Assembly: GCA_036405895.1 (NCBI GenBank) | Contig: DASWWS010000002.1 | Coordinates: 124,029-188,028 of the forward strand | DNA: 64,000 nucleotides | Source of the DNA: Minisyncoccota bacterium | GTDB taxonomy: Bacteria; Patescibacteriota; Minisyncoccia; Phycocordibacterales; UBA9973 | Direction of reading: 5' to 3' | In this document: one piece after another, positions 1 through 64,000 of the stretch | Layout: every line of letters begins with the position of its first letter | How positions within the stretch are numbered: the stretch's first letter is position 1 | Notes under the pieces: model-generated | Seen by the model: only the letters and a program-made list of their open reading frames with translations | Database searches by the model: none | Told to the model about the DNA's origin: nothing | Made by a program: the position numbers and the translations under genes

Positions 1-207
1 GCTCTTTCCGCGCAAAGACGCATTCATGTCCATCATCATAGTTGCCATGTCTGAGCCGTCATTGTGCATCATAGTGCCGTCGGGCATCCTATGCTGCCCC
101 TGGTTAACGGCCAAAGATGCAGTATCCCCGCCCCAGATAATAAATCCTGCGAATACGCCGATAATAAGAGCTCCAAGTGCGCTGAATAGTGTTGTATGAT
201 TTTGCAT
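1..207 (-). CDS. Partial small membrane-anchored protein with a Met-rich tail (MQNHTTLFSALGALIIGVFAGFIIWGG...HNDGSDMATMMMDM...). Its C-terminus runs off the window edge.
   Basis: Translated by hand from the minus strand, ATG at 207-205. One TM helix, then an Asp/Met-rich segment reminiscent of Met-rich copper-binding motifs. Too short for the ORF track because it is truncated by the window edge. Confidence 0.3.
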   Translation of the reverse strand, partial: MQNHTTLFSALGALIIGVFAGFIIWGGDTASLAVNQGQHRMPDGTMMHNDGSDMATMMMDMNASLRGKS

Positions 208-248
208 ATTTTTAGAAGTTAAATAAATAATAAAAGAGCTTTTAAGGA

Positions 249-626
249 CTATGGCGCCTTGGGGTGAAGAATGCCTTGAGAAAAAAGGGTTGTTATGAAA
301 TTTTCACGACATGGCCTCGCATAGTAGCGATTCCTCGCAAGGTTCGGTGGATGAAGCAGTATGAAAAAGGAGACAAAAAAGAGTGGAACAAGAAGAAGCA
401 CTAGCTCCCCAACGGTTCCCGTTATAAGGTTTTTCCATGACACGACATGCTCCGTAAAATTCATTGCACAAAGAGAATGCTGTCCAACCATGAAGGGGCA
501 GTTACTCATGGAGCCCGTTGAGTGCTGATGGAGATATCCCGTAGCAAGAAGGCCGAATACGGCAAGGAATACATACCCTGCCAGAGCGAACGGTGCGACT
601 GTTTGCCTTAAAGCGTTCATATTCAA
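249..626 (-). CDS. hypothetical membrane protein
   Basis: ORF-track 125 aa with two hydrophobic segments. No recognisable family. Confidence 0.35.
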   Translation of the reverse strand: MNMNALRQTVAPFALAGYVFLAVFGLLATGYLHQHSTGSMSNCPFMVGQHSLCAMNFTEHVVSWKNLITGTVGELVLLLVPLFFVSFFILLHPPNLARNRYYARPCRENFITTLFSQGILHPKAP

Positions 627-657
627 ATTGTATCAGAAAAAAGAGTGTTTTCTTCAG

Positions 658-1110
658 TTACCACGCCGGATTCATATTTACTCCGAAACAAGACCAATAC
701 GGTGCATTGCTGTTGCACCCGGTATTTGGTTTTCCTTCAAAGTGCACGAACACCACATATCCTTGGCGATCTACCGTTGTCGCATATTGCATGCCGCAAT
801 TGGTTCCTAAAGGATCTACAGGATATGTAGGCAGGAGATTATTGGTCACCAGCGACTGCATAAAGTTATTATTAACAACCGTATACCCTTCGGTTCCCAC
901 ACATTCGTTTTCAGTGATGGGAGGATATGCGCCGTAGGTGTCATAATAGAACTCAAGCGCCGTCTGGATCTGCTTCATATCGGCGAGACGCCTTGTGTCC
1001 CGTGCTTTCACTCGAGCACTGTTGAGGCTCGCCATCACAACGGATGCCAAAATACCGATCACTGCGATGACTACAAGAAGTTCAATAAGAGTGAGCCCGC
1101 GGTTTTTCAC
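658..1110 (-). CDS. type IV pilin / pseudopilin with prepilin N-terminal cleavage-methylation motif
   Basis: N-terminus MKNRGLTLIELLVVIAVIGILASVV, the class III signal G/LTLIEL. Paralogous to the ORFs at 16537, 17000 and 17546. Confidence 0.8.
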   Translation of the reverse strand: MKNRGLTLIELLVVIAVIGILASVVMASLNSARVKARDTRRLADMKQIQTALEFYYDTYGAYPPITENECVGTEGYTVVNNNFMQSLVTNNLLPTYPVDPLGTNCGMQYATTVDRQGYVVFVHFEGKPNTGCNSNAPYWSCFGVNMNPAW

Positions 1111-1156
1111 AAAAGCAGTATACCGCAGCTTTGGGGGTTGTGGCAGTTTAGAGCCT

Positions 1157-1777
1157 TTATTCAGCAGGAGTGAAGAAGTAAACCGTTTTAAACATTACAA
1201 GTTCTTCATACATTTCATTTTCTACAACGTATTCTTTTCCAAACTGGTTTAGTTCGCTTAAATCAAAATTCTTTGGTATTTGCATTACGACTTTTTCAAA
1301 ATGTTTAAATGCAAGATCAAGTATTTCCTTTCCGGAAGGACTAAAATCTTCGAGAGTAAATTTCTCTTTTTGAGAATAATCAGGTCCGCCCCACGGTGGG
1401 GCTATGAACACTGCTTCCGCCTGAAGCTTTGGGGCTTCTTGGAAGTAGTCGCCAGTGATAAAAGTTACCTTGTCTTCAAGGCCATACACTCTAAGATTGT
1501 TTTTTGCCATTTCAATTCTTTGAGAATCAATTTCGATAGCATAGACATGCTCTGCGTGCTTTGCAAAACCGATTGTATTCCCTCCTATTCCGCAAAAGCC
1601 ATCTACTACAGTTCGAGCTCCGGTCTTTCGAGCATTCTTATCCGCAATATCTTCCGGTCCTACAGAATACAACCCTTCAATATCCGTCTGAATCCCCTCG
1701 TCAAATTTACTGAACTTGTTATATCTTCTGTCCCAGTATTTTTGATATTTTTCTCCAAAAGGATTTTCCTGTTTCAT
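1157..1777 (-). CDS. TGS1-like RNA cap guanine-N2 methyltransferase family protein (SAM-dependent)
   Basis: Motifs VVDGFCGIGGNTIGFA and IAPPWGGPDY match the TGS1/PF09445 signature. The ORF-track start at 1861 (MPPQAIY...) lies inside a repeated promoter-like element, so the internal Met (MKQENPFGEKY) is the more likely start. Confidence 0.6.
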   Translation of the reverse strand: MKQENPFGEKYQKYWDRRYNKFSKFDEGIQTDIEGLYSVGPEDIADKNARKTGARTVVDGFCGIGGNTIGFAKHAEHVYAIEIDSQRIEMAKNNLRVYGLEDKVTFITGDYFQEAPKLQAEAVFIAPPWGGPDYSQKEKFTLEDFSPSGKEILDLAFKHFEKVVMQIPKNFDLSELNQFGKEYVVENEMYEELVMFKTVYFFTPAE

Positions 1778-1812
1778 ATGTATAGTATACCAAAAGAGTT
1801 TGCGGAGTTTCG

Positions 1813-1950
1813 GTTTATAGTCGCTGTCGTTAAGAGACGAATAAATCGCTTGCGGAGGCATTATGTAGTCGCTAACGCTTCTTATAATGCACTGCGCAAA
1901 ATATGGTCGTATCTTCGATACTCCCTATTTTGCGGGCGTTGTGGCAGGAT
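1813..1950. repeat. 135-bp intergenic repeat, copy 1. About 90% identical to 3366-3500.
   Basis: Direct alignment of ...cgcttgcggaggcattat(g/a)tagtcgct(a/g)acgct(t/c)cttataatgcactgcgcaaaatatggtcg... It contains an 8-bp inverted repeat GCATTATA/TATAATGC and TATA(A)T boxes. At its distal end it carries a tRNA-3'-end-like core GCGGGCGTTGTGGCAGG. Confidence 0.8.
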
Positions 1951-1970
1951 GTTGGAACTTATTTAAGCAA

Positions 1971-2447
1971 CTACTCTTCTTTAAATATTCTAGAGTAATC
2001 AGACAACCCGGTATCTTTTAAGTCTTCTTCGATTAAATTCTTCGCTAAATCAAAATTTACAACAAAGCATAAAACTTCCATCGTACCACCCCCAATACTT
2101 CCTCCGTCACAATGACCCAAACCTCTCCATCCGAGAAATTCATTCATCCTACTTTCCAGATTGTGTCGCTTAGTCAAATCATTTTCTGATTCTATTTCAT
2201 CAACCTTGTATTCAATAACAAGCCTTTCTAAAAGTTCATCTGCTACTTCAGTATATCCCTCAATTATTTTCTGATCGTATTCTTTTTGAACTTCTTTTTT
2301 AAAACTTGAGAATATTCCTGAGCTGATTTCTCTCGATTGACCTTCTTCGCCAACCTTACCCCAATGAATAATTCCTGCTCTACCGCTTTTATCCCAAGTT
2401 TCCCAATAGAGTAAGCCGTCTCCAGTTTCTTTATATAGTTTTTCCAT
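1971..2447 (-). CDS. WGR-domain protein
   Basis: N-terminal LLYWETWDKSGRAGIIHWGKVGEEGQSREI...F.S...A...Y.QKIIEGY matches the WGR (W-G-R/K-x-G-x-x-GQ) pattern. The C-terminal ~90 aa has no known family. Confidence 0.55.
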   Translation of the reverse strand: MEKLYKETGDGLLYWETWDKSGRAGIIHWGKVGEEGQSREISSGIFSSFKKEVQKEYDQKIIEGYTEVADELLERLVIEYKVDEIESENDLTKRHNLESRMNEFLGWRGLGHCDGGSIGGGTMEVLCFVVNFDLAKNLIEEDLKDTGLSDYSRIFKEE

Positions 2448-2454
2448 GACAAAA

Positions 2455-2510
2455 TTATATCACGGTATAGCTGCGGGCGTTGTGGCAGAAGTTAGAATCT
2501 TTTTAATCAA
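2455..2510. repeat. Partial copy of the intergenic repeat and tRNA-3'-end-like core (GCTGCGGGCGTTGTGGCAGAAG)
   Basis: Shares CTGCCACAACGCCCGCA with the distal end of repeat copy 1. Confidence 0.6.
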
Positions 2511-2531
2511 TTCCAAATTCTAATAACCTTT

Positions 2532-3335
2532 CTATTTAAAAACCGTATCAATCTCTTTCACCAACCAGCTTCCGAGATTCTCTAGAGTATCCACTATTGT
2601 ATTTTTGTCAGAAGTTGGATTAACGGCAAGCTCTAACGCTTTGTACATTTCTTCCTTTTTCTCTGGATAGTATTTTGAGAATTCTTCATAACAAGGATAG
2701 AGGTCGCGTGTGTATTTCTGGGACCGTTCCATCACAAGCTCAAACCCTGAACGTATAATACGCTTCATAATCCAAGTACATCGACGCTTTATCTCTTCTT
2801 CACTACGCTCTTCTTGCAACCACTCTTTCGTCTTATTGATTTCTCGTTCGATGCCTTCAAAATGTTGAGCTGTATCTACGCCCGGCTTTAGAGCCGGAAG
2901 AGTACTAAAAAGATTGTTACCGTACACGCAGATACTTTGGGTCTTGATCATTATTCGATCCCCTTTCGAGTCTGGTATCTCTTCAAGTGGTACGACGCCT
3001 ATTTCTACTCCGACTATAAATGGAAATTGTTTCTTTACTTTTTCTACAAAATCTTTTGACCATTGGATATCAACGTCATCGTATGACACTGTAACAACAG
3101 CGAAACTGTCTATGTCGGAGATGTTGTTTATCGCTTGCCCCTTCGCTACCGAACCTCTTATATAGACACTGTGCAAATGTTCACCAAGGTGTTTTTGATA
3201 TGCATCTTTGACCATTTCAACCGCGGGCATCCATGCCGCCTGAATCTTTTCTGGTGATGTAGTATTGACGATAAAACCATCGGTATCAGTTTGCAAAAAT
3301 GATCCAATGGCTTGTACTTCGTTTTTCATGTCCAA
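2532..3335 (-). CDS. Nucleotidyltransferase of the aminoglycoside-adenylyltransferase (ANT/AadA-like, NTase + DUF4111-like) family
   Basis: YIRGSVAKGQAINNISDIDSFAVV matches the GS-x9-DxD Pol-beta-superfamily NTase motif. Size and C-terminal helical domain resemble AadA/ANT(9). No experimental basis for the substrate. Confidence 0.65.
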   Translation of the reverse strand: MDMKNEVQAIGSFLQTDTDGFIVNTTSPEKIQAAWMPAVEMVKDAYQKHLGEHLHSVYIRGSVAKGQAINNISDIDSFAVVTVSYDDVDIQWSKDFVEKVKKQFPFIVGVEIGVVPLEEIPDSKGDRIMIKTQSICVYGNNLFSTLPALKPGVDTAQHFEGIEREINKTKEWLQEERSEEEIKRRCTWIMKRIIRSGFELVMERSQKYTRDLYPCYEEFSKYYPEKKEEMYKALELAVNPTSDKNTIVDTLENLGSWLVKEIDTVFK

Positions 3336-3365
3336 ATTGTATCATGGGAAAGCTGCGGAGGTGGG

Positions 3366-3500
3366 TTTATAGTCGCTCTCGCTAAAAACAGAGTGGGTCG
3401 CTTGCGGAGGCATTATATAGTCGCTGACGCTCCTTATAATGCACTGCGCAAAATATGGTCGCACCTACGGTGCTTCCTATTTTGCGGAGGATGTGAGACG
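3366..3500. repeat. 135-bp intergenic repeat, copy 2, upstream of the NTase gene. It ends in a 15-nt copy of the 3' end of the adjacent tRNA (3484-3498).
   Basis: Aligned to 1813-1950. The distal core gcggaggatgtgaga is identical to the reverse complement of the tRNA 3' end at 3694-3708. Confidence 0.8.
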
Positions 3501-3693
3501 CTGAGCTATTCGCCCGCGAGTCTTTGTTTGATCAGTCACCAAACAAAGCTCTGGGCACCGGCTCAGTAGATTCTTCTGCTGAAGAATCATACTTCCGCCG
3601 TTCTCATCTCAACGTAAACCAAAGCAGTTTGGTTTACTCATCCTCCGCGAATAAAAATGGCCCAGATTTCTCTGGGACGCATTTTTATACTCG
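3501..3693. ncRNA. Structured ~190-nt tRNA-associated module A. It consists of a closing stem, three internal hairpins and a bidirectional terminator hairpin.
   Basis: Homologous to 4399-4579. Its hairpins covary with the second copy: GATTCTTC-TGCT-GAAGAATC vs GATTTCTT-TGCTA-AGAAATC, and GTAAACCAAA-GCAG-TTTGGTTTAC vs GCAATGCA-GTT-TGCATTGC. The terminator inner stem reads CCCAGA..TCTGGG here and CCGACC..GGTCGG in the other copy. The two ends are complementary: GCGGAGGATG..CATCCTCCGC. Confidence 0.5.
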
Positions 3694-3779
3694 CGGAGGA
3701 TGTGAGATTCGAACTCACGGGCCTTTAAGGGGCCGACGGTTTAGTAAACCGTTGATTTAAACCACTCATCCAATCCTCC
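3694..3779 (-). tRNA. Type-II (long variable arm) tRNA, Ser-like. The apparent anticodon is ACU, which is unusual.
   Basis: Hand-folded: acceptor GGAGGAT/ATCCTCC, T-arm GTGAG-TTCGAAT-CTCAC, variable arm GGCC-CCTTAAA-GGCC, anticodon stem ACGGT/ACCGT with loop TTACTAA. Discriminator G. No encoded CCA. Confidence 0.65.
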
Positions 3780-3833
3780 AGGACACCAATAAGTGTTTTG
3801 ATATCCTACCATACTCGCCTAAATAGAAAAGAA

Positions 3834-3868
3834 AACAGCCTAACGAGGACCGTCCTCGTTAGGCTGTT
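3834..3868. terminator. GGACNGTCC-core palindromic hairpin (AACAGCCTAACGAGGACCGTCCTCGTTAGGCTGTT) followed by TTTTT
   Basis: Perfect inverted repeat with a T-run. Member of a dispersed family listed in findings. Confidence 0.75.
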
Positions 3869-3880
3869 TTTAAGTACGTA

Positions 3881-4312
3881 TTAGTACTGAGGCTGAGGCT
3901 CGTGCTTCATCAAGCGCATCAGGTGCGAAAGCGAGTATCGGCCGGGACCCTGCACCAAAAGCGGGATGAGGGCTGCAATGAATACGAGGTTCACTTCCCA
4001 TCCGCCGAGGAATTCCATGTTCATCAAATTCTTTACAACAAATGCAGCAACAATCATGACAATAATAAGGAGGAATGAAACAATCTCGGTTCCAATACCC
4101 ACAATGAGCGCCAGACCGCCGATTGTTTCAACAAGCGTCACAATCCATGCCATGAGTCCCGCAAGCGGGAATCCCCATGCAACGAAGCCTTCCGTTACCG
4201 CCTCAATCCCCATGTTGAACTTCTGCAAGCCATGAAGGAAGAAAGCAATACCGACAATAATGCGGACAATCAACAGCGCTGTATTTATTTTGCCTTTGAA
4301 TATATTTCTCAT
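3881..4312 (-). CDS. DoxX-family integral membrane protein
   Basis: 143 aa with four predicted TM helices. LHGLQKF...GG motif typical of DoxX. Confidence 0.6.
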   Translation of the reverse strand: MRNIFKGKINTALLIVRIIVGIAFFLHGLQKFNMGIEAVTEGFVAWGFPLAGLMAWIVTLVETIGGLALIVGIGTEIVSFLLIIVMIVAAFVVKNLMNMEFLGGWEVNLVFIAALIPLLVQGPGRYSLSHLMRLMKHEPQPQY

Positions 4313-4345
4313 GTACTAAAGTGTATCACTGATAGGTATAACAGA

Positions 4346-4376
4346 AAACTAGCAAGGACGGTCCTTGCTAGTTTTT
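4346..4376. terminator. GGACGGTCC-core palindromic hairpin (CTAGCAAGGACGGTCCTTGCTAG) flanked by A/T runs
   Basis: Inverted repeat seen directly. Confidence 0.7.
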
Positions 4377-4398
4377 TATTTTTGCGGAGACGGCGAGA

Positions 4399-4579
4399 AT
4401 TTCTCCCTCGCCTCTCGTTGTGTCAGACACACTTCCTCGGGCTGGTCACCAGCTCAGTAGATTTCTTTGCTAAGAAATCATACTTCCGCTGTTCGAATCT
4501 CACCCGCAATGCAGTTTGCATTGCTCGTCTCCGCGAATAAAAATGGCCCGACATTAGGTCGGACTCATTTTTATACTCG
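4399..4579. ncRNA. Structured tRNA-associated module B, homologous to 3501-3693. It is bounded by a 15-nt copy of the tRNA-Ser 3' end at 4384-4398.
   Basis: See module A. Closing stem GCGGAGACG...CGTCTCCGC. Minus-strand T-arm-like GCGAG-GGAGAAATT-CTCGC. Terminator hairpin at 4531-4582. Confidence 0.5.
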
Positions 4580-4664
4580 CGGAGACGGCGAGATTCGAAC
4601 TCGCGAGGCTGTGACACCTGCCTCCTTAGCAAGGAGGTACAATCGACCACTCTGACACGTCTCC
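4580..4664 (-). tRNA. tRNA-Ser(GCU)
   Basis: Hand-folded: acceptor GGAGACG/CGTCTCC, anticodon stem CCTCC/GGAGG with loop TTGCTAA (anticodon GCT), long variable arm, T-arm GCGAG-TTCGAAT-CTCGC. Confidence 0.85.
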
Positions 4665-4725
4665 AGTACCGCCACTGTATCATGAAAATACAGTTTTTTA
4701 AAGACTACCCTGCTATACTCTATAC

Positions 4726-5025
4726 ATGACCACTACACACAAAGTACTTGTTGGAATTCTTATCATTATTGTTATTGCGCTTCTTGCGCGCTACGTTGTT
4801 TTTAAAGAAAAGTTCGATGAATGGGGTGCAGGACTCCAGCGTATTGAAGACTGGCAGACTGAGTACAAGCAAAAGAACCCAAATGCTTCCAAAGAAGAAA
4901 TGGATGCTGCATTTGAAGCTGGCATGGACAACATCACTGAGTGGAAAGCAGAGTATAAGCGCGATAATCCAGGCGCGACAGATGCCGAGGCGGATGCTGC
5001 ATTTTCCGCAATGTGGAATAACTAA
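4726..5025 (+). CDS. Small membrane-anchored protein with an internal ~28-aa duplication
   Basis: One N-terminal TM helix. Repeats EDWQTEYKQKNPNASKEEMDAAFEAGM and TEWKAEYKRDNPGATDAEADAAFSAMW. Confidence 0.45.
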   Translation: MTTTHKVLVGILIIIVIALLARYVVFKEKFDEWGAGLQRIEDWQTEYKQKNPNASKEEMDAAFEAGMDNITEWKAEYKRDNPGATDAEADAAFSAMWNN

Positions 5026-5041
5026 TTCTATTTACTGATAT

Positions 5042-5626
5042 ATGCAACCAACCGGAAAAATTCGACTTGAGGCATTCAGCGACGGAGTATTCGCTATTGC
5101 CATCACGCTCCTTGCGCTCGAGCTCCATGTCCCCGCCTTTCTTGGGACCACTTTCTTAGGTTCTCTCCACGAACTCATCCCACTGATTCCTTCAATGCTC
5201 ACCTTTGTACTCTCATTTATCACCATTGCAATCTTTTGGGTCAATCACCACCAGCTCACCCAAAACTTTAGCACCATCACCAAGCGGCGCATTCTTTGGT
5301 CAAATATCCTCTTTCTCCTCTTCTTAACCCTCATCCCCTTTGTTACCGCTGCCGTAAGCATCAGCCCGACTGCGCCCTTAGCAGTATTCTTCTACAGTTT
5401 AGTATTGCTTGGTTCATCGCTCTCCTTCACCCTTATGCGCTATTTTGTGCACAAAGGCTGCGGCCAAAGCCATATCCCCATGACCCGTAGCCTCATTGGA
5501 CCAATCGTGTACCTCCTTGCGGTTATTGCTTCGATTTTTTCAGTCTGGATTGCCTATTTTCTCCTTGCTATCCCGGCATTATTCTATTTCCTCCCAAAAG
5601 GGAGCCTCAAAGAGACAGATGAGTAG
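5042..5626 (+). CDS. TMEM175/DUF1211-family putative potassium channel
   Basis: Starts RLEAFSDGVFAIAITLLALE, the family signature, with six predicted TM helices. Confidence 0.7.
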   Translation: MQPTGKIRLEAFSDGVFAIAITLLALELHVPAFLGTTFLGSLHELIPLIPSMLTFVLSFITIAIFWVNHHQLTQNFSTITKRRILWSNILFLLFLTLIPFVTAAVSISPTAPLAVFFYSLVLLGSSLSFTLMRYFVHKGCGQSHIPMTRSLIGPIVYLLAVIASIFSVWIAYFLLAIPALFYFLPKGSLKETDE

Positions 5627-5727
5627 TCCCCATATCTATTTTTACTCAGTCGTGTTATAGTGGAAAAGTTGTAATGTGCTCCTTTGTTAAAGGTCCGTTG
5701 CAAAATAATAGTAAGTAACAACCAATA

Positions 5728-6027
5728 ATGAACAATAAAGTATTCGTCGGTAGCCTCTCATTCAATACCGACCAGAATGGATTAGCAGCATACTTCGCTT
5801 CAGTCGGCACTGTAACAAGTGCAAACATCATCACTGATAAGATGACTGGACGCAGCAAAGGTTTCGGCTTCGTAGAATTTTCTTCTGACGCTGAAGCTCA
5901 GGCTGCTGTTGATAAACTCAACAACACTGAACTCGACGGCCGCACACTTTTCGTTGACCTTGCACAGCCTCGCGCTGACAAGCCAGCAGGTGGCAACCGC
6001 GAGCGCACTGGTGGCTACAACCACTAA
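5728..6027 (+). CDS. RRM-type RNA-binding protein (glycine-rich C-terminus)
   Basis: RNP-2 VFVGSL and RNP-1 KGFGFVEF motifs. Confidence 0.85.
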   Translation: MNNKVFVGSLSFNTDQNGLAAYFASVGTVTSANIITDKMTGRSKGFGFVEFSSDAEAQAAVDKLNNTELDGRTLFVDLAQPRADKPAGGNRERTGGYNH

Positions 6028-6034
6028 TCCTCCA

Positions 6035-6062
6035 AAAAACCAGTCTTCGGACTGGTTTTTTG
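6035..6062 (+). terminator. Intrinsic terminator AAAAAACCAGTCTTCGGACTGGTTTTTT
   Basis: GC hairpin plus T-run immediately after the RRM gene. Confidence 0.8.
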
Positions 6063-6118
6063 TTTGCACAGGTTTTTCTATTATTTTCCTTCCCTTGCCG
6101 TGATACACTACTTATACA

Positions 6119-6600
6119 TGAATCGACACATCATCAAAAACACGCTCTTTGCACTGGTCAGTATCATTTTTCTTCTCAGCGCTATAGGAAAGTTTGCCGA
6201 CCGCGAGGCAATTGTCGAACTCTTTGCCAATGCTGGCATGGCAGACTATCTTATCCGCTTTGCAGTGATACAGCTGATTATTGTTGCGTGCCTGTGGTAC
6301 AAGCCGCTTCGCAGTCTTGGGGTATTGGTTGCAAGCGCATTCCTCGGAGGGGTGATTGTCATGATGATTAACACAGACTGCAGCCCTCTCTCGGCAGGAC
6401 TCACACTTATCATGCTGTGGATCGCGTACAAGCTTGAATGGTGGGGATACTGGAATCACTACACTGACACCTGTTCCTGCGGGTGGTGCAAGCTCCATGG
6501 AAAAGGGAAGGGCAAAAAAGCCGTCTGCCCCAATCCAAAAGACGAATGCGACTGCGGCAACCACTGTAAATGCCCCAAGGGCAAGTGCACCTGTTCGTAA
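6119..6600 (+). CDS. DoxX-like 4-TM membrane protein fused to a C-terminal Cys-rich metallothionein-like tail
   Basis: The internal start MNRHIIKNTLF is preferred because the terminator ends at 6062. The tail CSCGWCKLHGKGKGKKAVCPNPKDECDCGNHCKCPKGKCTCS has 10 Cys in 42 aa. Confidence 0.5.
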
Positions 6601-6622
6601 TTGTGCGCTACAATAAAAGAAT

Positions 6623-8794
6623 ATGACGCTTGAGTCACCTATCGAAACATTGATCCGACTCAAGGAAGATACCCGAGCCGGCCTTCGCCGTTTGGGTATT
6701 TTTTCTGTGCGCGACCTTTTGTACCACTTCCCCACCCGCTATGCAGACGCAAGTATCTTTACTTCCATCGCAGGCCTGGTCGAAGGCGAGACGGCGACTA
6801 TCCGCGGAACCGTGAAAAAGATTGCCACGAAGAAATCATGGAAGACAAAAGTCCCTATGAGCGAAGGCGTGATCGAAGACATGAGCGGCACCATTACGGT
6901 TGTATGGTTCAATCAGCCATACTTGGCGCGCATGATTCGCACAGGAAGCGTCGTAGAGCTCACTGGAAAAGTCACGCTTTATAAAGACATGCCGGCATTG
7001 GTAAACCCCACCGCGCGCGAAGAGCGCGTGATGCCGATTGATAGCCACGACTCTTTATTTGGCACAGGCGACGCAAATGAGGGTGGAGTGTTGACGCCGG
7101 TGTATGCCGAAACAAAAGACGTATCGAGTTTGTGGTTCTCCCACACGATAGCGCGAGCACTTTCCACGCTCGATAGTATTCCCGACCATATCCCCAACAC
7201 CCTTCTTGAGCAATACTCACTACCAAGCCTCAAGACTGCGCTCATTTGGATACACAGCCCCAAAAACCACAACGATGCAACAATTGCGCGCAAGCGCTTT
7301 GCATATGACGAGATCTTTTCCATCAATGTTGCCCGCGCGCAAGAACGGTTGCGGGTAAAAAGTCAGCGTGCCTACTCTATCGATATGAGCACCATTGATA
7401 TGAATTATTTTTTAAAGCGCTTTTCTTTTCCTCTTACCACAGCGCAAAACTCTTCCATTGAACACATTCTCAAGGACCTCGAACAAGATGTGCCGATGTC
7501 GCGCCTCTTAGAAGGCGATGTAGGCAGCGGCAAAACCGCAGTTGCAGCAGTTGCAGCATATGCAACCGTCATGAACCGTCCGAGCAACTCTGGAAAAAAA
7601 CAAACGTTTGGAAACCTCCAAGTTGCATATATGGCGCCAACAGAGCTTTTAGCAACGCAGCACTTCGAATCCTTCATCGAGCTTTTTGAAGGAACGGGCA
7701 TTTCGCTTGCGCTCATCACCGGAAGCGGCTGCCGCAAGTATCCGAGCAAGGTCGCGTCGAACACAAAAGGATGGACCACTATTTCCCGCGCCCAGCTTTC
7801 AAAATGGATCGCGAACGGCGAGATACCGATAGTGATCGGCACGCACACGCTCATTCAAAAATCCCTTACCTTCAAGCATCTCGCACTCGCCATCATCGAT
7901 GAGCAGCACCGCTTCGGGCTCAAGCAGCGCCAGGGCCTCGCAAAAAAAGACACGCACTTCCCTCACTTGCTTTCAATGACTGCAACTCCCATCCCGCGCA
8001 CACTTGCACTAACCTTGTACGGCGACCTTGATCTCTCAGTGCTCGACGTATTGCCGGCGGGGCGCAAAAAGATCGAGACCTCGCTCGTCACCATTGATAA
8101 GCGCGAAGCAATGTATGAGGCCATCCGCGCCATTCTTAAAGAGGGCCGGCAGCTTTATGTCATCTGCCCGCGCATCGGCGACCCGGATCCGGATAAAGCA
8201 AAAGCAATACAAGCAAAGTCGGTAACAACAGAAGCGGTGCGCCTCCAGAAAGAAGTCTTCCCGGAATTCCGCATTGGTGTACTGCACAGCAAAATGACGA
8301 AAGAAAAAAAGGAGGACGCCATGAAAAGCTTTGCCAATCATGAAACCGATATATTGGTTGCAACAAGTGTGGTTGAAGTCGGGGTAAACGTGCCGAACGC
8401 AACCCAAATAATCATCGAAGGTGCCGAGCGCTTTGGGCTCTCCCAGCTTCACCAGCTTCGCGGCCGCGTTGCGCGCTCAAGCTACCAGGCGCACTGCTAT
8501 TTGTTTGCGGATGCAAAAACCGAGCGCACGCTCGAGCGCATGAACTATTTCCTGAAAGCAGAGGACGGTTTTGCGCTCGCCGAGTACGACCTCGCAATGC
8601 GCGGTACCGGCGAACTTACCGGCACCAGCCAGTGGGGCATCTCCGACATTGGCATGGAGGCGCTTCGCAACATCAAGCTTGTCGAAGCTGCGCGGCAAAG
8701 TGCGCAGGCGCTTGTTGCAAGCGATCCGACATTGGCCGACCACCCCCTCTTGGTTGCAATTGTTTCCAAATACGAAACCATGCATTTTGAATAA
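6623..8794 (+). CDS. recG: ATP-dependent DNA helicase RecG
   Basis: 723 aa. DEQHRFG and helicase motifs. The N-terminal wedge region resembles RecG. Confidence 0.9.
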   Translation: MTLESPIETLIRLKEDTRAGLRRLGIFSVRDLLYHFPTRYADASIFTSIAGLVEGETATIRGTVKKIATKKSWKTKVPMSEGVIEDMSGTITVVWFNQPYLARMIRTGSVVELTGKVTLYKDMPALVNPTAREERVMPIDSHDSLFGTGDANEGGVLTPVYAETKDVSSLWFSHTIARALSTLDSIPDHIPNTLLEQYSLPSLKTALIWIHSPKNHNDATIARKRFAYDEIFSINVARAQERLRVKSQRAYSIDMSTIDMNYFLKRFSFPLTTAQNSSIEHILKDLEQDVPMSRLLEGDVGSGKTAVAAVAAYATVMNRPSNSGKKQTFGNLQVAYMAPTELLATQHFESFIELFEGTGISLALITGSGCRKYPSKVASNTKGWTTISRAQLSKWIANGEIPIVIGTHTLIQKSLTFKHLALAIIDEQHRFGLKQRQGLAKKDTHFPHLLSMTATPIPRTLALTLYGDLDLSVLDVLPAGRKKIETSLVTIDKREAMYEAIRAILKEGRQLYVICPRIGDPDPDKAKAIQAKSVTTEAVRLQKEVFPEFRIGVLHSKMTKEKKEDAMKSFANHETDILVATSVVEVGVNVPNATQIIIEGAERFGLSQLHQLRGRVARSSYQAHCYLFADAKTERTLERMNYFLKAEDGFALAEYDLAMRGTGELTGTSQWGISDIGMEALRNIKLVEAARQSAQALVASDPTLADHPLLVAIVSKYETMHFE

Positions 8795-8795
8795 A

Positions 8796-8826
8796 AAAGC
8801 CACACAATATTACTGTGTGGCTTTCT
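8796..8826. terminator. Bidirectional terminator AAAAAGCCACACAATATTACTGTGTGGCTTTCT between convergent genes
   Basis: Hairpin flanked by A-run and T-run. Confidence 0.7.
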
Positions 8827-8835
8827 CTCATTGTG

Positions 8836-9372
8836 TTACTTAATGAGAGTAATAATTTGTCCTTTTGGTACAGGAATCGTAACAATGTGCGATACCCCTG
8901 TATCAAGGTTTCGGTACTCGGCCGTGAGCTCAACGCTTGAGCTCATCTTATTTTCCATTGCCGTACTAATGTCGCTCGTGACAAGAACTTTTTGTGTTCC
9001 ATTTTTGTTTGTGTCGAACGATGAAAAATCAGTACCGCTTTGGGTAGCAACGCGCTTAGACGTGCTCGTTCCTCCCAATGTTACTGCGGACTTAATTGCA
9101 CTGTATGCGATAGGGATTGATTCTTCTTGAAGAAATCGCACCCGGCAAAATAGTGTAATCTCCACATTCTCAGGATTGTTGATCGTTAGATCTCCGGCAA
9201 ACATAAGAATGCCGGCCTGAGGTGTTTTCACTTCAGCGTCGTCATAGGTAGTGCTTTTCTTAAATGAAAATGTCGGCGCCTGAAATGCAGGTTCAACATA
9301 TCCTTCTTCCTTTTCGCAGCTTGTAGCGAAAAACAGGGTTGCCGCCAGGGCGCATAACAATACATTTTTCAT
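8836..9372 (-). CDS. Lipoprotein, hypothetical
   Basis: Signal peptide with lipobox ATSC. Confidence 0.55.
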   Translation of the reverse strand: MKNVLLCALAATLFFATSCEKEEGYVEPAFQAPTFSFKKSTTYDDAEVKTPQAGILMFAGDLTINNPENVEITLFCRVRFLQEESIPIAYSAIKSAVTLGGTSTSKRVATQSGTDFSSFDTNKNGTQKVLVTSDISTAMENKMSSSVELTAEYRNLDTGVSHIVTIPVPKGQIITLIK

Positions 9373-9576
9373 GGTCTATTTAGTTTTTATGGTTCAAATT
9401 TACTTTGTTTATTTTTTATATTATATCACTTTATTTATAAAAAGTCAATAGAGCTCCTCTGCCTAAAAATTGTCTTTTACGTCAGGACTGATAGAATCAA
9501 AGGGTTCTCATTTCCGCTCTTAGCTGTTTGGTGTACGGGCCAAGCAAGGTAGGGGTTATAGAAAATCAATATACTT

Positions 9577-9650
9577 CCGCTCTTAGCTCAGTTGGTTAGA
9601 GCGCCGAGCTTATACCTCGGTGGTCCATGGTTCGAATCCATGAGGGCGGA
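9577..9650 (+). tRNA. tRNA-Ile(UAU)
   Basis: Hand-folded: acceptor CCGCTCT/AGGGCGG (one G-U pair), D-arm GCTC-AGTTGGTTA-GAGC, anticodon stem CCGAG/CTCGG with loop CTTATAC, T-arm CATGG-TTCGAAT-CCATG. Confidence 0.8.
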
Positions 9651-9744
9651 CATTAAGTAAACAAATATGCAGTATGCCTCTGAGGCAATGGCGTGTAGCG
9701 TTTCGACCCCAGGGAGAGGCGGACAAGTGCTATACTGTACACAT

Positions 9745-10215
9745 ATGAATGAATTTGTAGCAAAGAAACTCGGCGAAGTGCTCGCCTTTAACCAAGTCGG
9801 CACGGACACCTATGAAAAAGGAAAAGAAGCACTCATCGCAGTACTGGGAGCTGAACGTTTTGCGGATATTGAAGACAAGAACCGCATTCACGGAGAAGCA
9901 GTGATGAAGATCGCGACCGACGCGGGCATGATCGACACAACGCTTGCAAAAGCCGAAAAGACCGGAGAGAAGCTCAAGGCTATGCGCGACCTCTATGTTG
10001 GTGACCAATGGGACAATGCCACAGAGCTGATGGAATGGAGCGGATTTTTCGAAGGCGCAGCAATCGTGCACTGGGCGCTGGTGCGCGGTGCGGCAGAAGG
10101 CATGAATGACGAAACCCTCCTCGAACTTTCAAACGAAGGAGTGAATTGGCACTATGAGCTTTTGGAAATGGCTGAAAGCGAACTCGGCACCACCGGACAG
10201 AACAAGGCTTCCTAA
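9745..10215 (+). CDS. Hypothetical protein
   Basis: The ORF-track start at 9667 overlaps the tRNA, so the internal Met (MNEFVAKKLGEV) is more likely. No family recognised. Confidence 0.45.
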   Translation: MNEFVAKKLGEVLAFNQVGTDTYEKGKEALIAVLGAERFADIEDKNRIHGEAVMKIATDAGMIDTTLAKAEKTGEKLKAMRDLYVGDQWDNATELMEWSGFFEGAAIVHWALVRGAAEGMNDETLLELSNEGVNWHYELLEMAESELGTTGQNKAS

Positions 10216-10219
10216 TAAT

Positions 10220-10281
10220 CAGAAGGACCGTCCTTCTGAAAATAAAAACAACCTAACGAGGACCGTCCTCGTTAGGTTGTT
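10220..10281. terminator. Two tandem GGACCGTCC-core hairpins (CAGAAGGACCGTCCTTCTG and AACAACCTAACGAGGACCGTCCTCGTTAGGTTGTT) between convergent genes
   Basis: Perfect inverted repeats, the second followed by TTTTT. Confidence 0.75.
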
Positions 10282-10289
10282 TTTATTGT

Positions 10290-12188
10290 TTAAAGCTCGA
10301 TTTTCTTTAATGGAATGCCGTGAGCGGAAATAATTGCTTCATATTCCGGCTGTTCGAGCGTTTCCACTTCGATTAGCTTTGCGGTGATTGCTTCGAGCAC
10401 ACCCTTGTGTTCGGTAAGAACAGTGCGGGCACGCTCAAATCCTTCTTTCATGATGCGCTGCACTTCGGAGTCGACAAGTGCACTAGTCTGCTCTGAATAT
10501 TCTTTTCCTTTCACTCCTTCGCCGAACATTGCGCGGCCTCCGTCGTTTTCAAGGGCAAGCGGGCCGATGGCATCGCTCATCCCCCATCGTGTCACCATGG
10601 CGCGTGCAAGCGCGGTTGCAACCTGAAGGTCGTTTGAAGGACCGGTTGTCACGTCCCCAAAGATTGATTCTTCTGCAACGTATCCTGCAAGCGACATTGC
10701 AATGTCGTCGAGATATTCTTTCTTGGTGGTAAGCTTTCGCTCTTCAAGCGGAAGCTTCAGCGTGTACCCACCGGCGCGCCCTCGTGCAACAATAGAAACT
10801 TTGTGCACCGGGTCAGCATCCGGAAGAACTGATGCAACAAGCGCATGCGCTGCTTCATGATACGCCGTGATTTTCTTTTCTTTCTTTGTCAGCAAATGGC
10901 TCTTGCGCTCAGGCCCGATCATCACTTTTTCAATGGAGCGTACAAGGTCAAACTGCGATATCTTCTTTCGATTTTCGCGTGCTGCCAAGATTGCACCTTC
11001 GTTCATTAATGAGTAGAGGTCGGCTCCGGAGAATCCGGGTGTGCGCTCTGCTATCACCTTGAGATTCACGTCTTCTGCAAACGGCTTTTTGGTGCTGTGC
11101 ACATTCAAAATGTCTTCGCGGTCGCGACGGTCTGGAAGGTCAAGCATCACTCGGCGGTCAAATCGGCCTGGACGCAACAGTGCTGGGTCCAATACATCGC
11201 TTCGGTTCGTTGCCGCCATCACGATTACCTTGTCGTTCGGTTCAAAGCCGTCCATCTCCACCAATATTTGGTTGAGTGTCTGTTCTCGCTCGTCGTTTCC
11301 ACCGCCATATCCGCCTCCGCGTACGCGTCCTACCGCATCAATTTCATCGATAAAAATAATGGACGGTGCTGCGCGCTTTGCCATCTTGAAAAGGTCGCGC
11401 ACGCGCGATGCGCCCACACCGACAAACATCTCAACAAATTCTGATCCTGAAAGATGGAAGAACGGCACACTTGCCTCCCCCGCTACAGCGCGAGCCAAGA
11501 GCGTCTTCCCTGTTCCTGGTGCACCGGCGAGCAATACTCCTTTTGGAATGCGCGCTCCGATATCCAAAAACTTTTTTGGATTCTTCAAAAAGTCCACAAT
11601 TTCTTTGAGTTCTTCCTTGGCTTCGCGCGCACCTGCAACATCTTTGAATGTTACCCTGTTTGTCGTATCGCTTGGGTCAGTGATGCGCGCTTTTGACTGC
11701 CCGAAATTAAATGCCTGCATGCCAGCACCCTTTGCCTGGCGTGTAAGCATCCAAAAAAAGAATCCAATCAATACTACCGGCAAAAGTATTGGGAGAATGG
11801 TAAGGAAAAAGAATGCGAGGCCTGATGCGCTGGCAACAGTAATGTCGACTGCGCTGATGCGAGGCTCTTCAACACCATATGCTGCCAATGTTTCCACCAA
11901 TGAAGCACTTGGTTCTTTTTTGCTTTCAAGAATTGTCTCGTCTGTTTTTGTAACAGTGAGCGCTTGGTCGTCGATGACAATGCTCTTCACCTCCCCTGCC
12001 TGCACAAGGCGTGCAACTTCTGAAAGGGTCACCACTTCGTTCTTTTCTGTCCCCATACCAGAGACAACAGAGTAGCCGGCAGTAAGGAGTGCGAAGATAA
12101 GGAGGGTTGAAAATATATAGGAAGAAAGAGAGCGCTTGGGAGGCGTCTTTTTTATAGGGTTCGGTGTAGGGATTTCTTGTTTGGACAT
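10290..12188 (-). CDS. ftsH: ATP-dependent zinc metalloprotease FtsH
   Basis: Walker A GAPGTGKT, second region of homology, and HEAAHA zinc motif. 632 aa. Confidence 0.95.
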
Positions 12189-12455
12189 AGGCTTTATTAT
12201 ACATAAAAACGATAAAAACGCCTTTTAGGGGGTATCGACCTCCAGGTTACTAAATATTTTTCAGGGTATCGCCTCACAAATCACTAAGCATAATTCTTCG
12301 CTCCACTCGAATTCTGCCAAGTGTTCGCGAGCCCGGCTCGGTTCCGCCATAGGCGGATACCTGCGCCTTTTCGATACCCACGCAAGACAAGCAGTTGCCC
12401 TGTTCCATCTCCACCTAAAAAACAAAAAACGCCCAAGGGCGCTAATGTTGTTACA
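12189..12455 (-). promoter_or_regulatory. Structured region between ssrA and ftsH with TATAAT 7 nt upstream of the ftsH ATG, repeated CGATACCC motifs, and the ssrA intrinsic terminator (12423-12446)
   Basis: Minus strand reads ...GCGCCCTTGGGCGC-TTTTTTGTTTTTT, a terminator. Three CGATACCC motifs follow. GTATAATAAAGCCT then ATG. Confidence 0.5.
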
Positions 12456-12841
12456 GGTGGAGATGGGGGTATCGAAACCCCGTGCAAATGATCACGAACA
12501 AGTACTTCTCCATGCGTAGTACGATTTAATTGTTAAGACAGAATCTCAAAACCGTACAAAACGATTCATGTCCGAGCCTCGATTGTTTCGGAGTACTGAC
12601 GAGACACGCAGTACTTCCTACGTTCGATGAATGTTGCCGCGACTACGTTATCGAACATCACGTAGAGCGACACCGGATTGACCTAAATTTAGGCGAATGC
12701 CGGAGCGAAGTTTCCAAAATATGGAGACTTCACTGATGCTGTGCTGTTGCCAGGTAAGCGTTCGGACGAATTTTACGAGATACGTCCATTCTCGGCATGC
12801 ATACAGGCCCGATACATCAAATGTCGAAACCTTTCATCCCC
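12456..12841 (-). ncRNA. ssrA: tmRNA (ssrA)
   Basis: Minus strand 5' end GGGGAUGAAAGGUUUCGAC matches the tmRNA 5' consensus. The GCAUGCCGAG...CUCGUAAAA PK1 region is almost identical to E. coli tmRNA. A tag reading frame ends ...GNFAPAFA-UAA (stop at 12689-12691). The 3' T-arm-like GGGGT-TTCGATA-CCCC is followed by acceptor strand CATCTCC-A-CC, which pairs with the 5' GGGGATG using one G-U. It is adjacent to smpB. Confidence 0.8.
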
Positions 12842-12863
12842 AAAGTTGCAATACAGAGCAACT

Positions 12864-13008
12864 TTGGCGCCAGGAGTCGTTTTCGACATTTGTCGAAAAC
12901 TATCGTGGTGCAAAAATTACTGTGCCCTGCTGAAGCTCCATAACAAATTTGGCGCCAGGAGATTTTTTTAGCTTCGCTAAAAAAATTCGTGGTGCAAAAG
13001 CGCCAGGA
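12864..13008. repeat. Tandem 85-bp repeat, 2.1 copies. Each unit is GGCGCCAGGAG-hairpin-TCGTGGTGCAAAA, lying between smpB and ssrA.
   Basis: Unit 1 hairpin GTTTTCGACA-TTT-GTCGAAAAC and unit 2 hairpin TTTTTTAGC-TTC-GCTAAAAAA show compensatory changes between the conserved flanks. Confidence 0.7.
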
Positions 13009-13032
13009 GTTCTATTTGGAAAATCACACTCT

Positions 13033-13473
13033 CTATTGAGCCCCTTCGCGCCTTAGCTCCCGATCAAGGTCGCGCGCTTTGAGCGTTTCTCGTTTGTCGA
13101 AGTTCTTTTTCCCTTTCGCTATTGCGATTTGTACCTTTACGATACTCCCTTTATTATACAACGATATAGGCACTACCGTCAAACCCTTGCTCGAAAGCGC
13201 CCGTAACAAATCATAGAGCTCTTTTTTATTCACTAAAAGCTTTCGGGTGCGATACGGATCATACGCCGAAGAAACATTCTTCTCCTGCCAGGCAGGAATA
13301 TGAGCGCCAAGAAGATAGAGTTCTCCCCCGAGCACTTGCACATAGGCCCCATTGAGGCTGCCGTGATTTGCTTTGAGGGATTTCACTTCAGTACCGAGAA
13401 GCTGTATGCCCGCTTCGAGTGTTTCCTCGAAAGAGTAGTCATGCGATGCTTTTTTATTCCGGATAAATTCCAT
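13033..13473 (-). CDS. smpB: SsrA-binding protein SmpB
   Basis: KKASHDYSFEETLEAGIQLLGTEVKSLK...RTRKLLVNKKE matches the SmpB family. Start moved to MEFIRNKK, since the ORF-track N-terminal extension is hydrophobic junk. Confidence 0.9.
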   Translation of the reverse strand: MEFIRNKKASHDYSFEETLEAGIQLLGTEVKSLKANHGSLNGAYVQVLGGELYLLGAHIPAWQEKNVSSAYDPYRTRKLLVNKKELYDLLRALSSKGLTVVPISLYNKGSIVKVQIAIAKGKKNFDKRETLKARDLDRELRREGAQ

Positions 13474-13557
13474 ACTAGACCAATCGTACCATGTATGAAC
13501 AAATATTGACATATCCGCATAACATGCGATAATAGTGACAAAACAAAATTGATAACT

Positions 13558-13923
13558 ATGCAAAGTGAACAAAAAACCCGGTATTCCGACTCTGAACTAA
13601 GAGAGTTCAAAGCGCTCATAGTGGAAAAACTAAAAAGCAGCCGCGAAGAATTAGCAGACTTTTTAAGCCAGATGAGCATCGACAACGAAAAAGTTTCGTT
13701 GAGTGACTACAGTGCCGTAACAGAGGAAAAAGAATACCTTGGCAAGCAGGCGGGCCGCAAGAAAACATTTATTCAAAACCTGGAAAATGCACTGATACGC
13801 ATTGAAAACAAGACGTACGGTATCTGCCGGATAACAGGTAATCTGATACCGAAAGGGCGTTTACTTGCAGTACCTCACGCTACGTTATGCATGGAGGCAA
13901 AATTGAAACAATCAGCCGCATAA
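13558..13923 (+). CDS. DksA/TraR-family transcription factor-like protein
   Basis: Coiled-coil N-terminus and C-terminal C-x-x...C zinc-finger-like region (YGICRITGNLIPKGRLLAVPHATLC). Only a partial Cys set. Confidence 0.5.
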   Translation: MQSEQKTRYSDSELREFKALIVEKLKSSREELADFLSQMSIDNEKVSLSDYSAVTEEKEYLGKQAGRKKTFIQNLENALIRIENKTYGICRITGNLIPKGRLLAVPHATLCMEAKLKQSAA

Positions 13924-13940
13924 CAACACTCATCGAAAAA

Positions 13941-13975
13941 AGCCAAACCGCATGCGGTTTGGCTTTTGTTTTTAC
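13941..13975. terminator. Bidirectional terminator AAAAAAGCCAAACCGCATGCGGTTTGGCTTTTGTTTTT
   Basis: Perfect hairpin flanked by A- and T-runs between convergent genes. Confidence 0.8.
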
Positions 13976-14559
13976 AGCTCAAGATCAATTCCAATTCCGA
14001 GCATTACGGCTTTTGGTCCGACAGTTGCCGAAACATTAAACAATCCAAGTGTGTACTGAGTACGAATACCGGTCACCGCTTCCGTTTGGCTATAGAGCCC
14101 GAGCGAAAGCTTCTCTCCTACTCCGTACATCACCGACGTCATTTGGAAAAATCCATACGGGCGAGAATAATACGGATTGGTGTACAGCATAAACTTCCCT
14201 TTCTGGCTCTCCTCTTGTGCATGCGATTCAAAATACGCATATGCATTAAGGCTTGCACTGGTGCGGCCCCGAGCAAAATCAATACCCGGGCCAAGTGAAA
14301 GTTCAACATAGTTATCGCCTGGTGCAAATGCAATCAAGGGCCCAAGAGAGACGCCCAGAAGCCCTGGTTCATTTACAACAAATCCAAATACCCCAACTCC
14401 TCGCTTGTTTGTATGAGCAAACGATGCCCATTGAAAAGTTTCAAGACCTTTTGCATCAAACTGTTTGGTTGCTTGAGCTTCGGCGCTTACAAGAGTTTGT
14501 TGCGCCATTGCTGTACTTGTTGCCACCAAGGCAAGAAGTACTGTGAGTAATTTCTTCAT
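13972..14559 (-). CDS. Secreted beta-rich hypothetical protein
   Basis: Signal peptide MKKLLTVLLALVATSTAMA. Alternating hydrophobic pattern. Confidence 0.5.
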   Translation of the reverse strand: MKKLLTVLLALVATSTAMAQQTLVSAEAQATKQFDAKGLETFQWASFAHTNKRGVGVFGFVVNEPGLLGVSLGPLIAFAPGDNYVELSLGPGIDFARGRTSASLNAYAYFESHAQEESQKGKFMLYTNPYYSRPYGFFQMTSVMYGVGEKLSLGLYSQTEAVTGIRTQYTLGLFNVSATVGPKAVMLGIGIDLEL

Positions 14560-14617
14560 TTTCCTTTGTTAATTTGCGTATATTATAGCACAAATTGAAC
14601 AAAAAATCAAGTATATA

Positions 14618-15391
14618 TTATATGGTGTACTCTCCTATTCGCACTCTCTTAATACGGTACGCAAGGGCTGGAATACCCGCTGTTGCTCCTACAACTTCCG
14701 CAAGGGCTCTCATATATGTACCCGAAGTTGCAGTAATACGAATCGTGATAAAAGGAATTTCTTTTTCTCCCTCTTTTGCAATTACTTCCATCCACTTTTT
14801 TATAATTTCTTCTTGCCGAAAGTCTCCTGCAACATTTTGTATAACAGGCAGTGTTTCCTCAATACCTTCTGCAAGTGTTCTGTATTCTATTCCCTGCAAT
14901 TGAACACCGGTAACCTGCACTTTCTTTGTTGGCACCCTTACCACTGTTCCCGCTCTCGCATGAACAAAAAGAGGCATTCCGTCTACCGTTCGAGAGGAAT
15001 ACAGAGGATATGCAAGTTCAGTTACCCCTTCCAAACTTTTAACAGCATTCTCAATAGATTCTTTTACGATAGCTGTGTCTGTATTAATTGCCGTAACAAG
15101 GCCCAGCATATCCGCCGTATCAGTGCTCACCCCTAATAACACCGTGAGCTCATAGGTTTTATCTAGTCCTAAAAGGTCATCTTTATAAAATCGAGCATCG
15201 CCCTTAAGGATAATCACCACTCCTTCGGCCATTGGATCGAGCCTTCCGGCATAGGTAAGCTTGATTGCATCCGTTAGACCCTGTTCACTGCGAAAGCGCT
15301 CTAAAAGGACTGCAAGTGTCTCGCCGGGGTGCTTCCACACAGCAAAAACATCTTGACTATTTGGGCCTTTTTGGGTATCATGTGAAGACAT
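14618..15391 (-). CDS. truB: tRNA pseudouridine(55) synthase TruB
   Basis: YAGRLDPMAEGVV (the GxLDP catalytic Asp motif). Start moved to the Met before FAVWKHPGETL. Confidence 0.85.
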   Translation of the reverse strand: MSSHDTQKGPNSQDVFAVWKHPGETLAVLLERFRSEQGLTDAIKLTYAGRLDPMAEGVVIILKGDARFYKDDLLGLDKTYELTVLLGVSTDTADMLGLVTAINTDTAIVKESIENAVKSLEGVTELAYPLYSSRTVDGMPLFVHARAGTVVRVPTKKVQVTGVQLQGIEYRTLAEGIEETLPVIQNVAGDFRQEEIIKKWMEVIAKEGEKEIPFITIRITATSGTYMRALAEVVGATAGIPALAYRIKRVRIGEYTI

Positions 15392-15409
15392 TATTGTACT
15401 ACTATAGCT

Positions 15410-15925
15410 TTGAAGGAACGAATCAACAAACAAATACACGCATCAGAACTTCGCGTCGTTGACGAGGAGGGTGAAAACAAAGGAGTCATGTCTCTGACAG
15501 AGGCATTGGCTTTGGCTGAAAGCCTGGGCGTGGACTTGATTGAGACCGGGCCGAATGCGCGCCCCCCTATTGCAAAGCTTATGGAGTTCGGTAAGTACCA
15601 GTACGAACAGAAGAAAAAGCTCCAAAAAGCACGCACAGGAGCTAAGCCTACGGAAACAAAGTCCATTCAGATTAAGATTGGTACCGGCGACCACGACCTC
15701 GAGCTGAAGGCAAAAACCGCCAGCAAGTGGCTCAAGGAAGGACACCGCATCAAAGTAGAGCTTTTCCTTCGAGGACGCTCAAAGGGCATGGAAGAGCCAT
15801 TTTTAAAGGAACGACTCGACCGGGTCTTGCATTTTATCACCGAACAGTATAAGATTGCGGAACCACATAAGCGCTCTCCTAAGGGTTTGGCTATCGTTAT
15901 CGAACGAGACAGAGCAGCAAAATAG
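15410..15925 (+). CDS. infC: translation initiation factor IF-3
   Basis: IF3 N- and C-domains. Part of the infC-rpmI-rplT synteny. The true start may be a non-AUG codon upstream. Confidence 0.85.
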   Translation: MKERINKQIHASELRVVDEEGENKGVMSLTEALALAESLGVDLIETGPNARPPIAKLMEFGKYQYEQKKKLQKARTGAKPTETKSIQIKIGTGDHDLELKAKTASKWLKEGHRIKVELFLRGRSKGMEEPFLKERLDRVLHFITEQYKIAEPHKRSPKGLAIVIERDRAAK

Positions 15926-15934
15926 ACATAATAT

Positions 15935-16126
15935 ATGGCAGCAAAGACCAACAAATCATATACAAAACGCCTTAAGCTTACCAAAACAGGTAAGATTATT
16001 GGACGAAAGCCAGGATTTAACCACTTTAATGCAAAGCAGTCACGAGTACACCAGCTCAACGGCAAGCGAGGCGTCGAATTCCCAATGACTCCGAAAGAGA
16101 TTGGCCTTTTTATCCCTCATCGATAA
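15935..16126 (+). CDS. rpmI: 50S ribosomal protein L35
   Basis: MAAKTNKSYTKRLKLTKTGKI... family match and synteny. Confidence 0.9.
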   Translation: MAAKTNKSYTKRLKLTKTGKIIGRKPGFNHFNAKQSRVHQLNGKRGVEFPMTPKEIGLFIPHR

Positions 16127-16144
16127 TAATTTTAATATACCTAT

Positions 16145-16492
16145 ATGACACGAGTAAAACGAGGAACAATTGCAAACAAGCGCCGAAAGAACGTATTAGC
16201 CCAGGTAAAGGGGTACCGTTTTGGCCGCAGCACCAAGGAGCGAATGGCAAAGGATGCTATTGCCCACGCTGGGACCTACGCATTTGCACACCGCCGCGAC
16301 AAGAAAAGCGACAAGCGCCGATTGTGGCAGGTGCAGATCAATGCAGCAGTTCGCGAGCTTGGCCTCACCTACTCTGTGTTTATCGATAAGCTCAAGAAAG
16401 CGAACATCGAAGTAGACCGCAAAATCCTCTCTACTCTTGCACAAAACAGCCCTGCATCATTCAAGCGAATCTTTGATACAGTAAATAAATAA
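16145..16492 (+). CDS. rplT: 50S ribosomal protein L20
   Basis: MTRVKRGTIANKRRK... family match. Confidence 0.9.
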   Translation: MTRVKRGTIANKRRKNVLAQVKGYRFGRSTKERMAKDAIAHAGTYAFAHRRDKKSDKRRLWQVQINAAVRELGLTYSVFIDKLKKANIEVDRKILSTLAQNSPASFKRIFDTVNK

Positions 16493-16510
16493 GAATAATA
16501 AAAAATCTCC

Positions 16511-16540
16511 CGTTAAACGGGAGATTTTTTATTATTTTAT
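16511..16540. terminator. Bidirectional terminator AAAAATCTCCCGTTAAACGGGAGATTTTTT
   Basis: Hairpin plus T-run between convergent rplT and the pilin gene. Confidence 0.8.
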
Positions 16541-16998
16541 GATGGCCAGTACCCTTCAATAAAACAAGAGTACCCGGAATTTGTGTGATTCTGGTCACAG
16601 CGATTGTTCGGTGCCCAGTTTTCAAATATAGTAAAAATAATGTAGCCCTGATTACTGTTTGTCGGAGCATACTGAAGACGGCACTGTATATTAGCGGGAT
16701 CTTTGGGGTACGCCGGAAGAAACCCCTCTGTCACTAAGCTCTGCATAAAGTTATTGTTCGTTGTTGTATACCCCTCAGTTCCCACACATTCGTTTTCAGT
16801 ATAGTTGGGATAGTATCCATACTTATCGTAATAAAACTCAAGCGCTTTTTGTATTTCCCGAATAGTTGAAACGCGCTGTGCATCACGTCCTTTTGCCCGA
16901 GCACTGTTTAACGACGCGAGAACAACTGATGCCAAAATGCCGATCACTGCGATGACGACGAGGAGTTCGATGAGGGTGAAACCGTTTTGTTTTTTCAT
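16537..16998 (-). CDS. type IV pilin-like protein (prepilin)
   Basis: GFTLIELLVVIAVIGILASVV prepilin motif. Paralogous to 658..1110 and 17546..18016, sharing FYYDKYGYYP...ENECVGTEGYT. Confidence 0.8.
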   Translation of the reverse strand: MKKQNGFTLIELLVVIAVIGILASVVLASLNSARAKGRDAQRVSTIREIQKALEFYYDKYGYYPNYTENECVGTEGYTTTNNNFMQSLVTEGFLPAYPKDPANIQCRLQYAPTNSNQGYIIFTIFENWAPNNRCDQNHTNSGYSCFIEGYWPS

Positions 16999-16999
16999 A

Positions 17000-17524
17000 T
17001 TACCAATTTGTTCGCTCTGCATTCATCATCGCTCCTGGGGTAAACACTCCCGCTGTACACTGTGTCCCAGACCGGTCAGGGTCATAGAAACCAAAGCTTG
17101 CTGGCAAGGGCGGACACGAGACGCTTTCAATGGTTTGGTGGGCAATAAACTTGTAATCAATGCCATCTGAATTATATAAATAGCAGCCGTGCGTGGTAAC
17201 AGGCTTTGGGTCAAGTGGGAGGACTGGTATGTAGGTTGGAGCCAGGTTTGGAATATATCCGGTCGCACCCATGGTACCATATGAACCATAGGCAGAACAG
17301 TTTCCCCGCCATCCTCCTCCGCTCGAAGGATACACACCATAGTCTGCCATATACAGCTCAAGTGCATTCCTGACCTGTGTCAAATCAGCCTTTCTTTTTG
17401 CATCTCTCGACTTTGCCCGAGCACTGTTTAACGACGCGAGAACAACTGATGCCAAAATGCCGATCACTGCGATGACTACTAACAGTTCAATAAGGGTGAA
17501 ACCTCTTTGGCGAGCGCGAAACAT
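17000..17524 (-). CDS. type IV pilin-like protein (prepilin), divergent C-domain
   Basis: MFRARQRGFTLIELLVVIAVIGILASVV. A 64-bp segment is identical at the nucleotide level to 16895-16958. Confidence 0.75.
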   Translation of the reverse strand: MFRARQRGFTLIELLVVIAVIGILASVVLASLNSARAKSRDAKRKADLTQVRNALELYMADYGVYPSSGGGWRGNCSAYGSYGTMGATGYIPNLAPTYIPVLPLDPKPVTTHGCYLYNSDGIDYKFIAHQTIESVSCPPLPASFGFYDPDRSGTQCTAGVFTPGAMMNAERTNW

Positions 17525-17545
17525 GTATCCTCAGTATATCAGCAA

Positions 17546-18016
17546 TTACGAAGGCCACTCGCCTTCCATGAAGCAGGAATATCCTACATCCGTATGTTCC
17601 TGATTGCAGCGGCCGTTTGGCGGCAGTTTCTCAAACTTCACAAAAACAATGTAACTTTGATTGTTAGCATTGTATACGCCGTATTGCACATTGCAGTTTA
17701 CATTGTTGGGATCCTTTGGGTATGCCGGCAAAAACCCTTCGGTGACCAAGCTCTGCATAAAATTATTGTTCACTGTTGTGTACCCTTCCGTACCGACGCA
17801 TTCATTTTCCGTCTCGTGCGGATAATACCCATATTTGTCATAATAAAATTCCAGTCCTTTTTGTATTTCACGGATGGTGGCTGCCCGCTGCGCATCGCGT
17901 GCCTTTCCTCTCGCACTGTTCAAGGATGTCATCACAACGGATGCCAAAATCCCAATCACTGCGATGACGACCAAAAGTTCAATAAGGGTGAAGCCTCGAC
18001 TGGCATTAGATTTCAT
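17546..18016 (-). CDS. type IV pilin-like protein (prepilin)
   Basis: MKSNASRGFTLIELLVVIAVIGILASVV. Closest paralog of 16537..16998. Confidence 0.8.
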   Translation of the reverse strand: MKSNASRGFTLIELLVVIAVIGILASVVMTSLNSARGKARDAQRAATIREIQKGLEFYYDKYGYYPHETENECVGTEGYTTVNNNFMQSLVTEGFLPAYPKDPNNVNCNVQYGVYNANNQSYIVFVKFEKLPPNGRCNQEHTDVGYSCFMEGEWPS

Positions 18017-18033
18017 GTAAAGAGTATAGCAAA

Positions 18034-18798
18034 CTATAGCGTCAGAATTTCCGGATACCCTTCGGTATTGATAAGCACTGTATGTTCAAAATGAGCCGAG
18101 CGAGAGTTGTCGGAAGTCTTCAGCGTGTAGCCGTCTTTCAAGAGTATCACTTCTTCGCTTCCGCGCGAGAGCATTGGCTCGATAGCAATCACCATACCGG
18201 GAACTAATTTATCCCCTTTGCCTTTTTTGCCGTAGTTTGGAATGAATGGGTCTTCGTGGATATGGCGCCCTACGCCGTGCCCTGAAAGCCCGCGGACAAT
18301 ACCAAGGCGATATGGCTTCACAAACTCCTGGATTGCATAGCCAATGTCACCTACCGTTGCTCCTGGCACAATAGCTGCAATCCCTTCATCAAGCGCGCTT
18401 TTGGTAATAGAGAGGAGTTGCTTGTCCTTCGGAGAAATCTCTCCAATGCCTACAGTAATAGCGTGATCGAGGTACACTCCTTCGTACTTCAGTCCCAAGT
18501 CGAGCGCGACAATATCGCCCTCCTTCAATACATATTCCCCCGGTACACCATGCACCACTTCACTGTTAACTGAAGTAATCAGGCTCGCCGGATAGGGGCG
18601 GTCGGCGCCTTCAGGCGTGTAGTTGAGAAATGCAGGAGTGCAACCGGCATCAATAATAAGCTTGTGTGCAATCGCATCAAGTTCTTTTGTTGAAATGCCA
18701 ACCTTTGTTTGCTCCGCGACCTCGCGCAAAATACGCGCAAGGATTGGCCCTCCCTTTCGGAGCTTTGCTATCTCTTCTTCTGTTTTGATGATTATCAT
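18034..18798 (-). CDS. map: methionine aminopeptidase, type I
   Basis: 254 aa, pita-bread fold metal-ligand pattern (D,D,H,E,E). secY-adk-map synteny. Confidence 0.9.
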   Translation of the reverse strand: MIIIKTEEEIAKLRKGGPILARILREVAEQTKVGISTKELDAIAHKLIIDAGCTPAFLNYTPEGADRPYPASLITSVNSEVVHGVPGEYVLKEGDIVALDLGLKYEGVYLDHAITVGIGEISPKDKQLLSITKSALDEGIAAIVPGATVGDIGYAIQEFVKPYRLGIVRGLSGHGVGRHIHEDPFIPNYGKKGKGDKLVPGMVIAIEPMLSRGSEEVILLKDGYTLKTSDNSRSAHFEHTVLINTEGYPEILTL

Positions 18799-18820
18799 GT
18801 ATAAAAAATTACAGTTGCAA

Positions 18821-19408
18821 TTACAATCCTAAAATGTGGCAAATATCGCTGTGCACTTCTTCAATCGTCTGCTCGCCGGCAATATCGTGAAACCGTATCA
18901 GCGGGCTTTCGCGCAAGAGCACGATTGCGGGCTCAACGCTTTGGTGAAACCATTGAATACGCCCCCATACCTCTTCTTCCACGGCATCGTCCGCGCGGCC
19001 GCGCGCCTTGATATGCTCGTACGACCATTCGTCCGATACTTGGAGATTAATCACATGCGCCTCCCATCCGTAAAATTGAATCGCGGAGAGCAGCAACGGC
19101 ACTTCTTCGGGGACGCGCGGTGTTCCGTCAATAAAGACGGCTCCGGTGCCCGTATAGGCTTCTATAAGGCAGTGTGACCACATATGAACGCCGATAAACG
19201 GCGGCGGCAGCTTTCCTTTCTCTACCATTGATTTCACTTTCTTTCCGGTATAGGTGTCATTTGCAATGAGTTCTCGAAATTTCTTGCCGGTTTCAATAAT
19301 GCACGTGGCTAAAAGTGGATCAATTTGCTTGATCTTTGCTTCAAGGAGTTTTACTTGTGTACCCTTACCAGCACCTGAGCGCCCGATAAAGATATATACA
19401 CCGTTCAT
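18821..19408 (-). CDS. adk: adenylate kinase-like nucleoside monophosphate kinase
   Basis: P-loop IGRSGAGKGTQ. Position between secY and map. Start moved to MNGVYIFIG. Divergent lid region. Confidence 0.75.
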   Translation of the reverse strand: MNGVYIFIGRSGAGKGTQVKLLEAKIKQIDPLLATCIIETGKKFRELIANDTYTGKKVKSMVEKGKLPPPFIGVHMWSHCLIEAYTGTGAVFIDGTPRVPEEVPLLLSAIQFYGWEAHVINLQVSDEWSYEHIKARGRADDAVEEEVWGRIQWFHQSVEPAIVLLRESPLIRFHDIAGEQTIEEVHSDICHILGL

Positions 19409-19454
19409 ACGAACAAAGTATAGCAGTAAAGAGATGAAGAAGTAATAAAGAAGA

Positions 19455-20726
19455 TTAGTACTCTTGCATTGACACCTGAGCGTCAACGCGGCGAATGAGG
19501 TCAATGATAACTGAGACAGTAATCAACAAAGATGTTCCACCAATTGCAAATGCAGTGATACCAGAGAGATTTTGCACAATGATCGGAAGCACGGCAACTG
19601 TACCGAGGAAGAGCGAACCAACGAGCGTGATGCGGGTAACAACGCTTGCAAGGTAGCTGTCAGTTGCCTGTCCTGGGCGAGTACCCGGGATAAATGCGCC
19701 GTTTTTCTGAAGATTGTCGGCAATCTGTTTTGGATCAAAGGTGACCGCTGTATAGAAGTAGGTAAAGAACACTACAAGAACAAAGTAGATAGCAGCATAG
19801 AGCCATGTGTTCTGCAAAAACGCAGTGAGTCCCTGGCTGACCGCATAGAGCGCTGGCACTGTCGAAGTCTGCAGGAGTGTGGCAATAAACTGCGGGAAAA
19901 GGAGGAATGAAGACGCAAAGATGATCGGCATCACACCAGCCTGAGTAAGGCGAAGCGGGATGTACGAGTCGCTTCCACTAAAGCCACGCACTCCGCGCAC
20001 TTGGCGCGCGTACGTCACATGTACTGGGCGCTCCGCTTCGTAGATATACACCACTCCTGCAATAACGAGAAGTCCGATTGCAAGATAGAGAAGCACTGTT
20101 GGGAGCATGTCTATTGTGAACGTAAAGAGGAATTGTGAAATACTTGTTGGAAGAACGGCCAAGATACCAGCCAAGATGATGATGGATGTACCATTCCCGA
20201 TACCAAACTCATTAATAAGTTCACCGAGCCACAAAAGGAGCATTGAACCTGCAGTGATGATGACGATATTTGTAAGGAGGGATCCTGCTGAAAGAGTACC
20301 AATAGCGCCCTGAGTCTGAAGGTATTTCAAAAAAGCAAAGGCTTGCAGTACGGAAATAGGCAGCGTCAAAAGACGGGTGTACTGGTTAAAAGTACGGCGG
20401 CCCGCTTCCCCGCTCTCCTGCATCAATTCCTTCATTGAAGGAATCATCATGCCGAGCACCTGCATAATGATAGATGCGGTGATGTAAGGAGAAACACCAA
20501 GCATAACGATAGAGAATGAAGAAAGTCCTCCACCAGAGAGCGTGCTAAAGAGCGAGAGAAGCTGGTTGTTTGCAAGAAATTCTGTCAAACGGCTCGTGTC
20601 TACTCCGGGAACCGGGATAGTACCGAGAAGTCGGAAAATAACAAGAACACCGAGCACAAAAAGGATGCGGTTTCGAAGAGACCGATCCATTATTGCTGTT
20701 TTTAGTTTTTTGAAAAAAGTGTTCAT
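19455..20726 (-). CDS. secY: preprotein translocase subunit SecY
   Basis: 423 aa, 10 TM helices, conserved SecY motifs. Lies after rplO. Confidence 0.9.
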   Translation of the reverse strand: MNTFFKKLKTAIMDRSLRNRILFVLGVLVIFRLLGTIPVPGVDTSRLTEFLANNQLLSLFSTLSGGGLSSFSIVMLGVSPYITASIIMQVLGMMIPSMKELMQESGEAGRRTFNQYTRLLTLPISVLQAFAFLKYLQTQGAIGTLSAGSLLTNIVIITAGSMLLLWLGELINEFGIGNGTSIIILAGILAVLPTSISQFLFTFTIDMLPTVLLYLAIGLLVIAGVVYIYEAERPVHVTYARQVRGVRGFSGSDSYIPLRLTQAGVMPIIFASSFLLFPQFIATLLQTSTVPALYAVSQGLTAFLQNTWLYAAIYFVLVVFFTYFYTAVTFDPKQIADNLQKNGAFIPGTRPGQATDSYLASVVTRITLVGSLFLGTVAVLPIIVQNLSGITAFAIGGTSLLITVSVIIDLIRRVDAQVSMQEY

Positions 20727-20746
20727 GGGGCGGATGGATATAATGC

Positions 20747-21187
20747 CTAGCCGAGGACAGTACCTCCAGCTGCTTCAATTTTTGCTTTCGCAATGTCAGT
20801 AATCTGACATTCGCGGATAGTAACTGCCTTGGTGATTTCCCCTCCTGCGAGGATTTTCACAACCGGGATGCGGCCTTGTGAGCGGCGTACGAGACCTGCT
20901 GCAAAGAGTGCTGCTGGTGTAACTGATGCGCCTGCTGTAAATACGCGTTCGATTTGAGACACGTTTACAGGAGATGGCTTGATAGCAAAGGCCTTGTTGG
21001 TGTTCTTGCCGCGACCGCGAAGTTTTGGCAACTTCTTGATCATATCACGAATCATCGGGCGAATCTTGTGACCTGCACGAGCGCGCTGACCTTTGGTACC
21101 GCGACCAGAAGTCTTACCGCGCTTGCTACCGCGGCCGACGAGCTTTGCTTTCTTGTTTTCAGTTGTGCGCTTGATAGTGTTTAACAT
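20747..21187 (-). CDS. rplO: 50S ribosomal protein L15
   Basis: Family match and synteny. No L30 gene between it and rpsE. Confidence 0.9.
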   Translation of the reverse strand: MLNTIKRTTENKKAKLVGRGSKRGKTSGRGTKGQRARAGHKIRPMIRDMIKKLPKLRGRGKNTNKAFAIKPSPVNVSQIERVFTAGASVTPAALFAAGLVRRSQGRIPVVKILAGGEITKAVTIRECQITDIAKAKIEAAGGTVLG

Positions 21188-21197
21188 GGTAGTGATA

Positions 21198-21836
21198 TTA
21201 TTTCTTCTCTTGTGGAGCTACAGGAGCTGCTACAAATGTTTCTGCTGGCTTAGGAGCCGTGAACACGTGCTTAGTGCTGATAGTAGAAAGTGCCTTCATC
21301 ACCGCGCGCGCTGTGTTGAGCTTGTTCTTGCTTCCTGAAATTACTTTCCCTGAAACGTCTTTGAGTCCTGCGATAACAGCGATGTCGCGAAGTGCTGCAC
21401 CTACTACAAGCCCCTTACCATTGTTTGGGAAAAGCATCACCTTGCTTGAAGTGTACTTTGCATTCACATCGTGAGGAATAGAGTGCTTCTCTGTGCGCTT
21501 GATTTTGATTGCGTTTTTCTTTGCATCCTTGAGAGCCTTTGCAATAGCGAGGGCTGTGTCATTACCCTTCCCTGTTCCAACACCAACCACTCCGAGAAGC
21601 TTGTCTCCGATAATCATAGAAACGGCAAAACTCATACGGCGACCACCTGCAACCACGCGAGTAACTCGGCGGATATCAAGAATTTTTTGGTCAACGTCTT
21701 TTACGCGCTCTGTAAACGGTTTGCCGTCACGGCGAGGTCCGCGAGGACCTGAGCCACCTGCACCACCAGTGCGAGGACCGCGGCTTTGGTAGCTTGATGT
21801 GTTTGATGGAGTTGTAGGTGTAGTAGGTGTAGTCAT
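21198..21836 (-). CDS. rpsE: 30S ribosomal protein S5, with low-complexity N- and C-terminal extensions
   Basis: Core RVTRVVAGGRRMSF...GVGTGKG. N-terminal Thr/Pro/Gly-rich extension. Confidence 0.9.
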   Translation of the reverse strand: MTTPTTPTTPSNTSSYQSRGPRTGGAGGSGPRGPRRDGKPFTERVKDVDQKILDIRRVTRVVAGGRRMSFAVSMIIGDKLLGVVGVGTGKGNDTALAIAKALKDAKKNAIKIKRTEKHSIPHDVNAKYTSSKVMLFPNNGKGLVVGAALRDIAVIAGLKDVSGKVISGSKNKLNTARAVMKALSTISTKHVFTAPKPAETFVAAPVAPQEKK

Positions 21837-21844
21837 AAAAATGT

Positions 21845-22192
21845 TTAGAAGTTAAGTCCCGCTTCTCGAGCTGCGTCAGCTAAAGCTTTCACGCGACCTG
21901 CGTACTTAAAGCCGTTTCGGTCAAACACTACTGTGTCGATTCCTTTTGCTTTTGCAGCTGCTGCAATGCCCTTCCCGACCGTTTGCGCACTTTCCATCTT
22001 TGTTCCCTTTGCTTTTGGAAGATCGTTGAATGCCAAGAGGGTTACTGCTTTTACGTCATCAATAAGCTGAGCGTAGATATGTGTACTTGAACGAAAGACG
22101 CTCAAACGAGGGCGAGTGTCTGTGCCTGAAATAGTAGCACGAATCTTGCGCTTGATGCGGAGTTTCTTCTGTTGTGGCGTTTGTCGTGACAT
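21845..22192 (-). CDS. rplR: 50S ribosomal protein L18
   Basis: Family match and synteny. Confidence 0.9.
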
Positions 22193-22208
22193 ATAATTGA
22201 TTTATTGA

Positions 22209-22748
22209 TTATGCAGTCTTCTTACCTGCCTTGCGACGAATCACTTCGTTATCGTAGCGGAAGCCCTTACCCTTATATGGTTCTGGCTTTTTCTTTGCGC
22301 GTACTGATGCAGCGAATTCTCCCACAACTTCCTTGTTAATACCAGTGATAGTGATGTTATTCTTCTCTGCTGTTACAGTGAGGCCTTCAGGAATTGCAAT
22401 CACAACAGGGTGAGAGAAACCGAGTGCAAGGTGAAGATCAGTGCCTTTGACTTCGCTCTTAAAACCAACCCCTTCGAGGATAAGCTTTTTCACATACGGT
22501 GTGTTTACTCCAGCAATCATGTTCTTCACGTGTGAAGCATGTGTTCCCCAAATAGCGCGAGCAAATGAATCAGTCCCCTTTTGTTCAAAGGTAACGAGCG
22601 CGTTTGCAGCATCGATGTTGATAGTTACCACTTCAGGAAGATTTTTTTCGAGTGTGCCAAGTGGCCCCTTCACGCGGAGAATGCCTCCTTCGTATGTAAC
22701 TTCAGTATTAGCTGGGATTACCAATTGTTGTTTTCCTACTCTGCTCAT
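22209..22748 (-). CDS. rplF: 50S ribosomal protein L6
   Basis: Family match. Start moved to MSRVGKQQLVIP to avoid overlap with rpsH. Confidence 0.9.
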   Translation of the reverse strand: MSRVGKQQLVIPANTEVTYEGGILRVKGPLGTLEKNLPEVVTINIDAANALVTFEQKGTDSFARAIWGTHASHVKNMIAGVNTPYVKKLILEGVGFKSEVKGTDLHLALGFSHPVVIAIPEGLTVTAEKNNITITGINKEVVGEFAASVRAKKKPEPYKGKGFRYDNEVIRRKAGKKTA

Positions 22749-22752
22749 ATAA

Positions 22753-23142
22753 TTACCAAATTTTGAATAACGCTTCTCCACCGACCAATTCTTTCTTTGC
22801 CTGCTTGTCGCTGAGGATTCCTTTCGGAGTTGAAAGGATGATAAGACCGTGGCCGTTTTTCACTGGGCGAAGGTCGCGAGTGCCCATGTATACGCGGCGA
22901 GAAGACTTTGAAATACGCGCAACATCCTGAATCTTTGCAACACCGTCTTTGTACAAGAGTCCGATTTCAATAACAGGAATATTGTTCTTTTCTGTCTTCT
23001 TTGAAACATCAGAAACAAAGCCGTGCTCCTTAAGGCACTGTGCGATTGCGTACTTAAGCGCTGAAAAAGGCACTACCACACGGTCTTTTGAAACCATGGA
23101 AGCGTTTTTCATTGTGATGATCATGTTTGAGATTGAATCCAT
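22753..23142 (-). CDS. rpsH: 30S ribosomal protein S8
   Basis: Family match and synteny. Confidence 0.9.
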   Translation of the reverse strand: MDSISNMIITMKNASMVSKDRVVVPFSALKYAIAQCLKEHGFVSDVSKKTEKNNIPVIEIGLLYKDGVAKIQDVARISKSSRRVYMGTRDLRPVKNGHGLIILSTPKGILSDKQAKKELVGGEALFKIW

Positions 23143-23155
23143 AAAAATAGTGAGA

Positions 23156-23341
23156 TTACCAAGAAGACTTGCGAATACCCGGAATCATGCCCTCGTTGGC
23201 AAGTTCGCGGAAACAAATACGGCATAGCCCGAAATCGCGCATGTAGCCATGACGACGACCACACTTGAAACAGCGGTTTACAATGCGGGTGCTAAATTTT
23301 GGCGTCTTTTTGGAACGCGCAATAACGGATGTCTTTGCCAT
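23156..23341 (-). CDS. rpsN: 30S ribosomal protein S14, type Z (zinc-binding, 61 aa)
   Basis: [12 protein letters not shown]...CFKCGRRHG...CRIC, a C4 zinc ribbon. The ORF-track N-terminal extension was rejected. Confidence 0.85.
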
Positions 23342-23498
23342 ATTGATTGAACGTTCTGTGGAATATCGCGCGTTGCTTTCTTCTGTACTCAAAACTTGGG
23401 TAAAAAAGAGAGAAATGCGGATTACCAAAGAACTCGAGTATCTTATCAAATGAAGCTTCTTTCGTCAACCCGACTTCCCTATTAATAATAAAAGCCCC

Positions 23499-24059
23499 TT
23501 ATACAGGGGCTTTCGCTTCTTTTTGTAAGGCTATTTTCTGTGAAAAATGCTCATACACTTTTGAGTCCGCAAACAATGGATTTTTTACTATGAGCCATAA
23601 ATTATGGTCATACTCTGTCTCGACCAAAGCAATCACCTTCTCAACCATAGAGGGGGCGAGAAATGCGCCCCTTAAAACAAGAAAAGCATCTGGGGAAAGC
23701 TCTTTTGTTGAATAGCCATGCAATATGGTCAATCGATAGTCGTTTTCGGTTTGATCGATCCACGACTCGAGGTATGGCCCTAATAGCTTAGCAAAGTCAG
23801 AAATAAACCCTCCCGCTTCTTGATAGCATTCGAAAAGCTTGTTGATGTTTCTTAGGAAACCAAAACGCTCATCACTTTGAGGGTGAAGGGTTCCTATTCC
23901 ATATGAAAGAGTACTTTCAACATGAGTTCGTGTTGCCGCTTTTTTCTCTTTCAAAAGGGCTTCAGCATTATGATTCGATTTCAAGTAAAGAACCATTAAA
24001 GGGATTCCTGCGATGAAACCTCCTGTAAAGAAATAAATAATTCCATTCATAGTCTTCAA
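23499..24059 (-). CDS. Hypothetical membrane-anchored protein inserted between rpsN and rplE
   Basis: 186 aa, N-terminal TM helix, no family recognised. Flanked by terminator hairpins at 23483-23510 and 24096-24122. Confidence 0.5.
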   Translation of the reverse strand: MKTMNGIIYFFTGGFIAGIPLMVLYLKSNHNAEALLKEKKAATRTHVESTLSYGIGTLHPQSDERFGFLRNINKLFECYQEAGGFISDFAKLLGPYLESWIDQTENDYRLTILHGYSTKELSPDAFLVLRGAFLAPSMVEKVIALVETEYDHNLWLIVKNPLFADSKVYEHFSQKIALQKEAKAPV

Positions 24060-24095
24060 TTTTTTCCTGATACTACTCCCTTCCCCTTAAATGTC

Positions 24096-24122
24096 AAAGA
24101 CCGCCCTTGCGGGCGGTCTTTT
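24096..24122. terminator. Bidirectional terminator AAAGACCGCCCTTGCGGGCGGTCTTTT inside the spc operon
   Basis: Perfect GC hairpin flanked by A/T runs. Confidence 0.75.
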
Positions 24123-24131
24123 AGTAAAAAA

Positions 24132-24680
24132 TTATTTCTCTACTTCTTTCTTGAATGGGATTCCAAGGTGTTCGAAGAATGCGAGGGCTTCAGCTTTGGT
24201 CTTTGCAGAAGACACAAGAGTGATAGCAAGACCGAAGACATCGCGGAGGTCTTCGTCGGAAGTTTCCGGGAAGATAGAATGCTCCTTGATGCCGATAGTC
24301 ATGTTCCCGATTGAGTCCACAACCTTGCGATCAATTCCGCGGAAGTCTTTTGTACGAGGAAGCGCAATGTGGATGAGCTTGTCGACAAAGTGGTTCATGC
24401 GAGCGCCGCGAAGCGTTACCGTGAGTCCTACAGGATCCCCTTCACGGATCTTGAAGCTTGCCACTGACATCTTTGCCACGCGAAGCGTAGGCTTTTGGCC
24501 GGTGATGCGCATAAGGCGGTCTGCCACAAGGTTATTTCGTTCGCGGTCCTTCTTCATTCCTGAACCGGTTCCGCTTGAAACTACCACCTTCATGAGCTTC
24601 GGTGCTGCCATCTTGTTCTTGTAGCCAAACGCGCTGAGCGCTTCAGGTACTTTTTCTTGTTGTGCTTTAGTGAGTTGCAT
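24132..24680 (-). CDS. rplE: 50S ribosomal protein L5
   Basis: Family match and synteny. Confidence 0.9.
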   Translation of the reverse strand: MQLTKAQQEKVPEALSAFGYKNKMAAPKLMKVVVSSGTGSGMKKDRERNNLVADRLMRITGQKPTLRVAKMSVASFKIREGDPVGLTVTLRGARMNHFVDKLIHIALPRTKDFRGIDRKVVDSIGNMTIGIKEHSIFPETSDEDLRDVFGLAITLVSSAKTKAEALAFFEHLGIPFKKEVEK

Positions 24681-24684
24681 AAAA

Positions 24685-24993
24685 TTATTTTAGAGTCTTA
24701 CCGCTTTTCTTCTCAAATCGAACCTTTTTGCCGTCTTCAGTGCGTACACCGATGCGAGTACCGGTACCGGTCTTACTATCGATAAGCATAACATTTGATG
24801 CGTTGAATGCTACTTCAACTTCAACAATAGAGCCTTTCTCGGTCTTTGAACGAGCCTTGATGTGGCGCTTTGCCTTGTTTACACCGTCAACGATAACGCG
24901 ATTGGTTTCTTTGATAACACGCGCAACAGTCCCCTTCTGACCCTTGTTCTTGCCGGCTGTTACTATTACATTGTCTCCTTTTTTGATCTTCAT
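24685..24993 (-). CDS. rplX: 50S ribosomal protein L24
   Basis: KOW motif. Synteny. Confidence 0.9.
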   Translation of the reverse strand: MKIKKGDNVIVTAGKNKGQKGTVARVIKETNRVIVDGVNKAKRHIKARSKTEKGSIVEVEVAFNASNVMLIDSKTGTGTRIGVRTEDGKKVRFEKKSGKTLK

Positions 24994-25005
24994 AAAAATT
25001 TTGTA

Positions 25006-25377
25006 TTAGAGGACTTCAGGTGCCAATGACACGATTTTCTGATAGCCAAGTTCACTGATCTCACGTGGGATCGGTCCAAAGATGCGTCCAGCCTTCGGCT
25101 CTTTCTTTCCTTTATCAATGATAACAACAGCGTTGTCGTCAAAGCGGATGTATGAACCGTCCTTTCGGCGAAATGCTGTCTTTTGGCGTACTACTACACC
25201 ATATACCACATCCTTTTTCTTAATCGGCTTGCGAGGTTCTGCAACCTTTACAGAAAGCACTACCAAGTCGCCAATCATCGCATAGCGACGTCGTGAGCCG
25301 CCGAGCACCTTAAAAATCTTACCGATTTTACCGCCGCCGTTGTCTGTGATTTTTACTACTGTTCCTGCTTGTAACAT
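25006..25377 (-). CDS. rplN: 50S ribosomal protein L14
   Basis: Family match and synteny. Confidence 0.9.
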   Translation of the reverse strand: MLQAGTVVKITDNGGGKIGKIFKVLGGSRRRYAMIGDLVVLSVKVAEPRKPIKKKDVVYGVVVRQKTAFRRKDGSYIRFDDNAVVIIDKGKKEPKAGRIFGPIPREISELGYQKIVSLAPEVL

Positions 25378-25387
25378 ATAATTGAAA

Positions 25388-25633
25388 TTATGCTTTTACT
25401 ACTGAAAAGCGCTTGTCTTTTGAAATTGGGCGACCTTCAACAATAGAAACCAAGTCCCCTTTCTTTGCAGCATTGTCTTCGCTGTGAGCCTTGAACTTCT
25501 TTGTAATCTTGAGGTACTTTTTGTACTTCGGGTGCTTCACAAAACGGGTAACAGCAACAACCACCGTCTTGTCCATTTTGTCGGAGACGACTGTGCCTTT
25601 GAGTATTTTGTTTGTAGTGGTTGTTGTAGTCAT
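25388..25633 (-). CDS. rpsQ: 30S ribosomal protein S17
   Basis: Family match. Only 49 nt separate it from rplP, so there is no L29 gene. Confidence 0.9.
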
Positions 25634-25682
25634 ATTGCGTGTGTATAGTACTTATTTTTCAGTGTTTGGCAAGTTTGGGCGT

Positions 25683-26099
25683 TTATGCGCGTGCAACGAT
25701 GCGGGTCTTCACAGGAAGTTTTGTTCCCGCTTTGCGAAGGGCTTCGCGAGCGATAGCTTCATCAACTCCGTCTACCTCAAAGAGGATACGGCCAGGGAGC
25801 ACTTCTACGTGGTACCCTTCGAGATCACCCTTACCCTTACCCATCGGCTGCTGTGCAGCTTTTTCTGTAAACGGACGGTCTGGGAATACGCGAATCCACA
25901 TGCGGCCAACTTTTGTAAGGTGGCGAGATGCTGCCTTGCGGGCTGCTTCGATCTGGTTTGAAGTAACGCGGCCCATAGATTCTGTCTTAAGACCAAATGA
26001 TCCGAAGTTCACAAGCGTTCCGCGAGTTTCAACGCGCTCACTCATGTCAGTTCGTTTCTTTTGCCATTTTCGGTATTTTACTTTTTTAGGGAATAACAT
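25683..26099 (-). CDS. rplP: 50S ribosomal protein L16
   Basis: Family match and synteny. Confidence 0.9.
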   Translation of the reverse strand: MLFPKKVKYRKWQKKRTDMSERVETRGTLVNFGSFGLKTESMGRVTSNQIEAARKAASRHLTKVGRMWIRVFPDRPFTEKAAQQPMGKGKGDLEGYHVEVLPGRILFEVDGVDEAIAREALRKAGTKLPVKTRIVARA

Positions 26100-26110
26100 G
26101 ATAGTAACTC

Positions 26111-26776
26111 TTATTTCTTAGCGCCGTTAAAGACCATACCCTTGTAAATCCATACTTTGATACCGATACCACCGTATGCGAGGCGTGCTGTTTCGTGTGC
26201 GTAGTCAATATCCGCTCGAAGGGTCTGAAGTGGAACACTTCCGCGCTTTACCACTTCTGTACGAGAAATTTCAGCGCCGCCAAGACGTCCGCCAACATAG
26301 AACTTTGCACCCTGTACTCCGCGAACAGACATCACTTTCTCAATAAGAGTCTTCATAACACGACGGTACGGCATGCGCTTTTCAAGCCCTTCAGCAATCA
26401 TAAATGCAACGATTTTCGCATCCCCTTCTGGGTTTGTTACTTCGATGATTTCAAGCTTGATGTCGTCAGTGACAGTAAGGCCTGCCTGCTTAAGCGCCTT
26501 TACTAAGTCAGTCTTAAGCTTTGTTGCACCTTCACCACTTCGTCCGATAACCATACCTGGGCGTGAGGTGCGGATGATAACGCGGATAGACTTTTGCGCG
26601 CGTTCAAGTTCAACGCTTGATACATAAAAACCGCGAAGACGCTTTTCGAGGAACTGACGAATTGTTACATCAACCGCAAGGTTGTTAACATAGTTCTTGT
26701 CAGTTGCAAACCAGCGTGATTTCCAATCACGGAGGATAACAAGGCGGTGTGCATAAGGGTGTACTACTTTAGACAT
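26111..26776 (-). CDS. rpsC: 30S ribosomal protein S3
   Basis: KH domain. Start moved to MSKVVHPYAHRLVIL. Confidence 0.9.
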   Translation of the reverse strand: MSKVVHPYAHRLVILRDWKSRWFATDKNYVNNLAVDVTIRQFLEKRLRGFYVSSVELERAQKSIRVIIRTSRPGMVIGRSGEGATKLKTDLVKALKQAGLTVTDDIKLEIIEVTNPEGDAKIVAFMIAEGLEKRMPYRRVMKTLIEKVMSVRGVQGAKFYVGGRLGGAEISRTEVVKRGSVPLQTLRADIDYAHETARLAYGGIGIKVWIYKGMVFNGAKK

Positions 26777-26786
26777 ATTATAAAAA

Positions 26787-27131
26787 TTATTTAGATGATT
26801 TCTTAACTGGCGCTTCACCCAAAGTGACGTCGACATGGCTGGTGCGTTTATTGATGCGTTTTGCAACACCCATCGCACGAGCGCGGATACGCTTCATTAC
26901 GAGTCCCTTGTTTACTTCGATATTCTGGATAACGAGAGTAGAGGTGTCGGCACCGAGGTTGTAGGCATTTGCAGCAGCGCTCTTGATAAGCTTCTGGATA
27001 GGCTCAGCAGCGCGCTTTGGCATATATGAGAGCACAGTGTCAGCAGCAGCAAGTGACTTGCCTTTAACAGCGTTCGCTACGAGGCGGACTTTGCGGGGAC
27101 TTTGACGATAGTTAGTGAGTGATGCTTTCAT
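26787..27131 (-). CDS. rplV: 50S ribosomal protein L22
   Basis: Family match and synteny. Confidence 0.9.
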   Translation of the reverse strand: MKASLTNYRQSPRKVRLVANAVKGKSLAAADTVLSYMPKRAAEPIQKLIKSAAANAYNLGADTSTLVIQNIEVNKGLVMKRIRARAMGVAKRINKRTSHVDVTLGEAPVKKSSK

Positions 27132-27155
27132 ACGAATGTGTTAACTGAATAGAGT

Positions 27156-27503
27156 TTATTTCTTCTTAGCGTCTCCGCCTGAAGCTTTTGCTGACTTAGC
27201 AGCAGTGATTTCAGCTTCTTTTTTCTTCTGGTCGATATCCTTCTGCATCTTACCTCCGTGACGGGTAAACTTGCGAGTCGGTGAGAATTCACCCAAGCGG
27301 TGCCCTACCATATCTTCTGTTACGAGGACTTCGAGGTGAGCGCGTCCGTTGTGCACTCCAAAAGTGAAGCCAACCATTTCAGGCGCGATTTGTGAATCGC
27401 GTGACCATGTCTTGATAACGCCTGCAGCCATAGGCTGCTTGCCTTCAATCTTTTTGAGTAATTTTGGGTCAATGTATGGCCCTTTTGCGAGTGATCGTGT
27501 CAT
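27156..27503 (-). CDS. rpsS: 30S ribosomal protein S19, with a Lys-rich C-terminal extension
   Basis: [16 protein letters not shown] core. The C-terminal ~25 aa [28 protein letters not shown] is extra. Confidence 0.9.
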
Positions 27504-27623
27504 GTGAGAAAAAAAGAGGCTCTTTTTGAGCTCCGCATATCTTAGCAAATTACAGGGCAATGTCAAATATATGCTTTAACTAAAAAATTATTATGGATAA
27601 AAAGAGAAAAACCAAGGAATTAC

Positions 27624-28022
27624 TTACACCAAAAAGAGTAGTTTTGGAATGAAAATGATCGCTCCTATTGAGGCTGCACTGAGAACCGAGATAAGCACAG
27701 CGCCGGCTGCGACGTCTTTGGTATCTTTTGCGTACGGATGATACTCGGGGCTGGTGAGATCGATATCTATCTCAAAGGCGGTATTAATCGCTTCTGTTAC
27801 CAAAACAGCCGCCATCGCCAAAATAAGGATGCACCACTCCACCGGAGCGATGCGTAGCCATACCCCAAGAGCGGTTACAAGAGCTGCTGCGGCAATTTGG
27901 ATCCAAAAGTTGTGCTGGGTGCGCACAATGATGCGAAGTCCCCGTACGGCGTATTTAAAGCTTCGAGCGCGTGCGATAAGCGAGAACCGTTTCTTTTCCG
28001 AAATATGTTTTACAGCATTCAT
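27624..28022 (-). CDS. dgkA: diacylglycerol kinase / undecaprenol kinase family (DgkA-like) membrane protein inserted between rplB and rpsS
   Basis: Three TM helices and the EAINTAFE motif of prokaryotic DAGK. Confidence 0.7.
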   Translation of the reverse strand: MNAVKHISEKKRFSLIARARSFKYAVRGLRIIVRTQHNFWIQIAAAALVTALGVWLRIAPVEWCILILAMAAVLVTEAINTAFEIDIDLTSPEYHPYAKDTKDVAAGAVLISVLSAASIGAIIFIPKLLFLV

Positions 28023-28057
28023 AGCGTGAGTATAGCAAACAAACAGCAGATACCCCT

Positions 28058-28166
28058 CCTAGCAAGGACGGTCCTTGCTAGATTTGTTTAACGAGGAAAT
28101 TCCCTTCTCTCAGAAGGACTGTCCTTCTGAGAGAACAAAAAACTCCCGAACGGGAGTTTTTTGCGA
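28058..28166. terminator. Cluster of three hairpins: CTAGCAAGGACGGTCCTTGCTAG, CAGAAGGACTGTCCTTCTG, and AAAAACTCCCGAACGGGAGTTTTTTG
   Basis: Two members of the GGACNGTCC-core family plus an ordinary terminator, between rplB and dgkA. Confidence 0.75.
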
Positions 28167-28181
28167 TAGTTACTATAGAGA

Positions 28182-29027
28182 TTATCGAGTGCCGTTTTTG
28201 CGGCGAGTGATAACGTTCTTGTTTGAGTATTTCTTCGGAGTACGAGTGCGAACACCGTATGCCTGCTTACCGTGACGAGTCTTAGGACCTCGGCGAAGAC
28301 CAATACCTTGAACACCCTCACCACCACCGTGTGGGTGGTCAACCGGGTTCATGGCAGTACCACGAACAGTTGGGCGAATACCCTTCCATCGTGAGCGTCC
28401 AGCCTTACCGTACTTCACGAGCTTGTGTTCGTGGTTAGACACTTCACCAACTGATGCCCATGCAATGTCCTGCACGCGGCGAATTTCGGTCGAAGGCATC
28501 TTGAGCTGTGTGTAGCCCTCCTGCTGCGCAACAACTTGTGCGAATGAACCGGCTGAGCGAACCATCTTTGCTCCTGCTCCTGGCTTGATTTCGATATTGT
28601 ATACAAAAGTACCAGAAGGGATTTTGTTCAAAGGAAGGCGGTTCCCTACTTCAATAGGAGCGTTTTCTGAAACGAGGAATGTGTGTCCTGCAGTAACGTT
28701 CTTTGGAACTACTACATAGCGCTTTTCACCATCGGCATAGACTGCAACACCTACGAATGCTGATCGGTTTGGATCGTATTCAACAGTGGTGATTTTCGCT
28801 GGGATATCGTGCTTGTTGTAGTGGAAGTCCACCAAACGGTATAAACGCTTGTTACCACCGCCCTTGTGAGCTGTAGTGATGCGGCCCATGTTGTTTCGTC
28901 CAACAGAGCGCTTGCGACCCATAGTCAAAGACTTCAAGGGCGTGTCTGTTGTGAGAACCTTGCGGTAATCGATCGTAACGGTGTTACGGCGAGACTGTGT
29001 TGTTGGTTTGTATGTTTTCATTGCCAT
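28182..29027 (-). CDS. rplB: 50S ribosomal protein L2
   Basis: Family match and synteny. Confidence 0.9.
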   Translation of the reverse strand: MAMKTYKPTTQSRRNTVTIDYRKVLTTDTPLKSLTMGRKRSVGRNNMGRITTAHKGGGNKRLYRLVDFHYNKHDIPAKITTVEYDPNRSAFVGVAVYADGEKRYVVVPKNVTAGHTFLVSENAPIEVGNRLPLNKIPSGTFVYNIEIKPGAGAKMVRSAGSFAQVVAQQEGYTQLKMPSTEIRRVQDIAWASVGEVSNHEHKLVKYGKAGRSRWKGIRPTVRGTAMNPVDHPHGGGEGVQGIGLRRGPKTRHGKQAYGVRTRTPKKYSNKNVITRRKNGTR

Positions 29028-29040
29028 AATAATAACTCGG

Positions 29041-29352
29041 TTAGATTACATCAATCGTTACGCCCTTTGGAAGGAATACGTACGCTTTCTTGGTAAAGTT
29101 CCCGCGACCGACACGTCCACCGCGAACATGAATCTTTGGAAGAGAGTTCACAGTGTTCACCTTGAGGGGCTTCTTGTTGTACTTTGCCTGAAATGCTTTT
29201 GCAATTTCGCTCTTTGTAGAGCCCACTGCTACGTTGAAAAGGTATACGCTGAACTGCGCGTAGCCAGCTGCTTTCTCAGTGATGCGCGCATCTTTGAGGA
29301 TGAGATTCTTTGGAGCTTCGACTTCTTTAGTTGTTGTCTTTTTTGTAGCCAT
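29041..29352 (-). CDS. rplW: 50S ribosomal protein L23
   Basis: Family match and synteny. Confidence 0.9.
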   Translation of the reverse strand: MATKKTTTKEVEAPKNLILKDARITEKAAGYAQFSVYLFNVAVGSTKSEIAKAFQAKYNKKPLKVNTVNSLPKIHVRGGRVGRGNFTKKAYVFLPKGVTIDVI

Positions 29353-29356
29353 ATAA

Positions 29357-30133
29357 TTATTTCATCTTAGCTTCTAGAACTGCTACTGCATCCGACGGAT
29401 TCACCACCACAATTGCGTGGAAGGTTGCAACAACAAGTGCGTTGAGCGCTACAGCTGTCGTAAGTGTTACTCCTGGAAGGTTTGCAAAGCTTAGTGCAAG
29501 CGTGTCATTGGTTTCCGGAAGCACGATAAGAACCCCGGTCTTTTTCTTTGTTGTAAGCTTTTCAAAGCCTGCAATACTAGCGAGAGTAGAGAGTACGCTT
29601 GAAGCGTCTTTTGTCTTGATTGCGTCGAGTGAAAGGGTGTCCACAAAAAGGATAGCACTGTCAGCAAACTTCTTAGAGAGCACAGTATAGAGAGCTTTTA
29701 CGCGCATCTTCTTGTTGATCTTCTGAGAGTAGTCTTTGTCGTTGCGTGGACCGAATGTCACACCACCGCCAACCCAAATTGGGGAGCGATTTGAACCGTG
29801 ACGAGCGCGTCCTGTTCCCTTCTGCTTCCATGGCTTTTTACCGCCACCGCGTACTTCGCTGCGGTCTTTAGTGTGTGCTGTTCCTGCACGCATGTTTGCC
29901 TGCATTCCAACAACAACCTGGTGCACAAGGTCGCCATTCCATTTCAGTCCAAATACTGACCCAGGAAGCGCGATTGTTCCGGCTGCCTTTGCAGACTGGC
30001 TGTAGATAGGAGCTGAAAGTTCAGCAACTGCCTTTTTCTCTTTTGGCACTTTTGCTACAACTGACTTAGGCGCCGCTGTCTTGGCAACTGTCTTCTTCGC
30101 AACTGTTTTCTTTGTAGGAGTTGTTTCTTTCAT
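29357..30133 (-). CDS. rplD: 50S ribosomal protein L4, with a ~55-aa Lys/Ala-rich N-terminal extension
   Basis: L4 core begins around ...LPGSVFGLKWNGDLVHQVV. Start placed at MKETTPTKK, just after the rplC stop. Confidence 0.85.
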   Translation of the reverse strand: MKETTPTKKTVAKKTVAKTAAPKSVVAKVPKEKKAVAELSAPIYSQSAKAAGTIALPGSVFGLKWNGDLVHQVVVGMQANMRAGTAHTKDRSEVRGGGKKPWKQKGTGRARHGSNRSPIWVGGGVTFGPRNDKDYSQKINKKMRVKALYTVLSKKFADSAILFVDTLSLDAIKTKDASSVLSTLASIAGFEKLTTKKKTGVLIVLPETNDTLALSFANLPGVTLTTAVALNALVVATFHAIVVVNPSDAVAVLEAKMK

Positions 30134-30137
30134 AAAA

Positions 30138-30761
30138 TTATTTGTTGATCGTCTCAAAAATCTGGACAATAGTGCCTCGACGACCTGGTACTGCTCCGCT
30201 AATAGCAATAGTGTTTGTTGCTACATCCACTGCCACTACTTTGAGGCCTTTTACAGTCACGATATCTCCACCAGTACGTCCTGCCATGCGCATGCCTTTT
30301 ACAACACGTCCGCCAGCGCGTCCTGGACCTCCACCGATAGAACCAGCTTCGCGTTCAGAGTGCTTCTGACCGTGAGAGCGAGGACCTCCTTTAAAGCCGT
30401 GGCGCTTAACCACACCCTGGAAACCTTTCGCCTTTGAAGTACTGGTAACAGTAACATCGTCTCCAGCTTCGAACATTTCTACATTGATAGTGTCGCCAAT
30501 AGCCTGTCCAACTTCGTCTGCACGGAATTCCTTCACTGCTTTGTAGCCTTTGCCGCCGTGCGCGCCAAGAACAGCCTTTGTAACGCGGCTTTCCTTCTGT
30601 TCTTCTGTAGCAAGTGCGATAGCGCTGTAGCCGTCACGTTCAAGCGTTTTGATAGCAGTTACCACGTTAGGCATCGCCTGAATAAGGGTAACTGGGGTGA
30701 CACGGCCGCTTTCATCAAAGCGCTGTGACATATTGATTTTTCTTCCGAGGATATATTTCAT
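30138..30761 (-). CDS. rplC: 50S ribosomal protein L3
   Basis: Family match and synteny. Confidence 0.9.
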   Translation of the reverse strand: MKYILGRKINMSQRFDESGRVTPVTLIQAMPNVVTAIKTLERDGYSAIALATEEQKESRVTKAVLGAHGGKGYKAVKEFRADEVGQAIGDTINVEMFEAGDDVTVTSTSKAKGFQGVVKRHGFKGGPRSHGQKHSEREAGSIGGGPGRAGGRVVKGMRMAGRTGGDIVTVKGLKVVAVDVATNTIAISGAVPGRRGTIVQIFETINK

Positions 30762-30909
30762 ACTGTTCGTGCCCCTCCGCCCCTTATAAATGCGGGACTG
30801 GAGTTATTGGGTATTGGACCATTGCATATAGTAATACGTGCAAGTGGGTAGGATTATACACGGCTTCAAAAAAAGTGCAACTTTTCTTATAAAACCTAAT
30901 GATGTAAAC

Positions 30910-30936
30910 AAAAAGCCCCCTTTCGGGGGCTTTTTG
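30910..30936. terminator. Bidirectional terminator AAAAGCCCCCTTTCGGGGGCTTTTTG between rpsJ and rplC
   Basis: Hairpin plus T-run inside a 176-nt spacer that separates S10 from L3. Confidence 0.8.
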
Positions 30937-30937
30937 T

Positions 30938-31282
30938 TTACATCATCTTAACGTCGATGTCGACACCAGAAGGCATGGATAGGTTCGTCAGAGATTCGAT
31001 TACCTTCGGAGAAGGGTTTTCGATATCGATGAGGCGCTTGTGAACGCGCATCTCGAACTGCTCGCGCGAGTTCTTGTAGATGAACGGAGAGCGGTTCACA
31101 GTGTACTTCTTGATTTCAGTCGGAAGCGGGATCGGACCGCGCACTACTGCGTCATAACGCACTGCAGTGTCGATGATCTGCTTGACTGAAGCGTCAAGAA
31201 TTTTGTTTTCGTAGGCGCGTACGCGAATGCGGAGCATGCTTTGTACGTCGTCTTTTTTAGGTTTTGCTGTTTTTGTTGCCAT
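30938..31282 (-). CDS. rpsJ: 30S ribosomal protein S10
   Basis: Family match. Confidence 0.9.
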   Translation of the reverse strand: MATKTAKPKKDDVQSMLRIRVRAYENKILDASVKQIIDTAVRYDAVVRGPIPLPTEIKKYTVNRSPFIYKNSREQFEMRVHKRLIDIENPSPKVIESLTNLSMPSGVDIDVKMM

Positions 31283-31381
31283 GTTGTGAAGAGCTCGGTG
31301 AGGGTCGGACTGTCGCAGTGGTGAGTTCTGATGTTTTCACGCTCTACGCCCCGGTTCCGCAAACCATTATTCTAATACTGA

Positions 31382-32575
31382 TTAGGCAATAACCTTAGTT
31401 ACCACTCCGGCACCGACTGTGCGGCCACCTTCGCGGATAGCGAAACGCATTTGGTCTTCAACACCAACTGGAACAACAAGTTTAACGTTGATCTTCACAG
31501 TGTCCCCTGGCATAACCATTTCTGTTCCTGCTGGGAGTGTTACTTCACCGGTAACGTCAGTTGTACGGATGTAGAACTGAGGCTTGTAACCGTTGATGAA
31601 AGGAGTGTGACGACCACCTTCTTCCTTTTTAAGAACGTAGATTTCACCTTCGAATTCTGTGTGAGGTTTTACTGAGCCAGTCTTTGCGAGCACCTGTCCA
31701 CGAGTAAGGTCTTCCTTTTTCACACCACGGAGGAGAATACCTGCGTTGTCACCTGCCATACCTTCAGTCAACTGCTTGTTGAACATTTCGATACCGGTAA
31801 CAGTAGTCTTCATAGTATCTTTGATACCAACGATTTCTACTTCTTCACCAACTTTCACGATACCGCGCTCGATACGGCCAGTTACCACTGTACCGCGACC
31901 TTCAATAGAGAAGATGTCTTCGATCGGCATAAGGAAAGGCTTGTCGATGTCACGTTCTGGAAGTGGGAAGTACGTGTCGAGAGCGTTTGTAAGCTCAAGA
32001 ACCTTCTGTGCCCATTCGTCGTCGATAGAAGTAGCTTCAAGTCCCTTAAGACCTGATCCGCGGATGATAGGACAATCCTTGTCAAAGCCCTGTTTCTCAA
32101 GGATTTCACGGATTTCTTCTTCCACGAGTTCGATCATGTCAGGATCATCAACCATGTCGCACTTGTTGAGGAACACGATGATTTTTGGAACACCCACCTG
32201 CTTCGCAAGGAGGATGTGTTCGCGAGTCTGAGGCATAGCACCGTCAGTCGCAGCAACCACGAGCACAGCACCGTCCATCTGAGCGGCACCAGTAATCATG
32301 TTCTTGATGTAGTCGGCGTGGCCTGGTGCATCAATGTGAGCGTAGTGACGAGACGCTGTTTCGTACTCGTTGTGTGAGATGTTGATAGTAATACCACGCG
32401 CCTTTTCTTCAGGTGCGCCGTCAATATCGCTAACTCCTTTCATTTTAACTTTGTCTCCGTTCATGTTCAAAACATGAAGGATCGCCGCTGTAAGGGTAGT
32501 CTTACCGTGGTCAACGTGACCGATGGTACCTACGTTTACGTGCGGCTTTGAGCGATCAAATGCTTCTGCAGCCAT
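31382..32575 (-). CDS. tuf: elongation factor Tu
   Basis: [19 protein letters not shown]-motifs. Start moved to [14 protein letters not shown]. Confidence 0.95.
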
Positions 32576-32742
32576 AATAATATACTGATTAATTAAGTAA
32601 TAAGTTCCAAACAAAAACAATCTGCCCGACGCCGTTTAAAGAGCGCGGACGCAAAAATGATTGTGGGCGTATCGTACTATAAATTGGAAGCCTCTGTCAA
32701 ACCACTCTTCTATACAAAATCCCCTCTTATGAGGGGATTTTG

Positions 32743-32922
32743 TTATTTTGCTGCAGCAAGCGCTGCTTCTCCTTCTCTAATTTTTGCCAACAATGCTTTT
32801 GATTCTTTGTCGAGATTTTCCTCTCCACCAATGGAGTTTAATTCGGCTTGTATTTCTTGGCTCTGTCGGGCAATTTTCTGATCCAAAGTTTCAGGAGAAA
32901 GGGTTTTTTCAAAATTTTCCAT
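32743..32922 (-). CDS. Small hypothetical protein (59 aa, predicted helical, acidic)
   Basis: Hand-translated MENFEKTLSPETLDQKIARQSQEIQAELNSIGGEENLDKESKALLAKIREGEAALAAAK. Followed by a terminator at 32714-32742. Below the ORF-track length cut-off. Confidence 0.3.
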   Translation of the reverse strand: MENFEKTLSPETLDQKIARQSQEIQAELNSIGGEENLDKESKALLAKIREGEAALAAAK

Positions 32923-32924
32923 AA

Positions 32925-33086
32925 TTATCCTTGTGCTGCTGTTAATGCGTCCTTTATATTCTTGATATATTTCTTCAATACGTCATAAGAAAAGCTGATT
33001 TCCTGAAGCAGTTCTTCTTGCTCAAGGTCTGTAGCCTCCCCCATTTGTACTTTTTCGATTAGCTCGTCCATTCGTGCCTGATCCAT
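32925..33086 (-). CDS. Small hypothetical protein (53 aa, predicted helical, acidic)
   Basis: Hand-translated MDQARMDELIEKVQMGEATDLEQEELLQEISFSYDVLKKYIKNIKDALTAAQG. Its stop lies 2 nt before the start of the next small ORF. Confidence 0.3.
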   Translation of the reverse strand: MDQARMDELIEKVQMGEATDLEQEELLQEISFSYDVLKKYIKNIKDALTAAQG

Positions 33087-33168
33087 AGTGTTGTACTACT
33101 CTTTCCTTGTAATAGCAACAGTATAGCATTTTAAGACAAAGACCGGCATAACCGGTCTTTGTTGAGTA

Positions 33169-35310
33169 CTATTTTCGAGATTCGATAATCGTTGCCGCAA
33201 CGTTTTGCGGAACAATGTCGTAGCGGAGGAATTCCATCGTAAACGATGCGCGTCCTTCGGTCATAGAACGAAGCGTTGTCATGTATCCGAACATTTCTGA
33301 AAGAGGAACAATGGCGTTGACCACCTGGTTCATACCGCGAGATTCCATGCCCTCAATGATTCCACGGCGAGATGACATAGAACCCGTAACGTCGCCGAAG
33401 AATTTCTCAGGGGTCACCACTTCCACCTTCATCATCGGTTCGAGGATCACCGGCTTTGCAGCATTTGCTGCGTCTGTGATTGCCATTGAAGCGGCAATTT
33501 TAAACGCCATTTCGTTTGAGTCGACTTCGTGGTAGCTACCGTCATAGAGTTCAACGGAAACATTTTCCATTTTAAAGCCTGCAAGAATACCGCGGTCCAA
33601 GCCTTCCTTGAATCCTTTTTCGATCGGCGGAATGTATTCACCCGGAATCGCACCACCTTTGATAGTGTTGACGATTTCAAGCGTACCGATGCGCTTCACA
33701 TTTTTTGGAAGGTCTTTCGGATCAGCTGACTGATCAAGCGGCTTGATGCGGATTTTTACGTGACCGTAGTTACCCTTACCACCAGACTGTTTGATGTACT
33801 TCCCTTCAGCCTGCGCTTCAGCGGTGATTGTTTCGCGATATGCAACCTGTGGCTTCCCTACATTTGCTTCCACGTTGAACTCGCGCTTCATGCGGTCAAC
33901 AATGATTTCCAAATGAAGTTCACCCATGCCGGCAATAATTGTTTCTTCTGTTTCAGGATCGGTCGACACTTTGAATGTCGGGTCTTCCTGGGCAAGGCGG
34001 TTGAGTGCAAGACCCATTTTTTCTTGGTCTGCCTTTGTCTTTGGTTCAATGCGAAGGTTAATCACGGGTTCCGGGAAGGTAATACGGTCAAGGAGAATTG
34101 GTGTCTTTTCGTCACAGAGTGTGTCAGAAGTGTTTGTCTCTTTAAGACCAACAGCTGCAGCGATTTCACCTGCAAACACTTTTTTCACTTCTTCACGCTG
34201 GTCAGCCTGCATACGAACAATACGGCTCATGCGCTCTTTGTTTCCAGTGCGCGGGTTGTATACATATGACCCTGCTTCAAGTGTACCTGAGTACACACGG
34301 AAGAAGACGAGCTGTCCGACGAACGGGTCAGCCATGGACTTAAACGCAAGCGCTGCAAAAGGAGCCTTGTCGTCGGCTGGGCAAAGCACTTCTTCGTCAG
34401 TGTCAGGGTTCGTTGCACTAACAGGCTTAATATCAGTCGGAGCCGGAAGATAATCGACAACAGCATCAAGCACGAGCTGAACGCCTTTGTTCTTCAAAGC
34501 AGACCCTGCGTATACAGGGAAGATATCGTTGGCAATAACTGCCTTTCGAAGCATTTTCTTAAGGTCAGCGTATGCAGGCTCGTTTCCTTCAAGATATGCA
34601 TTCATCATTGCTTCGTCGTTTTCAACAATGCGTTCAACGAATTCTGCATGGTACTTCTTGGCATCCTCCATCATGTTTTCAGGGATATCCTTTTCGATCA
34701 CTTTATTTCCCATTTCGCCCTCAAAGTAAAATGCTTTCATTTTCAAAAGGTCTACTACCCCTTCGTGGTTTTCCTCAAGTCCTATCGGAAGCTGTGCGCG
34801 AACCGCTTTCTTTGAAAGACGGTCAAGGATGGTTTTGTATGAGTGTTCAAATGATGCACCGGTACGGTCAAGCTTGTTCACAAAACAAATACGAGGAACA
34901 TTGGCCTCATCGGCATAGCGCCAGTTGGTTTCGGACTGCGGTTCAACACCTGCAACACCGTCAAACACCACAACAGCGCCGTCGAGTACGCGAAGTGAGC
35001 GCTTCACTTCAACAGTAAAGTCGATGTGTCCCGGAGTGTCGATAACGTTGAATCGGAAACGACTGTCCTTTGATCCATTTGCGTACGTTGGAATCCAGGT
35101 ACAAGAAACTGCAGCAGCAGTAATAGTGATACCTCGCTCGCGCTCCTGTTCCATCCAGTCGGTAGTTGTTTCGCCGTCGTGCACTTCCCCGATCTTGTGG
35201 CTCTGTCCTGTGTAGTAGAGCACGCGTTCTGAAGTAGTGGTCTTACCCGCATCAATGTGCGCGATAATACCGAAGTTTCTTGTTTTTTCGAGTGAATATT
35301 CCCGTTCCAT
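33169..35310 (-). CDS. fusA: elongation factor G
   Basis: 713 aa. AHIDAGKTT and other GTPase motifs, plus EF-G domains IV and V. Confidence 0.95.
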   Translation of the reverse strand: MEREYSLEKTRNFGIIAHIDAGKTTTSERVLYYTGQSHKIGEVHDGETTTDWMEQERERGITITAAAVSCTWIPTYANGSKDSRFRFNVIDTPGHIDFTVEVKRSLRVLDGAVVVFDGVAGVEPQSETNWRYADEANVPRICFVNKLDRTGASFEHSYKTILDRLSKKAVRAQLPIGLEENHEGVVDLLKMKAFYFEGEMGNKVIEKDIPENMMEDAKKYHAEFVERIVENDEAMMNAYLEGNEPAYADLKKMLRKAVIANDIFPVYAGSALKNKGVQLVLDAVVDYLPAPTDIKPVSATNPDTDEEVLCPADDKAPFAALAFKSMADPFVGQLVFFRVYSGTLEAGSYVYNPRTGNKERMSRIVRMQADQREEVKKVFAGEIAAAVGLKETNTSDTLCDEKTPILLDRITFPEPVINLRIEPKTKADQEKMGLALNRLAQEDPTFKVSTDPETEETIIAGMGELHLEIIVDRMKREFNVEANVGKPQVAYRETITAEAQAEGKYIKQSGGKGNYGHVKIRIKPLDQSADPKDLPKNVKRIGTLEIVNTIKGGAIPGEYIPPIEKGFKEGLDRGILAGFKMENVSVELYDGSYHEVDSNEMAFKIAASMAITDAANAAKPVILEPMMKVEVVTPEKFFGDVTGSMSSRRGIIEGMESRGMNQVVNAIVPLSEMFGYMTTLRSMTEGRASFTMEFLRYDIVPQNVAATIIESRK

Positions 35311-35540
35311 ATATATTGTGTGTATTTGTTGTGTTAATGCTTGTTATCGTCCGTTAAATAGAGTGTGCATACTATACCGAGAGATGGCTTTTTTCGCAAT
35401 AGCAAAGACTGCATTTGCCGAAAATAAAAATCCGCCGGAGTATGAAGCCGGCGGACCTGTTAACCTTTATTAAAACAATGAAAAAGCTTCAAATTCGGCG
35501 TAAGAGCCCTTTCATATCGGACTATACCACTCTCAAAACA

Positions 35541-35572
35541 AAAAGCAACCATGGGTGGCTGCTTTTTGTTTT
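35541..35572. terminator. Terminator-like hairpin AAAAAGCAACCATGGGTGGCTGCTTTTTG between rpsG and fusA
   Basis: Imperfect hairpin flanked by A/T runs in a 386-nt spacer. Confidence 0.55.
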
Positions 35573-35696
35573 TGTGTAAAAAAAGTGATTACCAAGCGAA
35601 GTGAGGGACTACGACTCTACAGCGGCGTTGCCGCTAAGACCTGCATGCTCCACTTTGCAACTGGAAAAACAAAATCCTCTTGCGGGGACTTGGTTT

Positions 35697-36167
35697 TTAC
35701 CAGGCAAAGTGGGCAAATGCCTTGTTGGATTCTGCCATTTTGTGGGTATCCTTGCGCTTTTTAACCGCATTTCCTTCACCTTTTGCAGCAAGCATCAACT
35801 CATCAGCAAGAGCAATAGATGTTTTCACACCCTTGCGAGCGCGCGCTGAGTCAATAATCCATCGCATTGCGAGTGCATTACGGCGTTCTGTACGAACTTC
35901 GCGAGGAACCTGGTAGTTAGCACCTCCGATGCGACGTGAGCGAACTTCCACCAATGGTCCAGCATTCTTCATTGCTGTTTCAAAAGTTTCGAGAGGGTCC
36001 TCTACCGCTTCCTTTTCCTTGATGATATCCATCGCGCCATACACCACAGTGCGAGCAGTGTTTTTCTTGCCGTCCTGCATGATGCAGTTAATAAACTTCT
36101 CGAGTCTCTCTGAAGAGTACTTGATGTCAGGCTTAACGATATTTCGATTTGTTACTTTTCTTCGCAT
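35697..36167 (-). CDS. rpsG: 30S ribosomal protein S7
   Basis: Family match. str-operon synteny. Confidence 0.9.
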   Translation of the reverse strand: MRRKVTNRNIVKPDIKYSSERLEKFINCIMQDGKKNTARTVVYGAMDIIKEKEAVEDPLETFETAMKNAGPLVEVRSRRIGGANYQVPREVRTERRNALAMRWIIDSARARKGVKTSIALADELMLAAKGEGNAVKKRKDTHKMAESNKAFAHFAW

Positions 36168-36173
36168 AATAGT

Positions 36174-36596
36174 TTATTTCTTTGCTGCCTTAGGAAGCTT
36201 GGTACCGTAGAGTGAGCGGCTCTTTCGGCGCTTTTCAATACCCTGAGTATCAAGAACACCGCGTACTACGTGGTAGCGTACACCGATCAAGTCCTTTACG
36301 CGGCCTCCGCGGATCATTACCACTGAGTGTTCCTGAAGGTTGTGCCCTTCACCTGGGATGTAGCCGGTTACTTCCTGACCGTTGGTAAGGCGAATACGAG
36401 CAATTTTTCGAATCGCAGAGTTAGGCTTCTTTGGAGTAGTGGTAGTTACCTTTGTACACACGCCACGCTTAAACGGAGACGGATAGAATACCGGCTTGTT
36501 GTGGATGTGGTTCATGCCGCGCGACAAAGCAATCGCTTTTGGTTTGCGACGGACATTTACGCGGGGTCGTTTGATAAGTTGACTGATTCGAGCCAT
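36174..36596 (-). CDS. rpsL: 30S ribosomal protein S12
   Basis: Family match, including the conserved PKKPNSA region. Confidence 0.9.
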
Positions 36597-36635
36597 GTCC
36601 GAGCATGGTACTACAGGTAGGAAAAAGAATCAAGC

Positions 36636-38564
36636 CTATACGCCAAATCGCTTTCGAAAGAGCCCGGCGCGGGTCGAAAACGGCGCTGTTACCGTACTGG
36701 TTCCCTGCCCTACTACCGCTCCTGGGTCGGAGACAACTGCATAAAAAGTGCCATCCGGCAGGTTAAGATACGCCCGCCCATATACTGAGGAGAGTGCCTT
36801 TACTACCGGAGTATTAGTCTCCTTTTCAAAGACCGTGATAAGCTTCCCGTCAATCGGAAGCTCGGCGGCTTTTGAAAGGAACACGCTCGCATAAGACCCG
36901 AATACTCCCACCGCTCGAAAGAGAGCAACAAGAACATATCCGGCACACAGCAAGAGTGAAACAAGGCTTGGGAAGAAAATGACATGCAATACTGACGCCA
37001 ATAAGCCGATGCCGAAAATGAGAAAGGCTCCATTGGTAAGCGCCACCTCATGATAGAGCAAGAACTCTTTAAATGAAGTAATAACAGGAGCAATGGGCGC
37101 ACCGCCCTGCACTGGAACATCAAATGGCTGTACTGGCTGGTTACCTCGAATAAGGATTGGTTGGTCGCTATATATAGTGTTGTACAAAAGTGGCGCTGCT
37201 GTAGCAAAGCCTAAGGGCGCATTCTGTGCGTCAATGCGAAGCGTGTATGCGCCGTCCGGAACTGCTGCGCTAAACGACCCGTCGCTTTGCGTAATAGCCA
37301 CAACCGCAACCGCACCGTAAGAATTCGTAAGAGTTACGTGCGCAAGCGCGACCGGGCGATGTGTTGCACTGTCATAGACTATCCCCCACGGCTTGACCGC
37401 AGGAGTAATGCCAAGCACCACCAGCAGGTTCTGCCATAAAAGATACGGGAAAAGAAGAAGCTCTTCAGCACCTGCAACTGGTACAACAATAAACAATGCA
37501 AGCGCGAGGGCGATAACAATGATCAGTCCAGCGATAGCAAGAGTACGGAGAAGAGTTTGAACAAAGGGGTCAGCCATCAATTCCGCCAGTGCGCGGTTCA
37601 TTGCATCAAACAGTGTCTGTATCCATGCAATCACCATGCGCAAAAATTCGATGACACGATCACGCGCTTCGGGGAGCTCTATGGTAACAACATTCGTAAT
37701 CGTATCAATGACCGGTGTAATGATAGGGATGCCGGGGTCAGCAGGAGCTGGCTCCTCTATTTCACCGCCGCCTGGGGTAACAGCCCCCGGAGTACCGGGG
37801 GTACCGGGGTTTTGAGAGGGCGGGGTGACAGGAGTGCCCGGTTCTGTTGGCTCTGTAGGATCTATTGGGTAGACAGGGTCAGGATATTCACTGTTTCCTC
37901 CGTCAATACACTCGGGGTCCTCATCATCAACAAATCCATCATTGTCATCGTCAGCGCTGTTGCTGCACTGCGTTACGGTTCCCTCTGGCTGGTCTGGACG
38001 GTAGCGCACAGGACGGTAGTCAGTACGCAAACAGTCGGCTCGAACGGTACAGTTAAATTCGATCCAACCGTAATTCTCGCTCCATGCATACCCAATATCG
38101 CCTCCCACGCCCCTAAAGTATCCCGCTCCATCAATCTGCACTTGCGGTGCATCATTGTTTTCAAACGGACCAAAATTAATCCAGCCGGTATTTTCTCCCC
38201 ATGCAAAACCGTACAGTGTACCGTTTCGGTCAATATCCACTTCAAAGCGCCCGTTCTCATCATTACATCCGCTCGAAGTACTGTCACAGCTCATCACGAT
38301 ATAGCCTGCAATCACCCCCCATGCAAAACCGTACAAGCCGTCATCGGTGATATGGATGTTGTAGTCTTCGGCTGTCGAGAATTTTCCGAAGTTAATTCGG
38401 TCGTCAGTATTGCCGTTGCCCACGTCCGGTGGATTCAAAAAATGAACGAGATAGTTTCCGTCTTCATACGGATCAATCGTACCGTCGTCTACGGCTGCAT
38501 GTGCGCTTGCGCTAAAAAATAATCCGAGAAGGATTAGAAGGAGAGATGCAAGGCGCAATTTCAT
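36636..38564 (-). CDS. Large cell-surface/membrane protein. Signal peptide, three 'G(F/Y)AWxENxGWIxF' repeats, Asp-rich Cys-containing segment, Pro/Thr linker, and a C-terminal multi-TM domain.
   Basis: Repeats GFAWGVIAGYIVM, GFAWGENTGWINF and GYAWSENYGWIEF. Start moved to MKLRLASLLLILLG. Shares the repeat type with 57535..59019. Confidence 0.55.
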   Translation of the reverse strand: MKLRLASLLLILLGLFFSASAHAAVDDGTIDPYEDGNYLVHFLNPPDVGNGNTDDRINFGKFSTAEDYNIHITDDGLYGFAWGVIAGYIVMSCDSTSSGCNDENGRFEVDIDRNGTLYGFAWGENTGWINFGPFENNDAPQVQIDGAGYFRGVGGDIGYAWSENYGWIEFNCTVRADCLRTDYRPVRYRPDQPEGTVTQCSNSADDDNDGFVDDEDPECIDGGNSEYPDPVYPIDPTEPTEPGTPVTPPSQNPGTPGTPGAVTPGGGEIEEPAPADPGIPIITPVIDTITNVVTIELPEARDRVIEFLRMVIAWIQTLFDAMNRALAELMADPFVQTLLRTLAIAGLIIVIALALALFIVVPVAGAEELLLFPYLLWQNLLVVLGITPAVKPWGIVYDSATHRPVALAHVTLTNSYGAVAVVAITQSDGSFSAAVPDGAYTLRIDAQNAPLGFATAAPLLYNTIYSDQPILIRGNQPVQPFDVPVQGGAPIAPVITSFKEFLLYHEVALTNGAFLIFGIGLLASVLHVIFFPSLVSLLLCAGYVLVALFRAVGVFGSYASVFLSKAAELPIDGKLITVFEKETNTPVVKALSSVYGRAYLNLPDGTFYAVVSDPGAVVGQGTSTVTAPFSTRAGLFRKRFGV

Positions 38565-38571
38565 AGAAGCA

Positions 38572-39213
38572 TTATAACGCAATGCCGGTAAGGAGTGAAT
38601 ACAACTTATACGCAAACGGTATTATTACGGTAAATTTGTATTCCAAAACAATAAGAAGAACAAGTGCGGGGAGACTGTATTGTTCGAGTACTCGCATTGT
38701 TGGGAGTGCGCGCCACGGCAACACCGATGAAAGAAATCGAAAGCCGTCCAGAGGTGCAAGTGGAATGCTATTGAAAATAGCAAGAACAATATTGATAATA
38801 ACAATGATGCTAAGAATTTCAATAACGGGAATAGAAACGTTGTGCGTTGCCATAAGTACACGAATCACTAAGCCGCACACGATTGCAACAGCAAAGTTTA
38901 CAGCGATGCCTGCAATAGCAACCCTTGCCTCGCTTTTTCTTCCATTCCGAAGATTCTCCGCTACATAGGGTACTGGCTTTGCCCAACCAACTACAAACCC
39001 GGTTGGTATTAAAAGAAGGGGTACCAATACAGATCCTACCCAATCAAGATGCTTTAACGGATTAAGGGTGATACGCCCCAGCATACGCGCCGTCGGGTCC
39101 CCTTCCCGCTCAGCAGCAAGCCCGTGCGCCACTTCATGCACAATGATGCTGGCGATTAAAATGAGGAAGTGAAAGACGGAAATTTGCCATGTCATGGCAC
39201 CAGTATACATCAA
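38572..39213 (-). CDS. Site-2 protease family (peptidase M50) zinc metalloprotease
   Basis: HEVAHG HExxH motif in a TM helix, plus the downstream LDG motif. Multi-TM protein. Confidence 0.75.
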   Translation of the reverse strand: MMYTGAMTWQISVFHFLILIASIIVHEVAHGLAAEREGDPTARMLGRITLNPLKHLDWVGSVLVPLLLIPTGFVVGWAKPVPYVAENLRNGRKSEARVAIAGIAVNFAVAIVCGLVIRVLMATHNVSIPVIEILSIIVIINIVLAIFNSIPLAPLDGFRFLSSVLPWRALPTMRVLEQYSLPALVLLIVLEYKFTVIIPFAYKLYSLLTGIAL

Positions 39214-39259
39214 AAAAGGAGTTGCATATCCCTATGCCCTATGGTACTATCTGTCCACT

Positions 39260-39505
39260 ATGGCAAAAGAATGCATGATTACAGGAAAGAGCTCTCAGAT
39301 GGGCGGAAAATACGCAAACCGCACCCGTGCGACTATCTTTACTCCGACGGGCAACCACCGCAAGTATGCAAACCTTCAAAAGAAGCGCGTATACGTGCCA
39401 GAAATCGATAAGACCCTTACTCTTACCGTTTCTACCAAAGGCCTTCGCACTATCCAAAAGAACGGTGCCTACAACGCTCTCCGAACAGCAGGCGTACTCA
39501 AATAA
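39260..39505 (+). CDS. rpmB: 50S ribosomal protein L28
   Basis: MAKECMITGKSSQMGGKYANRTRATIFTPTGN...VSTKGLRTIQKNG matches L28. The ORF-track upstream extension was rejected. Confidence 0.85.
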   Translation: MAKECMITGKSSQMGGKYANRTRATIFTPTGNHRKYANLQKKRVYVPEIDKTLTLTVSTKGLRTIQKNGAYNALRTAGVLK

Positions 39506-39513
39506 TTAAAACA

Positions 39514-39544
39514 AAAGACCCCGCGAATCGGGGTCTTTTGTTTT
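39514..39544 (+). terminator. Intrinsic terminator AAAAGACCCCGCGAATCGGGGTCTTTTGTTTT
   Basis: Hairpin plus T-run after rpmB. Confidence 0.8.
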
Positions 39545-39601
39545 GAGACTATTTGTCAGTCTGCCTTACTCGTGTTAGAGTGTGGGCAAAACCGAGACCA
39601 C

Positions 39602-39763
39602 ATGAAAAAATTTTTTACTTCCACCGGACTTTTTTTACTCAGTATTCTTCTTCTAGGATTTTTTAAAAAAGAAGAACCGTCCGAACAGCAGCCTGTTTCA
39701 GAGCCTGACAGTACTAAAGAATACACAGGAGAAGCTGCTGGCGAACTCGGTATTGGGGCGTAA
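39602..39763 (+). CDS. Small secreted/lipo-protein (53 aa) hypothetical
   Basis: MKKFFTSTGLFLLSILLLGFF signal peptide. Followed by the terminator GCACTCTTCCACATAGTGGAAGAGTGC-TTTTTT. Confidence 0.4.
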   Translation: MKKFFTSTGLFLLSILLLGFFKKEEPSEQQPVSEPDSTKEYTGEAAGELGIGA

Positions 39764-39806
39764 TGCGAATCAATGCACTCTTCCACTATGTGGAAGAGTG
39801 CATTTT

Positions 39807-40670
39807 TTATTTCATATACCATTTTACCCCGTCGGTCTGAAGCGTTACTGTCCCCTTTTGCTGCGTACTGATGAAGGGGATAGAAAATTGCTCTAACCGA
39901 TTAGTCACTTCTTTTGCCGGGTGTCCGTAGCTATTAGCAACGCCAGCAGAAACAAGGCCGAGCATCGGACTGGTCGCGGTGAGAAATGCTGCACTGGTCG
40001 AAGTTTTTGACCCATGGTGTCCAAGTTTCAAAATGTCCACATCTACTGCCTTCGGATTTTCTGCTGAAAGAAAATGCTCAACAGATGACGGCGAGTCTCC
40101 TGTTAAGAGCATGCTCGTATCCCCCATCTGCAACCTTCCCACAACAGACGAGCTGTTTGTTTCCCAAAATGCCGTAGACCTGTCGGGAAACAGAATACTA
40201 AAATCTGTTTTTAGGAGTGGGTCGCTATCAAGCGCAATATTCATTCCGCGACGCGCATAGTATGCGGGAATAGTTCTCTTCTGCAGTTCTGCAAACAATG
40301 CTCGAAACTGCTCCGTATCAGTCACAGTATTGGGTGTAAGAAACAACCCCACATCATAGCGCGCGAATACAAGCGGAAGCCCTCCAATATGGTCGGCATC
40401 CGGGTGTGTGGCTATCACTACATCAATACTGCGGTCACCTCGCGGCATCACGCGCGCAAGCTCAGTCAATACTTTTGCATCCTTGCCCGCATCAACAAGT
40501 ATTTGCCTTCCGTTTTTTGCCTGTATCAAAAAACTGTCGCCTTGTCCCACGTTGAGCATATAGACCTCTGCCCGGCCGTCCTCTTTTTTCGGAATCATGA
40601 GAATACACCCTAAACCAAGACCGAGTGTGATGAGTATCATCGTTGCCAGTGTTTGAGGTTTACGGTTCAT
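39807..40670 (-). CDS. Membrane-anchored metallo-beta-lactamase-fold protein corresponding to the ComEC C-terminal nuclease domain
   Basis: LNVGQGDSFLI...HPDADHIGGL, the HxHxDH motif of the MBL fold, as found at the C-terminus of ComEC/Rec2. Confidence 0.7.
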   Translation of the reverse strand: MNRKPQTLATMILITLGLGLGCILMIPKKEDGRAEVYMLNVGQGDSFLIQAKNGRQILVDAGKDAKVLTELARVMPRGDRSIDVVIATHPDADHIGGLPLVFARYDVGLFLTPNTVTDTEQFRALFAELQKRTIPAYYARRGMNIALDSDPLLKTDFSILFPDRSTAFWETNSSSVVGRLQMGDTSMLLTGDSPSSVEHFLSAENPKAVDVDILKLGHHGSKTSTSAAFLTATSPMLGLVSAGVANSYGHPAKEVTNRLEQFSIPFISTQQKGTVTLQTDGVKWYMK

Positions 40671-41274
40671 GATAATAGTATATGATGAAAGTATGTATAC
40701 CGAAAAAACATTCACTATTGCTCCGTTTGCAAGTCTGTCCAAGAAATCAATAGAAGAGCACAAAAAGCTGTATGCGGGCTATGTAAAGAACGCAAACCTT
40801 GTTTTGGAAAAACTTGCTTCCTATAAGGATGACGAGTCAAAAGCATATGAGACCGCTGAGCTATATCGCCAATTTTCTTTTGAATTCAACGGCATGCGCA
40901 ATCACGAATGTTACTTTGCACTTCTTGATGGAAAGAGTGAGCTTGATAATGACAGCACACTTCTCGGTGCCATCAGTGCACAATGGGGCGATATGCAAAC
41001 ATTTAAAGACGCATTCCTCACACTTGCGCTTACCCGCGGTATCGGCTGGGCAATGCTCTCATACGACAAAGCGCAGAACAATTTAGTAATGCACTGGGTG
41101 GACGAACAGCACCTTGGACAGCTGCAAGGCACAACTGCAATCATCGCGCTCGATATGTGGGAGCACTCCTATGTTGCCGACTATCAGCCGTCCGGTAAAA
41201 AACAGTATGTAACAGACTTCATTGAGAATATGAACTGGTCTGCGGCAGAAGATTTTTTCGCACGCGCGAAATAA
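40669..41274 (+). CDS. sodA: Fe/Mn superoxide dismutase-like protein
   Basis: N-terminal His region IEEHKKLYAGYV. NGMRNHECYFALL matches the GGxxNHxxFW region. C-terminal DMWEHSYVADY...NW matches the DxWEHAYY signature. Confidence 0.7.
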   Translation: MIIVYDESMYTEKTFTIAPFASLSKKSIEEHKKLYAGYVKNANLVLEKLASYKDDESKAYETAELYRQFSFEFNGMRNHECYFALLDGKSELDNDSTLLGAISAQWGDMQTFKDAFLTLALTRGIGWAMLSYDKAQNNLVMHWVDEQHLGQLQGTTAIIALDMWEHSYVADYQPSGKKQYVTDFIENMNWSAAEDFFARAK

Positions 41275-42685
41275 ATTCCGAGAGCTCTCCCTTAAAGAGG
41301 GTGAGAAAAAATAAACAGTAGATTCCAACAACACTCCATGCCGAAAGGTCTGGAGTGTTATAGAGAGGAAGCAATGAAAACAATTGGAGTCCCTCTATCA
41401 CTACAGTTCCCACAAATGAAAGCAGTGCGCCTAACGCAGCCGCAACAGGAGCAATAAAAGAGCTTATGAGAACAACGGCTCCTCCTATCATAATCACGGG
41501 GGTAGCAACACCAAGAAAAATATTTGCTGGCACTGACGCAAGCGGAGCTATTCCTGCAAAATACATGAGATATGGCAGCATAAACAACGGCAGTAGCACC
41601 GCAAGCATCACAAGCTCCCGTATATTTACTATTGCGGTTTTTGGAATAAATGAAAACAGCATTTCGGCTTTTGGAATCACAGTGACCATACAAAGCGTTG
41701 CAAGAAATGAGAGATGAAAGCCGGGGTCGTAAAAAACCATTAGGGGCGACCAGAAGAAAAATACTATATAGCTAATAAACAGCGCTCGGAGGGCATTGTA
41801 TTCTTGAAGTCCCATCGTTGCCAAAAGTGCAATAGAACCCATCACTCCTGCACGCACAGCGGCAACCCCGGCCCCGCTGATAAGAACAAGAAAAATGATC
41901 CCAAAAAATGTCAGTACAAGGCGCACTCGAGTAGGAACACTGCGAAACATCACTCCAATAAATCCGCCCAAGAGGGTAATGTTGTAGCCTGAAAGGACTA
42001 ATACATGAAGCACTCCTGTAGTGCGAAAGAGGTCTTCTGTATCTTTTGGTATGCCGCCTTGGTACCCAAGCACCATACCAGAAACAATGCCGTCGACAGG
42101 AAATGAAATATGCCGGACAAATATATCAGAGAGCACATAGCGAGCAGTTGCAGCAACCCGTCGTGCGCTGAGAGCTCCAACGTGAACAAGAGCAATTTCG
42201 CTATCGTACATCACTGCAACAATACCTTTGCTTTCCAAATAATCCTTGTATGCAAAAAGCCTCCCTGTATCAGTAATAAAATCCTGTGGTTGCTCAACAA
42301 TACCGGTGATACTAACAATATCTCCGGGTACTACTGAAAGTGCTTCATATACAGTGACCTGTATTCTTTGGGAATAAGCCTCATCGCGTACTGTAAGGTT
42401 TGTACGGTCAAGCTCTCTGTTAACTGAGAGTACTGTTGCTTCAACTCTTCGCTCTCCAAACAATTCCAGCTGTAGCACCGTTTGCCGACTCCACACCAAA
42501 AGTCCTCCGATGATGCAAAAAATCACTACTGCACTTCCGGCTACCATCCCCTTTTTACTCGATACATACAGCCATGTGCACGCACCGAAAAATATACTAA
42601 TAAGGGCTAATTGTAAAAACGATACTCCAAACACATGGAACAATGCCGCACCGAAAGTAAGAAAAAGTATGGCAATCTCTACCAT
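41219..42685 (-). CDS. comEC: ComEC/Rec2 competence-domain membrane protein (DUF4131 plus the Competence domain, without an MBL domain)
   Basis: 488 aa polytopic protein. Conserved GAGVAAVRAGVMG region of the ComEC channel domain. Confidence 0.7.
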   Translation of the reverse strand: MVEIAILFLTFGAALFHVFGVSFLQLALISIFFGACTWLYVSSKKGMVAGSAVVIFCIIGGLLVWSRQTVLQLELFGERRVEATVLSVNRELDRTNLTVRDEAYSQRIQVTVYEALSVVPGDIVSITGIVEQPQDFITDTGRLFAYKDYLESKGIVAVMYDSEIALVHVGALSARRVAATARYVLSDIFVRHISFPVDGIVSGMVLGYQGGIPKDTEDLFRTTGVLHVLVLSGYNITLLGGFIGVMFRSVPTRVRLVLTFFGIIFLVLISGAGVAAVRAGVMGSIALLATMGLQEYNALRALFISYIVFFFWSPLMVFYDPGFHLSFLATLCMVTVIPKAEMLFSFIPKTAIVNIRELVMLAVLLPLFMLPYLMYFAGIAPLASVPANIFLGVATPVIMIGGAVVLISSFIAPVAAALGALLSFVGTVVIEGLQLFSLLPLYNTPDLSAWSVVGIYCLFFLTLFKGELSEFISRVRKNLLPQTSSYSQ

Positions 42686-42730
42686 ACTTTCACTCTAGCA
42701 AAACCACTATTAAATTTTCTTTAAGAGTAC

Positions 42731-42769
42731 CTAACGAGGACGGTCCTCGTTAGAAGGACCGTTCTTCTG
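42731..42769. terminator. GGACGGTCC-core hairpins (CTAACGAGGACGGTCCTCGTTAG plus a degenerate AGAAGGACCGTTCTTCT)
   Basis: Between comEC-N and rnhA. Confidence 0.65.
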
Positions 42770-42773
42770 AAAT

Positions 42774-43523
42774 TTAGAGAAGGCTTGCGAGGGTGTACTC
42801 TTGGATAAGTCCTGTTTCTTCACCCTTTGAAAATACCTTTTTATACTTTGCACCCTTCTTTCCTTTCACCCGCGCTTCGCATTCTGCCCATGTCTTATCG
42901 GTGTACACTTTTCCGCCCACCGATGAAACATAGGAGTATGCGGGACCTGTCTCTTTTTTTGCCCCTGGTTTTTTTACAGGCTTTTGCACTGATTTCGGTG
43001 GAGTATCAATCAGCTGTTGCTCGTATGCTTTCAGTGTTCCGTTAAAAAGGGTGTGGGGATTTTTCAACGCAGCCGCAACAGCAAGTTCGTCGCAGCGGTC
43101 ATTGTATTGGTGCCCGCTGTGTCCTTCGACTTTCACCAATTCAAGTTGTTTTCCAAAGTGGTCGCGCAGTTCCAAAAGCGCCTGCCACTGTATTTTGTTT
43201 TCCACGGGCTTTTTTGTTGCCGTGAGCCAGCCATTTCTTTTCCACCCATCGAGCCAGCTCTCAAGGCCACGGAGTACGTAGATCGAGTCGGCGTGCACCA
43301 ACACTTTCGCATCAGGAAAATGCTTCTTTGCATATTCCAATCCCTTTTCTACTGCCAAAAGCTCCATTTGGTTATTGGTCGCAGGGGTAACATTGCCGGC
43401 AAGCTCTACTGCTTTTGTGTCAGTCATCACTATTGCCGCCCACCCCCCGGGGCCTGGGTTTCCACGTGAAGCGCCGTCAGTATAAATCGTTACAGTGTTT
43501 TTCATCGAATCATTATATGACAA
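42774..43523 (-). CDS. rnhA: Ribonuclease HI with a C-terminal hybrid-binding-domain (HBD/Cauli_VI-like) extension
   Basis: N-terminal YTDGASRGNPGPGGWAAI RNase H motif. C-terminal YSYVSSVGGKVYTDKTWAECEARVKGKKGAKYKKVFSKGEE matches the RNase H1 N-terminal HBD consensus. Confidence 0.8.
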   Translation of the reverse strand: MSYNDSMKNTVTIYTDGASRGNPGPGGWAAIVMTDTKAVELAGNVTPATNNQMELLAVEKGLEYAKKHFPDAKVLVHADSIYVLRGLESWLDGWKRNGWLTATKKPVENKIQWQALLELRDHFGKQLELVKVEGHSGHQYNDRCDELAVAAALKNPHTLFNGTLKAYEQQLIDTPPKSVQKPVKKPGAKKETGPAYSYVSSVGGKVYTDKTWAECEARVKGKKGAKYKKVFSKGEETGLIQEYTLASLL

Positions 43524-43647
43524 AAAACAAGAATAGTCCCTGAGAACCGACTAACGGAGCCTGTCTGAGGCGAGTTGGAAGAATTCAACAGCCAGAAAAA
43601 TATGTGTGTGGTTCGAAGGGAGCTATTCTTATTTTTTGGAGTATTTC

Positions 43648-45288
43648 TTATAAAACCTCCCGTATTCTGAGGCGCACTCCGCTTCGAAAGCCTGGTTCGA
43701 GTGTTGCAGTAAAAGAAATGGTTGCGCCTGGAGAACACTGTGCGCACAGTTCATCGCTCGCAAAAAACGTAAACGCTGTCATGCTTGCAGTCGCGTCCTG
43801 CACCACACATTCCAAATGCTCGCGTGTTTTGCCGAACTTTTTCGCACTTACCACTTCAACATCTTTGAACAAAAACAATGGTTCAGGATTTCCTACCCCA
43901 AACGGTGCAAATCTTCTGATAACCTGATGGTGGCGAGTCGTTGCAATAGCAAGTGGGACTTCTATCGGTGTATGCGCAATGACTGCCTTTTCTGTATCCC
44001 CCACAGTTTCAATCGCACCATTGAGCGCATCTTCTAAAAAGTGTACCTGTTCTTTGCTCACAGAAAACCCGCCCGCTGCCTGGTGTCCTCCTGCGTGAAG
44101 AATCGCTCCTTCGGGAAGCGCCTGAAACAAATACGCGGCATGGTGCACTGCAATCATCCGGCATGAGCCTTTGAGGCTTCCGTCCCCCGCCTCGCCCCAC
44201 ACAAAAAAGCTTCGCTCGTACGTTTCCTGCAGCTTGTTTGCAACCAATCCTAAGACTGCTGGGCGCCATGTCGGGTCGCCAATTACCACAATAGCAGGCA
44301 GTTCGCGCGTGGAGAGGCGCGCATGCGCTTCTTTTACAATGCGTGCCACCAAAAGCTTTCGCTCGTTATTTATCTTGTCGAGTTCAGTAACGATAGTCAT
44401 CGCCTCTGATCGGTCCTCAGTTGCAAGCAAATTAAATGCGAGCATCGGGGTACGCATGCGCGACGCAGCATTGAGGCGCGGCGCAACAGTGAATGTCAGA
44501 TCAGTCTCGGAGAGCTTGTCCATCATCAGTCCATTGTTGGCAAAGAGTGTCTTCAAACCAACGCGACGCGTCTTTTTCATCACCATCATGCCGTATGCTA
44601 CAAGGACGCGGTTTTCGCCGGTCAGCGGGACCATGTCTGAGAGTGTTGCGAATCCCACCATGTCGAGGAGCCACTTCTCCCAGCCCGCTACAATGCCGTA
44701 CTCTTTCCCGTATTTTTCCAAAAATGCACGCACAAGCGTGAACGCAACACCTGCTCCGCAAAGGTCTTGATTAGAGTAGGTACCTTTTGCGGGATGCACA
44801 ACAGCGTATGCTGCGGGGTATTCCGGGAGTGGTGCGTGGTGGTCGGTCACTATGCAATCTATCCCGCGGCTTTGCGCGTCTGCAATTTCAGCAAGGGCGG
44901 TAATACCAACGTCCACGGTGAGCATCAGCGTTACTCGCTGTTTTTGCATCTCGTTAATACCAAGCACGCTCACGCCATATCCTTCATCATGGCGGTCCGG
45001 GATATATACTCGTACATAGTCTGCAACACCGAGTGCCTTAAAAAAATCGAGGAGGATTACTGCAGCCGGAATGCCATCGCAGTCATAGTCGGCGTAAATG
45101 CCAATAAATTCTTTCGCATCCACTGCGCGCTTGATGCGTTCAACCGCACGCTCCATGTCCTCAAATTTCCACACGTCGCCAAGGCTGTATGAAGGGAAAA
45201 GGAATTCTTGCTGTGCCTCTGGTGTGAGCCCCATTCGATCAATTAAAATAGCCTGCAATTCATCAGGCGTCGGAGTAGTTGGTTCCAT
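43648..45288 (-). CDS. recJ: single-stranded-DNA-specific exonuclease RecJ
   Basis: DHH motifs (IYADYDCDG and IVTDHHAP) and DHHA1 region. Start at MEPTTPTP, with its ATG inside the palindrome arm at 45286-45288. Confidence 0.85.
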   Translation of the reverse strand: MEPTTPTPDELQAILIDRMGLTPEAQQEFLFPSYSLGDVWKFEDMERAVERIKRAVDAKEFIGIYADYDCDGIPAAVILLDFFKALGVADYVRVYIPDRHDEGYGVSVLGINEMQKQRVTLMLTVDVGITALAEIADAQSRGIDCIVTDHHAPLPEYPAAYAVVHPAKGTYSNQDLCGAGVAFTLVRAFLEKYGKEYGIVAGWEKWLLDMVGFATLSDMVPLTGENRVLVAYGMMVMKKTRRVGLKTLFANNGLMMDKLSETDLTFTVAPRLNAASRMRTPMLAFNLLATEDRSEAMTIVTELDKINNERKLLVARIVKEAHARLSTRELPAIVVIGDPTWRPAVLGLVANKLQETYERSFFVWGEAGDGSLKGSCRMIAVHHAAYLFQALPEGAILHAGGHQAAGGFSVSKEQVHFLEDALNGAIETVGDTEKAVIAHTPIEVPLAIATTRHHQVIRRFAPFGVGNPEPLFLFKDVEVVSAKKFGKTREHLECVVQDATASMTAFTFFASDELCAQCSPGATISFTATLEPGFRSGVRLRIREVL

Positions 45289-45332
45289 GCTCTGAGTATA
45301 GCATTTATCAAATTTGCTATACTCAGAGCATG
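45286..45332. promoter_or_regulatory. Perfect 18-bp inverted repeat with an 11-bp spacer (CATGCTCTGAGTATAGCA-tttatcaaatt-TGCTATACTCAGAGCATG). It contains symmetric extended -10 boxes (TGCTATACT) 6 nt upstream of both divergent start codons.
   Basis: Read directly. Both ATG codons (recJ on minus, hit on plus) lie in the outer arm ends. This implies leaderless divergent transcripts and a possible operator. Confidence 0.6.
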
Positions 45333-45722
45333 ACGGACACAATATTTGGAAAAATCATTTTGGGAGAAATCCCTTCCACAAAAGTATATGAGGATGGCGA
45401 CTGTCTGGCCTTTATGGATATCAACCCTGTTGCCAAAGGGCACGTATTATTAATACCGAAAGCGCACTTTGTATGGATGCAAGACGTCCCCGATGTACTC
45501 CTTTCTATGCTTTTTATCCGTGCAAAACGACTGATGATCGCAATGAAAGAGTCTTTAGGGTGCGACTATGTACAAGTTTCGGTTGTCGGGAAAGACGTAC
45601 CACACTTTCACATTCACCTTATCCCGCGCTATATGAACGATGAACTGCACGGCTGGCGCACGGGTACGTATGAAGAAGGCGAGGTTATTGAATTTGCCAA
45701 AAAAATAACAACTGCACTGTAA
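45330..45722 (+). CDS. HIT-family (histidine triad) nucleotide hydrolase
   Basis: HFHIHLIP histidine-triad motif. Start at MTDTIFGKI. Confidence 0.8.
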   Translation: MTDTIFGKIILGEIPSTKVYEDGDCLAFMDINPVAKGHVLLIPKAHFVWMQDVPDVLLSMLFIRAKRLMIAMKESLGCDYVQVSVVGKDVPHFHIHLIPRYMNDELHGWRTGTYEEGEVIEFAKKITTAL

Positions 45723-45756
45723 AATAAAAATTCCTGGGGTTTGGCCTCAGGAATTT

Positions 45757-46890
45757 TTATTTGAGTGCATCAATCCCAGGCAATGTACCGTTTGAGAGAT
45801 AGTCGAGTGCCGCGCCACCACCAGTTGAGACGAATACTCGTTTTGAAAGTGCAGTATTGCTTGAGAGGATCTTTTCAAGTGCAGCACCAGTGTCCCCACC
45901 CCCAATGACAGCTGTCGCTTTTGATTCCACGATTGCTTGTGCAAGAGAAACAGTTCCTTTGGTAAATCCTTTTTCATACCAACCAGTTGGGCCGTTCCAT
46001 ACGACAAGCTTTGCCTTCTCAATTTTCTTCGCAATGAGTGCAGTGCTCTGGGGGCCAATATCGGCAATAATGTCATCTGCCTCCACTTCGTCGGGAGTCA
46101 GCGTTACTTTTTTAGTGCCTCGAGCGACAATGACATCGATCGGAAGAAGAAGTTTTGGGTTGCCCAGAAGCGGCTTGATTGCCTTGTCATAGCCTTCTTC
46201 TACCACTGACTTCCCTACAGGAAATCCGGCACTCTTGTAGAAATTATTTAAAATAGCGCCTCCTATTACTACATTGTCCGCACTTTCAGCAAAGCGCTTG
46301 AGAAGTGGGATTTTTGTACTGAATTTCGCACCTCCAAGAATAAAAAGAAAGGGGTGCTTTGGCTTTTCTACCACAACAGAGAGCGCTTTTACTTCTGCCT
46401 GCAGAGTGAACCCTGCGTACGAAGGAAGGAATTTTGGCACGCCCACAATGGATGCATGCTTTCTGTGCGATACTGAAAACGCATCATTTACATACGCGTC
46501 TCCATATGAGGCAAGTACTTTTGCAAAAGATTTATCGTTCTTCTCTTCACCCTCATATCGGCGAATATTTTCAAACAGTATCACTGTTCCCTTTGGAACT
46601 TTCGCTACAATATCATGCGTTCGGGAGTCCGCAAGATCGTTATCAATAAATACGATGTTGTAGCGTTTGGAAAGCACTGTTGCAACAGGGCGCAGGCTTC
46701 CCTCTCCGTCGCCCACATGCGCAAGAAGGAGTGGGGTGCCGCCCTTTTTCAATACTGCATCAATACTTCCGTACGCAGCTTCTATGCGACGAGTATCGGC
46801 AACCTTTCCGTTTTTCAGCGGCACATTAAAGTCAACACGGATAAGCACGCGTTTGTTTTTTATTGAGGGAATTTTTTGCAGTGGTGTCAT
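45757..46890 (-). CDS. pgk: phosphoglycerate kinase
   Basis: 377 aa. N-terminal RVDFNVP motif and C-terminal ATP-binding region. Confidence 0.95.
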   Translation of the reverse strand: MTPLQKIPSIKNKRVLIRVDFNVPLKNGKVADTRRIEAAYGSIDAVLKKGGTPLLLAHVGDGEGSLRPVATVLSKRYNIVFIDNDLADSRTHDIVAKVPKGTVILFENIRRYEGEEKNDKSFAKVLASYGDAYVNDAFSVSHRKHASIVGVPKFLPSYAGFTLQAEVKALSVVVEKPKHPFLFILGGAKFSTKIPLLKRFAESADNVVIGGAILNNFYKSAGFPVGKSVVEEGYDKAIKPLLGNPKLLLPIDVIVARGTKKVTLTPDEVEADDIIADIGPQSTALIAKKIEKAKLVVWNGPTGWYEKGFTKGTVSLAQAIVESKATAVIGGGDTGAALEKILSSNTALSKRVFVSTGGGAALDYLSNGTLPGIDALK

Positions 46891-46905
46891 ATGGTATTCA
46901 AAAAG

Positions 46906-47658
46906 TTATTGCAGCGATTTAGCGAGCATGCCAAAGCGCTTTGCATCGAGTGAAACGCGTCCTACCAATAGTCCCTGTACAGTGCCTTCCACAACAAACT
47001 GCTTTGCATTTTGCTCATTCACTGACCCGCCGTAGAGGACCGTAATACCTGCAGCAAATTTCTCTCCATGAACATCGCGGATGAGCTTGCGGATATATAT
47101 CACCATTTCTCGGCACTCAAGTGCTGTTGCTTCGCGCTTTGCATCCTTGCCAATTGCCCAGACGGGCTCGTACGCTATCACAATGTTTTTAAATGCAGCC
47201 TTTGAAACGCTTGAAAGCAGCAAGTCGAGTTGGTCTTTTACGACGCTCAAATACCACCCCTGTGCATCGCGCTCGCGCTCTCCGATGCAAACGATAGGGA
47301 TAATCTTTTTTTCGATTAAACGCGTTACTTGAAGATTTACCGTTTCGTTGGTCTCTCCGCGCTCCCGACTCTCAGAGTGCCCTACGATGCAGTAGTCCAC
47401 CCCTATTCCTTTGAGCTGTGTTGCACTGACAAGCCCCGTATTGGCAACTTCTGTTTCAACAGAGACACTTTGTGCTCCAATCAAAAGCGGTGCGTGTGCA
47501 GACTTAACAACAGGAGCTAGGTGCACAAATGAAGGGCACACTGCCACTTTCAGAAATTTTTTGTAGGTGCGTGCAAGTGCTGCTGTCTTTTTCGCAAGTT
47601 CAAGTGCGAGAGAAGGCTTTTCAGGAGCCATTTTCCAGTTTCCGACCAATAGTATCAT
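46906..47658 (-). CDS. tpiA: triosephosphate isomerase
   Basis: GNWKM start, catalytic AYEPVWAIG and GGS regions. Confidence 0.9.
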   Translation of the reverse strand: MILLVGNWKMAPEKPSLALELAKKTAALARTYKKFLKVAVCPSFVHLAPVVKSAHAPLLIGAQSVSVETEVANTGLVSATQLKGIGVDYCIVGHSESRERGETNETVNLQVTRLIEKKIIPIVCIGERERDAQGWYLSVVKDQLDLLLSSVSKAAFKNIVIAYEPVWAIGKDAKREATALECREMVIYIRKLIRDVHGEKFAAGITVLYGGSVNEQNAKQFVVEGTVQGLLVGRVSLDAKRFGMLAKSLQ

Positions 47659-47679
47659 TGTCTTAGTATAGCAGATTTT

Positions 47680-49434
47680 TTATACCTCTTTCCACGAATC
47701 AATATTCCATGATCCGCTCGGTCCGCTCGAAAAATTGAGGTTTGCAATTCCACTCTCATAGGTAACAGAGCTGCCTCCAGAAATACTAATGGCATAGCCC
47801 GTCACTTGTTTTGCAGTCACCCCTCCTGTAAGGCTAATAGTTCCGTTCTGGGCGACAAGGATAACCGCCCCTGATCCTCCGTCTTGGGTGATTGCATTGC
47901 TTGCAGTCGACTTCGAAACAAGCAGAATGTAGCTGCCTGTTGTACCGGAACCATTCGCCGTCCCGCCCCCCGAAAGAGCAATTCTACCGTTTACCAAGAC
48001 CGCATCGCTTGCTGTTCCATAGGCGCTCGAGAGCCGTATTGTTGAGCCTCCACTAATCGTCAGTGTCCCCGTTACCCAGAGCGTTCCGTCAAGTATTACT
48101 GTTGACCCACCCGTTACAGTAAGATTGCCAACAATTTTTCTCGGCCCCATATTGACCGTAGTCCCGCTTCCGACAGTAATATTTCCGGTAGTAGTTGTTC
48201 CGAGAACGGCTTTTTCTTCCCATGAAGCAATTGCATCTTCAGATACCGGCCACTCCCCTTCAGCATCAACCGCTCCAGTTGTCGTGCAGGCCTTATTGTT
48301 TCCAGTTCCGCTTTGGCAATGAATGGTTCCACCCACAATGGAATCGTTTACTGTGTACGCCCGCGCATCTCCACCAATGCCCCCTCCTTTTAAGTTATCA
48401 ATCAGTCCGGTGCTTCCCCCCATAAATACGCCAAAATATCCATCCAAACCGTTTGGCGTGGTTGCACTAAAGCTTCCGCCAAATACCCCGACCTTCGCCA
48501 TGCCATTTGCATAGGTGCTGTTTGTCGCACCAAGCGTATAGTACGAGCCATAGGTTGAGCTGGTATCAAGCACTATCCAATACGTGCTCCCTGCATTGAG
48601 TGTAGGAGCGGCTCCGAACGGAACAGAGATGTATGAATACCCGGTTCCTATGTCCTCATGGTCAAGCGTTGCAGAGGCAATTGTTGTTCCCGGATTTCCA
48701 CCACTATTTGCAGTGATGCGCACGGTGATATCTCCCATCCACGCCGCTGAACTTTTTTTAATATATAGCCGGACATTTGAAAGCGTATTGGATTCGGACA
48801 CCTGAAAACTCTGCGCCATGTCGTCGGTGTAGTTCGTCTGCCAGTCCACGCTCCCACCAAAGCGTATCTCTGCCGGAGGAACAGCAGCACCGTCATTTTG
48901 CTGGTTGGCAGTCGGGCTTGAAACAGTAGCGCTCACTGCAGTGCCGCTGATACTGTTTGAGCCGCTGTTGTTTGCGGTGATAGGGCCATTGGAATAGACG
49001 TTACCGACAATGCTCCCGCTCTGAAGCGATATGCCTCCGCGGCCCGCTTGCAGTCCGTATTGAAATGATGCACCCGCGCCCTGCGAAACGGTGACAGAAA
49101 CGCTTCGATTGCGGTCTTTTGCATCCCCCACAGAAGTAATCTGCTTTTCCGTAAGATTGACCGTTGTTACCGTAGTAGTTGTTTCAGCGGTACCTAAAAC
49201 AAGCGTCTCGCTTGCCGAAAGCTGCTTGCCGGTGCGCAGTCGGTACAACACATCCTCAACCCCGCTCTCGGCAATAAAATAGCTTTGCTTTGCCTGAAGC
49301 GAGTCTTCCGCGATGCGGTTTGCGTGCAGCGCCGGCACCACCAGCCCCAATGCAATAGAAAGAGAGAGTGCGACAAAGAGCACCATGGTGATAATCAGAA
49401 CGCTTCCTTGATTATACGAGTTTCTTTTTTTCAT
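47680..49434 (-). CDS. Large pilus-associated protein (putative minor pilin or tip adhesin) with an N-terminal TM anchor and Gly/Thr/Ser-rich body
   Basis: Last gene of the pilB-pilC-pseudopilin operon. N-terminus LIITMVLFVALSLSIALGLVVPALHANRIAEDSLQAKQSYFIAESGVED resembles PilX-type N-termini. Confidence 0.5.
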   Translation of the reverse strand: MKKRNSYNQGSVLIITMVLFVALSLSIALGLVVPALHANRIAEDSLQAKQSYFIAESGVEDVLYRLRTGKQLSASETLVLGTAETTTTVTTVNLTEKQITSVGDAKDRNRSVSVTVSQGAGASFQYGLQAGRGGISLQSGSIVGNVYSNGPITANNSGSNSISGTAVSATVSSPTANQQNDGAAVPPAEIRFGGSVDWQTNYTDDMAQSFQVSESNTLSNVRLYIKKSSAAWMGDITVRITANSGGNPGTTIASATLDHEDIGTGYSYISVPFGAAPTLNAGSTYWIVLDTSSTYGSYYTLGATNSTYANGMAKVGVFGGSFSATTPNGLDGYFGVFMGGSTGLIDNLKGGGIGGDARAYTVNDSIVGGTIHCQSGTGNNKACTTTGAVDAEGEWPVSEDAIASWEEKAVLGTTTTGNITVGSGTTVNMGPRKIVGNLTVTGGSTVILDGTLWVTGTLTISGGSTIRLSSAYGTASDAVLVNGRIALSGGGTANGSGTTGSYILLVSKSTASNAITQDGGSGAVILVAQNGTISLTGGVTAKQVTGYAISISGGSSVTYESGIANLNFSSGPSGSWNIDSWKEV

Positions 49435-49435
49435 A

Positions 49436-49921
49436 CTACTGCGTACGCAACAAAGCGGTCGAATAAAATGACGCAGTCCTGATAACCCCTCCGGTTGCCG
49501 TAAGCGTAAGCTCCACCTTCACTCCTTCCCCAACTGGAGTGGTGATGCGGCGAAAGACCATATTCGTTACAGCTACCTGGCTGGTAGAAAGAATTCCTGT
49601 TGTACTGTTTTCCGTTATAGTAGCTGCGCCATTTGAAACAGCAAACGCAACCGTATCTCCCCCGCTTGCAAGCGTAAGTGTTCCAGGGTGAGTGCCAAAC
49701 GTACCCGTTGAAATGCTTTCGGCGTCGCGCACTTCGCGCGTAATGCGCTCAATGATAAGTTCGCCGTTGTTCTGAAGTCTTCGGAATCCTTGTGCGCTTG
49801 CGTACGTGCGCATCAACACCACCAATGAATGCACCAAAAGAACCGAAATCATGGCAAAAAGCGCGACATAGACCAATAGTTCGAGCAATGAATATCCTTT
49901 GTTTGTATTTTTTATTTTCAT
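49436..49921 (-). CDS. pseudopilin (prepilin-type N-terminus)
   Basis: KGYSLLELLVYVALFAMISVLLV. Placed in the operon. Confidence 0.65.
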   Translation of the reverse strand: MKIKNTNKGYSLLELLVYVALFAMISVLLVHSLVVLMRTYASAQGFRRLQNNGELIIERITREVRDAESISTGTFGTHPGTLTLASGGDTVAFAVSNGAATITENSTTGILSTSQVAVTNMVFRRITTPVGEGVKVELTLTATGGVIRTASFYSTALLRTQ

Positions 49922-49922
49922 A

Positions 49923-50390
49923 CTATTGCCTAATGTTTGCTATATAAAATGCCAAACTTTTTGTTTGCAAGCCGGTTGATGCAGACCAGGAAACAGTTAC
50001 CGTCACAAGCTTTGTTCCCGAATCAGTTGTTCCGCTTGCCGCAATGTCGTCCGTTGCATTTCGGGAAACGTTCGTTACGACAATGCTTCTGGTAAAGCGG
50101 TCAATTACAACAGGAGTTGTGGTAAATACCCACGCGCTTCCATTGTATGACAAATAGTACGTCGTGCCCGGAGTAAGCGAGCTGATGCTGCTCCATGAGG
50201 TATCGCGAATCGCCTTTGTAGCTTCTGCCCCCTCTTCAAGAAGAAATGACGCTTGTGTTCGCTCAAGCGCACGCTGGGAGACTTCTACTGTGTTCTGTAT
50301 TGAACCAATCAATAAAATAAGCACCACCGCAATAACAGACGATGCGATAATCACTTCTATAAGAAAAAATCCGCGTTGTGAAGAATGCAT
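49923..50390 (-). CDS. pseudopilin (prepilin-type N-terminus)
   Basis: QRGFFLIEVIIASSVIAVVLILLIG. Start moved to MHSSQRG. Confidence 0.6.
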   Translation of the reverse strand: MHSSQRGFFLIEVIIASSVIAVVLILLIGSIQNTVEVSQRALERTQASFLLEEGAEATKAIRDTSWSSISSLTPGTTYYLSYNGSAWVFTTTPVVIDRFTRSIVVTNVSRNATDDIAASGTTDSGTKLVTVTVSWSASTGLQTKSLAFYIANIRQ

Positions 50391-50391
50391 A

Positions 50392-50841
50392 TTAATTTCG
50401 TGCGACAGTACCAGTGGCGGTAACAGTGATAGTGCGGAGTGTCCCGCTTGGCAATTGCAATTGTAGTGTACCATGATGCGCAGTTGTTCCGCGCAGTCGG
50501 TCAAACGTTATTGTTGACCCCCCGCCGGAAAGAGCAACTGTTCCAAGCACTACAGGTGATTCGTATAAAAAGATTTGATTGGTGGGAGCTGCGCTTTGAT
50601 ATGTTGCCCCGCGAAACAAAATTGCGCGGTCGGCCTCCAGCCGAACGCTGTAGTTCGTGTTCTCGGTCCCCGCAAGCGTTTTTGCGCGCGCCTCATTGAT
50701 GACAGTAAGCACTGCATTGGTCGTATTTTGCAGCGCTTGCTCTCGTCTGAATCGAATAATCGGCAAAGATGCAATACCCATCAATACTCCAACAATAGTC
50801 AGGACAATCAAAAGCTCAATAATGGTAAACCCTTTTTTCAT
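50392..50841 (-). CDS. pseudopilin, GspH/FimT-like
   Basis: MKKGFTIIELLIVLTIVGVLMGIA prepilin motif. Confidence 0.75.
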   Translation of the reverse strand: MKKGFTIIELLIVLTIVGVLMGIASLPIIRFRREQALQNTTNAVLTVINEARAKTLAGTENTNYSVRLEADRAILFRGATYQSAAPTNQIFLYESPVVLGTVALSGGGSTITFDRLRGTTAHHGTLQLQLPSGTLRTITVTATGTVARN

Positions 50842-50842
50842 A

Positions 50843-52048
50843 CTATTGAATACTGTCCATCAGTGAATACATAGGCGAAAGCATTGAAATGGCAAAAAAT
50901 CCCACCGCGCCTCCGATAAAGATCATCAGTACAGGCTCGATGATAGTAGAGAGATCCTTTGTCTTTGCATCAACCTCCGCTTCGTAAAATACCGCAATAT
51001 CGAGCAGCATGTTTGCAAGCTTCCCCGTCTCTTCTCCGACCGCTACCATTTCGCCAACCATCACCGGATAAAGATTGGTGTGTCGCTGAAGCACGCTCGA
51101 CATCGTTTCACCTTTTTCCACGCGCTCTTCAATTTCGGCAAGCACGCTCTTATAATAGCTGTTTTGCAGCACTTCTTTGGTGATGCCGATTGCGCGCGAA
51201 ATGCTCACTCCTGCAACCAAGAGAGATGAGAGCGTGCGGGCAGTACGGGCTGCATTCACCTCTTGTACCAATACGCCAACCACCGGCACGCGAGTGCTCA
51301 TATAGTCTGAAAACTTCTGCACTGCCGGGCGCTTAAACGCAAAGTAGCCTCCCACCACTATCACTGCAATGCCCAGGAGAAGAAATGCAATATGGTTTGA
51401 AATCATATCCGAAACCCATACCACAATGCGCGTTGAAGTCGGCAGGTCAACATTGAGTTCTTTGAATGTTTTTGTCAGTACTGGCACAACATAAATAAAC
51501 ATGAGTATTCCGATAATGAATATAGCGACAATAATAATCGCCGGGTACATGAGGGCACTTTTTATTTTTCGGTTGAGGTTGTAGCTTTTTTCAAGATTCC
51601 CGCCGACTTCCATTAATGCCTCAGGCAATCCTCCCGACTCTTCCCCTGCTTTCACCATTGCCACAAAAAGGCTGGAGAAAATAGCCGGGTACTTGGAAAG
51701 TCCCGCTGAAAAGGTCTCCCCATTGTCGATACTCGCAATCAGCGACTCAAGAATTGTTTTAAAATAATTGTTTGTTGTCTGTTTTTTCAATACAACAAGG
51801 GCTCGTGCAAGCGGAAGGCCCGCGCGAAGCATGCCGGCAAGGTTTTTTGTGAAAATGATTTTCTCGCTGAGTTTTACGCGCTTGAATATGCCGTCGAGCG
51901 TCAGCGTGCGCTTCTTTTTTTCTGTCACCGTAATCGGTGTAAGGCCGGTCTCGCGCAAGGTAATAATCGCTTCGGTCTTAGTAGGCTCCTCAATCACTCC
52001 CTCAACCAATGCTCCGGTTGTGTTTCGCGCCGTGTAGGTAAATAGCAT
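50843..52048 (-). CDS. pilC: type IV pilus assembly platform protein PilC / GspF family
   Basis: Two T2SSF domains. Conserved GEESGxL region. Confidence 0.9.
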   Translation of the reverse strand: MLFTYTARNTTGALVEGVIEEPTKTEAIITLRETGLTPITVTEKKKRTLTLDGIFKRVKLSEKIIFTKNLAGMLRAGLPLARALVVLKKQTTNNYFKTILESLIASIDNGETFSAGLSKYPAIFSSLFVAMVKAGEESGGLPEALMEVGGNLEKSYNLNRKIKSALMYPAIIIVAIFIIGILMFIYVVPVLTKTFKELNVDLPTSTRIVVWVSDMISNHIAFLLLGIAVIVVGGYFAFKRPAVQKFSDYMSTRVPVVGVLVQEVNAARTARTLSSLLVAGVSISRAIGITKEVLQNSYYKSVLAEIEERVEKGETMSSVLQRHTNLYPVMVGEMVAVGEETGKLANMLLDIAVFYEAEVDAKTKDLSTIIEPVLMIFIGGAVGFFAISMLSPMYSLMDSIQ

Positions 52049-52116
52049 AGGATAAGTGTAACAGATTTATAATAAAAAAAGCGCTCCCCTGGGGAGCGCA
52101 AAGTGCAAAAAAATAA

Positions 52117-52548
52117 TTATTTGAAGAGTGTTCGATACTTTGTCGGACTGGTTTCGTTTTCAAGCTCAAGCGAGGTTGCTGTCAAAGTGATAATTCCGTA
52201 CGTAATGGTGCTATTAGAAGCTTTCAGTACAATTTTAGTATCGTTTGCAGTCGGCTCCCAGGTGCCATTAAAACTTCCGCTTCCTCCAAATTCAACATAG
52301 GAAAATGTTTTGTCGGACTTAAAGGTGTAGGTATCCTTTTTTTCTTCCACGGACAGAGGGTCGTTAACACGAGTGCCGGAAACAATTTGCGTCGCAGAAA
52401 CAGGTGTCCACGTTTTTACCAAGAGCAGTGCTTTTGCACTAAGGCCGGGTTGTTCTGTTTTCGGAGTAGGGTTGTCTTTTTTGCAAGAAACAAAAGAAGA
52501 ACTGATAATCATTACCAATCCCGCTAAATAGAGAGAAATCTTTTTCAT
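52117..52548 (-). CDS. Lipoprotein, hypothetical (within the pilus operon)
   Basis: Signal peptide with lipobox SFVSC. Confidence 0.5.
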   Translation of the reverse strand: MKKISLYLAGLVMIISSSFVSCKKDNPTPKTEQPGLSAKALLLVKTWTPVSATQIVSGTRVNDPLSVEEKKDTYTFKSDKTFSYVEFGGSGSFNGTWEPTANDTKIVLKASNSTITYGIITLTATSLELENETSPTKYRTLFK

Positions 52549-52627
52549 TGTTTTTATTTTTATGTGAAAGATAAGTGATTTTCAATACTATGCACCCTAT
52601 GCAATATTTTGTCAACCCTTTGGAGCA

Positions 52628-54373
52628 CTATTCGCTGACAACTCGCAATACGTCATCAATGGTTGTTTTTCCTTGAGCAGCCTGGAAAATGCCATCTTCA
52701 AGCATTGTCATCATCCCCTCTTTTTTTGCTTGTGCTTCCACTTCGTCCGCGGTGCCATTGCGTAAAATAATTTCCTTGATTGTCGGCGTGATTTTCATTA
52801 CCTCATGAATGCCGATACGGCCCTTGTATCCGTCTTCGCTTTCTTCTGAGGCCTTTGGTTTATAAAAGGGAATCTTCTCCCATGGCATACCCTTTTCAAT
52901 TATGTGCTCAGCTTCCAAAAACTTTCTCATTCGATCAAGGTCAAGCGAGTGCCCGAGCGTTGAAACTTCCACTGCGGTAAGAAAATATGTTTCTTTAGCA
53001 GCAGTCAGACGGCGCACCAAGCGCTGTGCCAAAATGGCTTTTGCGGTCGAAACGATAAGAAACGGCTCAACGCCCATATCAATCAATCGAGGGATAGCGC
53101 CAGCGGCTGAGCTTGTGTGGATAGTGGAGAGCACCAAGTGCCCGGTAAGGGCCGCATTCACTGCCAAGTCTGCAGTTTCGCCATCGCGCACCTCTCCAAC
53201 CATGATGATGTTGGGGTCTTGTCGCAAAAGCGCACGCAAGCCGTTGGCAAAGGTCATACCGATGTCAGACTTTACTTGCGTTTGATTGATGCGCGGCATC
53301 TGATACTCGATCGGGTCTTCAACGGTTGAGATGTTTACCTCCGGCGTATTTAAAATATCGAGCAATGTATAGAGCGTAGTAGTTTTTCCGCTTCCAGTCG
53401 GCCCTGACGCCAAGATAATGCCTGAGTGCTGGCGAAGTGCTTCGTGGATTGCTTCGAGCCCGCTTCCATGAAAGCCTAAGCCTTCAAGCGTAAAGCCGTG
53501 CGTGCTTTCGCGCAAAATACGGACTACTGCCTTTTCGCCATAGTATGTTGGAATGGTCGAGACACGAAACGATACGGGCGTCTCATCAAGCACCATTTTA
53601 AAGCGCCCATCCTGCGGCAAGCGCTTCTCGTCGAGCTTAAGACTCGAGAGCACTTTGATTCGCGCCGTAATTGCCGGAGCTGCACCCTTTGGCAAAGTCA
53701 TTGCGTCATGAAGAATGCCATCGATACGGTAGCGGATTATCATTTCATTTTCTCCGGGCTCCATGTGGATGTCAGACGCGCCCTGCATGATAGCGTGCGA
53801 AATCAATGAGTCCACAATCTTGATTACCGGCAAGTCTTCAGCAAGGGCCTTGAGGTCTCCCACTGATGCGTCCGCATTCACTTGCGGAACATTCTTCAGC
53901 GACAATGCTTCAGTTTGAATAATAGAGTCGAACTCTGCTTGGAGGCTCTTTCGATACTGCTGGAGCACGGCTTTGATAGTTTCGGTATCTGTCAGGCGCG
54001 GCAAGATGCGGAGCTGCGTCTTTTTTTTGATAAAGTCGATAGCGGGCAAGTTATCGATGTCGAGCATTGCAACCTCCAAATCGCTTCCCGACTTTTTATA
54101 CGCAACAATATTGTAGCGGCGCGCGATTGATTCAGGAATCAGCGCAAGCGTGTCCGGGTCGAGACGCTCTTTTGTCAGCCCAATAAATGGAATACCCAAT
54201 ACATATGCCTCTAATCGCTTGATCTCGCTTTCTTTCACTTTTCCCGCATTCAAAAGGAAGTCTGAAAGCGACTGATCTTTATTTTCTCGAGCATCGTAGG
54301 ATTCAATGTCGGCAAGAGATGCGATATTTGCATCAAGTACAAGATTGCGGAGTTTTATTTGATCGATCACCAT
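52628..54373 (-). CDS. pilB: type IV pilus assembly ATPase PilB / GspE family
   Basis: N-terminal GSPII_E_N domain, Walker A SGPTGSGKTTTLY, Asp and His boxes. Confidence 0.9.
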   Translation of the reverse strand: MVIDQIKLRNLVLDANIASLADIESYDARENKDQSLSDFLLNAGKVKESEIKRLEAYVLGIPFIGLTKERLDPDTLALIPESIARRYNIVAYKKSGSDLEVAMLDIDNLPAIDFIKKKTQLRILPRLTDTETIKAVLQQYRKSLQAEFDSIIQTEALSLKNVPQVNADASVGDLKALAEDLPVIKIVDSLISHAIMQGASDIHMEPGENEMIIRYRIDGILHDAMTLPKGAAPAITARIKVLSSLKLDEKRLPQDGRFKMVLDETPVSFRVSTIPTYYGEKAVVRILRESTHGFTLEGLGFHGSGLEAIHEALRQHSGIILASGPTGSGKTTTLYTLLDILNTPEVNISTVEDPIEYQMPRINQTQVKSDIGMTFANGLRALLRQDPNIIMVGEVRDGETADLAVNAALTGHLVLSTIHTSSAAGAIPRLIDMGVEPFLIVSTAKAILAQRLVRRLTAAKETYFLTAVEVSTLGHSLDLDRMRKFLEAEHIIEKGMPWEKIPFYKPKASEESEDGYKGRIGIHEVMKITPTIKEIILRNGTADEVEAQAKKEGMMTMLEDGIFQAAQGKTTIDDVLRVVSE

Positions 54374-54470
54374 TGCTTGTAGTATAGCAACAACACTGCA
54401 AGTATGCGCAATAAAAAAACCACTTCCGTGTTGAAAGTGGTTTTTTTATTTTTTCTACAATGCCCGCAAA

Positions 54471-55667
54471 TTATGGATTAAGAGTAATGTCGATAATAGT
54501 GGCACTTCTGTCGATATAGTAGTCAAAATTTGCTTTTATACCTCCAAAAAGTCCTCCACGCCATGACATACCGTACAAGTATGCATAGAGGTCAACTGTG
54601 TCTCCCGGCTGAAGTACTATCGTTTTTTCAAAGCTGAAATTATACGGAACATCTCCAAATGACTTCCATTTATTCACCTGACTCAAAGAATATTGTGCGT
54701 AGAAATAATTATCCACTGGAACATCTTCGCCTGGTTGGTTGTTCCAGATATCGTAAAATCCTGATCCTACTGGAGCGAGAGGGTAATGGTCATTGTTGAT
54801 TTTTACAAAGAAATTTGTATTTCCAAATGCTATCGCACTGTTATACCTATTCTTAAGCCCCATAGAACCTCTTGCACTGATTTTGATCGAGTATGTTCCT
54901 GCCTCTTGAACTGTTAAGAGACGTCCCTTGTCGAGAGCAAACTCTGTTTTACTGATACCAGGAAGAGTATCAATAATAACACCCTCAGGCCTACTGTTAT
55001 CAATACCTATTTTGCCAATATAAGGAACAGTAACAAATTTCTGTGTCCATGCATGGTTAGGGCTTGGTCCATCTATTTCAACCCACTGTCGAAGAGTAGG
55101 GAAGGTAAAATCTTGACGCTTATATGATGGAGCTACTGAATAGAAACGCTTGAGAGTAGGGGCGTTACAAGTGCCGTCTGAAGAACGGGTATGACCCTGC
55201 GGGATAGTATACTGGTGCCCAGAAATGTTTGAACACAAGTCATCAGTACACAAACCAATAACTCCGCTACCATCCGCACATAATCGCGAGTTATCCGGAT
55301 TGGCGACAAATTGATTTTGTATATAATCTGCTGCTGCAAGATTACCACTGATAGCCGCATCGGTCACAGTACTCATAGGAACACTACCGAGCTGAAGGGT
55401 GCTTGTAGTATCAAGAGGGGTTCCTCCTCGTACTGTCCCCCGAAGCGAAAGGTCTTGCTCGAATGAAGCGTTTTGCGAAACAATAAAATTATTAACAGAG
55501 AGTCCTCCTGTCTTTATTTGAGCTGGGCCCACATGGATTGGTATACCCGTATTGCTTCCATAGGGAATGCTTGCGGGTGCTGTCCACTGAGCAAGAGTAC
55601 TTGCAGCAAATGCGAGCGTTAGACCGAAAGCGATATATTTAAGGTTGGTGAGGAGTGTTTTTTTCAT
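54471..55667 (-). CDS. Secreted paralog family member 1 (398 aa)
   Basis: Signal peptide MKKTLLTNLKYIAFG shared with the two downstream paralogs. GGLSV motif. LCADGSGVIGLC Cys pair. Confidence 0.55.
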   Translation of the reverse strand: MKKTLLTNLKYIAFGLTLAFAASTLAQWTAPASIPYGSNTGIPIHVGPAQIKTGGLSVNNFIVSQNASFEQDLSLRGTVRGGTPLDTTSTLQLGSVPMSTVTDAAISGNLAAADYIQNQFVANPDNSRLCADGSGVIGLCTDDLCSNISGHQYTIPQGHTRSSDGTCNAPTLKRFYSVAPSYKRQDFTFPTLRQWVEIDGPSPNHAWTQKFVTVPYIGKIGIDNSRPEGVIIDTLPGISKTEFALDKGRLLTVQEAGTYSIKISARGSMGLKNRYNSAIAFGNTNFFVKINNDHYPLAPVGSGFYDIWNNQPGEDVPVDNYFYAQYSLSQVNKWKSFGDVPYNFSFEKTIVLQPGDTVDLYAYLYGMSWRGGLFGGIKANFDYYIDRSATIIDITLNP

Positions 55668-55671
55668 ATAA

Positions 55672-56445
55672 TTAACAGTTCAATTCAATAATGTAAGCAT
55701 CTCCTGGATTAAGATAAAAGTCTGTTGCACCACCTGGCAAAGGAACAGGAGACCATCCTGGCAAGCAACTAATGTCAGACGAGGTGATGTTATAGCTGCC
55801 CGGGTCCACTTGATATACATCCGACATACCCATATTGGTTCCTAACGGTAATTCGATAGTATACATATTCGCATTATCACTGTTGCGAATAACTACATTA
55901 GTTCCAACCTGCATTGATCCGTTAACATACAGTCTCACAACCGTTTCAACAGTAGCAACAGGAGGGGGCGGAGGAGGTATTACGGTTACAGTTGAATCAC
56001 ATAATACAAGTGTTCCCGATTCATCAGCGCAAACACCCGCATTTATAGGGTTGGCTAGTTGAGCGCTTTGTACTGTATATACAGTGTTGGCGACTCCCCC
56101 AGAAATAGCAACATGCGCCATTGCGCCATCTGCACCAAATTCCACCGTTCCCCGCTGCTCAGTAGGATTACCCCCTCGAAGTGCTCCAGTAAAAAATGAT
56201 TGACCATCAATCTGTGCGTCTGCCATCGCCATAAACCATCCACCCAAGGAAAGTGAACCCTCCTTGATCTGGTCAGCACTACCGCTCGTAATTACAGTCG
56301 GCGCATTATTGTTAGGGAACGAAGCGCTTGGTCCTGTATAAGAATTGGAAGGTGTCCCCCAACTTGCGTGGGCATAGCTTGCAAGTGTCGCCAAAACAAT
56401 GCCGAAAGCGATATATTTAAGGTTGGTGAGGAGTGTTTTTTTCAT
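55672..56445 (-). CDS. Secreted paralog family member 2 (257 aa)
   Basis: Identical N-terminus (nucleotide-identical start and upstream junction to member 3). C-terminal domain ~80% identical to member 3, ending ...IELNC. Confidence 0.55.
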   Translation of the reverse strand: MKKTLLTNLKYIAFGIVLATLASYAHASWGTPSNSYTGPSASFPNNNAPTVITSGSADQIKEGSLSLGGWFMAMADAQIDGQSFFTGALRGGNPTEQRGTVEFGADGAMAHVAISGGVANTVYTVQSAQLANPINAGVCADESGTLVLCDSTVTVIPPPPPPVATVETVVRLYVNGSMQVGTNVVIRNSDNANMYTIELPLGTNMGMSDVYQVDPGSYNITSSDISCLPGWSPVPLPGGATDFYLNPGDAYIIELNC

Positions 56446-56449
56446 ATAA

Positions 56450-57187
56450 TTAACAGTTCAAGGTAATAATAACGTGCTCTCCTTCATTAAGGACAAAGTC
56501 TGTTGCAGCACCGGGCAAAGGAACAGGAGACCATGTCGGCAAGCAACTAATGTCAGACGAGGTGATGTTATAGCTGCCCGGGTCGACACGATATGGATTT
56601 GACATACCCATATTGCTTCCTATTGGAAGCTCGATGTTGTACATATTCGCATTATTACTGTTGCGAATAACTACATTAGTTCCCACCTGGTTTGTATTGT
56701 CGACATAAAGACTGACTTGGCCATATGGAGTTTGAGAGGGTGGTGGTACTGCCGGAGGTTGGGGCGCCTGATCTCCGCAAAGAAAGAATGTTCCGTCTTG
56801 ATTTGCGCATACCGGCTTTTTTCCTCCCCCTGAAGCGAGCGAGTTTGATTGTATTGTCCCTTTTGTACTGATAGAACCGTTGATCAGTGCGTTTACTTTA
56901 TAACTTGAGTCTCCAACAGCAACAGTACTAGTGCCGTTTCCTTGTATGTTACCCCCCGTTATCACTCCTTTAACAAAAGTGTCCTGACTGAAAAGTGCGC
57001 TTCCGCGACCATAAAATGTCCCAACAGAAAGTCCTCCTGTCTTATCTTGATTAATTGCCGTGATATTAAGCGGTGCGTCAGTATTTGCACCAAATGCACC
57101 AGTTGTCGGAGGGGTATATGCAGAAACCACTCCTGCAACACCGAGCAAGATTCCAAGTGCAATAAGGCGATAGTAGGTGGTTTTCAT
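56450..57187 (-). CDS. Secreted paralog family member 3
   Basis: Start moved to MKTTYYRLIALGILLG. C-terminal VGTNVVIRNSNNANMYNIELP...SSDISCLPTWSPVPLPGAATDF...ITLNC. Confidence 0.55.
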   Translation of the reverse strand: MKTTYYRLIALGILLGVAGVVSAYTPPTTGAFGANTDAPLNITAINQDKTGGLSVGTFYGRGSALFSQDTFVKGVITGGNIQGNGTSTVAVGDSSYKVNALINGSISTKGTIQSNSLASGGGKKPVCANQDGTFFLCGDQAPQPPAVPPPSQTPYGQVSLYVDNTNQVGTNVVIRNSNNANMYNIELPIGSNMGMSNPYRVDPGSYNITSSDISCLPTWSPVPLPGAATDFVLNEGEHVIITLNC

Positions 57188-57188
57188 A

Positions 57189-57521
57189 TTACTGGTTAAA
57201 ACTGTTAAGCATTTGTAATCGATCACTTGAAGTTGTCGTTGTCGGCGTAGAAGTAGATCCAAGAAGTTGTCCTTGTGCATACGTGTTCTGTACGTCTTCA
57301 TTTACGGGAAGAGAAGATTCTCTCAACCGCTCGAGGACACCTTCCGGGGTCTTCTCTTTTTGCTTTGCAATAAAATACCATACCCCCAAAAGAATCAACA
57401 CAATAACCAAAATAATAGCAATCATGGTGCGCTGTTTTTTCTGGTCGTAATCACTGGGAACACCGTGCTCTTCAAGAACGCGAGGGTTATAGTTATTGTT
57501 TTGTGCAACAGATGTGGGCAT
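57189..57521 (-). CDS. Small single-TM protein
   Basis: 110 aa, central TM helix, Thr-rich C-terminus. Confidence 0.4.
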   Translation of the reverse strand: MPTSVAQNNNYNPRVLEEHGVPSDYDQKKQRTMIAIILVIVLILLGVWYFIAKQKEKTPEGVLERLRESSLPVNEDVQNTYAQGQLLGSTSTPTTTTSSDRLQMLNSFNQ

Positions 57522-57534
57522 GATGATAAATATA

Positions 57535-59019
57535 CTAGAATTCTATGAATATTGGCTTCTTTTTCTCGATTGCAACTGTAGCCGCCGCTTCGCTTCCACA
57601 TTGTACCGTGACAGAGGTTATTGCGGGAGGAACTATAATGTCGCTCATTATGCTCCATATACCACTGTTGCCTTGCTGCACCAGGTTTACAGTACGAGTG
57701 CTCGCACCCCATGTAATATTACAACTTGCGCCTGCACCGATGCGAGAAATGATAATTCGCTGTCGACTTCCTGGGGTGGTACCAACCGGACAAGCAGAGA
57801 GGCCGCCAGCCGGAATAGGAGAACCATCAGGACAGTATGGATCATGGGCAACTCCATCACATCCCGTACAATTTGGACCAGGATCAGGAAGAACAGTAAT
57901 GGTTGTTTTTACACACATTCCTCCTTCGAGAATATAGCCGGTAGGAATCGTCTGTTGTGCACCGTCGATATTAGGACACATATCGTCTTGAACACAATTA
58001 GCACCTGATGCCGTGTATCCGTACGGGATGGTTGTCTGCGTACCGTCTATGTTTGCACACATATCAGGCGGTGTTATTTCACAACTAAAGCTTGTACTCA
58101 CCGCATCTGAGAAAAATGGTGCAGTTGCAGGACTTCGGGAGTGCGCCCATGCACCATAGCTCGCTCCTGGAATGCCGGCGGTAGTATAGCTCGTTGCGGC
58201 CCCTTCCCAACAGCTGTCTCCTGGATTATTACAAGGACCTGCACCTTCTTCCCATCCGTTTGCAAGATTATTAACACGGAAACTGTACCAATCGGCACCC
58301 GATACTGGAGCAACTGTTACAGTAATTTGATCTCCTGGAGCTGGACATGATGCAGTAATAGCAGGCACCGGAGGGCGGCACTGGAATGAAGGGTCAACAG
58401 TGGGCGCTCCCTGTGACCACACAGTCCCAGCCGGACAAGAGACACTTCCTACAGATCCATTCACACTTGTCCACCCTATCACTTCAGACCCCCATAGAGA
58501 GCCAGTGAGTGTGCGTGTCCCACCACTATCGGGCCCCAGTGTAAGGCCGTACCCGCTTCCCGAAAGGGAAAGAAAGCCATCCCAGTCTCCCAAATAAGCA
58601 TTATTTGCCAAGGCACCACTACACCCTGAAGCAAAAACAGAACAAGCGCGAGCCCATCCTTTTATTCCATATGATCCGTCAGGACCTGGATATGCCAAGT
58701 CTACATAGGCGCCTTGCGTGCAGCCACTCGTCGGACATCCAGCCGGAGAAAAAGTGATCCATCCGATATTTGAAGACCACGCGGTCCCTGAAATAGCTCC
58801 ACTTGCCGGATCAACAGAAACGCCATAGTCAGAACCGGTACAGGAGGAGGTATTGGTTGGGTCAGTACAGTTATTGAGCGATATCCACCCGATATTTGAA
58901 GACCACATATTCCCACTTGCATTGCTATTGGTACCAGCGCGCAATGATGATGCAGCAAAGAGCGCAAGAGTGGTCATAGTGGCGAGAGCGATGAGAAGTA
59001 CTTTGGTGCGAGTCTTCAT
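57535..59019 (-). CDS. Large secreted Cys-rich protein with 'AWSSNIGWI(S/T)(L/F)' repeats and 'C-x-NIDG-x-QTTIP-x-GY' repeats
   Basis: Start moved to MKTRTKVLLIALATMTT, a signal peptide. Repeats MWSSNIGWISL, AWSSNIGWITF, MCANIDGTQTTIPYGY and MCPNIDGAQQTIPTGY seen directly. Confidence 0.55.
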   Translation of the reverse strand: MKTRTKVLLIALATMTTLALFAASSLRAGTNSNASGNMWSSNIGWISLNNCTDPTNTSSCTGSDYGVSVDPASGAISGTAWSSNIGWITFSPAGCPTSGCTQGAYVDLAYPGPDGSYGIKGWARACSVFASGCSGALANNAYLGDWDGFLSLSGSGYGLTLGPDSGGTRTLTGSLWGSEVIGWTSVNGSVGSVSCPAGTVWSQGAPTVDPSFQCRPPVPAITASCPAPGDQITVTVAPVSGADWYSFRVNNLANGWEEGAGPCNNPGDSCWEGAATSYTTAGIPGASYGAWAHSRSPATAPFFSDAVSTSFSCEITPPDMCANIDGTQTTIPYGYTASGANCVQDDMCPNIDGAQQTIPTGYILEGGMCVKTTITVLPDPGPNCTGCDGVAHDPYCPDGSPIPAGGLSACPVGTTPGSRQRIIISRIGAGASCNITWGASTRTVNLVQQGNSGIWSIMSDIIVPPAITSVTVQCGSEAAATVAIEKKKPIFIEF

Positions 59020-59208
59020 GAATACATAGAGTATAGTGCACATACGACAACACGTGCAAGCGTTGTAAAGAAAATGTGTGGATAAAAAGTTTTTCTCCTC
59101 TGTCTTGCGTCCTGTAGCGAGTATGCTATACATATATATGTACATGTCCCGGGCACACCTATGGGGCATTTTTAGTAAATTAGTAGGACAAAATAATAAC
59201 AATCACAT

Positions 59209-60501
59209 ATGTTAGACATCAAAGCATTAAAATTAGCACTCGAACAATTGGAAACTGAACGCCGCATCGGCCGCGACAAGCTCGTCGATGCGATCGAGCA
59301 GTCACTCGCAGCAGCGTATAAGAAAGAATACGGCAAAAAGGGCCAGGTCATCCGCGCGATGATCGACCTTGATGCAGGCGCTGTTTCATTTGAACAAGTA
59401 AAGACCGTTGTTGACGACACGCTCGTGCGCTTTTTGGCAGAAGACGAGGAGATTGCAGAAGACGATACAGATCTTCGCGAGCGCTTCAACGAAGAGAAGC
59501 ATATTCTTCTCGACGACGCCCAGATGATTAAAGCTGGCGCCACTATCGGCGACGAGCTAGTATTCACTCTCGAACCAAAAGACGATTTTGGCCGCATTGC
59601 TGCACAAACTGCAAAGCAAGTCATCATGCAGCGCATCCGCGAAGCGGAACGCACCAGCATCATGGAAGAGTTCGGCGGAAAAGAAGGCGATATTATCTCA
59701 GGCTACATTCAAAAAGTTGACCGAGGAAGCGTATTCGTGGACTTCAACCGCGCAACAGGCATTATCCCGATTAGCGAGCAGATTCCCGGCGAGCGCTACG
59801 TTCGCGGTGCCCGCATTCGAGCATACCTCTACCATGTCGAAGACACTCCTCGCGGAATCACCCTTCGCCTCTCCCGCACTCATCCAAAATTCCTCGAAAA
59901 GCTCTTTGCGCTTGAAAGCCCAGAAGTTGCAAGCGGCGTAGTTGAAATCAAAGCAATTGCTCGCGAACCAGGAAGTCGTTCGAAAATTGCTGTATGGACA
60001 GACGACGCAAACATTGACCCAGTTGGTTCATGTGTAGGCCAGAAAGGTGTGCGCGTTTCAACTGTAATGAACGAGCTCGGGGGTGAAAAAATCGATATCA
60101 TCGAATGGTCTCCTGAGACTGCAGAGTTCGTGCAGAAGTCTCTCTCACCTGCGAGAGTACTCGACCTTGAGCTCAACGATGAAGAACACAAAGTAAGCGT
60201 TGAAGTTACTCCCGACCAACTCTCTCTTGCAATCGGTAAGGGTGGACAAAACGTGCGCCTTGCAGCAAAGCTCACTGGCTGGAAAATCGACATCAAGGGC
60301 TCTGAAGCAGAGGTAACCGAAGAGAGTGAAAGCACAGAGGGCGACGACTTTGTTTCACTCAAAGATCTCGCCGTGTCTGACACGGCAACAGAAGAATCTT
60401 CTGAAGAAGTTGCAGAAGAAACTGTAACAGAAGCTGAACCAGTTGCAGAAGAAACAACTGAAAAAGTTGCTGACGAAGTATCAGAAGAAGAATCAAAATA
60501 A
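59209..60501 (+). CDS. nusA: transcription termination/antitermination factor NusA
   Basis: N-terminal domain, S1 domain (GIIPISEQIPGERY), two KH domains, and an acidic C-terminal tail. Confidence 0.9.
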   Translation: MLDIKALKLALEQLETERRIGRDKLVDAIEQSLAAAYKKEYGKKGQVIRAMIDLDAGAVSFEQVKTVVDDTLVRFLAEDEEIAEDDTDLRERFNEEKHILLDDAQMIKAGATIGDELVFTLEPKDDFGRIAAQTAKQVIMQRIREAERTSIMEEFGGKEGDIISGYIQKVDRGSVFVDFNRATGIIPISEQIPGERYVRGARIRAYLYHVEDTPRGITLRLSRTHPKFLEKLFALESPEVASGVVEIKAIAREPGSRSKIAVWTDDANIDPVGSCVGQKGVRVSTVMNELGGEKIDIIEWSPETAEFVQKSLSPARVLDLELNDEEHKVSVEVTPDQLSLAIGKGGQNVRLAAKLTGWKIDIKGSEAEVTEESESTEGDDFVSLKDLAVSDTATEESSEEVAEETVTEAEPVAEETTEKVADEVSEEESK

Positions 60502-60505
60502 TTCT

Positions 60506-61036
60506 ATGAATCTCCTTCACGAAATTACTGCAGGAAACAATGTGCCCGACATCATCAATGTCATCATTGAAATTCCAAAAGGTTCAAAAAATAAATACGA
60601 AATCGACAAGGAAACCGGCCTCATCATGCTCGACCGTGCAATGCACACGAGCCAAGACTATCCTTTCGACTACGGCTTCATGCCGCAAAGCCACTGGGAA
60701 GACGGCGACCCATTGGATGTTGTAGTCCTCACCACCTATCCGCTCGCGCCCGGCATCTTGGTAAAGGTTCGCCCAGTCGGGATTGTAAACATGATCGACG
60801 ACGGCGACTCTGATGCGAAGATCATCGCAGTGCCTGACAAGGATCCTCGATTCGACCATGTACAAGACCTCTCTGACGTAAACAAGCACACCATCAAAGA
60901 GATCGAGCATTTTTTTCTGACGTACAAACAAATTCAGAAGAAAGACGTTTCGATTGATGGAATCGGGAACAAGGCAGACGCTCAAGCTGCAATCCTCAAA
61001 AGCCAAGAACTCTACAAAGAAAAGTTTCAGAAATAA
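60506..61036 (+). CDS. ppa: inorganic pyrophosphatase
   Basis: EIPKGSKNKYEIDKETG and DGDPLDVVVL family motifs. Start moved to MNLLHEITAG. Confidence 0.9.
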   Translation: MNLLHEITAGNNVPDIINVIIEIPKGSKNKYEIDKETGLIMLDRAMHTSQDYPFDYGFMPQSHWEDGDPLDVVVLTTYPLAPGILVKVRPVGIVNMIDDGDSDAKIIAVPDKDPRFDHVQDLSDVNKHTIKEIEHFFLTYKQIQKKDVSIDGIGNKADAQAAILKSQELYKEKFQK

Positions 61037-61055
61037 TCAAACCAATAGGTTTATA

Positions 61056-61090
61056 CAAAAACGAGCAAGGACGGTCCTTGCTCGTTTTTG
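61056..61090. terminator. GGACGGTCC-core hairpin CAAAAACGAGCAAGGACGGTCCTTGCTCGTTTTTG
   Basis: Perfect inverted repeat flanked by A-run and T-run after ppa. Confidence 0.75.
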
Positions 61091-61171
61091 TATTACATAA
61101 GAAATCCCAGCAAAAGCAAGTAATACCCTTCCCTTTCGGTCGTCTCTATGCTATAAATACCTATATATAGT

Positions 61172-61630
61172 ATGAAATACCTTATTACTACATTCGCCCT
61201 TGTTATCGGCCTCATGGCACCAACGGTAACACTTGCACAAACAACCCAACCGGCTCCTGCCCCAACCCTTTTTGACGTTAATGCAAATGCGCCCCTTTCA
61301 GCGCGCAAGGTCTATGTTGAGACCAATCTCCGCGACCTTTTGACACAGCTAAGCGATATCCGCTTTCGCGTCCAGACAGCGAGCAATCGCCTTGCCCAAA
61401 ACGGCATTAACGTAAACGCATCGAATACAAGTCTCAATCTTGCGCACGCAGCGCTATTGACTGCACAAACAAATCTCGACATTTTTGCACAAACCCCTAT
61501 TGATGAAAGCCCTGCTACCGTTGCAACCCTTCGCGCACGTGCAAAGGCTGCTGAAGACTCCCTTAAAACAGCGCGCGCAAGCCTTATTGAAAGCATTGCA
61601 ACGCTCAAGCTTACGCTCAGCTCACAATAG
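61172..61630 (+). CDS. Secreted hypothetical protein
   Basis: Signal peptide MKYLITTFALVIGLMAPTVTLA. Helical, Ala/Leu-rich. Confidence 0.45.
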   Translation: MKYLITTFALVIGLMAPTVTLAQTTQPAPAPTLFDVNANAPLSARKVYVETNLRDLLTQLSDIRFRVQTASNRLAQNGINVNASNTSLNLAHAALLTAQTNLDIFAQTPIDESPATVATLRARAKAAEDSLKTARASLIESIATLKLTLSSQ

Positions 61631-61656
61631 CCAATACTGGGGTATACTAAGAGTAT

Positions 61657-61935
61657 ATGGATAACACAACTCTCGGCCACACCTCTTTCGAACATATCCC
61701 CCACGAAGTTTTGCACCCAAAACGCAAGACCAATCGCCTGTGGACCCTTGTTCTTATTCTTATAATACTCGGATTATTCGGAACATTTTGGTATATCAAG
61801 CGCGATGAAATCATGGCAACCCCCGCGGCCGTTGTTTCTGTTTCCCCGGCTACAGCAACTGAATCACCAAGCGTAACCGATCTTGAAAGCGACCTTGCGA
61901 ACACCACAATTGCGGACTTTCACGAGGTGCTCTAA
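61657..61935 (+). CDS. Small single-TM hypothetical protein
   Basis: 92 aa with one TM helix. Confidence 0.4.
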   Translation: MDNTTLGHTSFEHIPHEVLHPKRKTNRLWTLVLILIILGLFGTFWYIKRDEIMATPAAVVSVSPATATESPSVTDLESDLANTTIADFHEVL

Positions 61936-61989
61936 GAGATTTTTCATACCCTCGTCATAGCGGAGTGCCTGTGTTAGAATGCCCCCACT

Positions 61990-63039
61990 ATGGCTACAGA
62001 AAAACAATACACAATCGAAACAACCAAACTTCCCGGAAGCCTTGTCGAAATGAAAGGCGAATTGTCTTGGGAGGCATTTTCAGCATTTGAAGATAAAACA
62101 TTTAAAGACATTGCAAGCCAGCTCGCTGTAGACGGATTCCGCAAAGGAAATGTTCCTGAAGCGGTTGCAAAGAAGCATATCGACGACGACATGTTGCTTG
62201 CTGAAATGGCACAACGCGCTATGGAGGAGTACTATCCAGAAATCGTGAAGGAACAAAAGCTCGACCTCATCGGACGCCCCGACCTTTCTATTACCAAACT
62301 CGCCCGCGGTAATGCGCTTGGTTTTACTATTCGCGCTGCAGTACTTCCTGATATCACTTTGCCTGACTACAAGGTACTTGCAAAAAAAGCATCTCCTGTT
62401 GAAACAGTAGAAACAACAGAAGAAGATATCGACAAAGTTGTTGAAGACCTCCGCCACATGCGCGCATACGGACACGTGCACAAAGGCGAAGACGCCCACA
62501 CTCACGGCCACACCGAAGAGCTTCCTGAAGTGAATGATGAATTTGCAAAATCATTCGGAAGTTTTGAAACGGTTGCATCAATGCGCGAAAAAATCCGCGA
62601 AAACATCACCCGTGAAAAAGGCCAAGAAGCGCAAGATAAACGCCGCATTGCGATCATGGAGAGTATTATCGCCGAGACATCATTTGATGTTCCTGACCTG
62701 GTGCTCAAAAGCGAACAGGAAAAAATGCTCTCTCAAATCGAAGCCGATGTAGCGCGCGCAGGATTTACCCTCGACGCGTACCTTACCCAAAGCCAGAAAA
62801 CAAAAGAAGGATTGCTTGAAGAATTCAAGCCCGAAGCCGAGAAGCGCGCGCGCTTCCAGCTCGTGATTAATGCAATTGCACGTGACGCAAAGATCATGCC
62901 AACAGATGAAGAAGTTGAGAAAGAAGCGGACCGCATGATGGCAACCTACCCCGGCGCCGACAAGGCCCGCGCCATGGCCTACGCTGACATGCTCCTAACC
63001 AACGAGCAGACACTCTCCCTTCTGGAGTCCGAAAAATAA
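61990..63039 (+). CDS. tig: trigger factor, apparently lacking the central FKBP-type PPIase domain
   Basis: N-terminal ribosome-binding signature GFRKGNVP. tig-clpP synteny. 349 aa instead of ~430. The N-domain runs directly into a C-domain-like helical region. His-rich segment HVHKGEDAHTHGHTEE. Confidence 0.75.
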   Translation: MATEKQYTIETTKLPGSLVEMKGELSWEAFSAFEDKTFKDIASQLAVDGFRKGNVPEAVAKKHIDDDMLLAEMAQRAMEEYYPEIVKEQKLDLIGRPDLSITKLARGNALGFTIRAAVLPDITLPDYKVLAKKASPVETVETTEEDIDKVVEDLRHMRAYGHVHKGEDAHTHGHTEELPEVNDEFAKSFGSFETVASMREKIRENITREKGQEAQDKRRIAIMESIIAETSFDVPDLVLKSEQEKMLSQIEADVARAGFTLDAYLTQSQKTKEGLLEEFKPEAEKRARFQLVINAIARDAKIMPTDEEVEKEADRMMATYPGADKARAMAYADMLLTNEQTLSLLESEK

Positions 63040-63043
63040 AATA

Positions 63044-63075
63044 AAAAGGCCCCCGCTCACGCGGGGGTTTTTTGT
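63044..63075 (+). terminator. Intrinsic terminator AAAAAGGCCCCCGCTCACGCGGGGGTTTTTTG
   Basis: Strong GC hairpin plus T-run after tig. Confidence 0.85.
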
Positions 63076-63398
63076 TAATTGAATGCCGGAGTAAGTTCTT
63101 CACATTTTTTCCAGGCAACAATTACATGATCTTTTCGTTTTCGCTTCAATATCCGATTACATAAACGATGCAATCCTTGTGCTCGATGAGGTGAACGGGC
63201 TATAAGAGCAGCGAATAGCATTTTCACTCTAATGCAATACTGCGTTCCACTTTCACATTCTTCACTAATAACAGTAATTGATCGCAGTGCCTGAGCAAGT
63301 TTGAAGGGAATAATTTTTTTAAGAGCTGGGAGGGCGCATGAAACGTTTATCGTCCGTTCGCTTGCAGGTAGTTCTTTCATATAAAAGGGTTTCATCAC
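63075..63398 (-). CDS. Hypothetical protein (107 aa) antisense between tig and clpP
   Basis: ORF-track only. Basic, with no family recognised. Confidence 0.25.
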   Translation of the reverse strand: MMKPFYMKELPASERTINVSCALPALKKIIPFKLAQALRSITVISEECESGTQYCIRVKMLFAALIARSPHRAQGLHRLCNRILKRKRKDHVIVAWKKCEELTPAFN

Positions 63399-63522
63399 AG
63401 TCTAGTACACATTTTCCAATAGTCAATAGAGCTTCCGATTTTTATAAAAAATCGCTATAGTACAGGAGTCAGCATTCAGTCATTGCCGCATTCCCTTTTT
63501 AGTTTTAATTTATTTTCACACC

Positions 63523-64000
63523 ATGTTAATCCCAACCGTTATCGAAAAAACAGTCGGCGGCGAGCGCGCCTACGACATCTACTCACGCCTACTTAAGGAC
63601 CGCATTATTTTTCTTGGAGGGCCGATTGATGACCACACCGCAAACCTTGTTATTGCACAACTTCTCTTTTTGACCAACGAAGACTCCAAAAAAGATATTT
63701 ACCTCTATATCAATTCTCCAGGAGGAGTTATTACATCCGGCATGGCCATTTATGACACCATGCAATTCATCAAACCCGACGTAGCAACTATTTGCATCGG
63801 TATGGCGGCATCAATGGGGGCATTTCTCCTTGCAGGAGGGGCCAAAGGAAAGCGCTTTGCACTTCCAAATTCTGAAATTATGATTCACCAGCCATCCGGA
63901 GGCGCCGAAGGTCAGGCAACTGATATCGAAATCAGCGCGAAGCGCATTTTGAAAATGCGTTCAAAACTCAATCAGATTATGGCAAAAAATACTGGCCAAA
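63523..64000 (+). CDS. clpP: ATP-dependent Clp protease proteolytic subunit ClpP (3' partial, continues past the window)
   Basis: Hand-translated [37 protein letters not shown]...[14 protein letters not shown] (catalytic Ser region)...MIHQPSGG (catalytic His). Confidence 0.9.

Follow-up and report, generated by a model that had tools for sequence, protein, structure and literature searches.

A tRNA-Ser with anticodon ACU, conserved in a subtree of Paceibacteria and with relatives in phages

[quoted passage not shown] Outside tRNA-Arg(ACG), A34 is very rare in bacteria altogether, as a first, sequence-only reading of the DNA analysed here had rightly remarked. A-starting anticodons in split boxes, those for Ile excepted, have been listed as universally missing (Ehrlich et al., PMC8007984), and Raval et al. 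2026 (preprint 10.64898/2026.05.15.725136), in a survey of 4047 bacterial genomes, describe the two-codon-box A34 tRNAs of GtRNAdb as sporadic, always accompanied by a G34 partner and never fixed in a genus. What, then, is to be made of a tRNA-Ser gene with the anticodon ACU in the genome of a member of the Patescibacteria? Three possibilities had been raised: an A-to-I edited tRNA that reads AGU, AGC and AGA, a suppressor-like or recoding tRNA, or a pseudogene retained in a repeat.

Among the genes of the window (the whole stretch of DNA that was analysed, 64 kb long) are those for RecG, FtsH, a DoxX protein and tmRNA, and the DNA is cellular. The relatives of its RecG, in a collection of contigs with one genome per species, all belong to metagenome-assembled Patescibacteria, and the closest of them carry the label Paceibacterota or 'Nomurabacteria'. 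According to ARAGORN, the window has three tRNA genes, Ser(act), Ser(gct) and Ile(tat) (the last at 9577-9651, plus strand). The two serine tRNA genes lie on the same strand with the DoxX gene between them, and the ACU gene thus has a chromosomal context, outside any dense tRNA array:

3694..3779, minus strand: tRNA-Ser(ACU) gene, type II, with A34 C35 U36, discriminator G73 and CCA not encoded (ARAGORN; Rfam RF00005 over its full length; orthologues in 13 other species)
3881-4312, upstream of tRNA-Ser(ACU): DoxX gene (Pfam)
4580..4664, minus strand: partner gene for tRNA-Ser(GCU), the conventional AGY reader (ARAGORN, 4579-4664; RF00005)

That the ACU gene lies on the minus strand had not been part of the sequence-only reading.

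The fold is that of a regular serine tRNA. The tRNA-Ser(act) called by ARAGORN spans 3693-3779 of the minus strand, and RF00005 matches 3779-3694 from end to end with 55.0 bits (E = 4e-9, the gathering score being 29), which is more than the 50.2 bits of the neighbouring tRNA-Ser(GCU). The acceptor stem has 7 bp (GGAGGAU/AUCCUCC), the D stem 3 bp and the anticodon stem 5 bp (ACGGU/ACCGU), and the 7-nt loop that it closes, UUACUAA, yields the anticodon ACU in the Rfam alignment. The long variable arm has its own 4-bp stem, GGCC/GGCC (alignment columns 46-49 with 58-61), and a T stem of 5 bp carries the T loop UUCGAAU. The cloverleaf, the variable arm, G73 together with G1-C72, G2-C71 and A3-U70, and an anticodon for a Ser codon, that is, the features of a bacterial type-II tRNA-Ser, are all found in this one gene. 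So far the first reading holds: each of the features that it had listed for a canonical fold (7-bp acceptor stem, TTCGAAT T-loop, long variable arm) is present by ARAGORN and RF00005, the ARAGORN call and the Rfam alignment agree on the anticodon that it had derived from the ACGGT/ACCGT stem, and the neighbouring tRNA-Ser to which it had assigned GCU is there, at 4580-4664 on the minus strand.

Is the gene an accident of one genome? For comparison, 80 loci were fetched via RecG, so that the sample is unbiased with respect to the tRNA. In 13 further species, whose RecG is 49-72% identical to that of the window, ARAGORN places a tRNA-Ser(act) upstream of the recG gene (loci L004, L005, L007, L008, L013, L016, L019, L020, L024, L027, L028, L029 and L033). 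In a neighbour-joining tree of RecG, the carrier species all fall in one subtree of Paceibacteria ('Nomurabacteria'-like); for many of the members of that subtree in which an ACU gene was not detected, less than 3 kb of upstream sequence was examined. In more distant Parcubacteria, the tRNA genes at that place near recG are Ser(gct), Ser(tga) and Arg(gcg), with no ACU gene among them. When the 14 genes are aligned, the loop UUACUAA, G73 and G1-G2-A3 are invariant. The helices do vary in sequence, in a way that maintains them: for the cloverleaf specified by the analyst, all 332 of the 332 helix cells are standard pairs across the 14 sequences, 12 of the 24 base pairs have changed on both sides, with every helix touched, and the stem of the variable arm has compensatory changes in two of its four pairs. 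The covariation score is 0.334, as against 0.097 for shuffled alignments (none of 500 reaches 0.334) and no more than 0.049 after sliding the partners relative to each other. The tRNA-Ser(ACU) gene is therefore real and conserved under structural selection; conservation and covariation together exclude a pseudogene, an assembly error and a recent neutral mutation.

The distribution of the gene is wider than these 14 species. A search pattern was made of the D arm and the anticodon arm of the bacterial gene, with position 34 left free. On metagenome contigs it yielded at least 120 matches, at least 103 of them with A34 and at least 17 with G34; on viral contigs there were 35, with A34 in 24 and G34 in 11. 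Genomes, metagenomes and viral contigs taken together, at least 137 copies of ACU genes were found, representing at least 102 distinct sequences as called by ARAGORN (at least 92 when trimmed to G73). Outside tRNA arrays, at least 62 ACU loci have a GCU gene nearby; it is within 300 nt in at least 44, and of these at least 37 are divergently oriented. At least 46 non-array loci lack a GCU gene in the examined stretch, at least 21 of them with less than 500 nt of flank. Among the matches listed, no G34 version of this tRNA body turned up in a bacterial GCU/ACU pair context; in its bacterial setting, position 34 of this body is, among them, always A. The body is, at best, ~0.70 identical (median) to any sampled bacterial GCU tRNA, and 0.65-0.70 identical to the GCU tRNAs that reside in the same bacteria. 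With an identity this low, the ACU gene is a separate and long-established one. The possibility that it is a recent duplicate of the neighbouring GCU gene was considered and rejected: the two bodies differ throughout.

The immediate surroundings of the gene contain what may be its transcription signals:

3803..3811, minus strand: promoter-like extended -10, TGgTAGGAT, read from the sequence, 24 nt upstream of the 5' end of the tRNA
3832..3870, minus strand: terminator hairpin ending the DoxX gene (terminator scan, 18-bp stem; inverted repeat I3)
3661..3676, both strands: bidirectional terminator hairpin, CCCAGA/TCTGGG, followed by a T run on each strand (terminator scan)

The DoxX terminator at 3832-3870 is strong, which makes tRNA-Ser(ACU) a separate transcription unit; the bidirectional terminator at 3661-3676 is located directly 3' of the tRNA. 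Ahead of most of the 14 orthologous ACU genes, at a distance of 12-25 nt, a TGnTAnnAT-like motif can be made out by eye, and its conservation is suggestive, although only that, of a promoter element; a generic sigma-70 scan did not report the extended -10 at 3803-3811. With a terminator on either side and a conserved -10-like motif upstream, expression of the tRNA is plausible.

The meaning of the AGN codons in the carriers bears directly on what such a tRNA can be doing. Ten groups of orthologues, drawn from the window and the loci, were aligned, and the codons of the carriers were scored at columns in which at least 70% of the non-carriers have one residue:

AGA in carriers: on conserved Arg in 79 of 83 columns
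AGG in carriers: on conserved Arg in 15 of 17 columns
AGU in carriers: on conserved Ser in 58 of 75 columns
AGC in carriers: on conserved Ser in 48 of 79 columns
UCN in carriers: on conserved Ser in 79-84%

The carriers use the standard genetic code, with AGA and AGG for Arg and AGU and AGC for Ser. With a standard code, tRNA-Ser(ACU) is neither a recoding nor a suppressor tRNA, and that part of the first reading is not supported.

As for usage, the ACU clade and its near relatives have AGU at 9-23 per 1000 codons, as against 3-9 for most of the sampled Parcubacteria that are distant from them. At equal G+C, the ACU clade also makes somewhat less use of AGA and AGG than distant Parcubacteria do; these counts come from crude ORF calling and represent a shift at the level of clades, whose lineages share descent. 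AGA is nevertheless a frequent Arg codon in bacterial carriers, at up to 17 per 1000. The ACU-carrying phage contigs (26-40% G+C) have AGU at 20.8, AGC at 4.3 and AGA at 23.6 per 1000 codons. The codon usage of the clade and of the phages is consistent with a reader of AGU. For the window itself the values are AGU at 8.8, AGC at 15.3, AGA at 3.3 and AGG at 1.7 per 1000, and since it prefers AGC over AGU, demand for AGU alone does not explain why the gene is retained here.

The account that we favour, as probable but well short of assured, is that tRNA-Ser(ACU) is a functional serine isoacceptor, its A34 unmodified, that serves as a dedicated reader of AGU and is fixed in one subtree of Paceibacteria (Patescibacteria/CPR). 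Bacterial SerRS does not read the anticodon; it would recognize and charge tRNA-Ser(ACU) by way of the long variable arm, the GGA with which the acceptor stem opens and G73. A34, most likely unmodified, would then form a Watson-Crick pair with the U of AGU on the ribosome. The separate tRNA-Ser(GCU) would decode AGC, and AGU by wobble, while AGA and AGG would be left to tRNA-Arg. The role as a reader of AGU has good support. We infer, in other words, that the tRNA is expressed, that it is serylated, that A34 escapes modification and that reading is restricted to AGU. In other systems unmodified A34 is capable of superwobble, so that its fidelity in a split codon box is not guaranteed.

The most serious competing explanation concerns the state of A34. 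A TadA-like enzyme might deaminate the tRNA to ICU, which would place inosine in a split box and would read AGU, AGC and, in part, AGA. This we regard as unlikely, if not negligibly so, and an unmodified A34 is favoured over inosine. A candidate for the enzyme does exist: on contig L164, a deaminase of 156-189 aa adjoins tRNA-Ser(gct), with ~300 nt between it and tRNA-Ser(act). In NCBIfam it matches TadA best (E = 2e-20), with a score of 73 bits that is far under the TadA cut-off of 150, and its best relative of solved structure is S. aureus TadA (66 bits), with B. subtilis guanine deaminase a near-equal match in the same search (63 bits). Homologues (45-63% identical, ~155 aa) are common on CPR-like contigs, but the family has HEPxMDP at the place where TadA rows have a loop motif (DPKGGCSGS in S. 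aureus). A conserved deaminase/tRNA neighbourhood was looked for and is not supported: at the ten places examined, no tRNA-Ser(ACU) is near five other members of the family, so that the adjacency seen in L164 is not a conserved one. A motif scan of the window and of the 80 recG loci found no deaminase motif. The wider scan of 2.28 Mb of locus sequence found one TadA-like gene, that of L164, and three phage genes whose motif (HAETNAL...PC..C) would, by eye, be of the dCMP-deaminase type; no canonical TadA was seen in the 2.28 Mb, only the divergent TadA/guanine-deaminase-like family.

The tRNA and its setting also speak to this question. TadA substrates have the loop sequence U33-A34-C35-G36, and the loop of tRNA-Ser(ACU), UUACUAA, has U36 instead of G36. 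An ACU anticodon is left unedited by the TadA of E. coli: an orthogonal ACU tRNA in that host was not deaminated, and its reading was almost exclusively of AGU, at 9.4%, with 0.36% for AGG and with AGC and AGA below detection (PMC11066159). The lower use of AGA and AGG in the ACU clade is what one might expect of an inosine-bearing tRNA, yet AGA, which an ICU anticodon would misread, is common at conserved Arg sites of the carriers, and the carriers have kept a GCU tRNA for which ICU would leave no need. Near recG, Parcubacteria have tRNA-Arg(gcg), not acg; to judge from relatives and from the literature, the ACU clade probably lacks both canonical TadA and tRNA-Arg(ACG). On contig L241 a member of the deaminase family and a tRNA-Arg(gcg) are found together, and the classical TadA substrate is thus absent there.

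A more specific form of the editing argument turns this absence around. Where there is no tRNA-Arg(ACG), a divergent deaminase of the L164 type could have taken to making ICU, with misreading of AGA curbed by competition and by reduced use of that codon. We find this doubtful, more so than deamination in its general form. If true, it would be without precedent in two respects, as an inosine-34 tRNA that serves a split two-codon box and as a bacterial A34 deaminase whose main substrate is neither an Arg nor a family-box tRNA. The A-to-I editing that the first reading had put forward, with its reading of AGU, AGC and AGA, is a less likely possibility, disfavoured by the abundance of AGA, the retention of the GCU gene and the lack of a classical TadA substrate.

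The phage copies raise a different issue. Viral contigs, the longest of them 238 kb, have related ACU genes in dense arrays that comprise as many as 27 tRNA genes; the neighbours there are typically Arg(acg), Arg(tct) and Ser(tga). A GCU gene is absent from the examined stretch in 29 of 29 phage/array ACU loci among the matches listed. A tRNA-Ser(act), annotated simply as tRNA-Ser and lying outside an array, is present in the cultured Ralstonia phage RP13 (LC554890.1); among the cultured-phage matches examined RP13 is the only one with ACU on this tRNA body, the matches in Synechococcus, Xanthomonas, Pseudomonas and Serratia phages (one record per phage group) having GCU or UGA. Two viral contigs, L201 and L217, were scanned near their arrays, which revealed phosphoesterases, a nuclease and ferredoxin-type auxiliary genes in addition to a phage-type RNA ligase gene in L201; a viral-contig protein compared with a phage protein collection gave no match. 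The bacterial ACU genes are 0.75-0.84 identical to tRNAs of the phage arrays, which exceeds their identity to bacterial GCU genes. In part this similarity is an artefact of the search, because the pattern was derived from a bacterial sequence.

It is conceivable, against this background, that the A34 version is maintained chiefly by its escape from a nuclease or toxin that targets the anticodon loop of tRNA-Ser(GCU), that it has spread horizontally between phages and these bacteria, and that decoding of AGU is secondary. We consider this improbable. It would account for the missing GCU genes of the 29 phage/array loci listed, for the presence of the ACU tRNA in a cultured phage and for genes of the tRNA-repair type near arrays (the phosphoesterases of L201 and L217, the RNA ligase of L201), although the analysis turned up no anticodon nuclease with tRNA-Ser(GCU) as its specific target and the AGU-rich codon usage of the phages suffices to explain a dedicated AGU reader. 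It would also account for the fact that the closest relatives of the ACU body are in phage arrays rather than among the co-resident GCU tRNAs (0.75-0.84 as against 0.65-0.70), but that comparison is affected by the search pattern, and the synteny and deep conservation of the bacterial genes fit vertical descent after, at most, one ancient transfer.

Both serine tRNA genes of the window are followed by a structured element, and it is this element that had made the locus look like a repeat:

3484..3648, downstream of the ACU tRNA: element copy 1, ~165 nt (repeats D2-D4, I13)
4384..4534, downstream of the GCU tRNA: element copy 2 (repeats D1-D4, I7; sequence comparison)

Copy 1 is closed by GCGGAGGAUG/CAUCCUCCGC, its minus-strand end being a copy of the last 15 nt of the tRNA, UCUCACAUCCUCCGC; its fold is very stable (minus strand, z = -8.8; plus strand, z = -8.0). 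Copy 2 is closed by GCGGAGACG/CGUCUCCGC, which matches the acceptor stem of the GCU tRNA. The two are ~78-79% identical, and each has as its closing stem the acceptor stem of its own tRNA plus 2 bp, and each ends with a duplicate of the last 12-15 nt of its own tRNA. In relatives that do not have the element, the junction is CCUCCGC-AAA, the same as the junction that follows the second copy of the tRNA 3' end in the window; the match points to an insertion that duplicated the tRNA 3' end or brought it along. A duplicated 3' end, 50-310 nt downstream, was found for 32 tRNA genes of genome and metagenome loci, mostly Ser(act) and Ser(gct) with some Ile(tat). The same duplication occurs upstream of only four genes, and for none of 226 viral tRNA genes. 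A scan of the locus with Rfam at permissive thresholds returned the two tRNAs only; the element matches no family. Tandem duplication of a ~890-bp unit was examined as the origin of the arrangement and rejected, since similarity is confined to the ~150-165-nt element, the terminator and the 3' part of the tRNA.

A non-functional copy, be it a pseudogene or a neutral G34A mutant of tRNA-Ser(GCU) caught in a local repeat, might be suspected from the repeats around both serine tRNA genes and from the tRNA 3'-end copies downstream of them; it is highly improbable. The repeat is a separate insertion downstream and the tRNA gene itself is intact, its RF00005 score of 55 bits exceeding both the threshold of 29 and the score of its GCU neighbour. 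The gene is fully paired in 14 species, without one broken pair and with 12 of 24 pairs showing compensatory change, and the distinct ACU sequences, at least 102 in number, all have A34. A body that is at most ~0.70 identical to the GCU gene does not qualify as a recent duplicate of it. The first reading's pseudogene in a repeat does not withstand these observations.

Least tenable of all, on a par with the non-functional copy, is a tRNA that inserts serine at AGA or AGG or changes what AGU stands for. In principle, AGA and AGG lie within reach of A34 and of I34, and the reading of these codons as Ser in animal mitochondria, cited in PMC8629427, offers a precedent, but AGA and AGG of the carriers are on conserved Arg (79 of 83 and 15 of 17 columns), AGU is on conserved Ser (58 of 75) as are AGC and UCN, and the text of the Codetta screen, in which the CPR reassignments described are those of Gracilibacteria and Absconditabacteria, contains neither 'Patescibacteria' nor 'ACU' (PMC8629427).

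How does a tRNA-Ser(ACU) with unmodified A34, the reading that we prefer, compare with what is known? It shares with bacterial tRNA-Ser(GCU) the type-II fold, G73, the GGA acceptor start, C35-U36-A37, the codon box and serine; it differs in having A34 instead of G34 and a separate conserved body, and it would be expected to read AGU only, where tRNA-Ser(GCU) reads AGC and AGU. [quoted passage not shown] Those tRNAs, however, serve four-codon boxes in which misreading does no harm, they usually take the place of the GNN tRNA and they are often deaminated, whereas tRNA-Ser(ACU) operates in a box shared with Arg, AGN being split between Ser and Arg in the carriers, and its GNN partner is present. 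From tRNA-Arg(ACG), the TadA substrate with the same A34-C35, its loop differs only at position 36 (U36 in place of the G36 of UACG), and the host group has tRNA-Arg(GCG) instead of ACG. A functional parallel has been engineered: an ACU tRNA in E. coli has the same anticodon, is unmodified and distinguishes AGU from AGC by at least 95:5 (Schmitt et al. 2024, PMC11066159), and overexpressed Ser-tRNA(ACU) is tolerated by E. coli or beneficial to it (Raval et al. 2026, 10.64898/2026.05.15.725136). Those are laboratory constructs; tRNA-Ser(ACU) is a natural gene of bacteria and phages. From the related genes of the phage arrays, the copy in the window differs in being chromosomal, paired with a GCU gene and outside an array.

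No published description of a bacterial, Patescibacteria or phage tRNA-Ser(ACU) family was found in the literature, and a 2026 study of the tRNA genes of 95 complete Patescibacteria genomes does not mention it; the conservation of a split-box A34 tRNA across a lineage appears to be new. A 'forbidden' tRNA has been kept by selection through the deep divergence of a bacterial clade, and it is found in phages as well. It provides a natural system in which to ask why A34 is avoided and whether unmodified A34 is faithful in a split box. For code engineering, it would be a naturally evolved AGU-specific decoder with which to split the AGY pair, and for annotation it serves as a caution that pipelines distrusting such anticodons could wrongly drop a real gene. 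For the Patescibacteria, it adds one more feature to a decoding apparatus that is already unusual in its use of tRNA-Arg(GCG) instead of ACG and of tRNA-Ile(UAU).

Behind each of the two serine tRNA genes of the window, 3' of the gene, lies an inserted structured element of about 150-165 nt, the closing stem of which is a copy of the acceptor stem of the neighbouring tRNA-Ser and the terminal part of which duplicates the 3' end of that same tRNA:

Window 3484-3648: structured element, copy 1, inserted 3' of tRNA-Ser(ACU)
Window 4384-4534: structured element, copy 2, inserted 3' of tRNA-Ser(GCU)

Related copies occur in six of the comparison loci (L120, L165, L168, L108, L170 and L029), and no Rfam family matches the element. 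Across the genome and metagenome loci, duplications of tRNA 3' ends lie downstream at 32 tRNA genes versus upstream at only 4; none was found at phage tRNA genes. The structured element could represent a miniature mobile element that targets tRNAs, or else the gene for a small RNA.

A second repeat, of about 130 nt, is present in two copies with 83% identity to each other (window 3354-3480 and 1801-1928), the one placed right past the structured element and the other intergenic, 1.5 kb away. Within this repeat CUCCGCA, a motif similar to the 3' end of tRNA-Ser, occurs several times.

In one comparison contig (L164), the tRNA-Ser(GCU)/tRNA-Ser(ACU) pair is directly adjoined by a TadA/guanine-deaminase-like gene (5929-6498, minus strand). 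The family to which this gene belongs is frequent on contigs resembling those of the candidate phyla radiation (CPR, the Patescibacteria) and lacks the TadA loop motif.

Viral contigs (L201-L235; L204, L224, L208 and L217, for example) carry tRNA arrays of up to 27 genes that include tRNA-Ser(ACU), and tRNA-Ser(GCU) is absent from those of their arrays that hold it. In the two contigs whose genes were scanned (L201 and L217), the surroundings of the array include phosphoesterase genes and, in L201, an RNA ligase gene, which are types known from tRNA repair. Phage-like arrays also contain tRNAs with a CUA anticodon, which ARAGORN labels Pyl (L129 2828, L206 2647 and L228 974) and which may be amber suppressors. 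A tRNA-Ser gene with an ACU anticodon, in the loop CUACUAA, is also present in a cultured phage, Ralstonia phage RP13 (L237 1495-1584, corresponding to LC554890.1 138609-138698); the LC554890.1 record annotates it as tRNA-Ser only.

Two further RNA genes of the window are:

Window 12455-12841, minus strand: tmRNA, full-length (Rfam, 108.7 bits)
Window 9577-9651: tRNA-Ile, anticodon UAU

ARAGORN missed this tmRNA, yet reported tmRNAs in several of the related loci. [quoted passage not shown] The tRNA-Ile(UAU) gene adjoins recG across the clade of the window (in the window itself and in most of L003-L040). According to a review (PMC8007984), tRNA-Ile with a UAU anticodon is generally missing in prokaryotes. 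Its presence beside recG throughout this clade points to decoding of AUA without lysidine and TilS.

Follow-up and report, generated by a model that had tools for sequence, protein, structure and literature searches.

Perfect palindromes dispersed at gene 3' ends in a Patescibacteria genome: probable copies of a REP-type family with a RAYT-like transposase partner in relatives

The window, by which we mean the whole 64-kb stretch of DNA that was analysed, contains nine hairpins with a shared core, eight of them perfect palindromes carrying AGGACNGTCCT, each symmetric about one central base, and the ninth a degenerate copy. They are 17-47 nt long, at a density of 1.4 per 10 kb, and three of the six sites at which they occur hold pairs. 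All nine are intergenic and lie 3-17 nt past a stop codon or past a terminator, which bears out the gene-end placement and the frequent pairing reported in an initial annotation of this DNA. All nine intervals listed there are genuine palindromes in the positions given; its count of "at least eleven" comes down to nine, the extra one-mismatch matches at 32069 and 35059 falling inside long ORFs and being absent from the palindrome list. The copies, with one relic, are as follows.

3832-3870: palindrome of stem type 1, AAAACAGCCTAACGAGGAC-C-GTCCTCGTTAGGCTGTTTT; 11 nt past the stop of doxX (minus strand) and 53 nt ahead of tRNA-Ser(ACU) (minus strand); U-tract on the minus strand, terminator-like there; RNA fold -29.2 kcal/mol, z = -7.5
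4345-4375: palindrome of stem type 2, AAAACTAGCAAGGAC-G-GTCCTTGCTAGTTTT; between tRNA-Ser(GCU) (minus strand) and the start of doxX (minus strand)
10219-10239: short palindrome of stem type 3, TCAGAAGGAC-C-GTCCTTCTGA; 4 nt past the stop of ORF 9667-10215 (plus strand); no U-tract of its own; first of a pair with 10241-10287
10241-10287: palindrome of stem type 1; arms of 23 bp, A and T runs included; between ORF 9667-10215 (plus strand) and ftsH (minus strand)
28059-28081: palindrome of stem type 2, CTAGCAAGGAC-G-GTCCTTGCTAG; 37 nt 5' of the start of dgkA (minus strand); no U-tract
28088-28104: relic half-copy, TTTAACGAGGAAATTCC, equal to the left arm of type 1; between hairpins 28059-28081 and 28105-28135
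28105-28135: palindrome of stem type 3, TTCTCTCAGAAGGAC-T-GTCCTTCTGAGAGAA; immediately behind the canonical terminator of rplB (28136-28163)
42731-42753: palindrome of stem type 1, CTAACGAGGAC-G-GTCCTCGTTAG; between the stop of RNase H (minus strand) and the start of comEC (minus strand); no U-tract
42753-42769: degenerate short copy, GAAGGAC-C-GTTCTTCTG (GGACCGTTC), adjoining 42731-42753
61053-61093: palindrome of a type 2 variant, ATACAAAAACGAGCAAGGAC-G-GTCCTTGCTCGTTTTTGTAT; 17 nt past the stop of ppa (plus strand); U-tract on the plus strand

The outer stems fall into three types, CTAACGAGG, CTAGCAAGG/CGAGCAAGG and CAGAAGG, and differ by compensatory changes, as had been described. The core is less fixed than the invariant sequence with a C or G centre first ascribed to it: the central base is T at 28120, and relatives have a compensated GAAC-N-GTTC. 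The degenerate copy at 42753-42769 has a hybrid core, with one GGAC arm and one GTTC arm, and is able to pair with its neighbour at 42731-42753. The core is clearly enriched over shuffled sequence, with eight matches to AGGACNGTCCT in the window against 0.05 expected from dinucleotide-preserving shuffles, and seven matches to GGACSGTCC against 0.17 expected, a number that none of 100 such shuffles reached. K-mer bias was set aside as an explanation of the core motif, as were restriction sites and CRISPR-like arrays as explanations of the palindromes. A search of the window with Rfam at gathering thresholds returned only tmRNA and three tRNAs, with no match at the hairpins, and no common tag sequence was found among the window copies.

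The predicted RNA folds of the window hairpins have energies of -20 to -29 kcal/mol (z -5 to -10). The A/T runs that were said usually to stand on both sides are present beside the copies at 3832, 4345, 10241 and 61053 and absent beside those at 10219, 28059, 28105, 42731 and 42753. A stable stem-loop followed directly by a U-tract, as expected of a terminator, is found at 3832 (minus strand), at 4345 and 10241 (both strands) and at 61053 (plus strand), and is not found at the remaining five. Because ORF 9667-10215 and ftsH are convergent, the copy at 10241-10287 is built like a bidirectional terminator. About 14 further terminator-like hairpins are present in the window, all of them without the shared core.

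When the 23-nt pattern CTARCRAGGACNGTCCTYGYTAG was searched against 185,579 species genomes, it was found at 36 loci in 26 species-representative assemblies. Patescibacteria (CPR) account for all 20 of these assemblies that have a named taxon, the other six being labelled just "bacterium". The same 23-mer is found in genomes of 29-47% G+C. Most species-representative CPR assemblies contain one to four exact 23-mers, a count to be read with the tendency of assemblies to break at such repeats. In the window and the 36 genome loci together, 55 of 60 copies are intergenic though ∼86% of the DNA is ORF, and 48 of 60 lie behind the 3' end of a gene. Hairpin centres stand a median of 22.5 nt beyond the stop codon. 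Solo copies distant from a transposase gene (see below) occur at 0.55 per 10 kb in other CPR contigs, compared with 1.4 in the window. Turnover is visible between close relatives. The organism is a Patescibacteria (CPR) bacterium ∼90% identical to a Minisyncoccia MAG; identity to the sister genome L037 is ∼90%. Behind rplB, a type 2 copy and an additional type 3 copy are present in the window, where L037 carries just one copy, of type 1, at the orthologous position; the type 3 copy at 28105-28135 is missing from L037 within an indel of ∼46 bp. In a sister genome (L030), two in-frame copies lie within tsaD. Among viral contigs there were only two matches, both to GCAAGGACNGTCCTTGC, one of them in a contig of 67% G+C and neither beside a transposase gene, so we ruled out that the element is phage-borne.

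In three related loci (L021, L011 and L026) the palindrome stands on both sides of an ORF of 223-227 aa, an HUH/Y1 transposase gene that in related genomes is flanked on each side by the identical 23-nt CTAGCAAGGACNGTCCTTGCTAG, the same 23 nt that form the centre of the window copy at 4345-4375. Homologous proteins are 220-227 aa long, and the core palindrome was found upstream of 77 of 83 homologous genes, centred ∼40 nt before the ATG and adjoining the promoter of the transposase gene, and downstream of 78 of 83. Most of these flanking copies are perfect palindromes. Their outer triplets vary (CTA, CTC, TTC, TAA, TTA, GTA, TCC, TCA and TGC, all paired), and 59 of 65 flanking pairs have the same triplet in both copies. 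Against Pfam Y1_Tnp the ORF scores 25.3 bits, above the cut-off of 23; among NCBIfam models its top match is NF047646, the REP-associated tyrosine transposase, at 31-36 bits and therefore below the cut-off of 80. In a fold search against the PDB with an AlphaFold model (mean pLDDT 84), the sole match with E < 0.001 was 4ER8 (E = 4.9e-5), a complex of the E. coli RAYT with a REP hairpin; the TnpA proteins of IS608 and ISDra2 came next. A sequence search of the PDB with a profile of the transposase built from 3 or from 40 sequences gave no match, so 4ER8 was reached by fold search only. In the HUH motif, which spans residues 85-87, F86 and H87 do not vary among 40 homologues and H85 is present in at least 90% of them; Y145 and N149 are likewise invariant. 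The genomic context of the gene differs between loci, and pilB, considered as a constant neighbour, was rejected because it stands beside the gene in only ∼8 of them. The window site 5' of pilB is an ordinary terminator. The flanking ORFs were read in a single locus, L021, and no tnpB was seen beside the gene there.

No RAYT homologue was found, by tblastn or profile HMM, in the window, in an 8.7-kb Logan extension of it (L120, bringing the stretch to ∼73 kb) or in the sister loci, ∼97 kb in total. A look-up at the left edge of the window gave no record. Because of this, the putative link between the window palindromes and a transposase is one of repeat homology, observed in relatives. Beyond the 11-nt core, only the type 2 copies (4345, 28059 and 61053) match the transposase-flanking palindromes, and types 1 and 3 were not found adjoining any such transposase gene.

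The transposase and its flanking palindromes vary together. At residue 107, all 37 loci with a GGAC core encode Thr, and 35 of the 36 with a GAAC core encode Val or Ile, giving a mutual information of 0.91 bit; the lone apparent exception, L099, carries GGAC in its flanks. The loci L088 and L087 encode a Thr-type and a Val-type protein, which share 86% identity. Core type was considered as a clade marker and rejected, identity being only just higher within a core type (0.689) than between types (0.681). In 29 of 73 cases a protein has its nearest neighbour in the opposite core type, and the tree requires ∼25 core-type switches, equal to a shuffled trait. Residue 107 switches together with one core base pair, the second (G:C in GGAC, A:T in GAAC), and over many independent switches the two correspond essentially perfectly. 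Residue 49 (R/H as opposed to K) follows the stem variants GCAAG and GCTAG, which differ at an A/T position two bases outside the core.

Because the palindrome brackets a gene for a hairpin-cutting transposase in related CPR bacteria, we assign the hairpins to a REP-type family rather than to ordinary terminators; we consider it probable that they are dispersed copies of a CPR-specific family whose partner is a RAYT-like HUH/Y1 single-strand DNA transposase. The REP-like, protein-recognised element proposed initially is supported by the CTAGCAAGGACNGTCCTTGCTAG palindromes bracketing the gene in relatives, by 4ER8 as the best fold match and by the covariation of a residue with a base pair. In the mechanism that we envisage, the transposase would act in trans, most likely from a gene elsewhere in this genome, and would bind the palindrome as a DNA hairpin in single-stranded DNA by reading the tip AG[G/A]AC-N-GT[C/T]CT; nicking and rejoining of the DNA would then allow elements to be copied, moved or converted. 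Copies located 3' of genes would persist because they do little harm at that place. Once transcribed, copies would fold into very stable stem-loops, and those with A and T runs (3832, 4345, 10241 and 61053) probably act as bidirectional intrinsic terminators, while the remaining copies may be RNA-stabilising 3' hairpins or may be neutral.

One alternative is that these are ordinary bidirectional intrinsic terminators whose common tip reflects RNA-level selection or common descent, with no dedicated protein. Every copy is at a gene 3' end, four carry A and T runs and rate as terminator-like, the RNA hairpins are very stable, and other terminators of the window are also near-perfect palindromes. 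The label "terminator" in the initial annotation fits only in part: about half of the copies have a U-tract; it does not suit the five of nine that lack one, the two that stand behind the separate canonical terminator at 28136-28163 or the two in frame within tsaD of L030. Nor would termination account for one 23-mer recurring at 29-47% G+C and flanking 77-78 of 83 transposase genes, for a single protein residue that covaries with a single base pair of the core, or for self-complementary loop bases, which an RNA hairpin does not need. We therefore regard this explanation as unlikely.

Equally improbable, in our judgement, is that the hairpins are ends or miniature derivatives (PATE/MITE-like) of active insertion sequences of the IS200/IS605 type rather than parts of a domesticated, single-copy REP/RAYT system. 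The Y1_Tnp domain, the hairpins on both sides of the gene, reminiscent of the left and right ends of IS608, the TnpA proteins of IS608 and ISDra2 as runner-up fold matches, and the varying gene context, with pilB adjacent in only ∼8 loci, all agree with it. However, the top fold match is a RAYT and not an IS transposase, and the protein has ∼225 aa, as compared with ∼125-152 residues in the matched TnpA chains of IS608, ISDra2 and IS200. Two copies of the gene were seen in none of the loci examined, solo hairpins outnumber transposase genes, and adjacency to pilB has been retained in several loci across proteins that are 57-100% identical. Double-stranded operators of a dimeric regulator, or signals for DNA uptake in competence, are less plausible still. 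Perfect twofold symmetry about one base is what a dimer site would show, and the copy 5' of the transposase gene adjoins its promoter; ComEC and PilB are encoded in the window, with comEC beside one copy. But the copies lie just past stop codons and at no fixed distance from promoters, and their outer stems vary yet stay complementary, which indicates that the hairpin and not the sequence is preserved. The uptake signal sequences of Neisseria and the Pasteurellaceae are far denser (∼1 per kb) and also occur inside genes, whereas copies in the window number only 1.4 per 10 kb and all lie between genes.

REP/RAYT systems are known chiefly from Proteobacteria. The CPR family resembles those systems (E. 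coli TnpA_REP/YafM with REP and BIME; Pseudomonas REPINs) in that short extragenic palindromes follow gene 3' ends, the same palindromes bracket an HUH/Y1 transposase-like gene (here in relatives), and the best fold match is 4ER8. There are also several sub-types in one genome and some copies that are potential terminators or RNA hairpins; PMC3733652 and PMC3479197 describe several repeat sub-types per genome in REP systems, and copies acting as terminators or RNA hairpins. The differences are substantial. E. coli RAYT requires a tag and a stem mismatch (PMC3479197), and Proteobacterial REPs have imperfect stems with an essential mismatch; the CPR palindromes, in contrast, are perfect with a one-base centre, are conserved at the tip of the hairpin and not at its foot, and lack an unpaired GTAG or CGTC tag. 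While REPs are species-specific, a near-identical CPR repeat is found across classes of one phylum, with few copies in most genomes and without the REPIN-type doublets of Pseudomonas, and the CPR protein differs from Proteobacterial RAYTs in an extra C-terminal helical region of ∼70 aa and in scoring below the NCBIfam RAYT cut-off. The GTAG- and CGTC-tagged REP superfamilies (Di Nocera et al. 2013, PMC3733652) are likewise 20-40 bp palindromes located mainly downstream of ORFs with a few copies inside genes, comparable with those in tsaD of L030 here, and differ in carrying a tag, neither form of which is present in the CPR repeats; the abstract and section list of that paper do not mention Patescibacteria. 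With IS200/IS605 elements (IS608 and ISDra2 TnpA) the CPR system shares the Y1 HUH fold, the HUH motif, the catalytic Tyr and a hairpin at each gene end, and it differs from them in its solo hairpins dispersed without a gene, in flanking hairpins that are perfect and near-identical to one another, in its longer protein and, in the single locus with flanking ORFs read (L021), in having no tnpB. The Neisseria DUS pairs and Correia elements are comparable as dispersed repeats that double as bidirectional terminator hairpins at some sites, but the CPR repeats have a cognate HUH transposase and variable outer stems and give no sign of a DNA-uptake role.

We found no report in the literature of REP/RAYT systems, or of this motif, in the Candidate Phyla Radiation. 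An E. coli-like repeat density in a genome of the ultra-small type is unexpected in lineages thought to have been stripped of repeats, and the near-perfect correspondence between an amino acid and a base pair yields a specificity rule that can be tested directly in an HUH single-strand DNA nuclease, of use in studying REP-transposase co-evolution and in engineering HUH-tags. For annotators it is a warning that many CPR "terminators" are likely to be repeat copies. More doubtful, and put forward as a possibility, is that these elements belong to a phylum-wide, long-lived hairpin-nuclease system of Patescibacteria with a switchable code for reading the tip, serving the host as gene-end punctuation and possibly with two specificities per genome. 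In such a code, Thr107 would specify G:C and Val107 A:T, with Arg49 or Lys49 specifying the next stem position, and two orthogonal protein-repeat specificities may coexist in one genome. Minimal genomes would then make use of the repeats for termination or for RNA 3' ends, even carrying them in frame within genes. The centres of the two flanking copies, which are the same or complementary, and the stacked half-copies are a hint of hairpin-primed copying or inversion, a mechanism that would differ from the one used by E. coli TnpA_REP.

The existence of a repeat family explains the breaks in assemblies at these sites; Logan contig L001 stops within the copy at 10241-10287. With respect to the orientation of the upstream gene, the central base is C in 59 copies, G in 31, T in 26 and A in 22, a bias that is modest only.

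The GGACSGTCC motif occurs seven times in the window as against 0.17 expected from dinucleotide-preserving shuffles, and AGGACNGTCCT occurs eight times as against 0.05. In a window scan for perfect inverted repeats, from which the extents below were taken, each AGGACNGTCCT match was the centre of a palindrome that is perfect about a single base.

Palindromes of the shared-core family in the window
3832-3870, perfect palindrome
4345-4375, perfect palindrome
10219-10239, perfect palindrome
10241-10287, perfect palindrome
28059-28081, perfect palindrome
28105-28135, perfect palindrome
42731-42753, perfect palindrome
61053-61093, perfect palindrome
42753-42769, ninth copy, degenerate (GAAGGACCGTTCTTC), abutting the seventh (42731-42753)

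The family therefore has nine members in the window and not the "at least eleven" of the initial annotation; two additional one-mismatch matches were rejected, as they lie within long ORFs and are not among the perfect inverted repeats. The supposedly invariant GGAC(C/G)GTCC core is present in most copies, but one has T at its centre. The three outer-stem types are real, each retaining perfect arm complementarity, and the placement outside genes at 3' ends was borne out: all nine copies are intergenic and start 3-17 nt past a stop codon, except for one that directly follows a canonical terminator. The core is a trait of a subset of hairpins and not of all terminators in the window, because some 14 others of terminator-like form lack it and have ordinary G+C stems. 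Several ordinary terminators (13938-13967, 16494-16536, 28136-28163, and 52081-52099) are palindromic nearly throughout, leaving a formal loop of just 0-2 nt, which suggests a general tendency to perfect DNA palindromes at gene ends in this genome. The minus-strand doxX gene (3881-4312) is flanked by two of the REP-like hairpins between two tRNA-Ser genes, resembling a small cassette (3832-4375), and in contig L006 four copies (3905, 4557, 5335, and 5933) likewise punctuate three successive small genes.

A search of related genomes for the same core, as initially proposed, was positive. Among 185,579 species-representative genomes, CTARCRAGGACNGTCCTYGYTAG matched 36 loci in 26 assemblies, and every matching assembly with a named taxon was of Patescibacteria (Parcubacteria, Nomura-, Taylor-, Zambryski-, and Staskawiczbacteria, Saccharibacteria, Paceibacterota, and Minisyncoccia), the remaining six being titled only "bacterium"; the window itself comes from a Patescibacteria (CPR) bacterium. 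CTAGCAAGGAC-N-GTCCTTGCTAG is almost invariant across genomes of 29-47% G+C, while all four bases are seen at the centre and the short variable stem extensions are also palindromic. Taking the window and the 36 loci together, 55 of 60 copies are intergenic even though ∼86% of the same DNA is ORF, and 48 of 60 lie 3' of a gene. Hairpin centres lie a median of 22.5 nt from the stop codon. Contig L001 (Logan, run SRR11449181), 100% identical to window positions 10254-16921, has one end inside the 10241-10287 hairpin and the other among tandem paralogous ORFs (∼16537-18016) that are mutually ∼70% identical. Since hairpins and tandem paralogues both break short-read assemblies, MAGs probably under-count these elements.

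The elements turn over rapidly. Type 1 (CTAACGAGGAC) was found outside the window only in the sister genome, "Minisyncoccia bacterium Deming_bin.451", whose contig L037 is ∼90% identical to and syntenic with 26545-33798. In the window, the ribosomal-protein gene run is broken after rplB (28182-29027, minus strand), within 27624-29027, by a canonical terminator and two REP-like hairpins, followed by a diacylglycerol kinase gene (dgkA, 27624-28022). Two copies, one of type 2 and one of type 3, lie past the terminator with a relic half-arm of type 1 between them; in L037 the very same junction holds just one copy, of type 1, and the terminator has a different sequence. Between the type 2 copy and the type 1 copy of L037, every change in one arm is paired by a change in the other, and the central base differs as well. 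The rplB junction thus indicates that the elements change much faster than their flanks, with symmetry always perfect. On another contig of the sister genome (L030), a type 3 (4311-4333) and a type 1 copy (4844-4872) lie in frame within a 410-aa tsaD-like ORF (3800-5032), where they encode ...STQKDGPSEK... and ...NLTRTVLVRL....

The RNA hairpins are predicted to have a C-N-G triloop with an A-U closing pair and free energies of -20 to -29 kcal/mol. A U-tract follows the copy at 3832 on the minus strand, those at 4345 and 10241 on both strands, and that at 61053 on the plus strand; these four would plausibly terminate transcription, the 10241 copy plausibly serving two convergent genes. The five other window copies have no U-tract, two of them standing behind a separate terminator, and elsewhere in CPR T runs accompany only a minority of copies. 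Some copies thus seem to serve as terminators only secondarily, and termination does not seem to be why the core is conserved.

In relatives, the palindrome has a probable partner gene. On contigs L021, L011, and L026, it lies on each side of a 223-227 aa ORF that matches Pfam Y1_Tnp (25.3 bits, cut-off 23) and has "REP-associated tyrosine transposase" as its top NCBIfam match (31-36 bits, below the cut-off of 80). A metagenome scan with these three proteins gave 80 more loci (56-100% identity), or 83 genes in total. A palindrome precedes 77 of the 83, with its centre ∼40 nt ahead of the ATG and a -35/-10 promoter immediately 3' of it, and one follows 78, at most ∼60 nt past the stop. The flanking copies have the consensus NNN-GC(A/T)AG(G/A)AC-N-GT(C/T)CT(T/A)GC-NNN, with GGAC/GTCC replaced by the compensated core GAAC/GTTC at about half of the loci. 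Of 65 loci, 59 have the variable outer triplet in common between the two copies; the central bases agree in 39 loci, are complements in 24, and stand in another relation in only 2. Stacks of partial left arms are common upstream of the 5' copy (in tandem, upstream of position 4001, in L089 and L091), as are stacks of partial right arms beyond the 3' copy (L048, L079, L052); such stacks may have been left by repeated nicking or copying. GGAC- and GAAC-core copies occur together on some contigs, and there are also hybrids with one arm of each type (L023 at 3173, 6137, and 6213; L024 at 724, 1627, and 2171; L013 at 4309; L050; and the hybrid at window 42753-42769).

The RAYT-like family forms at least 646 clusters when grouped at 90% identity, its taxon-named entries all being CPR; the names in source records are "transposase" and, at JGI, "REP element-mobilizing transposase RayT". 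Among 40 homologues, the HUH motif occupies residues 85-87, with F86, H87, Y145, and N149 invariant and H85 in at least 90%. The AlphaFold model (mean pLDDT 84) had a single PDB fold match with E < 0.001, 4ER8 (E. coli RAYT with its REP hairpin), followed by IS608 and ISDra2 TnpA. The window, the 8.7 kb past its right end (L120), and the sister loci yielded no RAYT homologue, and types 1 and 3 were beside no transposase gene among the loci examined. In several Nomurabacteria-like contigs a pilB/gspE-type ATPase gene adjoins the transposase gene (L021 2402-4150, L038, L039, L080, L102, L071, L098, L112); upstream of the window pilB (52628-54373, minus strand) there is only an ordinary terminator (54410-54450). 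The -10 box ends ∼7 nt before the ATG in transposase genes (L021 1613-1650, L011 7187-7220) and in window dgkA (28022-28058), which suggests leaderless or very short-leader mRNAs.

Residue 107, which falls in the motif K-x-G-[T/V]-G-Y-S on the helix that follows the HUH strand, was compared among 74 distinct RAYT-like proteins. All 37 GGAC-core loci have Thr there and 35 of 36 GAAC-core loci have Val/Ile (mutual information 0.91 bit); in the one exception, L099, the flanks carry GGAC. The pattern does not reflect a split into two clades: protein identity is 0.689 within and 0.681 between core types; a neighbour-joining tree that left out these columns shows ∼25 switches of the trait, the same frequency as when the trait is shuffled; and for 29 of 73 proteins the closest neighbour has the other type (e.g., L087 and L088, 86% identical). 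Residue 49 (R/H vs. K) likewise follows the stem variants GCAAG vs. GCTAG. Taken together, these data are strong comparative evidence that the RAYT-like protein reads the hairpin tip base-specifically, and from them we infer the contact itself.

The bracketing HUH/Y1 gene and this co-evolution support the earlier proposal of a REP-like element recognised by a protein. The system probably works like REP/RAYT, sharing several defining features: extragenic palindromes past genes, an HUH/Y1 gene bracketed by palindromes (in CPR relatives), and co-evolving protein and repeat. It differs in that the CPR palindromes have neither the GTAG nor the CGTC tag that defines classical REP families (PMC3733652) nor the stem imperfection that the E. 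coli RAYT enzyme requires (PMC3479197). Unlike classical REPs, the repeat is conserved at the hairpin tip and not the foot and is found across a phylum, and the protein carries additional C-terminal sequence. Automated annotation already gives some of the CPR proteins the name RayT; our literature search found no report linking REPs or RAYTs to CPR, or of the motif itself. The interest lies mainly in the phylum involved and in the one-residue, one-base-pair rule.

Protein genes in the window include ftsH, a ribosomal-protein cluster, comEC, and pilB, and its RNA genes are a tmRNA, a tRNA-Ile, and two tRNA-Ser. The tRNA-Ile (9577-9651, plus strand) has the anticodon UAU, which is uncommon in bacteria for reading AUA. 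One tRNA-Ser (3693-3779, minus strand) has the anticodon ACU in the loop UUACUAA, with A at position 34, and a long variable arm; serine tRNAs with A34 are unusual in bacteria. The other, a normal tRNA-Ser(GCU) (4579-4664, minus strand), lies ∼800 nt away and shares with it the 3' trailer CGAGTATAA.

Follow-up and report, generated by a model that had tools for sequence, protein, structure and literature searches.

The ssrA locus of a Paceibacteria bacterium: an ordinary tmRNA gene between a duplicated leader module and a structured trailer which may be a small insertion element

The RNase III stems of rRNA operons are formed by the flanks of stable RNAs which pair into processing stems. Folded or guide-bearing recombination sites are represented by integron attC, the attP of phage CTX, the guide-plus-hairpin ends of IS200/IS605 and the bridge RNA of IS110. 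For islands residing in tRNA or tmRNA genes the Islander description reports a regenerated 3' end of the gene together with a displaced direct fragment of it (PMC4383910).

Here we present an analysis of a DNA stretch of 64,000 nt from a member of the Paceibacteria (Patescibacteria/CPR), below called the window. The locus of interest has the order smpB-ssrA-ftsH on the minus strand, and all features given by coordinates below are located on this strand. Our reading of the locus comprises an ordinary tmRNA, a duplicated leader module which is restricted to ssrA, and a small insertion element at the 3' ends of t(m)RNA genes. To this reading as a whole we assign a probability of about 0.72. The trailer family, which the insertion element represents, is the more interesting result compared to the tmRNA or its tag.

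The tmRNA gene, its tag and its neighbours

The tmRNA gene (ssrA) covers 12455-12841. A preliminary description, made by reading the sequence, had placed a tmRNA on the minus strand from 12841 with its 5' end and pseudoknot PK1. A cmsearch with RF00023 confirms this: the match at 12455-12841 runs end to end (model positions 1-374) with 108.7 bits and an E-value of 1.6e-41, the gathering score of the model being 47 bits. The 5' end is GGGGAUGAAAGGUUUCGAC, and PK1 is aligned by the model. The acceptor stem has 7 bp, GGGGAUG paired with CAUCUCC, and includes G3.U70. The 3' end reads CAUCUCC-A-CC-U, i.e., CC is encoded and a U replaces the final A of CCA. The T-arm at 12466-12481 is non-canonical; direct reading gives 16 nt (GGGG-UUUCGAUA-CCCC). 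A terminator scan of the region 3' of ssrA found an intrinsic terminator, a hairpin followed by a U-tract, at 12417-12443. The T-arm-like element, the subsequent CATCTCC-A-CC and the terminator had all been recognized earlier at these places. The tmRNA is 97% identical to that of the relative L002. With the RF00023 score, a tRNA-like domain in which the T-arm has 16 instead of 17 nt, PK1 plus a tag reading frame, and an adjacent gene for SmpB, the stretch is by all sequence evidence a standard, ordinary one-piece tmRNA of a Paceibacteria bacterium.

ARAGORN did not call the tmRNA in the window and at relaxed thresholds delivered only wrong permuted calls. We ascribe the miss to the T-arm, which is one nucleotide short. 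The program misses 18 of 18 related tmRNAs with a 16-nt T-arm; of the 43 whose arm is standard it detects 28. The variant T-arm makes a standard annotator overlook ssrA across a whole clade of Patescibacteria. A permuted, two-piece tmRNA was considered and discarded: its matches score 15-35 bits against a threshold of 47 and cover the acceptor hairpin only (model positions 36-100).

The tag frame at 12689-12751 starts with the resume codon GGC at 12751, encodes GNSTASVKSPYFGNFAPAFA and terminates with UAA at 12691-12689. The C-terminus is ...GNFAPAFA. The frame was read directly and GGC aligns with the resume position of RF00023; together with homologous tags this upholds the earlier reading of a frame ending in GNFAPAFA-UAA. 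The same description had called this tag unusual, a view which does not survive comparison. Related tmRNAs were located by nhmmer in about 70 loci, and tags were compared over 58 distinct sequences using ARAGORN and a frame search. FA-ending tags of one family are encoded in 52 of the 58 distinct related Paceibacteria tmRNAs. The family has the pattern (G/A)NS(L/T/I)(S/A)KVKSP(F/Y)...FA(P/L)AFA, and a similar ...AUAACU motif precedes all of them. Since so many relatives encode the same tag family, the FA ending is the norm for the Paceibacteria lineage. A competing frame, GCA ACA GCA CAG CAU CAG UGA (ATAQHQ*), is excluded by the homologous tags.

That smpB lies next to ssrA, as had been proposed, is correct. 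The smpB reading frame (146 aa) is located at 13033-13473 and has 4066 SmpB homologues with PF01668. The best homologue, from Patescibacteria, is 92% identical, and the best relatives are metagenome-assembled genomes of Patescibacteria/Paceibacteria (Minisyncoccia). A Logan contig from the same genome (L001) also carries a gene called SmpB; an exact-sequence look-up returned no record for the SmpB and DoxX proteins. Downstream of ssrA lies ftsH (10290-12188); an identical protein has the Pfam domains AAA and Peptidase_M41. The spacing between smpB and ssrA is 191 nt, that between ssrA and ftsH 266 nt. In many relatives, those which have no leader, ssrA starts 5-15 nt past the smpB stop codon, which makes cotranscription of smpB and ssrA plausible. 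A consensus scan gave a candidate internal promoter for ssrA within smpB, a sigma-70-like TTGACG-18-TATAAT with 11 of 12 positions matching, at 13153-13182. ssrA would then be transcribed either with smpB or from a promoter inside of it.

A leader module between smpB and ssrA

The 191-nt spacer folds as two long rods with -64.1 kcal/mol and a z-score of -5.1. It contains three copies of the motif M1, CTCCTGGCGC[C/T], and two of TTTTGCACCACGA, spaced by 85 and 84 nt and present nowhere else in the window. The hairpins between the motif copies differ in sequence and covary. The preliminary description had seen 2.1 tandem 85-bp units here. The motif spacing and the covariation of the hairpins hold, the tandem array does not: Tandem Repeats Finder reports no 85-bp array at 12864-13008, even at a score of 30, and repetition is limited to the short cores of the motifs. 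What looked like an 85-bp repeat is a leader module of about 80 nt with two hairpins, present twice in tandem and preceded by an extra copy of M1.

This extra copy of the 10-nt motif (CTCCTGGCGCT) is at 12999-13009 and is also present in L002, L083 and L294. Leader copy a (12915-12998) consists of TTTTGCACCACGA, a hairpin, CTCCTGGCGCC and a degenerate second hairpin; it is defined by its fold and by a match to our covariance model R1 with 73.8 bits (E 6e-16). Leader copy b (12842-12914) is matched by R1 from 12835 to 12914 with 72.7 bits and is backed by the inverted repeats I8 and I10 and by covariation. Its P1 pairs 12903-12915 with 12866-76 and carries an extension hairpin at 12879-12900. 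P2 spans 12840-12867; with its final pair it reaches nt -1 of the tmRNA. A 12-nt complementarity between unit b and nt 13-24 of the tmRNA was dropped; it is unique to the window and not conserved.

The same order prevails in relatives, i.e., GCACCACGA, a hairpin of free sequence, CUCCUGGCGCG and a second, A/U-rich hairpin which abuts G1 of the tmRNA. The long hairpin has a conserved base, GCACCACGA / UCCUGGCGC, and a freely varying top. Two positions of the stem base stay non-Watson-Crick, one A.C or A-U, the other C.C. The consensus structure derived from 13 aligned sequences comprises 24 pairs, 15 of which show compensatory changes. Of all cells 95.5% are paired, compared to 36-53% when the partners are slid, and none of 500 shuffles matches the consensus on any measure. 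In L003 even the conserved stem base has changed in a compensatory manner (GuACCAgaA / CUuCUGGCaC). Most relatives with a leader, to which L294 adds a further instance, have it once; L035, L040 and L094 are among those with two copies. In other genomes a variant form of the module has GYCCGAC.../...GCUGGAC as its stem base. The leader is missing from many related genomes and is therefore dispensable.

R1 was applied to 75 sources with 440 kb of related DNA as well as to the 64-kb window, and matches are found directly upstream of ssrA only. A check for recurrence of the unit, suggested earlier, yielded no R1 match away from ssrA in the window or in the 440 kb, and a dispersed repeat of the REP or MITE type was rejected for the same confinement. 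The former proposal of a regulatory or protein-binding array of tandem units finds no support: the module is an ssrA-only leader, and its compensatory changes point to a folded single strand, i.e., RNA, instead of a double-stranded array of protein-binding sites. One specific version of a double-stranded function deserves attention. M1 and the next hairpin arm can be read as a sigma-54 promoter (TGGCGC-N5-TTGCT) with the other motif copies as activator or repressor sites of ssrA, and the GG/GC spacing does fit the -24/-12 consensus in L083, in L003 and in both units of the window, weakly so in the upstream one. However, the -12 GC is lost in the closest relative, L002, as well as in L084, L013 and L030, and variation of the stems next to and in between the motifs is compensatory, which fits a folded strand. 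As the -12 GC is not conserved we rejected the sigma-54 reading of M1, and a double-stranded function of the motifs in general we hold to be very improbable.

How might such a leader work? Cleavage by RNase P at G1 would leave an upstream RNA which ends in a flush hairpin and may be shielded from 3' exonucleases. A nuclease or some other protein might recognize the conserved stem base. In these organisms, whose RNA-processing machinery is minimal, the leader is a candidate for a new RNA motif linked to expression of smpB-ssrA.

A structured trailer behind ssrA and two tRNA-Ser genes

The 3' terminus of the tmRNA, CCATCTCCACCT (12455-12466), is perfectly complementary to AGGTGGAGATGG (12405-12416; inverted repeat I1). 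This 12-nt complementarity to a segment just past the terminator had been noticed before, and it turns out to be part of something larger. A second segment of 11 nt at 12369-12379 is the exact complement of T-loop and T-stem. The complementarity is not due to chance and forms the left end of a conserved structured element of about 150 nt. The last 10-12 nt of the tmRNA, the terminator and the inverted complement together form a long hairpin at 12405-12466 with 24 bp and -33.4 kcal/mol.

The element behind ssrA is of type A and extends over 12264-12414, with the anti-X(A) bases 12415-12416 just outside; it is recognized by model R2 (80.4 bits, E 1e-18), by the consensus structures and by the inverted repeat I4. 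It starts with anti-X(A) at 12405-12416, followed by the P2 hairpin at 12383-12402 with the loop ACUGCU and by anti-X(B) at 12369-12379. The remaining parts are the arms P4/P5 and P6/P7 and the 3' strand of P3, which ends in CGATACCC. A kissing interaction between the loops of P2 and P5 was considered and abandoned since it is inconsistent across copies.

The same layout is present behind ssrA in 17 other distinct loci. The order is terminator, complement of the acceptor 3' strand, ACUGCU-loop hairpin, complement of T-stem and T-loop, two arms and, as a direct copy, the gene's 3' end once more. The core following the inverted segments has about 100 nt; in about half of the ssrA cases such a direct copy comes after it, starting in the T-loop. 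Cores come in two types, A and B, which share one five-helix architecture. Compensatory changes are seen in 31 of 55 and 27 of 58 predicted pairs of the two types, respectively, and in 18 of the 20 pairs of the 5' half which they have in common. G.U pairs are far commoner than A.C, which argues that the folded strand has tmRNA sense. A group I intron in the T-loop of the tmRNA does not apply: the intact 3' end lies upstream of the element, the core has about 95 nt, and an Rfam search at E<=10 gave no match of an intron family (RF00028 type) near ssrA.

Model R2 was built from the common 5' half of core types A and B. Behind ssrA it detects the element in 20 loci (18 distinct sequences), and in L104 an additional, displaced copy 1.3 kb from ssrA. 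In the window it has three matches: 12330-12414 (80.4 bits), 3555-3648 (56.7 bits) and 4446-4534 (47 bits). The latter two, with E-values of 1e-12 and 7e-10, are located behind tRNA-Ser genes. The first of these units (3485-3779) comprises tRNA-Ser(ACU) at 3694-3779, the long hairpin, a terminator and a type-B copy at 3485-3647; the second (4385-4664) comprises tRNA-Ser(GCU) at 4580-4664, again the long hairpin and a terminator, and a type-B copy at 4385-4533. Both genes share the trailer with its terminator, and then have CGGAGGAUG or CGGAGACG, the complement of their own acceptor 3' strand plus discriminator. Next are the ACUGC-loop hairpin, UGAGAU..GAAC as complement of the T-arm, and the type-B core. 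Direct copies of the 3' ends, 14 nt each, are at 3485-3498 for tRNA-Ser(ACU) and at 4385-4398 for tRNA-Ser(GCU), followed by a second terminator. The minimum free energy fold of the tRNA-Ser(ACU) copy is the consensus architecture (-78.1 kcal/mol, z -8.5). Both tRNA-Ser genes and ssrA encode no full CCA.

So far the target genes are three, tmRNA and two tRNA-Ser; the loci of the relatives held 7 tRNA genes, a small sample, all of them tRNA-Ile. Longer flanks of the close relatives L294 and L295 contained no more copies, and tRNA-Ile only. Logan contigs from the same species stop next to the element of tRNA-Ser(GCU) and gave no empty site for the tRNA copies. The trailer element was not found in viral contigs. 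Pattern scans of these contigs for both modules gave 12 and 120 matches, all of them chance matches in coding DNA without hairpins, and three scans were empty; the 120 were matches of leader patterns, none with a hairpin. Rfam searches at permissive E-values over the ssrA flanks, ten related loci and the tRNA-Ser region matched neither module and returned noise plus sub-threshold tmRNA_permuted; these weak matches cover an acceptor-like hairpin only.

The inverted segments track their own gene. CAGUUCCAC is mirrored in L013 and L026, and the T-loop variants UUCGAUU, UUCAACU, UUCAAAU, AUUCGAUUU and UUUCGAUA are followed in the same way. Over 20 copies the first inverted segment has a mean of 0.55 mismatches per 10 nt, the second 1.25, and the direct copy 1.65, with 9 direct copies clearly decayed. 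A hairpin of 21-28 bp (median 25 bp, -38.6 kcal/mol) exists in 20 of 20 copies. It leads from the last 10 nt of the gene through the terminator to the inverted segment, and its middle sequence differs between copies. That the inverted segment is conserved better than the direct copy speaks for selection on its pairing with the gene's 3' end, be it to the benefit of the host or of the element. Such better conservation is as compatible with a host or cis function as with mobility.

One may ask whether the 12-nt complementarity is a by-product, in that AGGUGGAG represents a Shine-Dalgarno sequence and the start codon of a small reading frame and resembles the complement of a CCA end by chance. 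Indeed, a 46-aa frame with a GTG start begins at 12414, and the tmRNA's 3' end is similar to an anti-Shine-Dalgarno sequence. The frame, however, is not conserved. Moreover, the segment exists in 20 copies where it follows gene-specific differences, in tmRNAs with CAGUUCCAC as well as in the two tRNA-Ser genes, and complementarity continues into the non-coding trailer and the T-loop. We attach practically no weight to this explanation.

Insertion, processing and relation to known systems

The element is absent from the close relative L084, in which ftsH is beside ssrA. From the end of the tmRNA through the terminator to the ftsH promoter, L084 is collinear with a stretch of L002 made up of the distal direct copy, the second terminator and the promoter of ftsH. 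The matching stretch of the window (12189-12227, TGTATAAT) is collinear with this empty site and with L002's distal end. It is a relic which consists of the ancestral ssrA terminator's 3' half and of the ftsH promoter region; the acceptor part and one half of the terminator have been lost. Adjacent to it, at 12228-12263, is a remnant of the 3' module of an older copy (TTTAGTAACCTGGAGGTCGATACCCCC), similar to the 3' modules of L002, L088, L006 and L019. The tail of an older copy is also kept behind the current one in L006 and L019. The element is missing in further close relatives, L083, L003, L082, L294 and L295.

The histories of trailer and tmRNA differ. The tmRNAs of L006 and L088 are 98% identical; their cores are of different type and 61% identical, and divergence begins at the T-arm. 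Between window and L002 the tmRNA is 97% and the core 71% identical; the core of the window is closer to L032 (76%). Swapping of element types between near-identical tmRNAs could be homologous recombination instead of transposition. In L104 a 1.3-kb cassette coding for HTH and NYN is inserted between ssrA and the displaced old copy. The gene end is regenerated, a direct fragment of it is displaced, and relatives have an empty site, as is typical of t(m)RNA islands. The element has no integrase, its 150-200 nt being devoid of a reading frame. No gene for a recombinase, transposase or reverse transcriptase was seen near any copy, the neighbours being ftsH, DoxX, methyltransferase, NTP_transf_2 and TMEM175. 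Since its phylogeny disagrees with that of the tmRNA and since empty sites exist, the trailer seems to behave as a small insertion element without coding capacity.

Mechanistically, a small non-autonomous insertion element would land at the 3' ends of t(m)RNA genes, and the direct copy at its far end would be the displaced ancestral gene end. The inverted complement may then form a duplex of about 25 bp with the 3' end of the gene, either in read-through transcripts or in single-stranded DNA. Such a duplex could be a processing site of the size cut by RNase III, or a recombination site.

Two other explanations must be weighed. The trailer may not be mobile at all: as a 3' trailer of pre-t(m)RNAs which is inherited vertically and acts in cis, it would pair with the read-through 3' end and direct endonucleolytic 3' maturation as a fail-safe behind the terminator, and the direct copy would act as an internal competitor releasing the tRNA-like domain. 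The almost perfect inverted complement in 20 of 20 copies next to a decaying direct copy is what one expects from such a device, as is a 21-28 bp duplex kept in structure and not in sequence; the G.U bias indicates a transcribed strand, and the host genes lack a fully encoded CCA. It is difficult to reconcile with core similarities incongruent with tmRNA similarities, with an element which some close relatives have and others lack, with an empty site that matches the distal copy collinearly, and with stacked remnants of older copies in the window, L006, L019 and L104. Further, the inverted segment is past the U-tract and so outside of terminated transcripts. We judge a purely cis-acting trailer to be unlikely.

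The copies might also be mere decayed remnants of integrase-borne islands or prophages which once resided in T-loops, without structure or function of their own. A regenerated 3' end with a displaced direct fragment from the T-loop is indeed the hallmark of islands (PMC4383910), and L104 has its 1.3-kb cargo insert at the same site. Nevertheless, 20 of 20 tabulated copies have about 150-200 nt, five helices, 27-31 compensatory pairs and a conserved loop, which is unexpected for random deletions. No integrase is anywhere nearby, and islands are not known to carry a matched inverted copy. Simple decay is accordingly quite improbable in our opinion, and a small insertion element remains our preferred reading. 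A bolder version of it assumes a new class of very small, protein-less and retargetable elements: the inverted segments around the ACUGCU hairpin would be a split guide for t(m)RNA 3' ends, and a trans-acting enzyme would insert the RNA or a folded single-stranded DNA, duplicating or replacing the gene end. This we put forward as a speculation with a rather small chance of being correct.

The 3' ends of t(m)RNA genes in these tiny genomes are occupied by a structured, gene-matched, non-coding element. Should it move by base-pair recognition, tRNA genes would be targeted in a new way; should it serve processing, t(m)RNA genes without CCA would have a new route of 3' maturation.

How does the locus compare with what has been described? 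The tmRNA itself is routine. It has the traits of one-piece bacterial tmRNAs (RF00023), among them the FA-tagged ones of Mollicutes and other CPR: the full-length model match, G3.U70 in the tRNA-like domain, PK1, a resume codon near nt 91, a tag which ends in hydrophobic residues and UAA, and smpB next to the gene. It differs by the 16-nt T-arm, Gly as resume codon and the partial CCA. Leader and trailer, on the other hand, are both undescribed structured non-coding modules which are absent from Rfam.

The trailer resembles integrative islands (Islander/TIGER, PMC4383910) in its site at t(m)RNA 3' ends, the regenerated gene end and a displaced fragment which starts in the T-loop. Empty and occupied sites and stacked remnants are further common traits. 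It differs in having only about 150-200 nt, no integrase and no cargo, and by a five-helix structure and a gene-matched inverted copy of the target split by a hairpin. The RNase III stems of rRNA operons are similar in that flanks make a duplex of more than 20 bp, and leader and trailer hairpins abut the mature ends. Here, however, it is the mature 3' strand that the trailer pairs with, instead of a leader pairing with a trailer, and cleavage would be by analogy. A matched inverted copy of the target is, to our knowledge, absent from known islands. With attC, attP, IS200/IS605 and IS110, a comparison to be taken as a lead only, the trailer has in common that a structured element carries a target-pairing or target-mimicking sequence beside a hairpin. 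A transposase or recombinase suited to IS200/IS605- or IS110-like ends was not encountered near the copies within the window, nor was a recombinase matching any of these systems. In the length of its segments (10 + 12 nt) and in its layout the trailer differs from all of them.

Sequences upstream of ssrA and annotation of the gene

A near-consensus sigma-70 promoter, TTGACG-18-TATAAT, is located on the minus strand within the smpB coding region (13153-13182), about 310 nt upstream of the 5' end of the tmRNA. This sigma-70-like site is possibly an internal ssrA promoter. The tmRNA is preceded by two tandem two-hairpin modules. The variable hairpin of the second module, leader copy b (12881-12892), is perfectly complementary over 12 nt to tmRNA nucleotides 13-24 (12818-12829). 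This 12-nt match was not found in any relative; there the complementarity extends over only 5-8 nt. Because ARAGORN detected 0 of 18 tmRNAs with a 16-nt T-arm in related loci (e.g., L002, L083, L017, and L033), ssrA is probably under-annotated across the clade.

Probable assembly breaks and an insert at element copies

The element, a structured repeat of about 150 nt, is positioned behind ssrA and both tRNA-Ser genes of the window. Five independent Logan contigs from the same species (L298-L302) all stop next to the element of tRNA-Ser(GCU), at window position ~4347. This suggests that assemblers fail either at the repeat or at strain variation. The related locus L041 contains two tmRNA 3' ends with a scaffold gap, a run of N (~3790-3800), between them, and an element follows each end; the gap is probably an assembly problem due to the duplicated tmRNA 3' end. 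In L104 a 1.3-kb insert (3937-5267), bordered by ssrA on one side and an older, displaced element copy on the other, carries an HTH_3 gene and an NYN-domain gene and is devoid of an integrase. It is a small cargo island.

Further tRNA genes

The sequence TTCCGCTCTTAGCT comprises the first 12 nt of tRNA-Ile(UAU) (9577-9651, plus strand) and two leader nucleotides. It occurs twice on this strand (9512-9525 and 9575-9588), the former copy being located 63 nt upstream of the gene's own. The upstream copy looks like a displaced 5' fragment of the tRNA, a repeat which suggests that the tRNA-Ile gene, too, is a site of rearrangement.

A tRNA-Ser with the anticodon ACU, i.e., with A at position 34 (3694-3779, minus strand), lies about 800 nt from the normal tRNA-Ser(GCU). 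This gene may represent either cargo or a variant tied to the element at its 3' side. In bacterial split codon boxes A34 is unusual.
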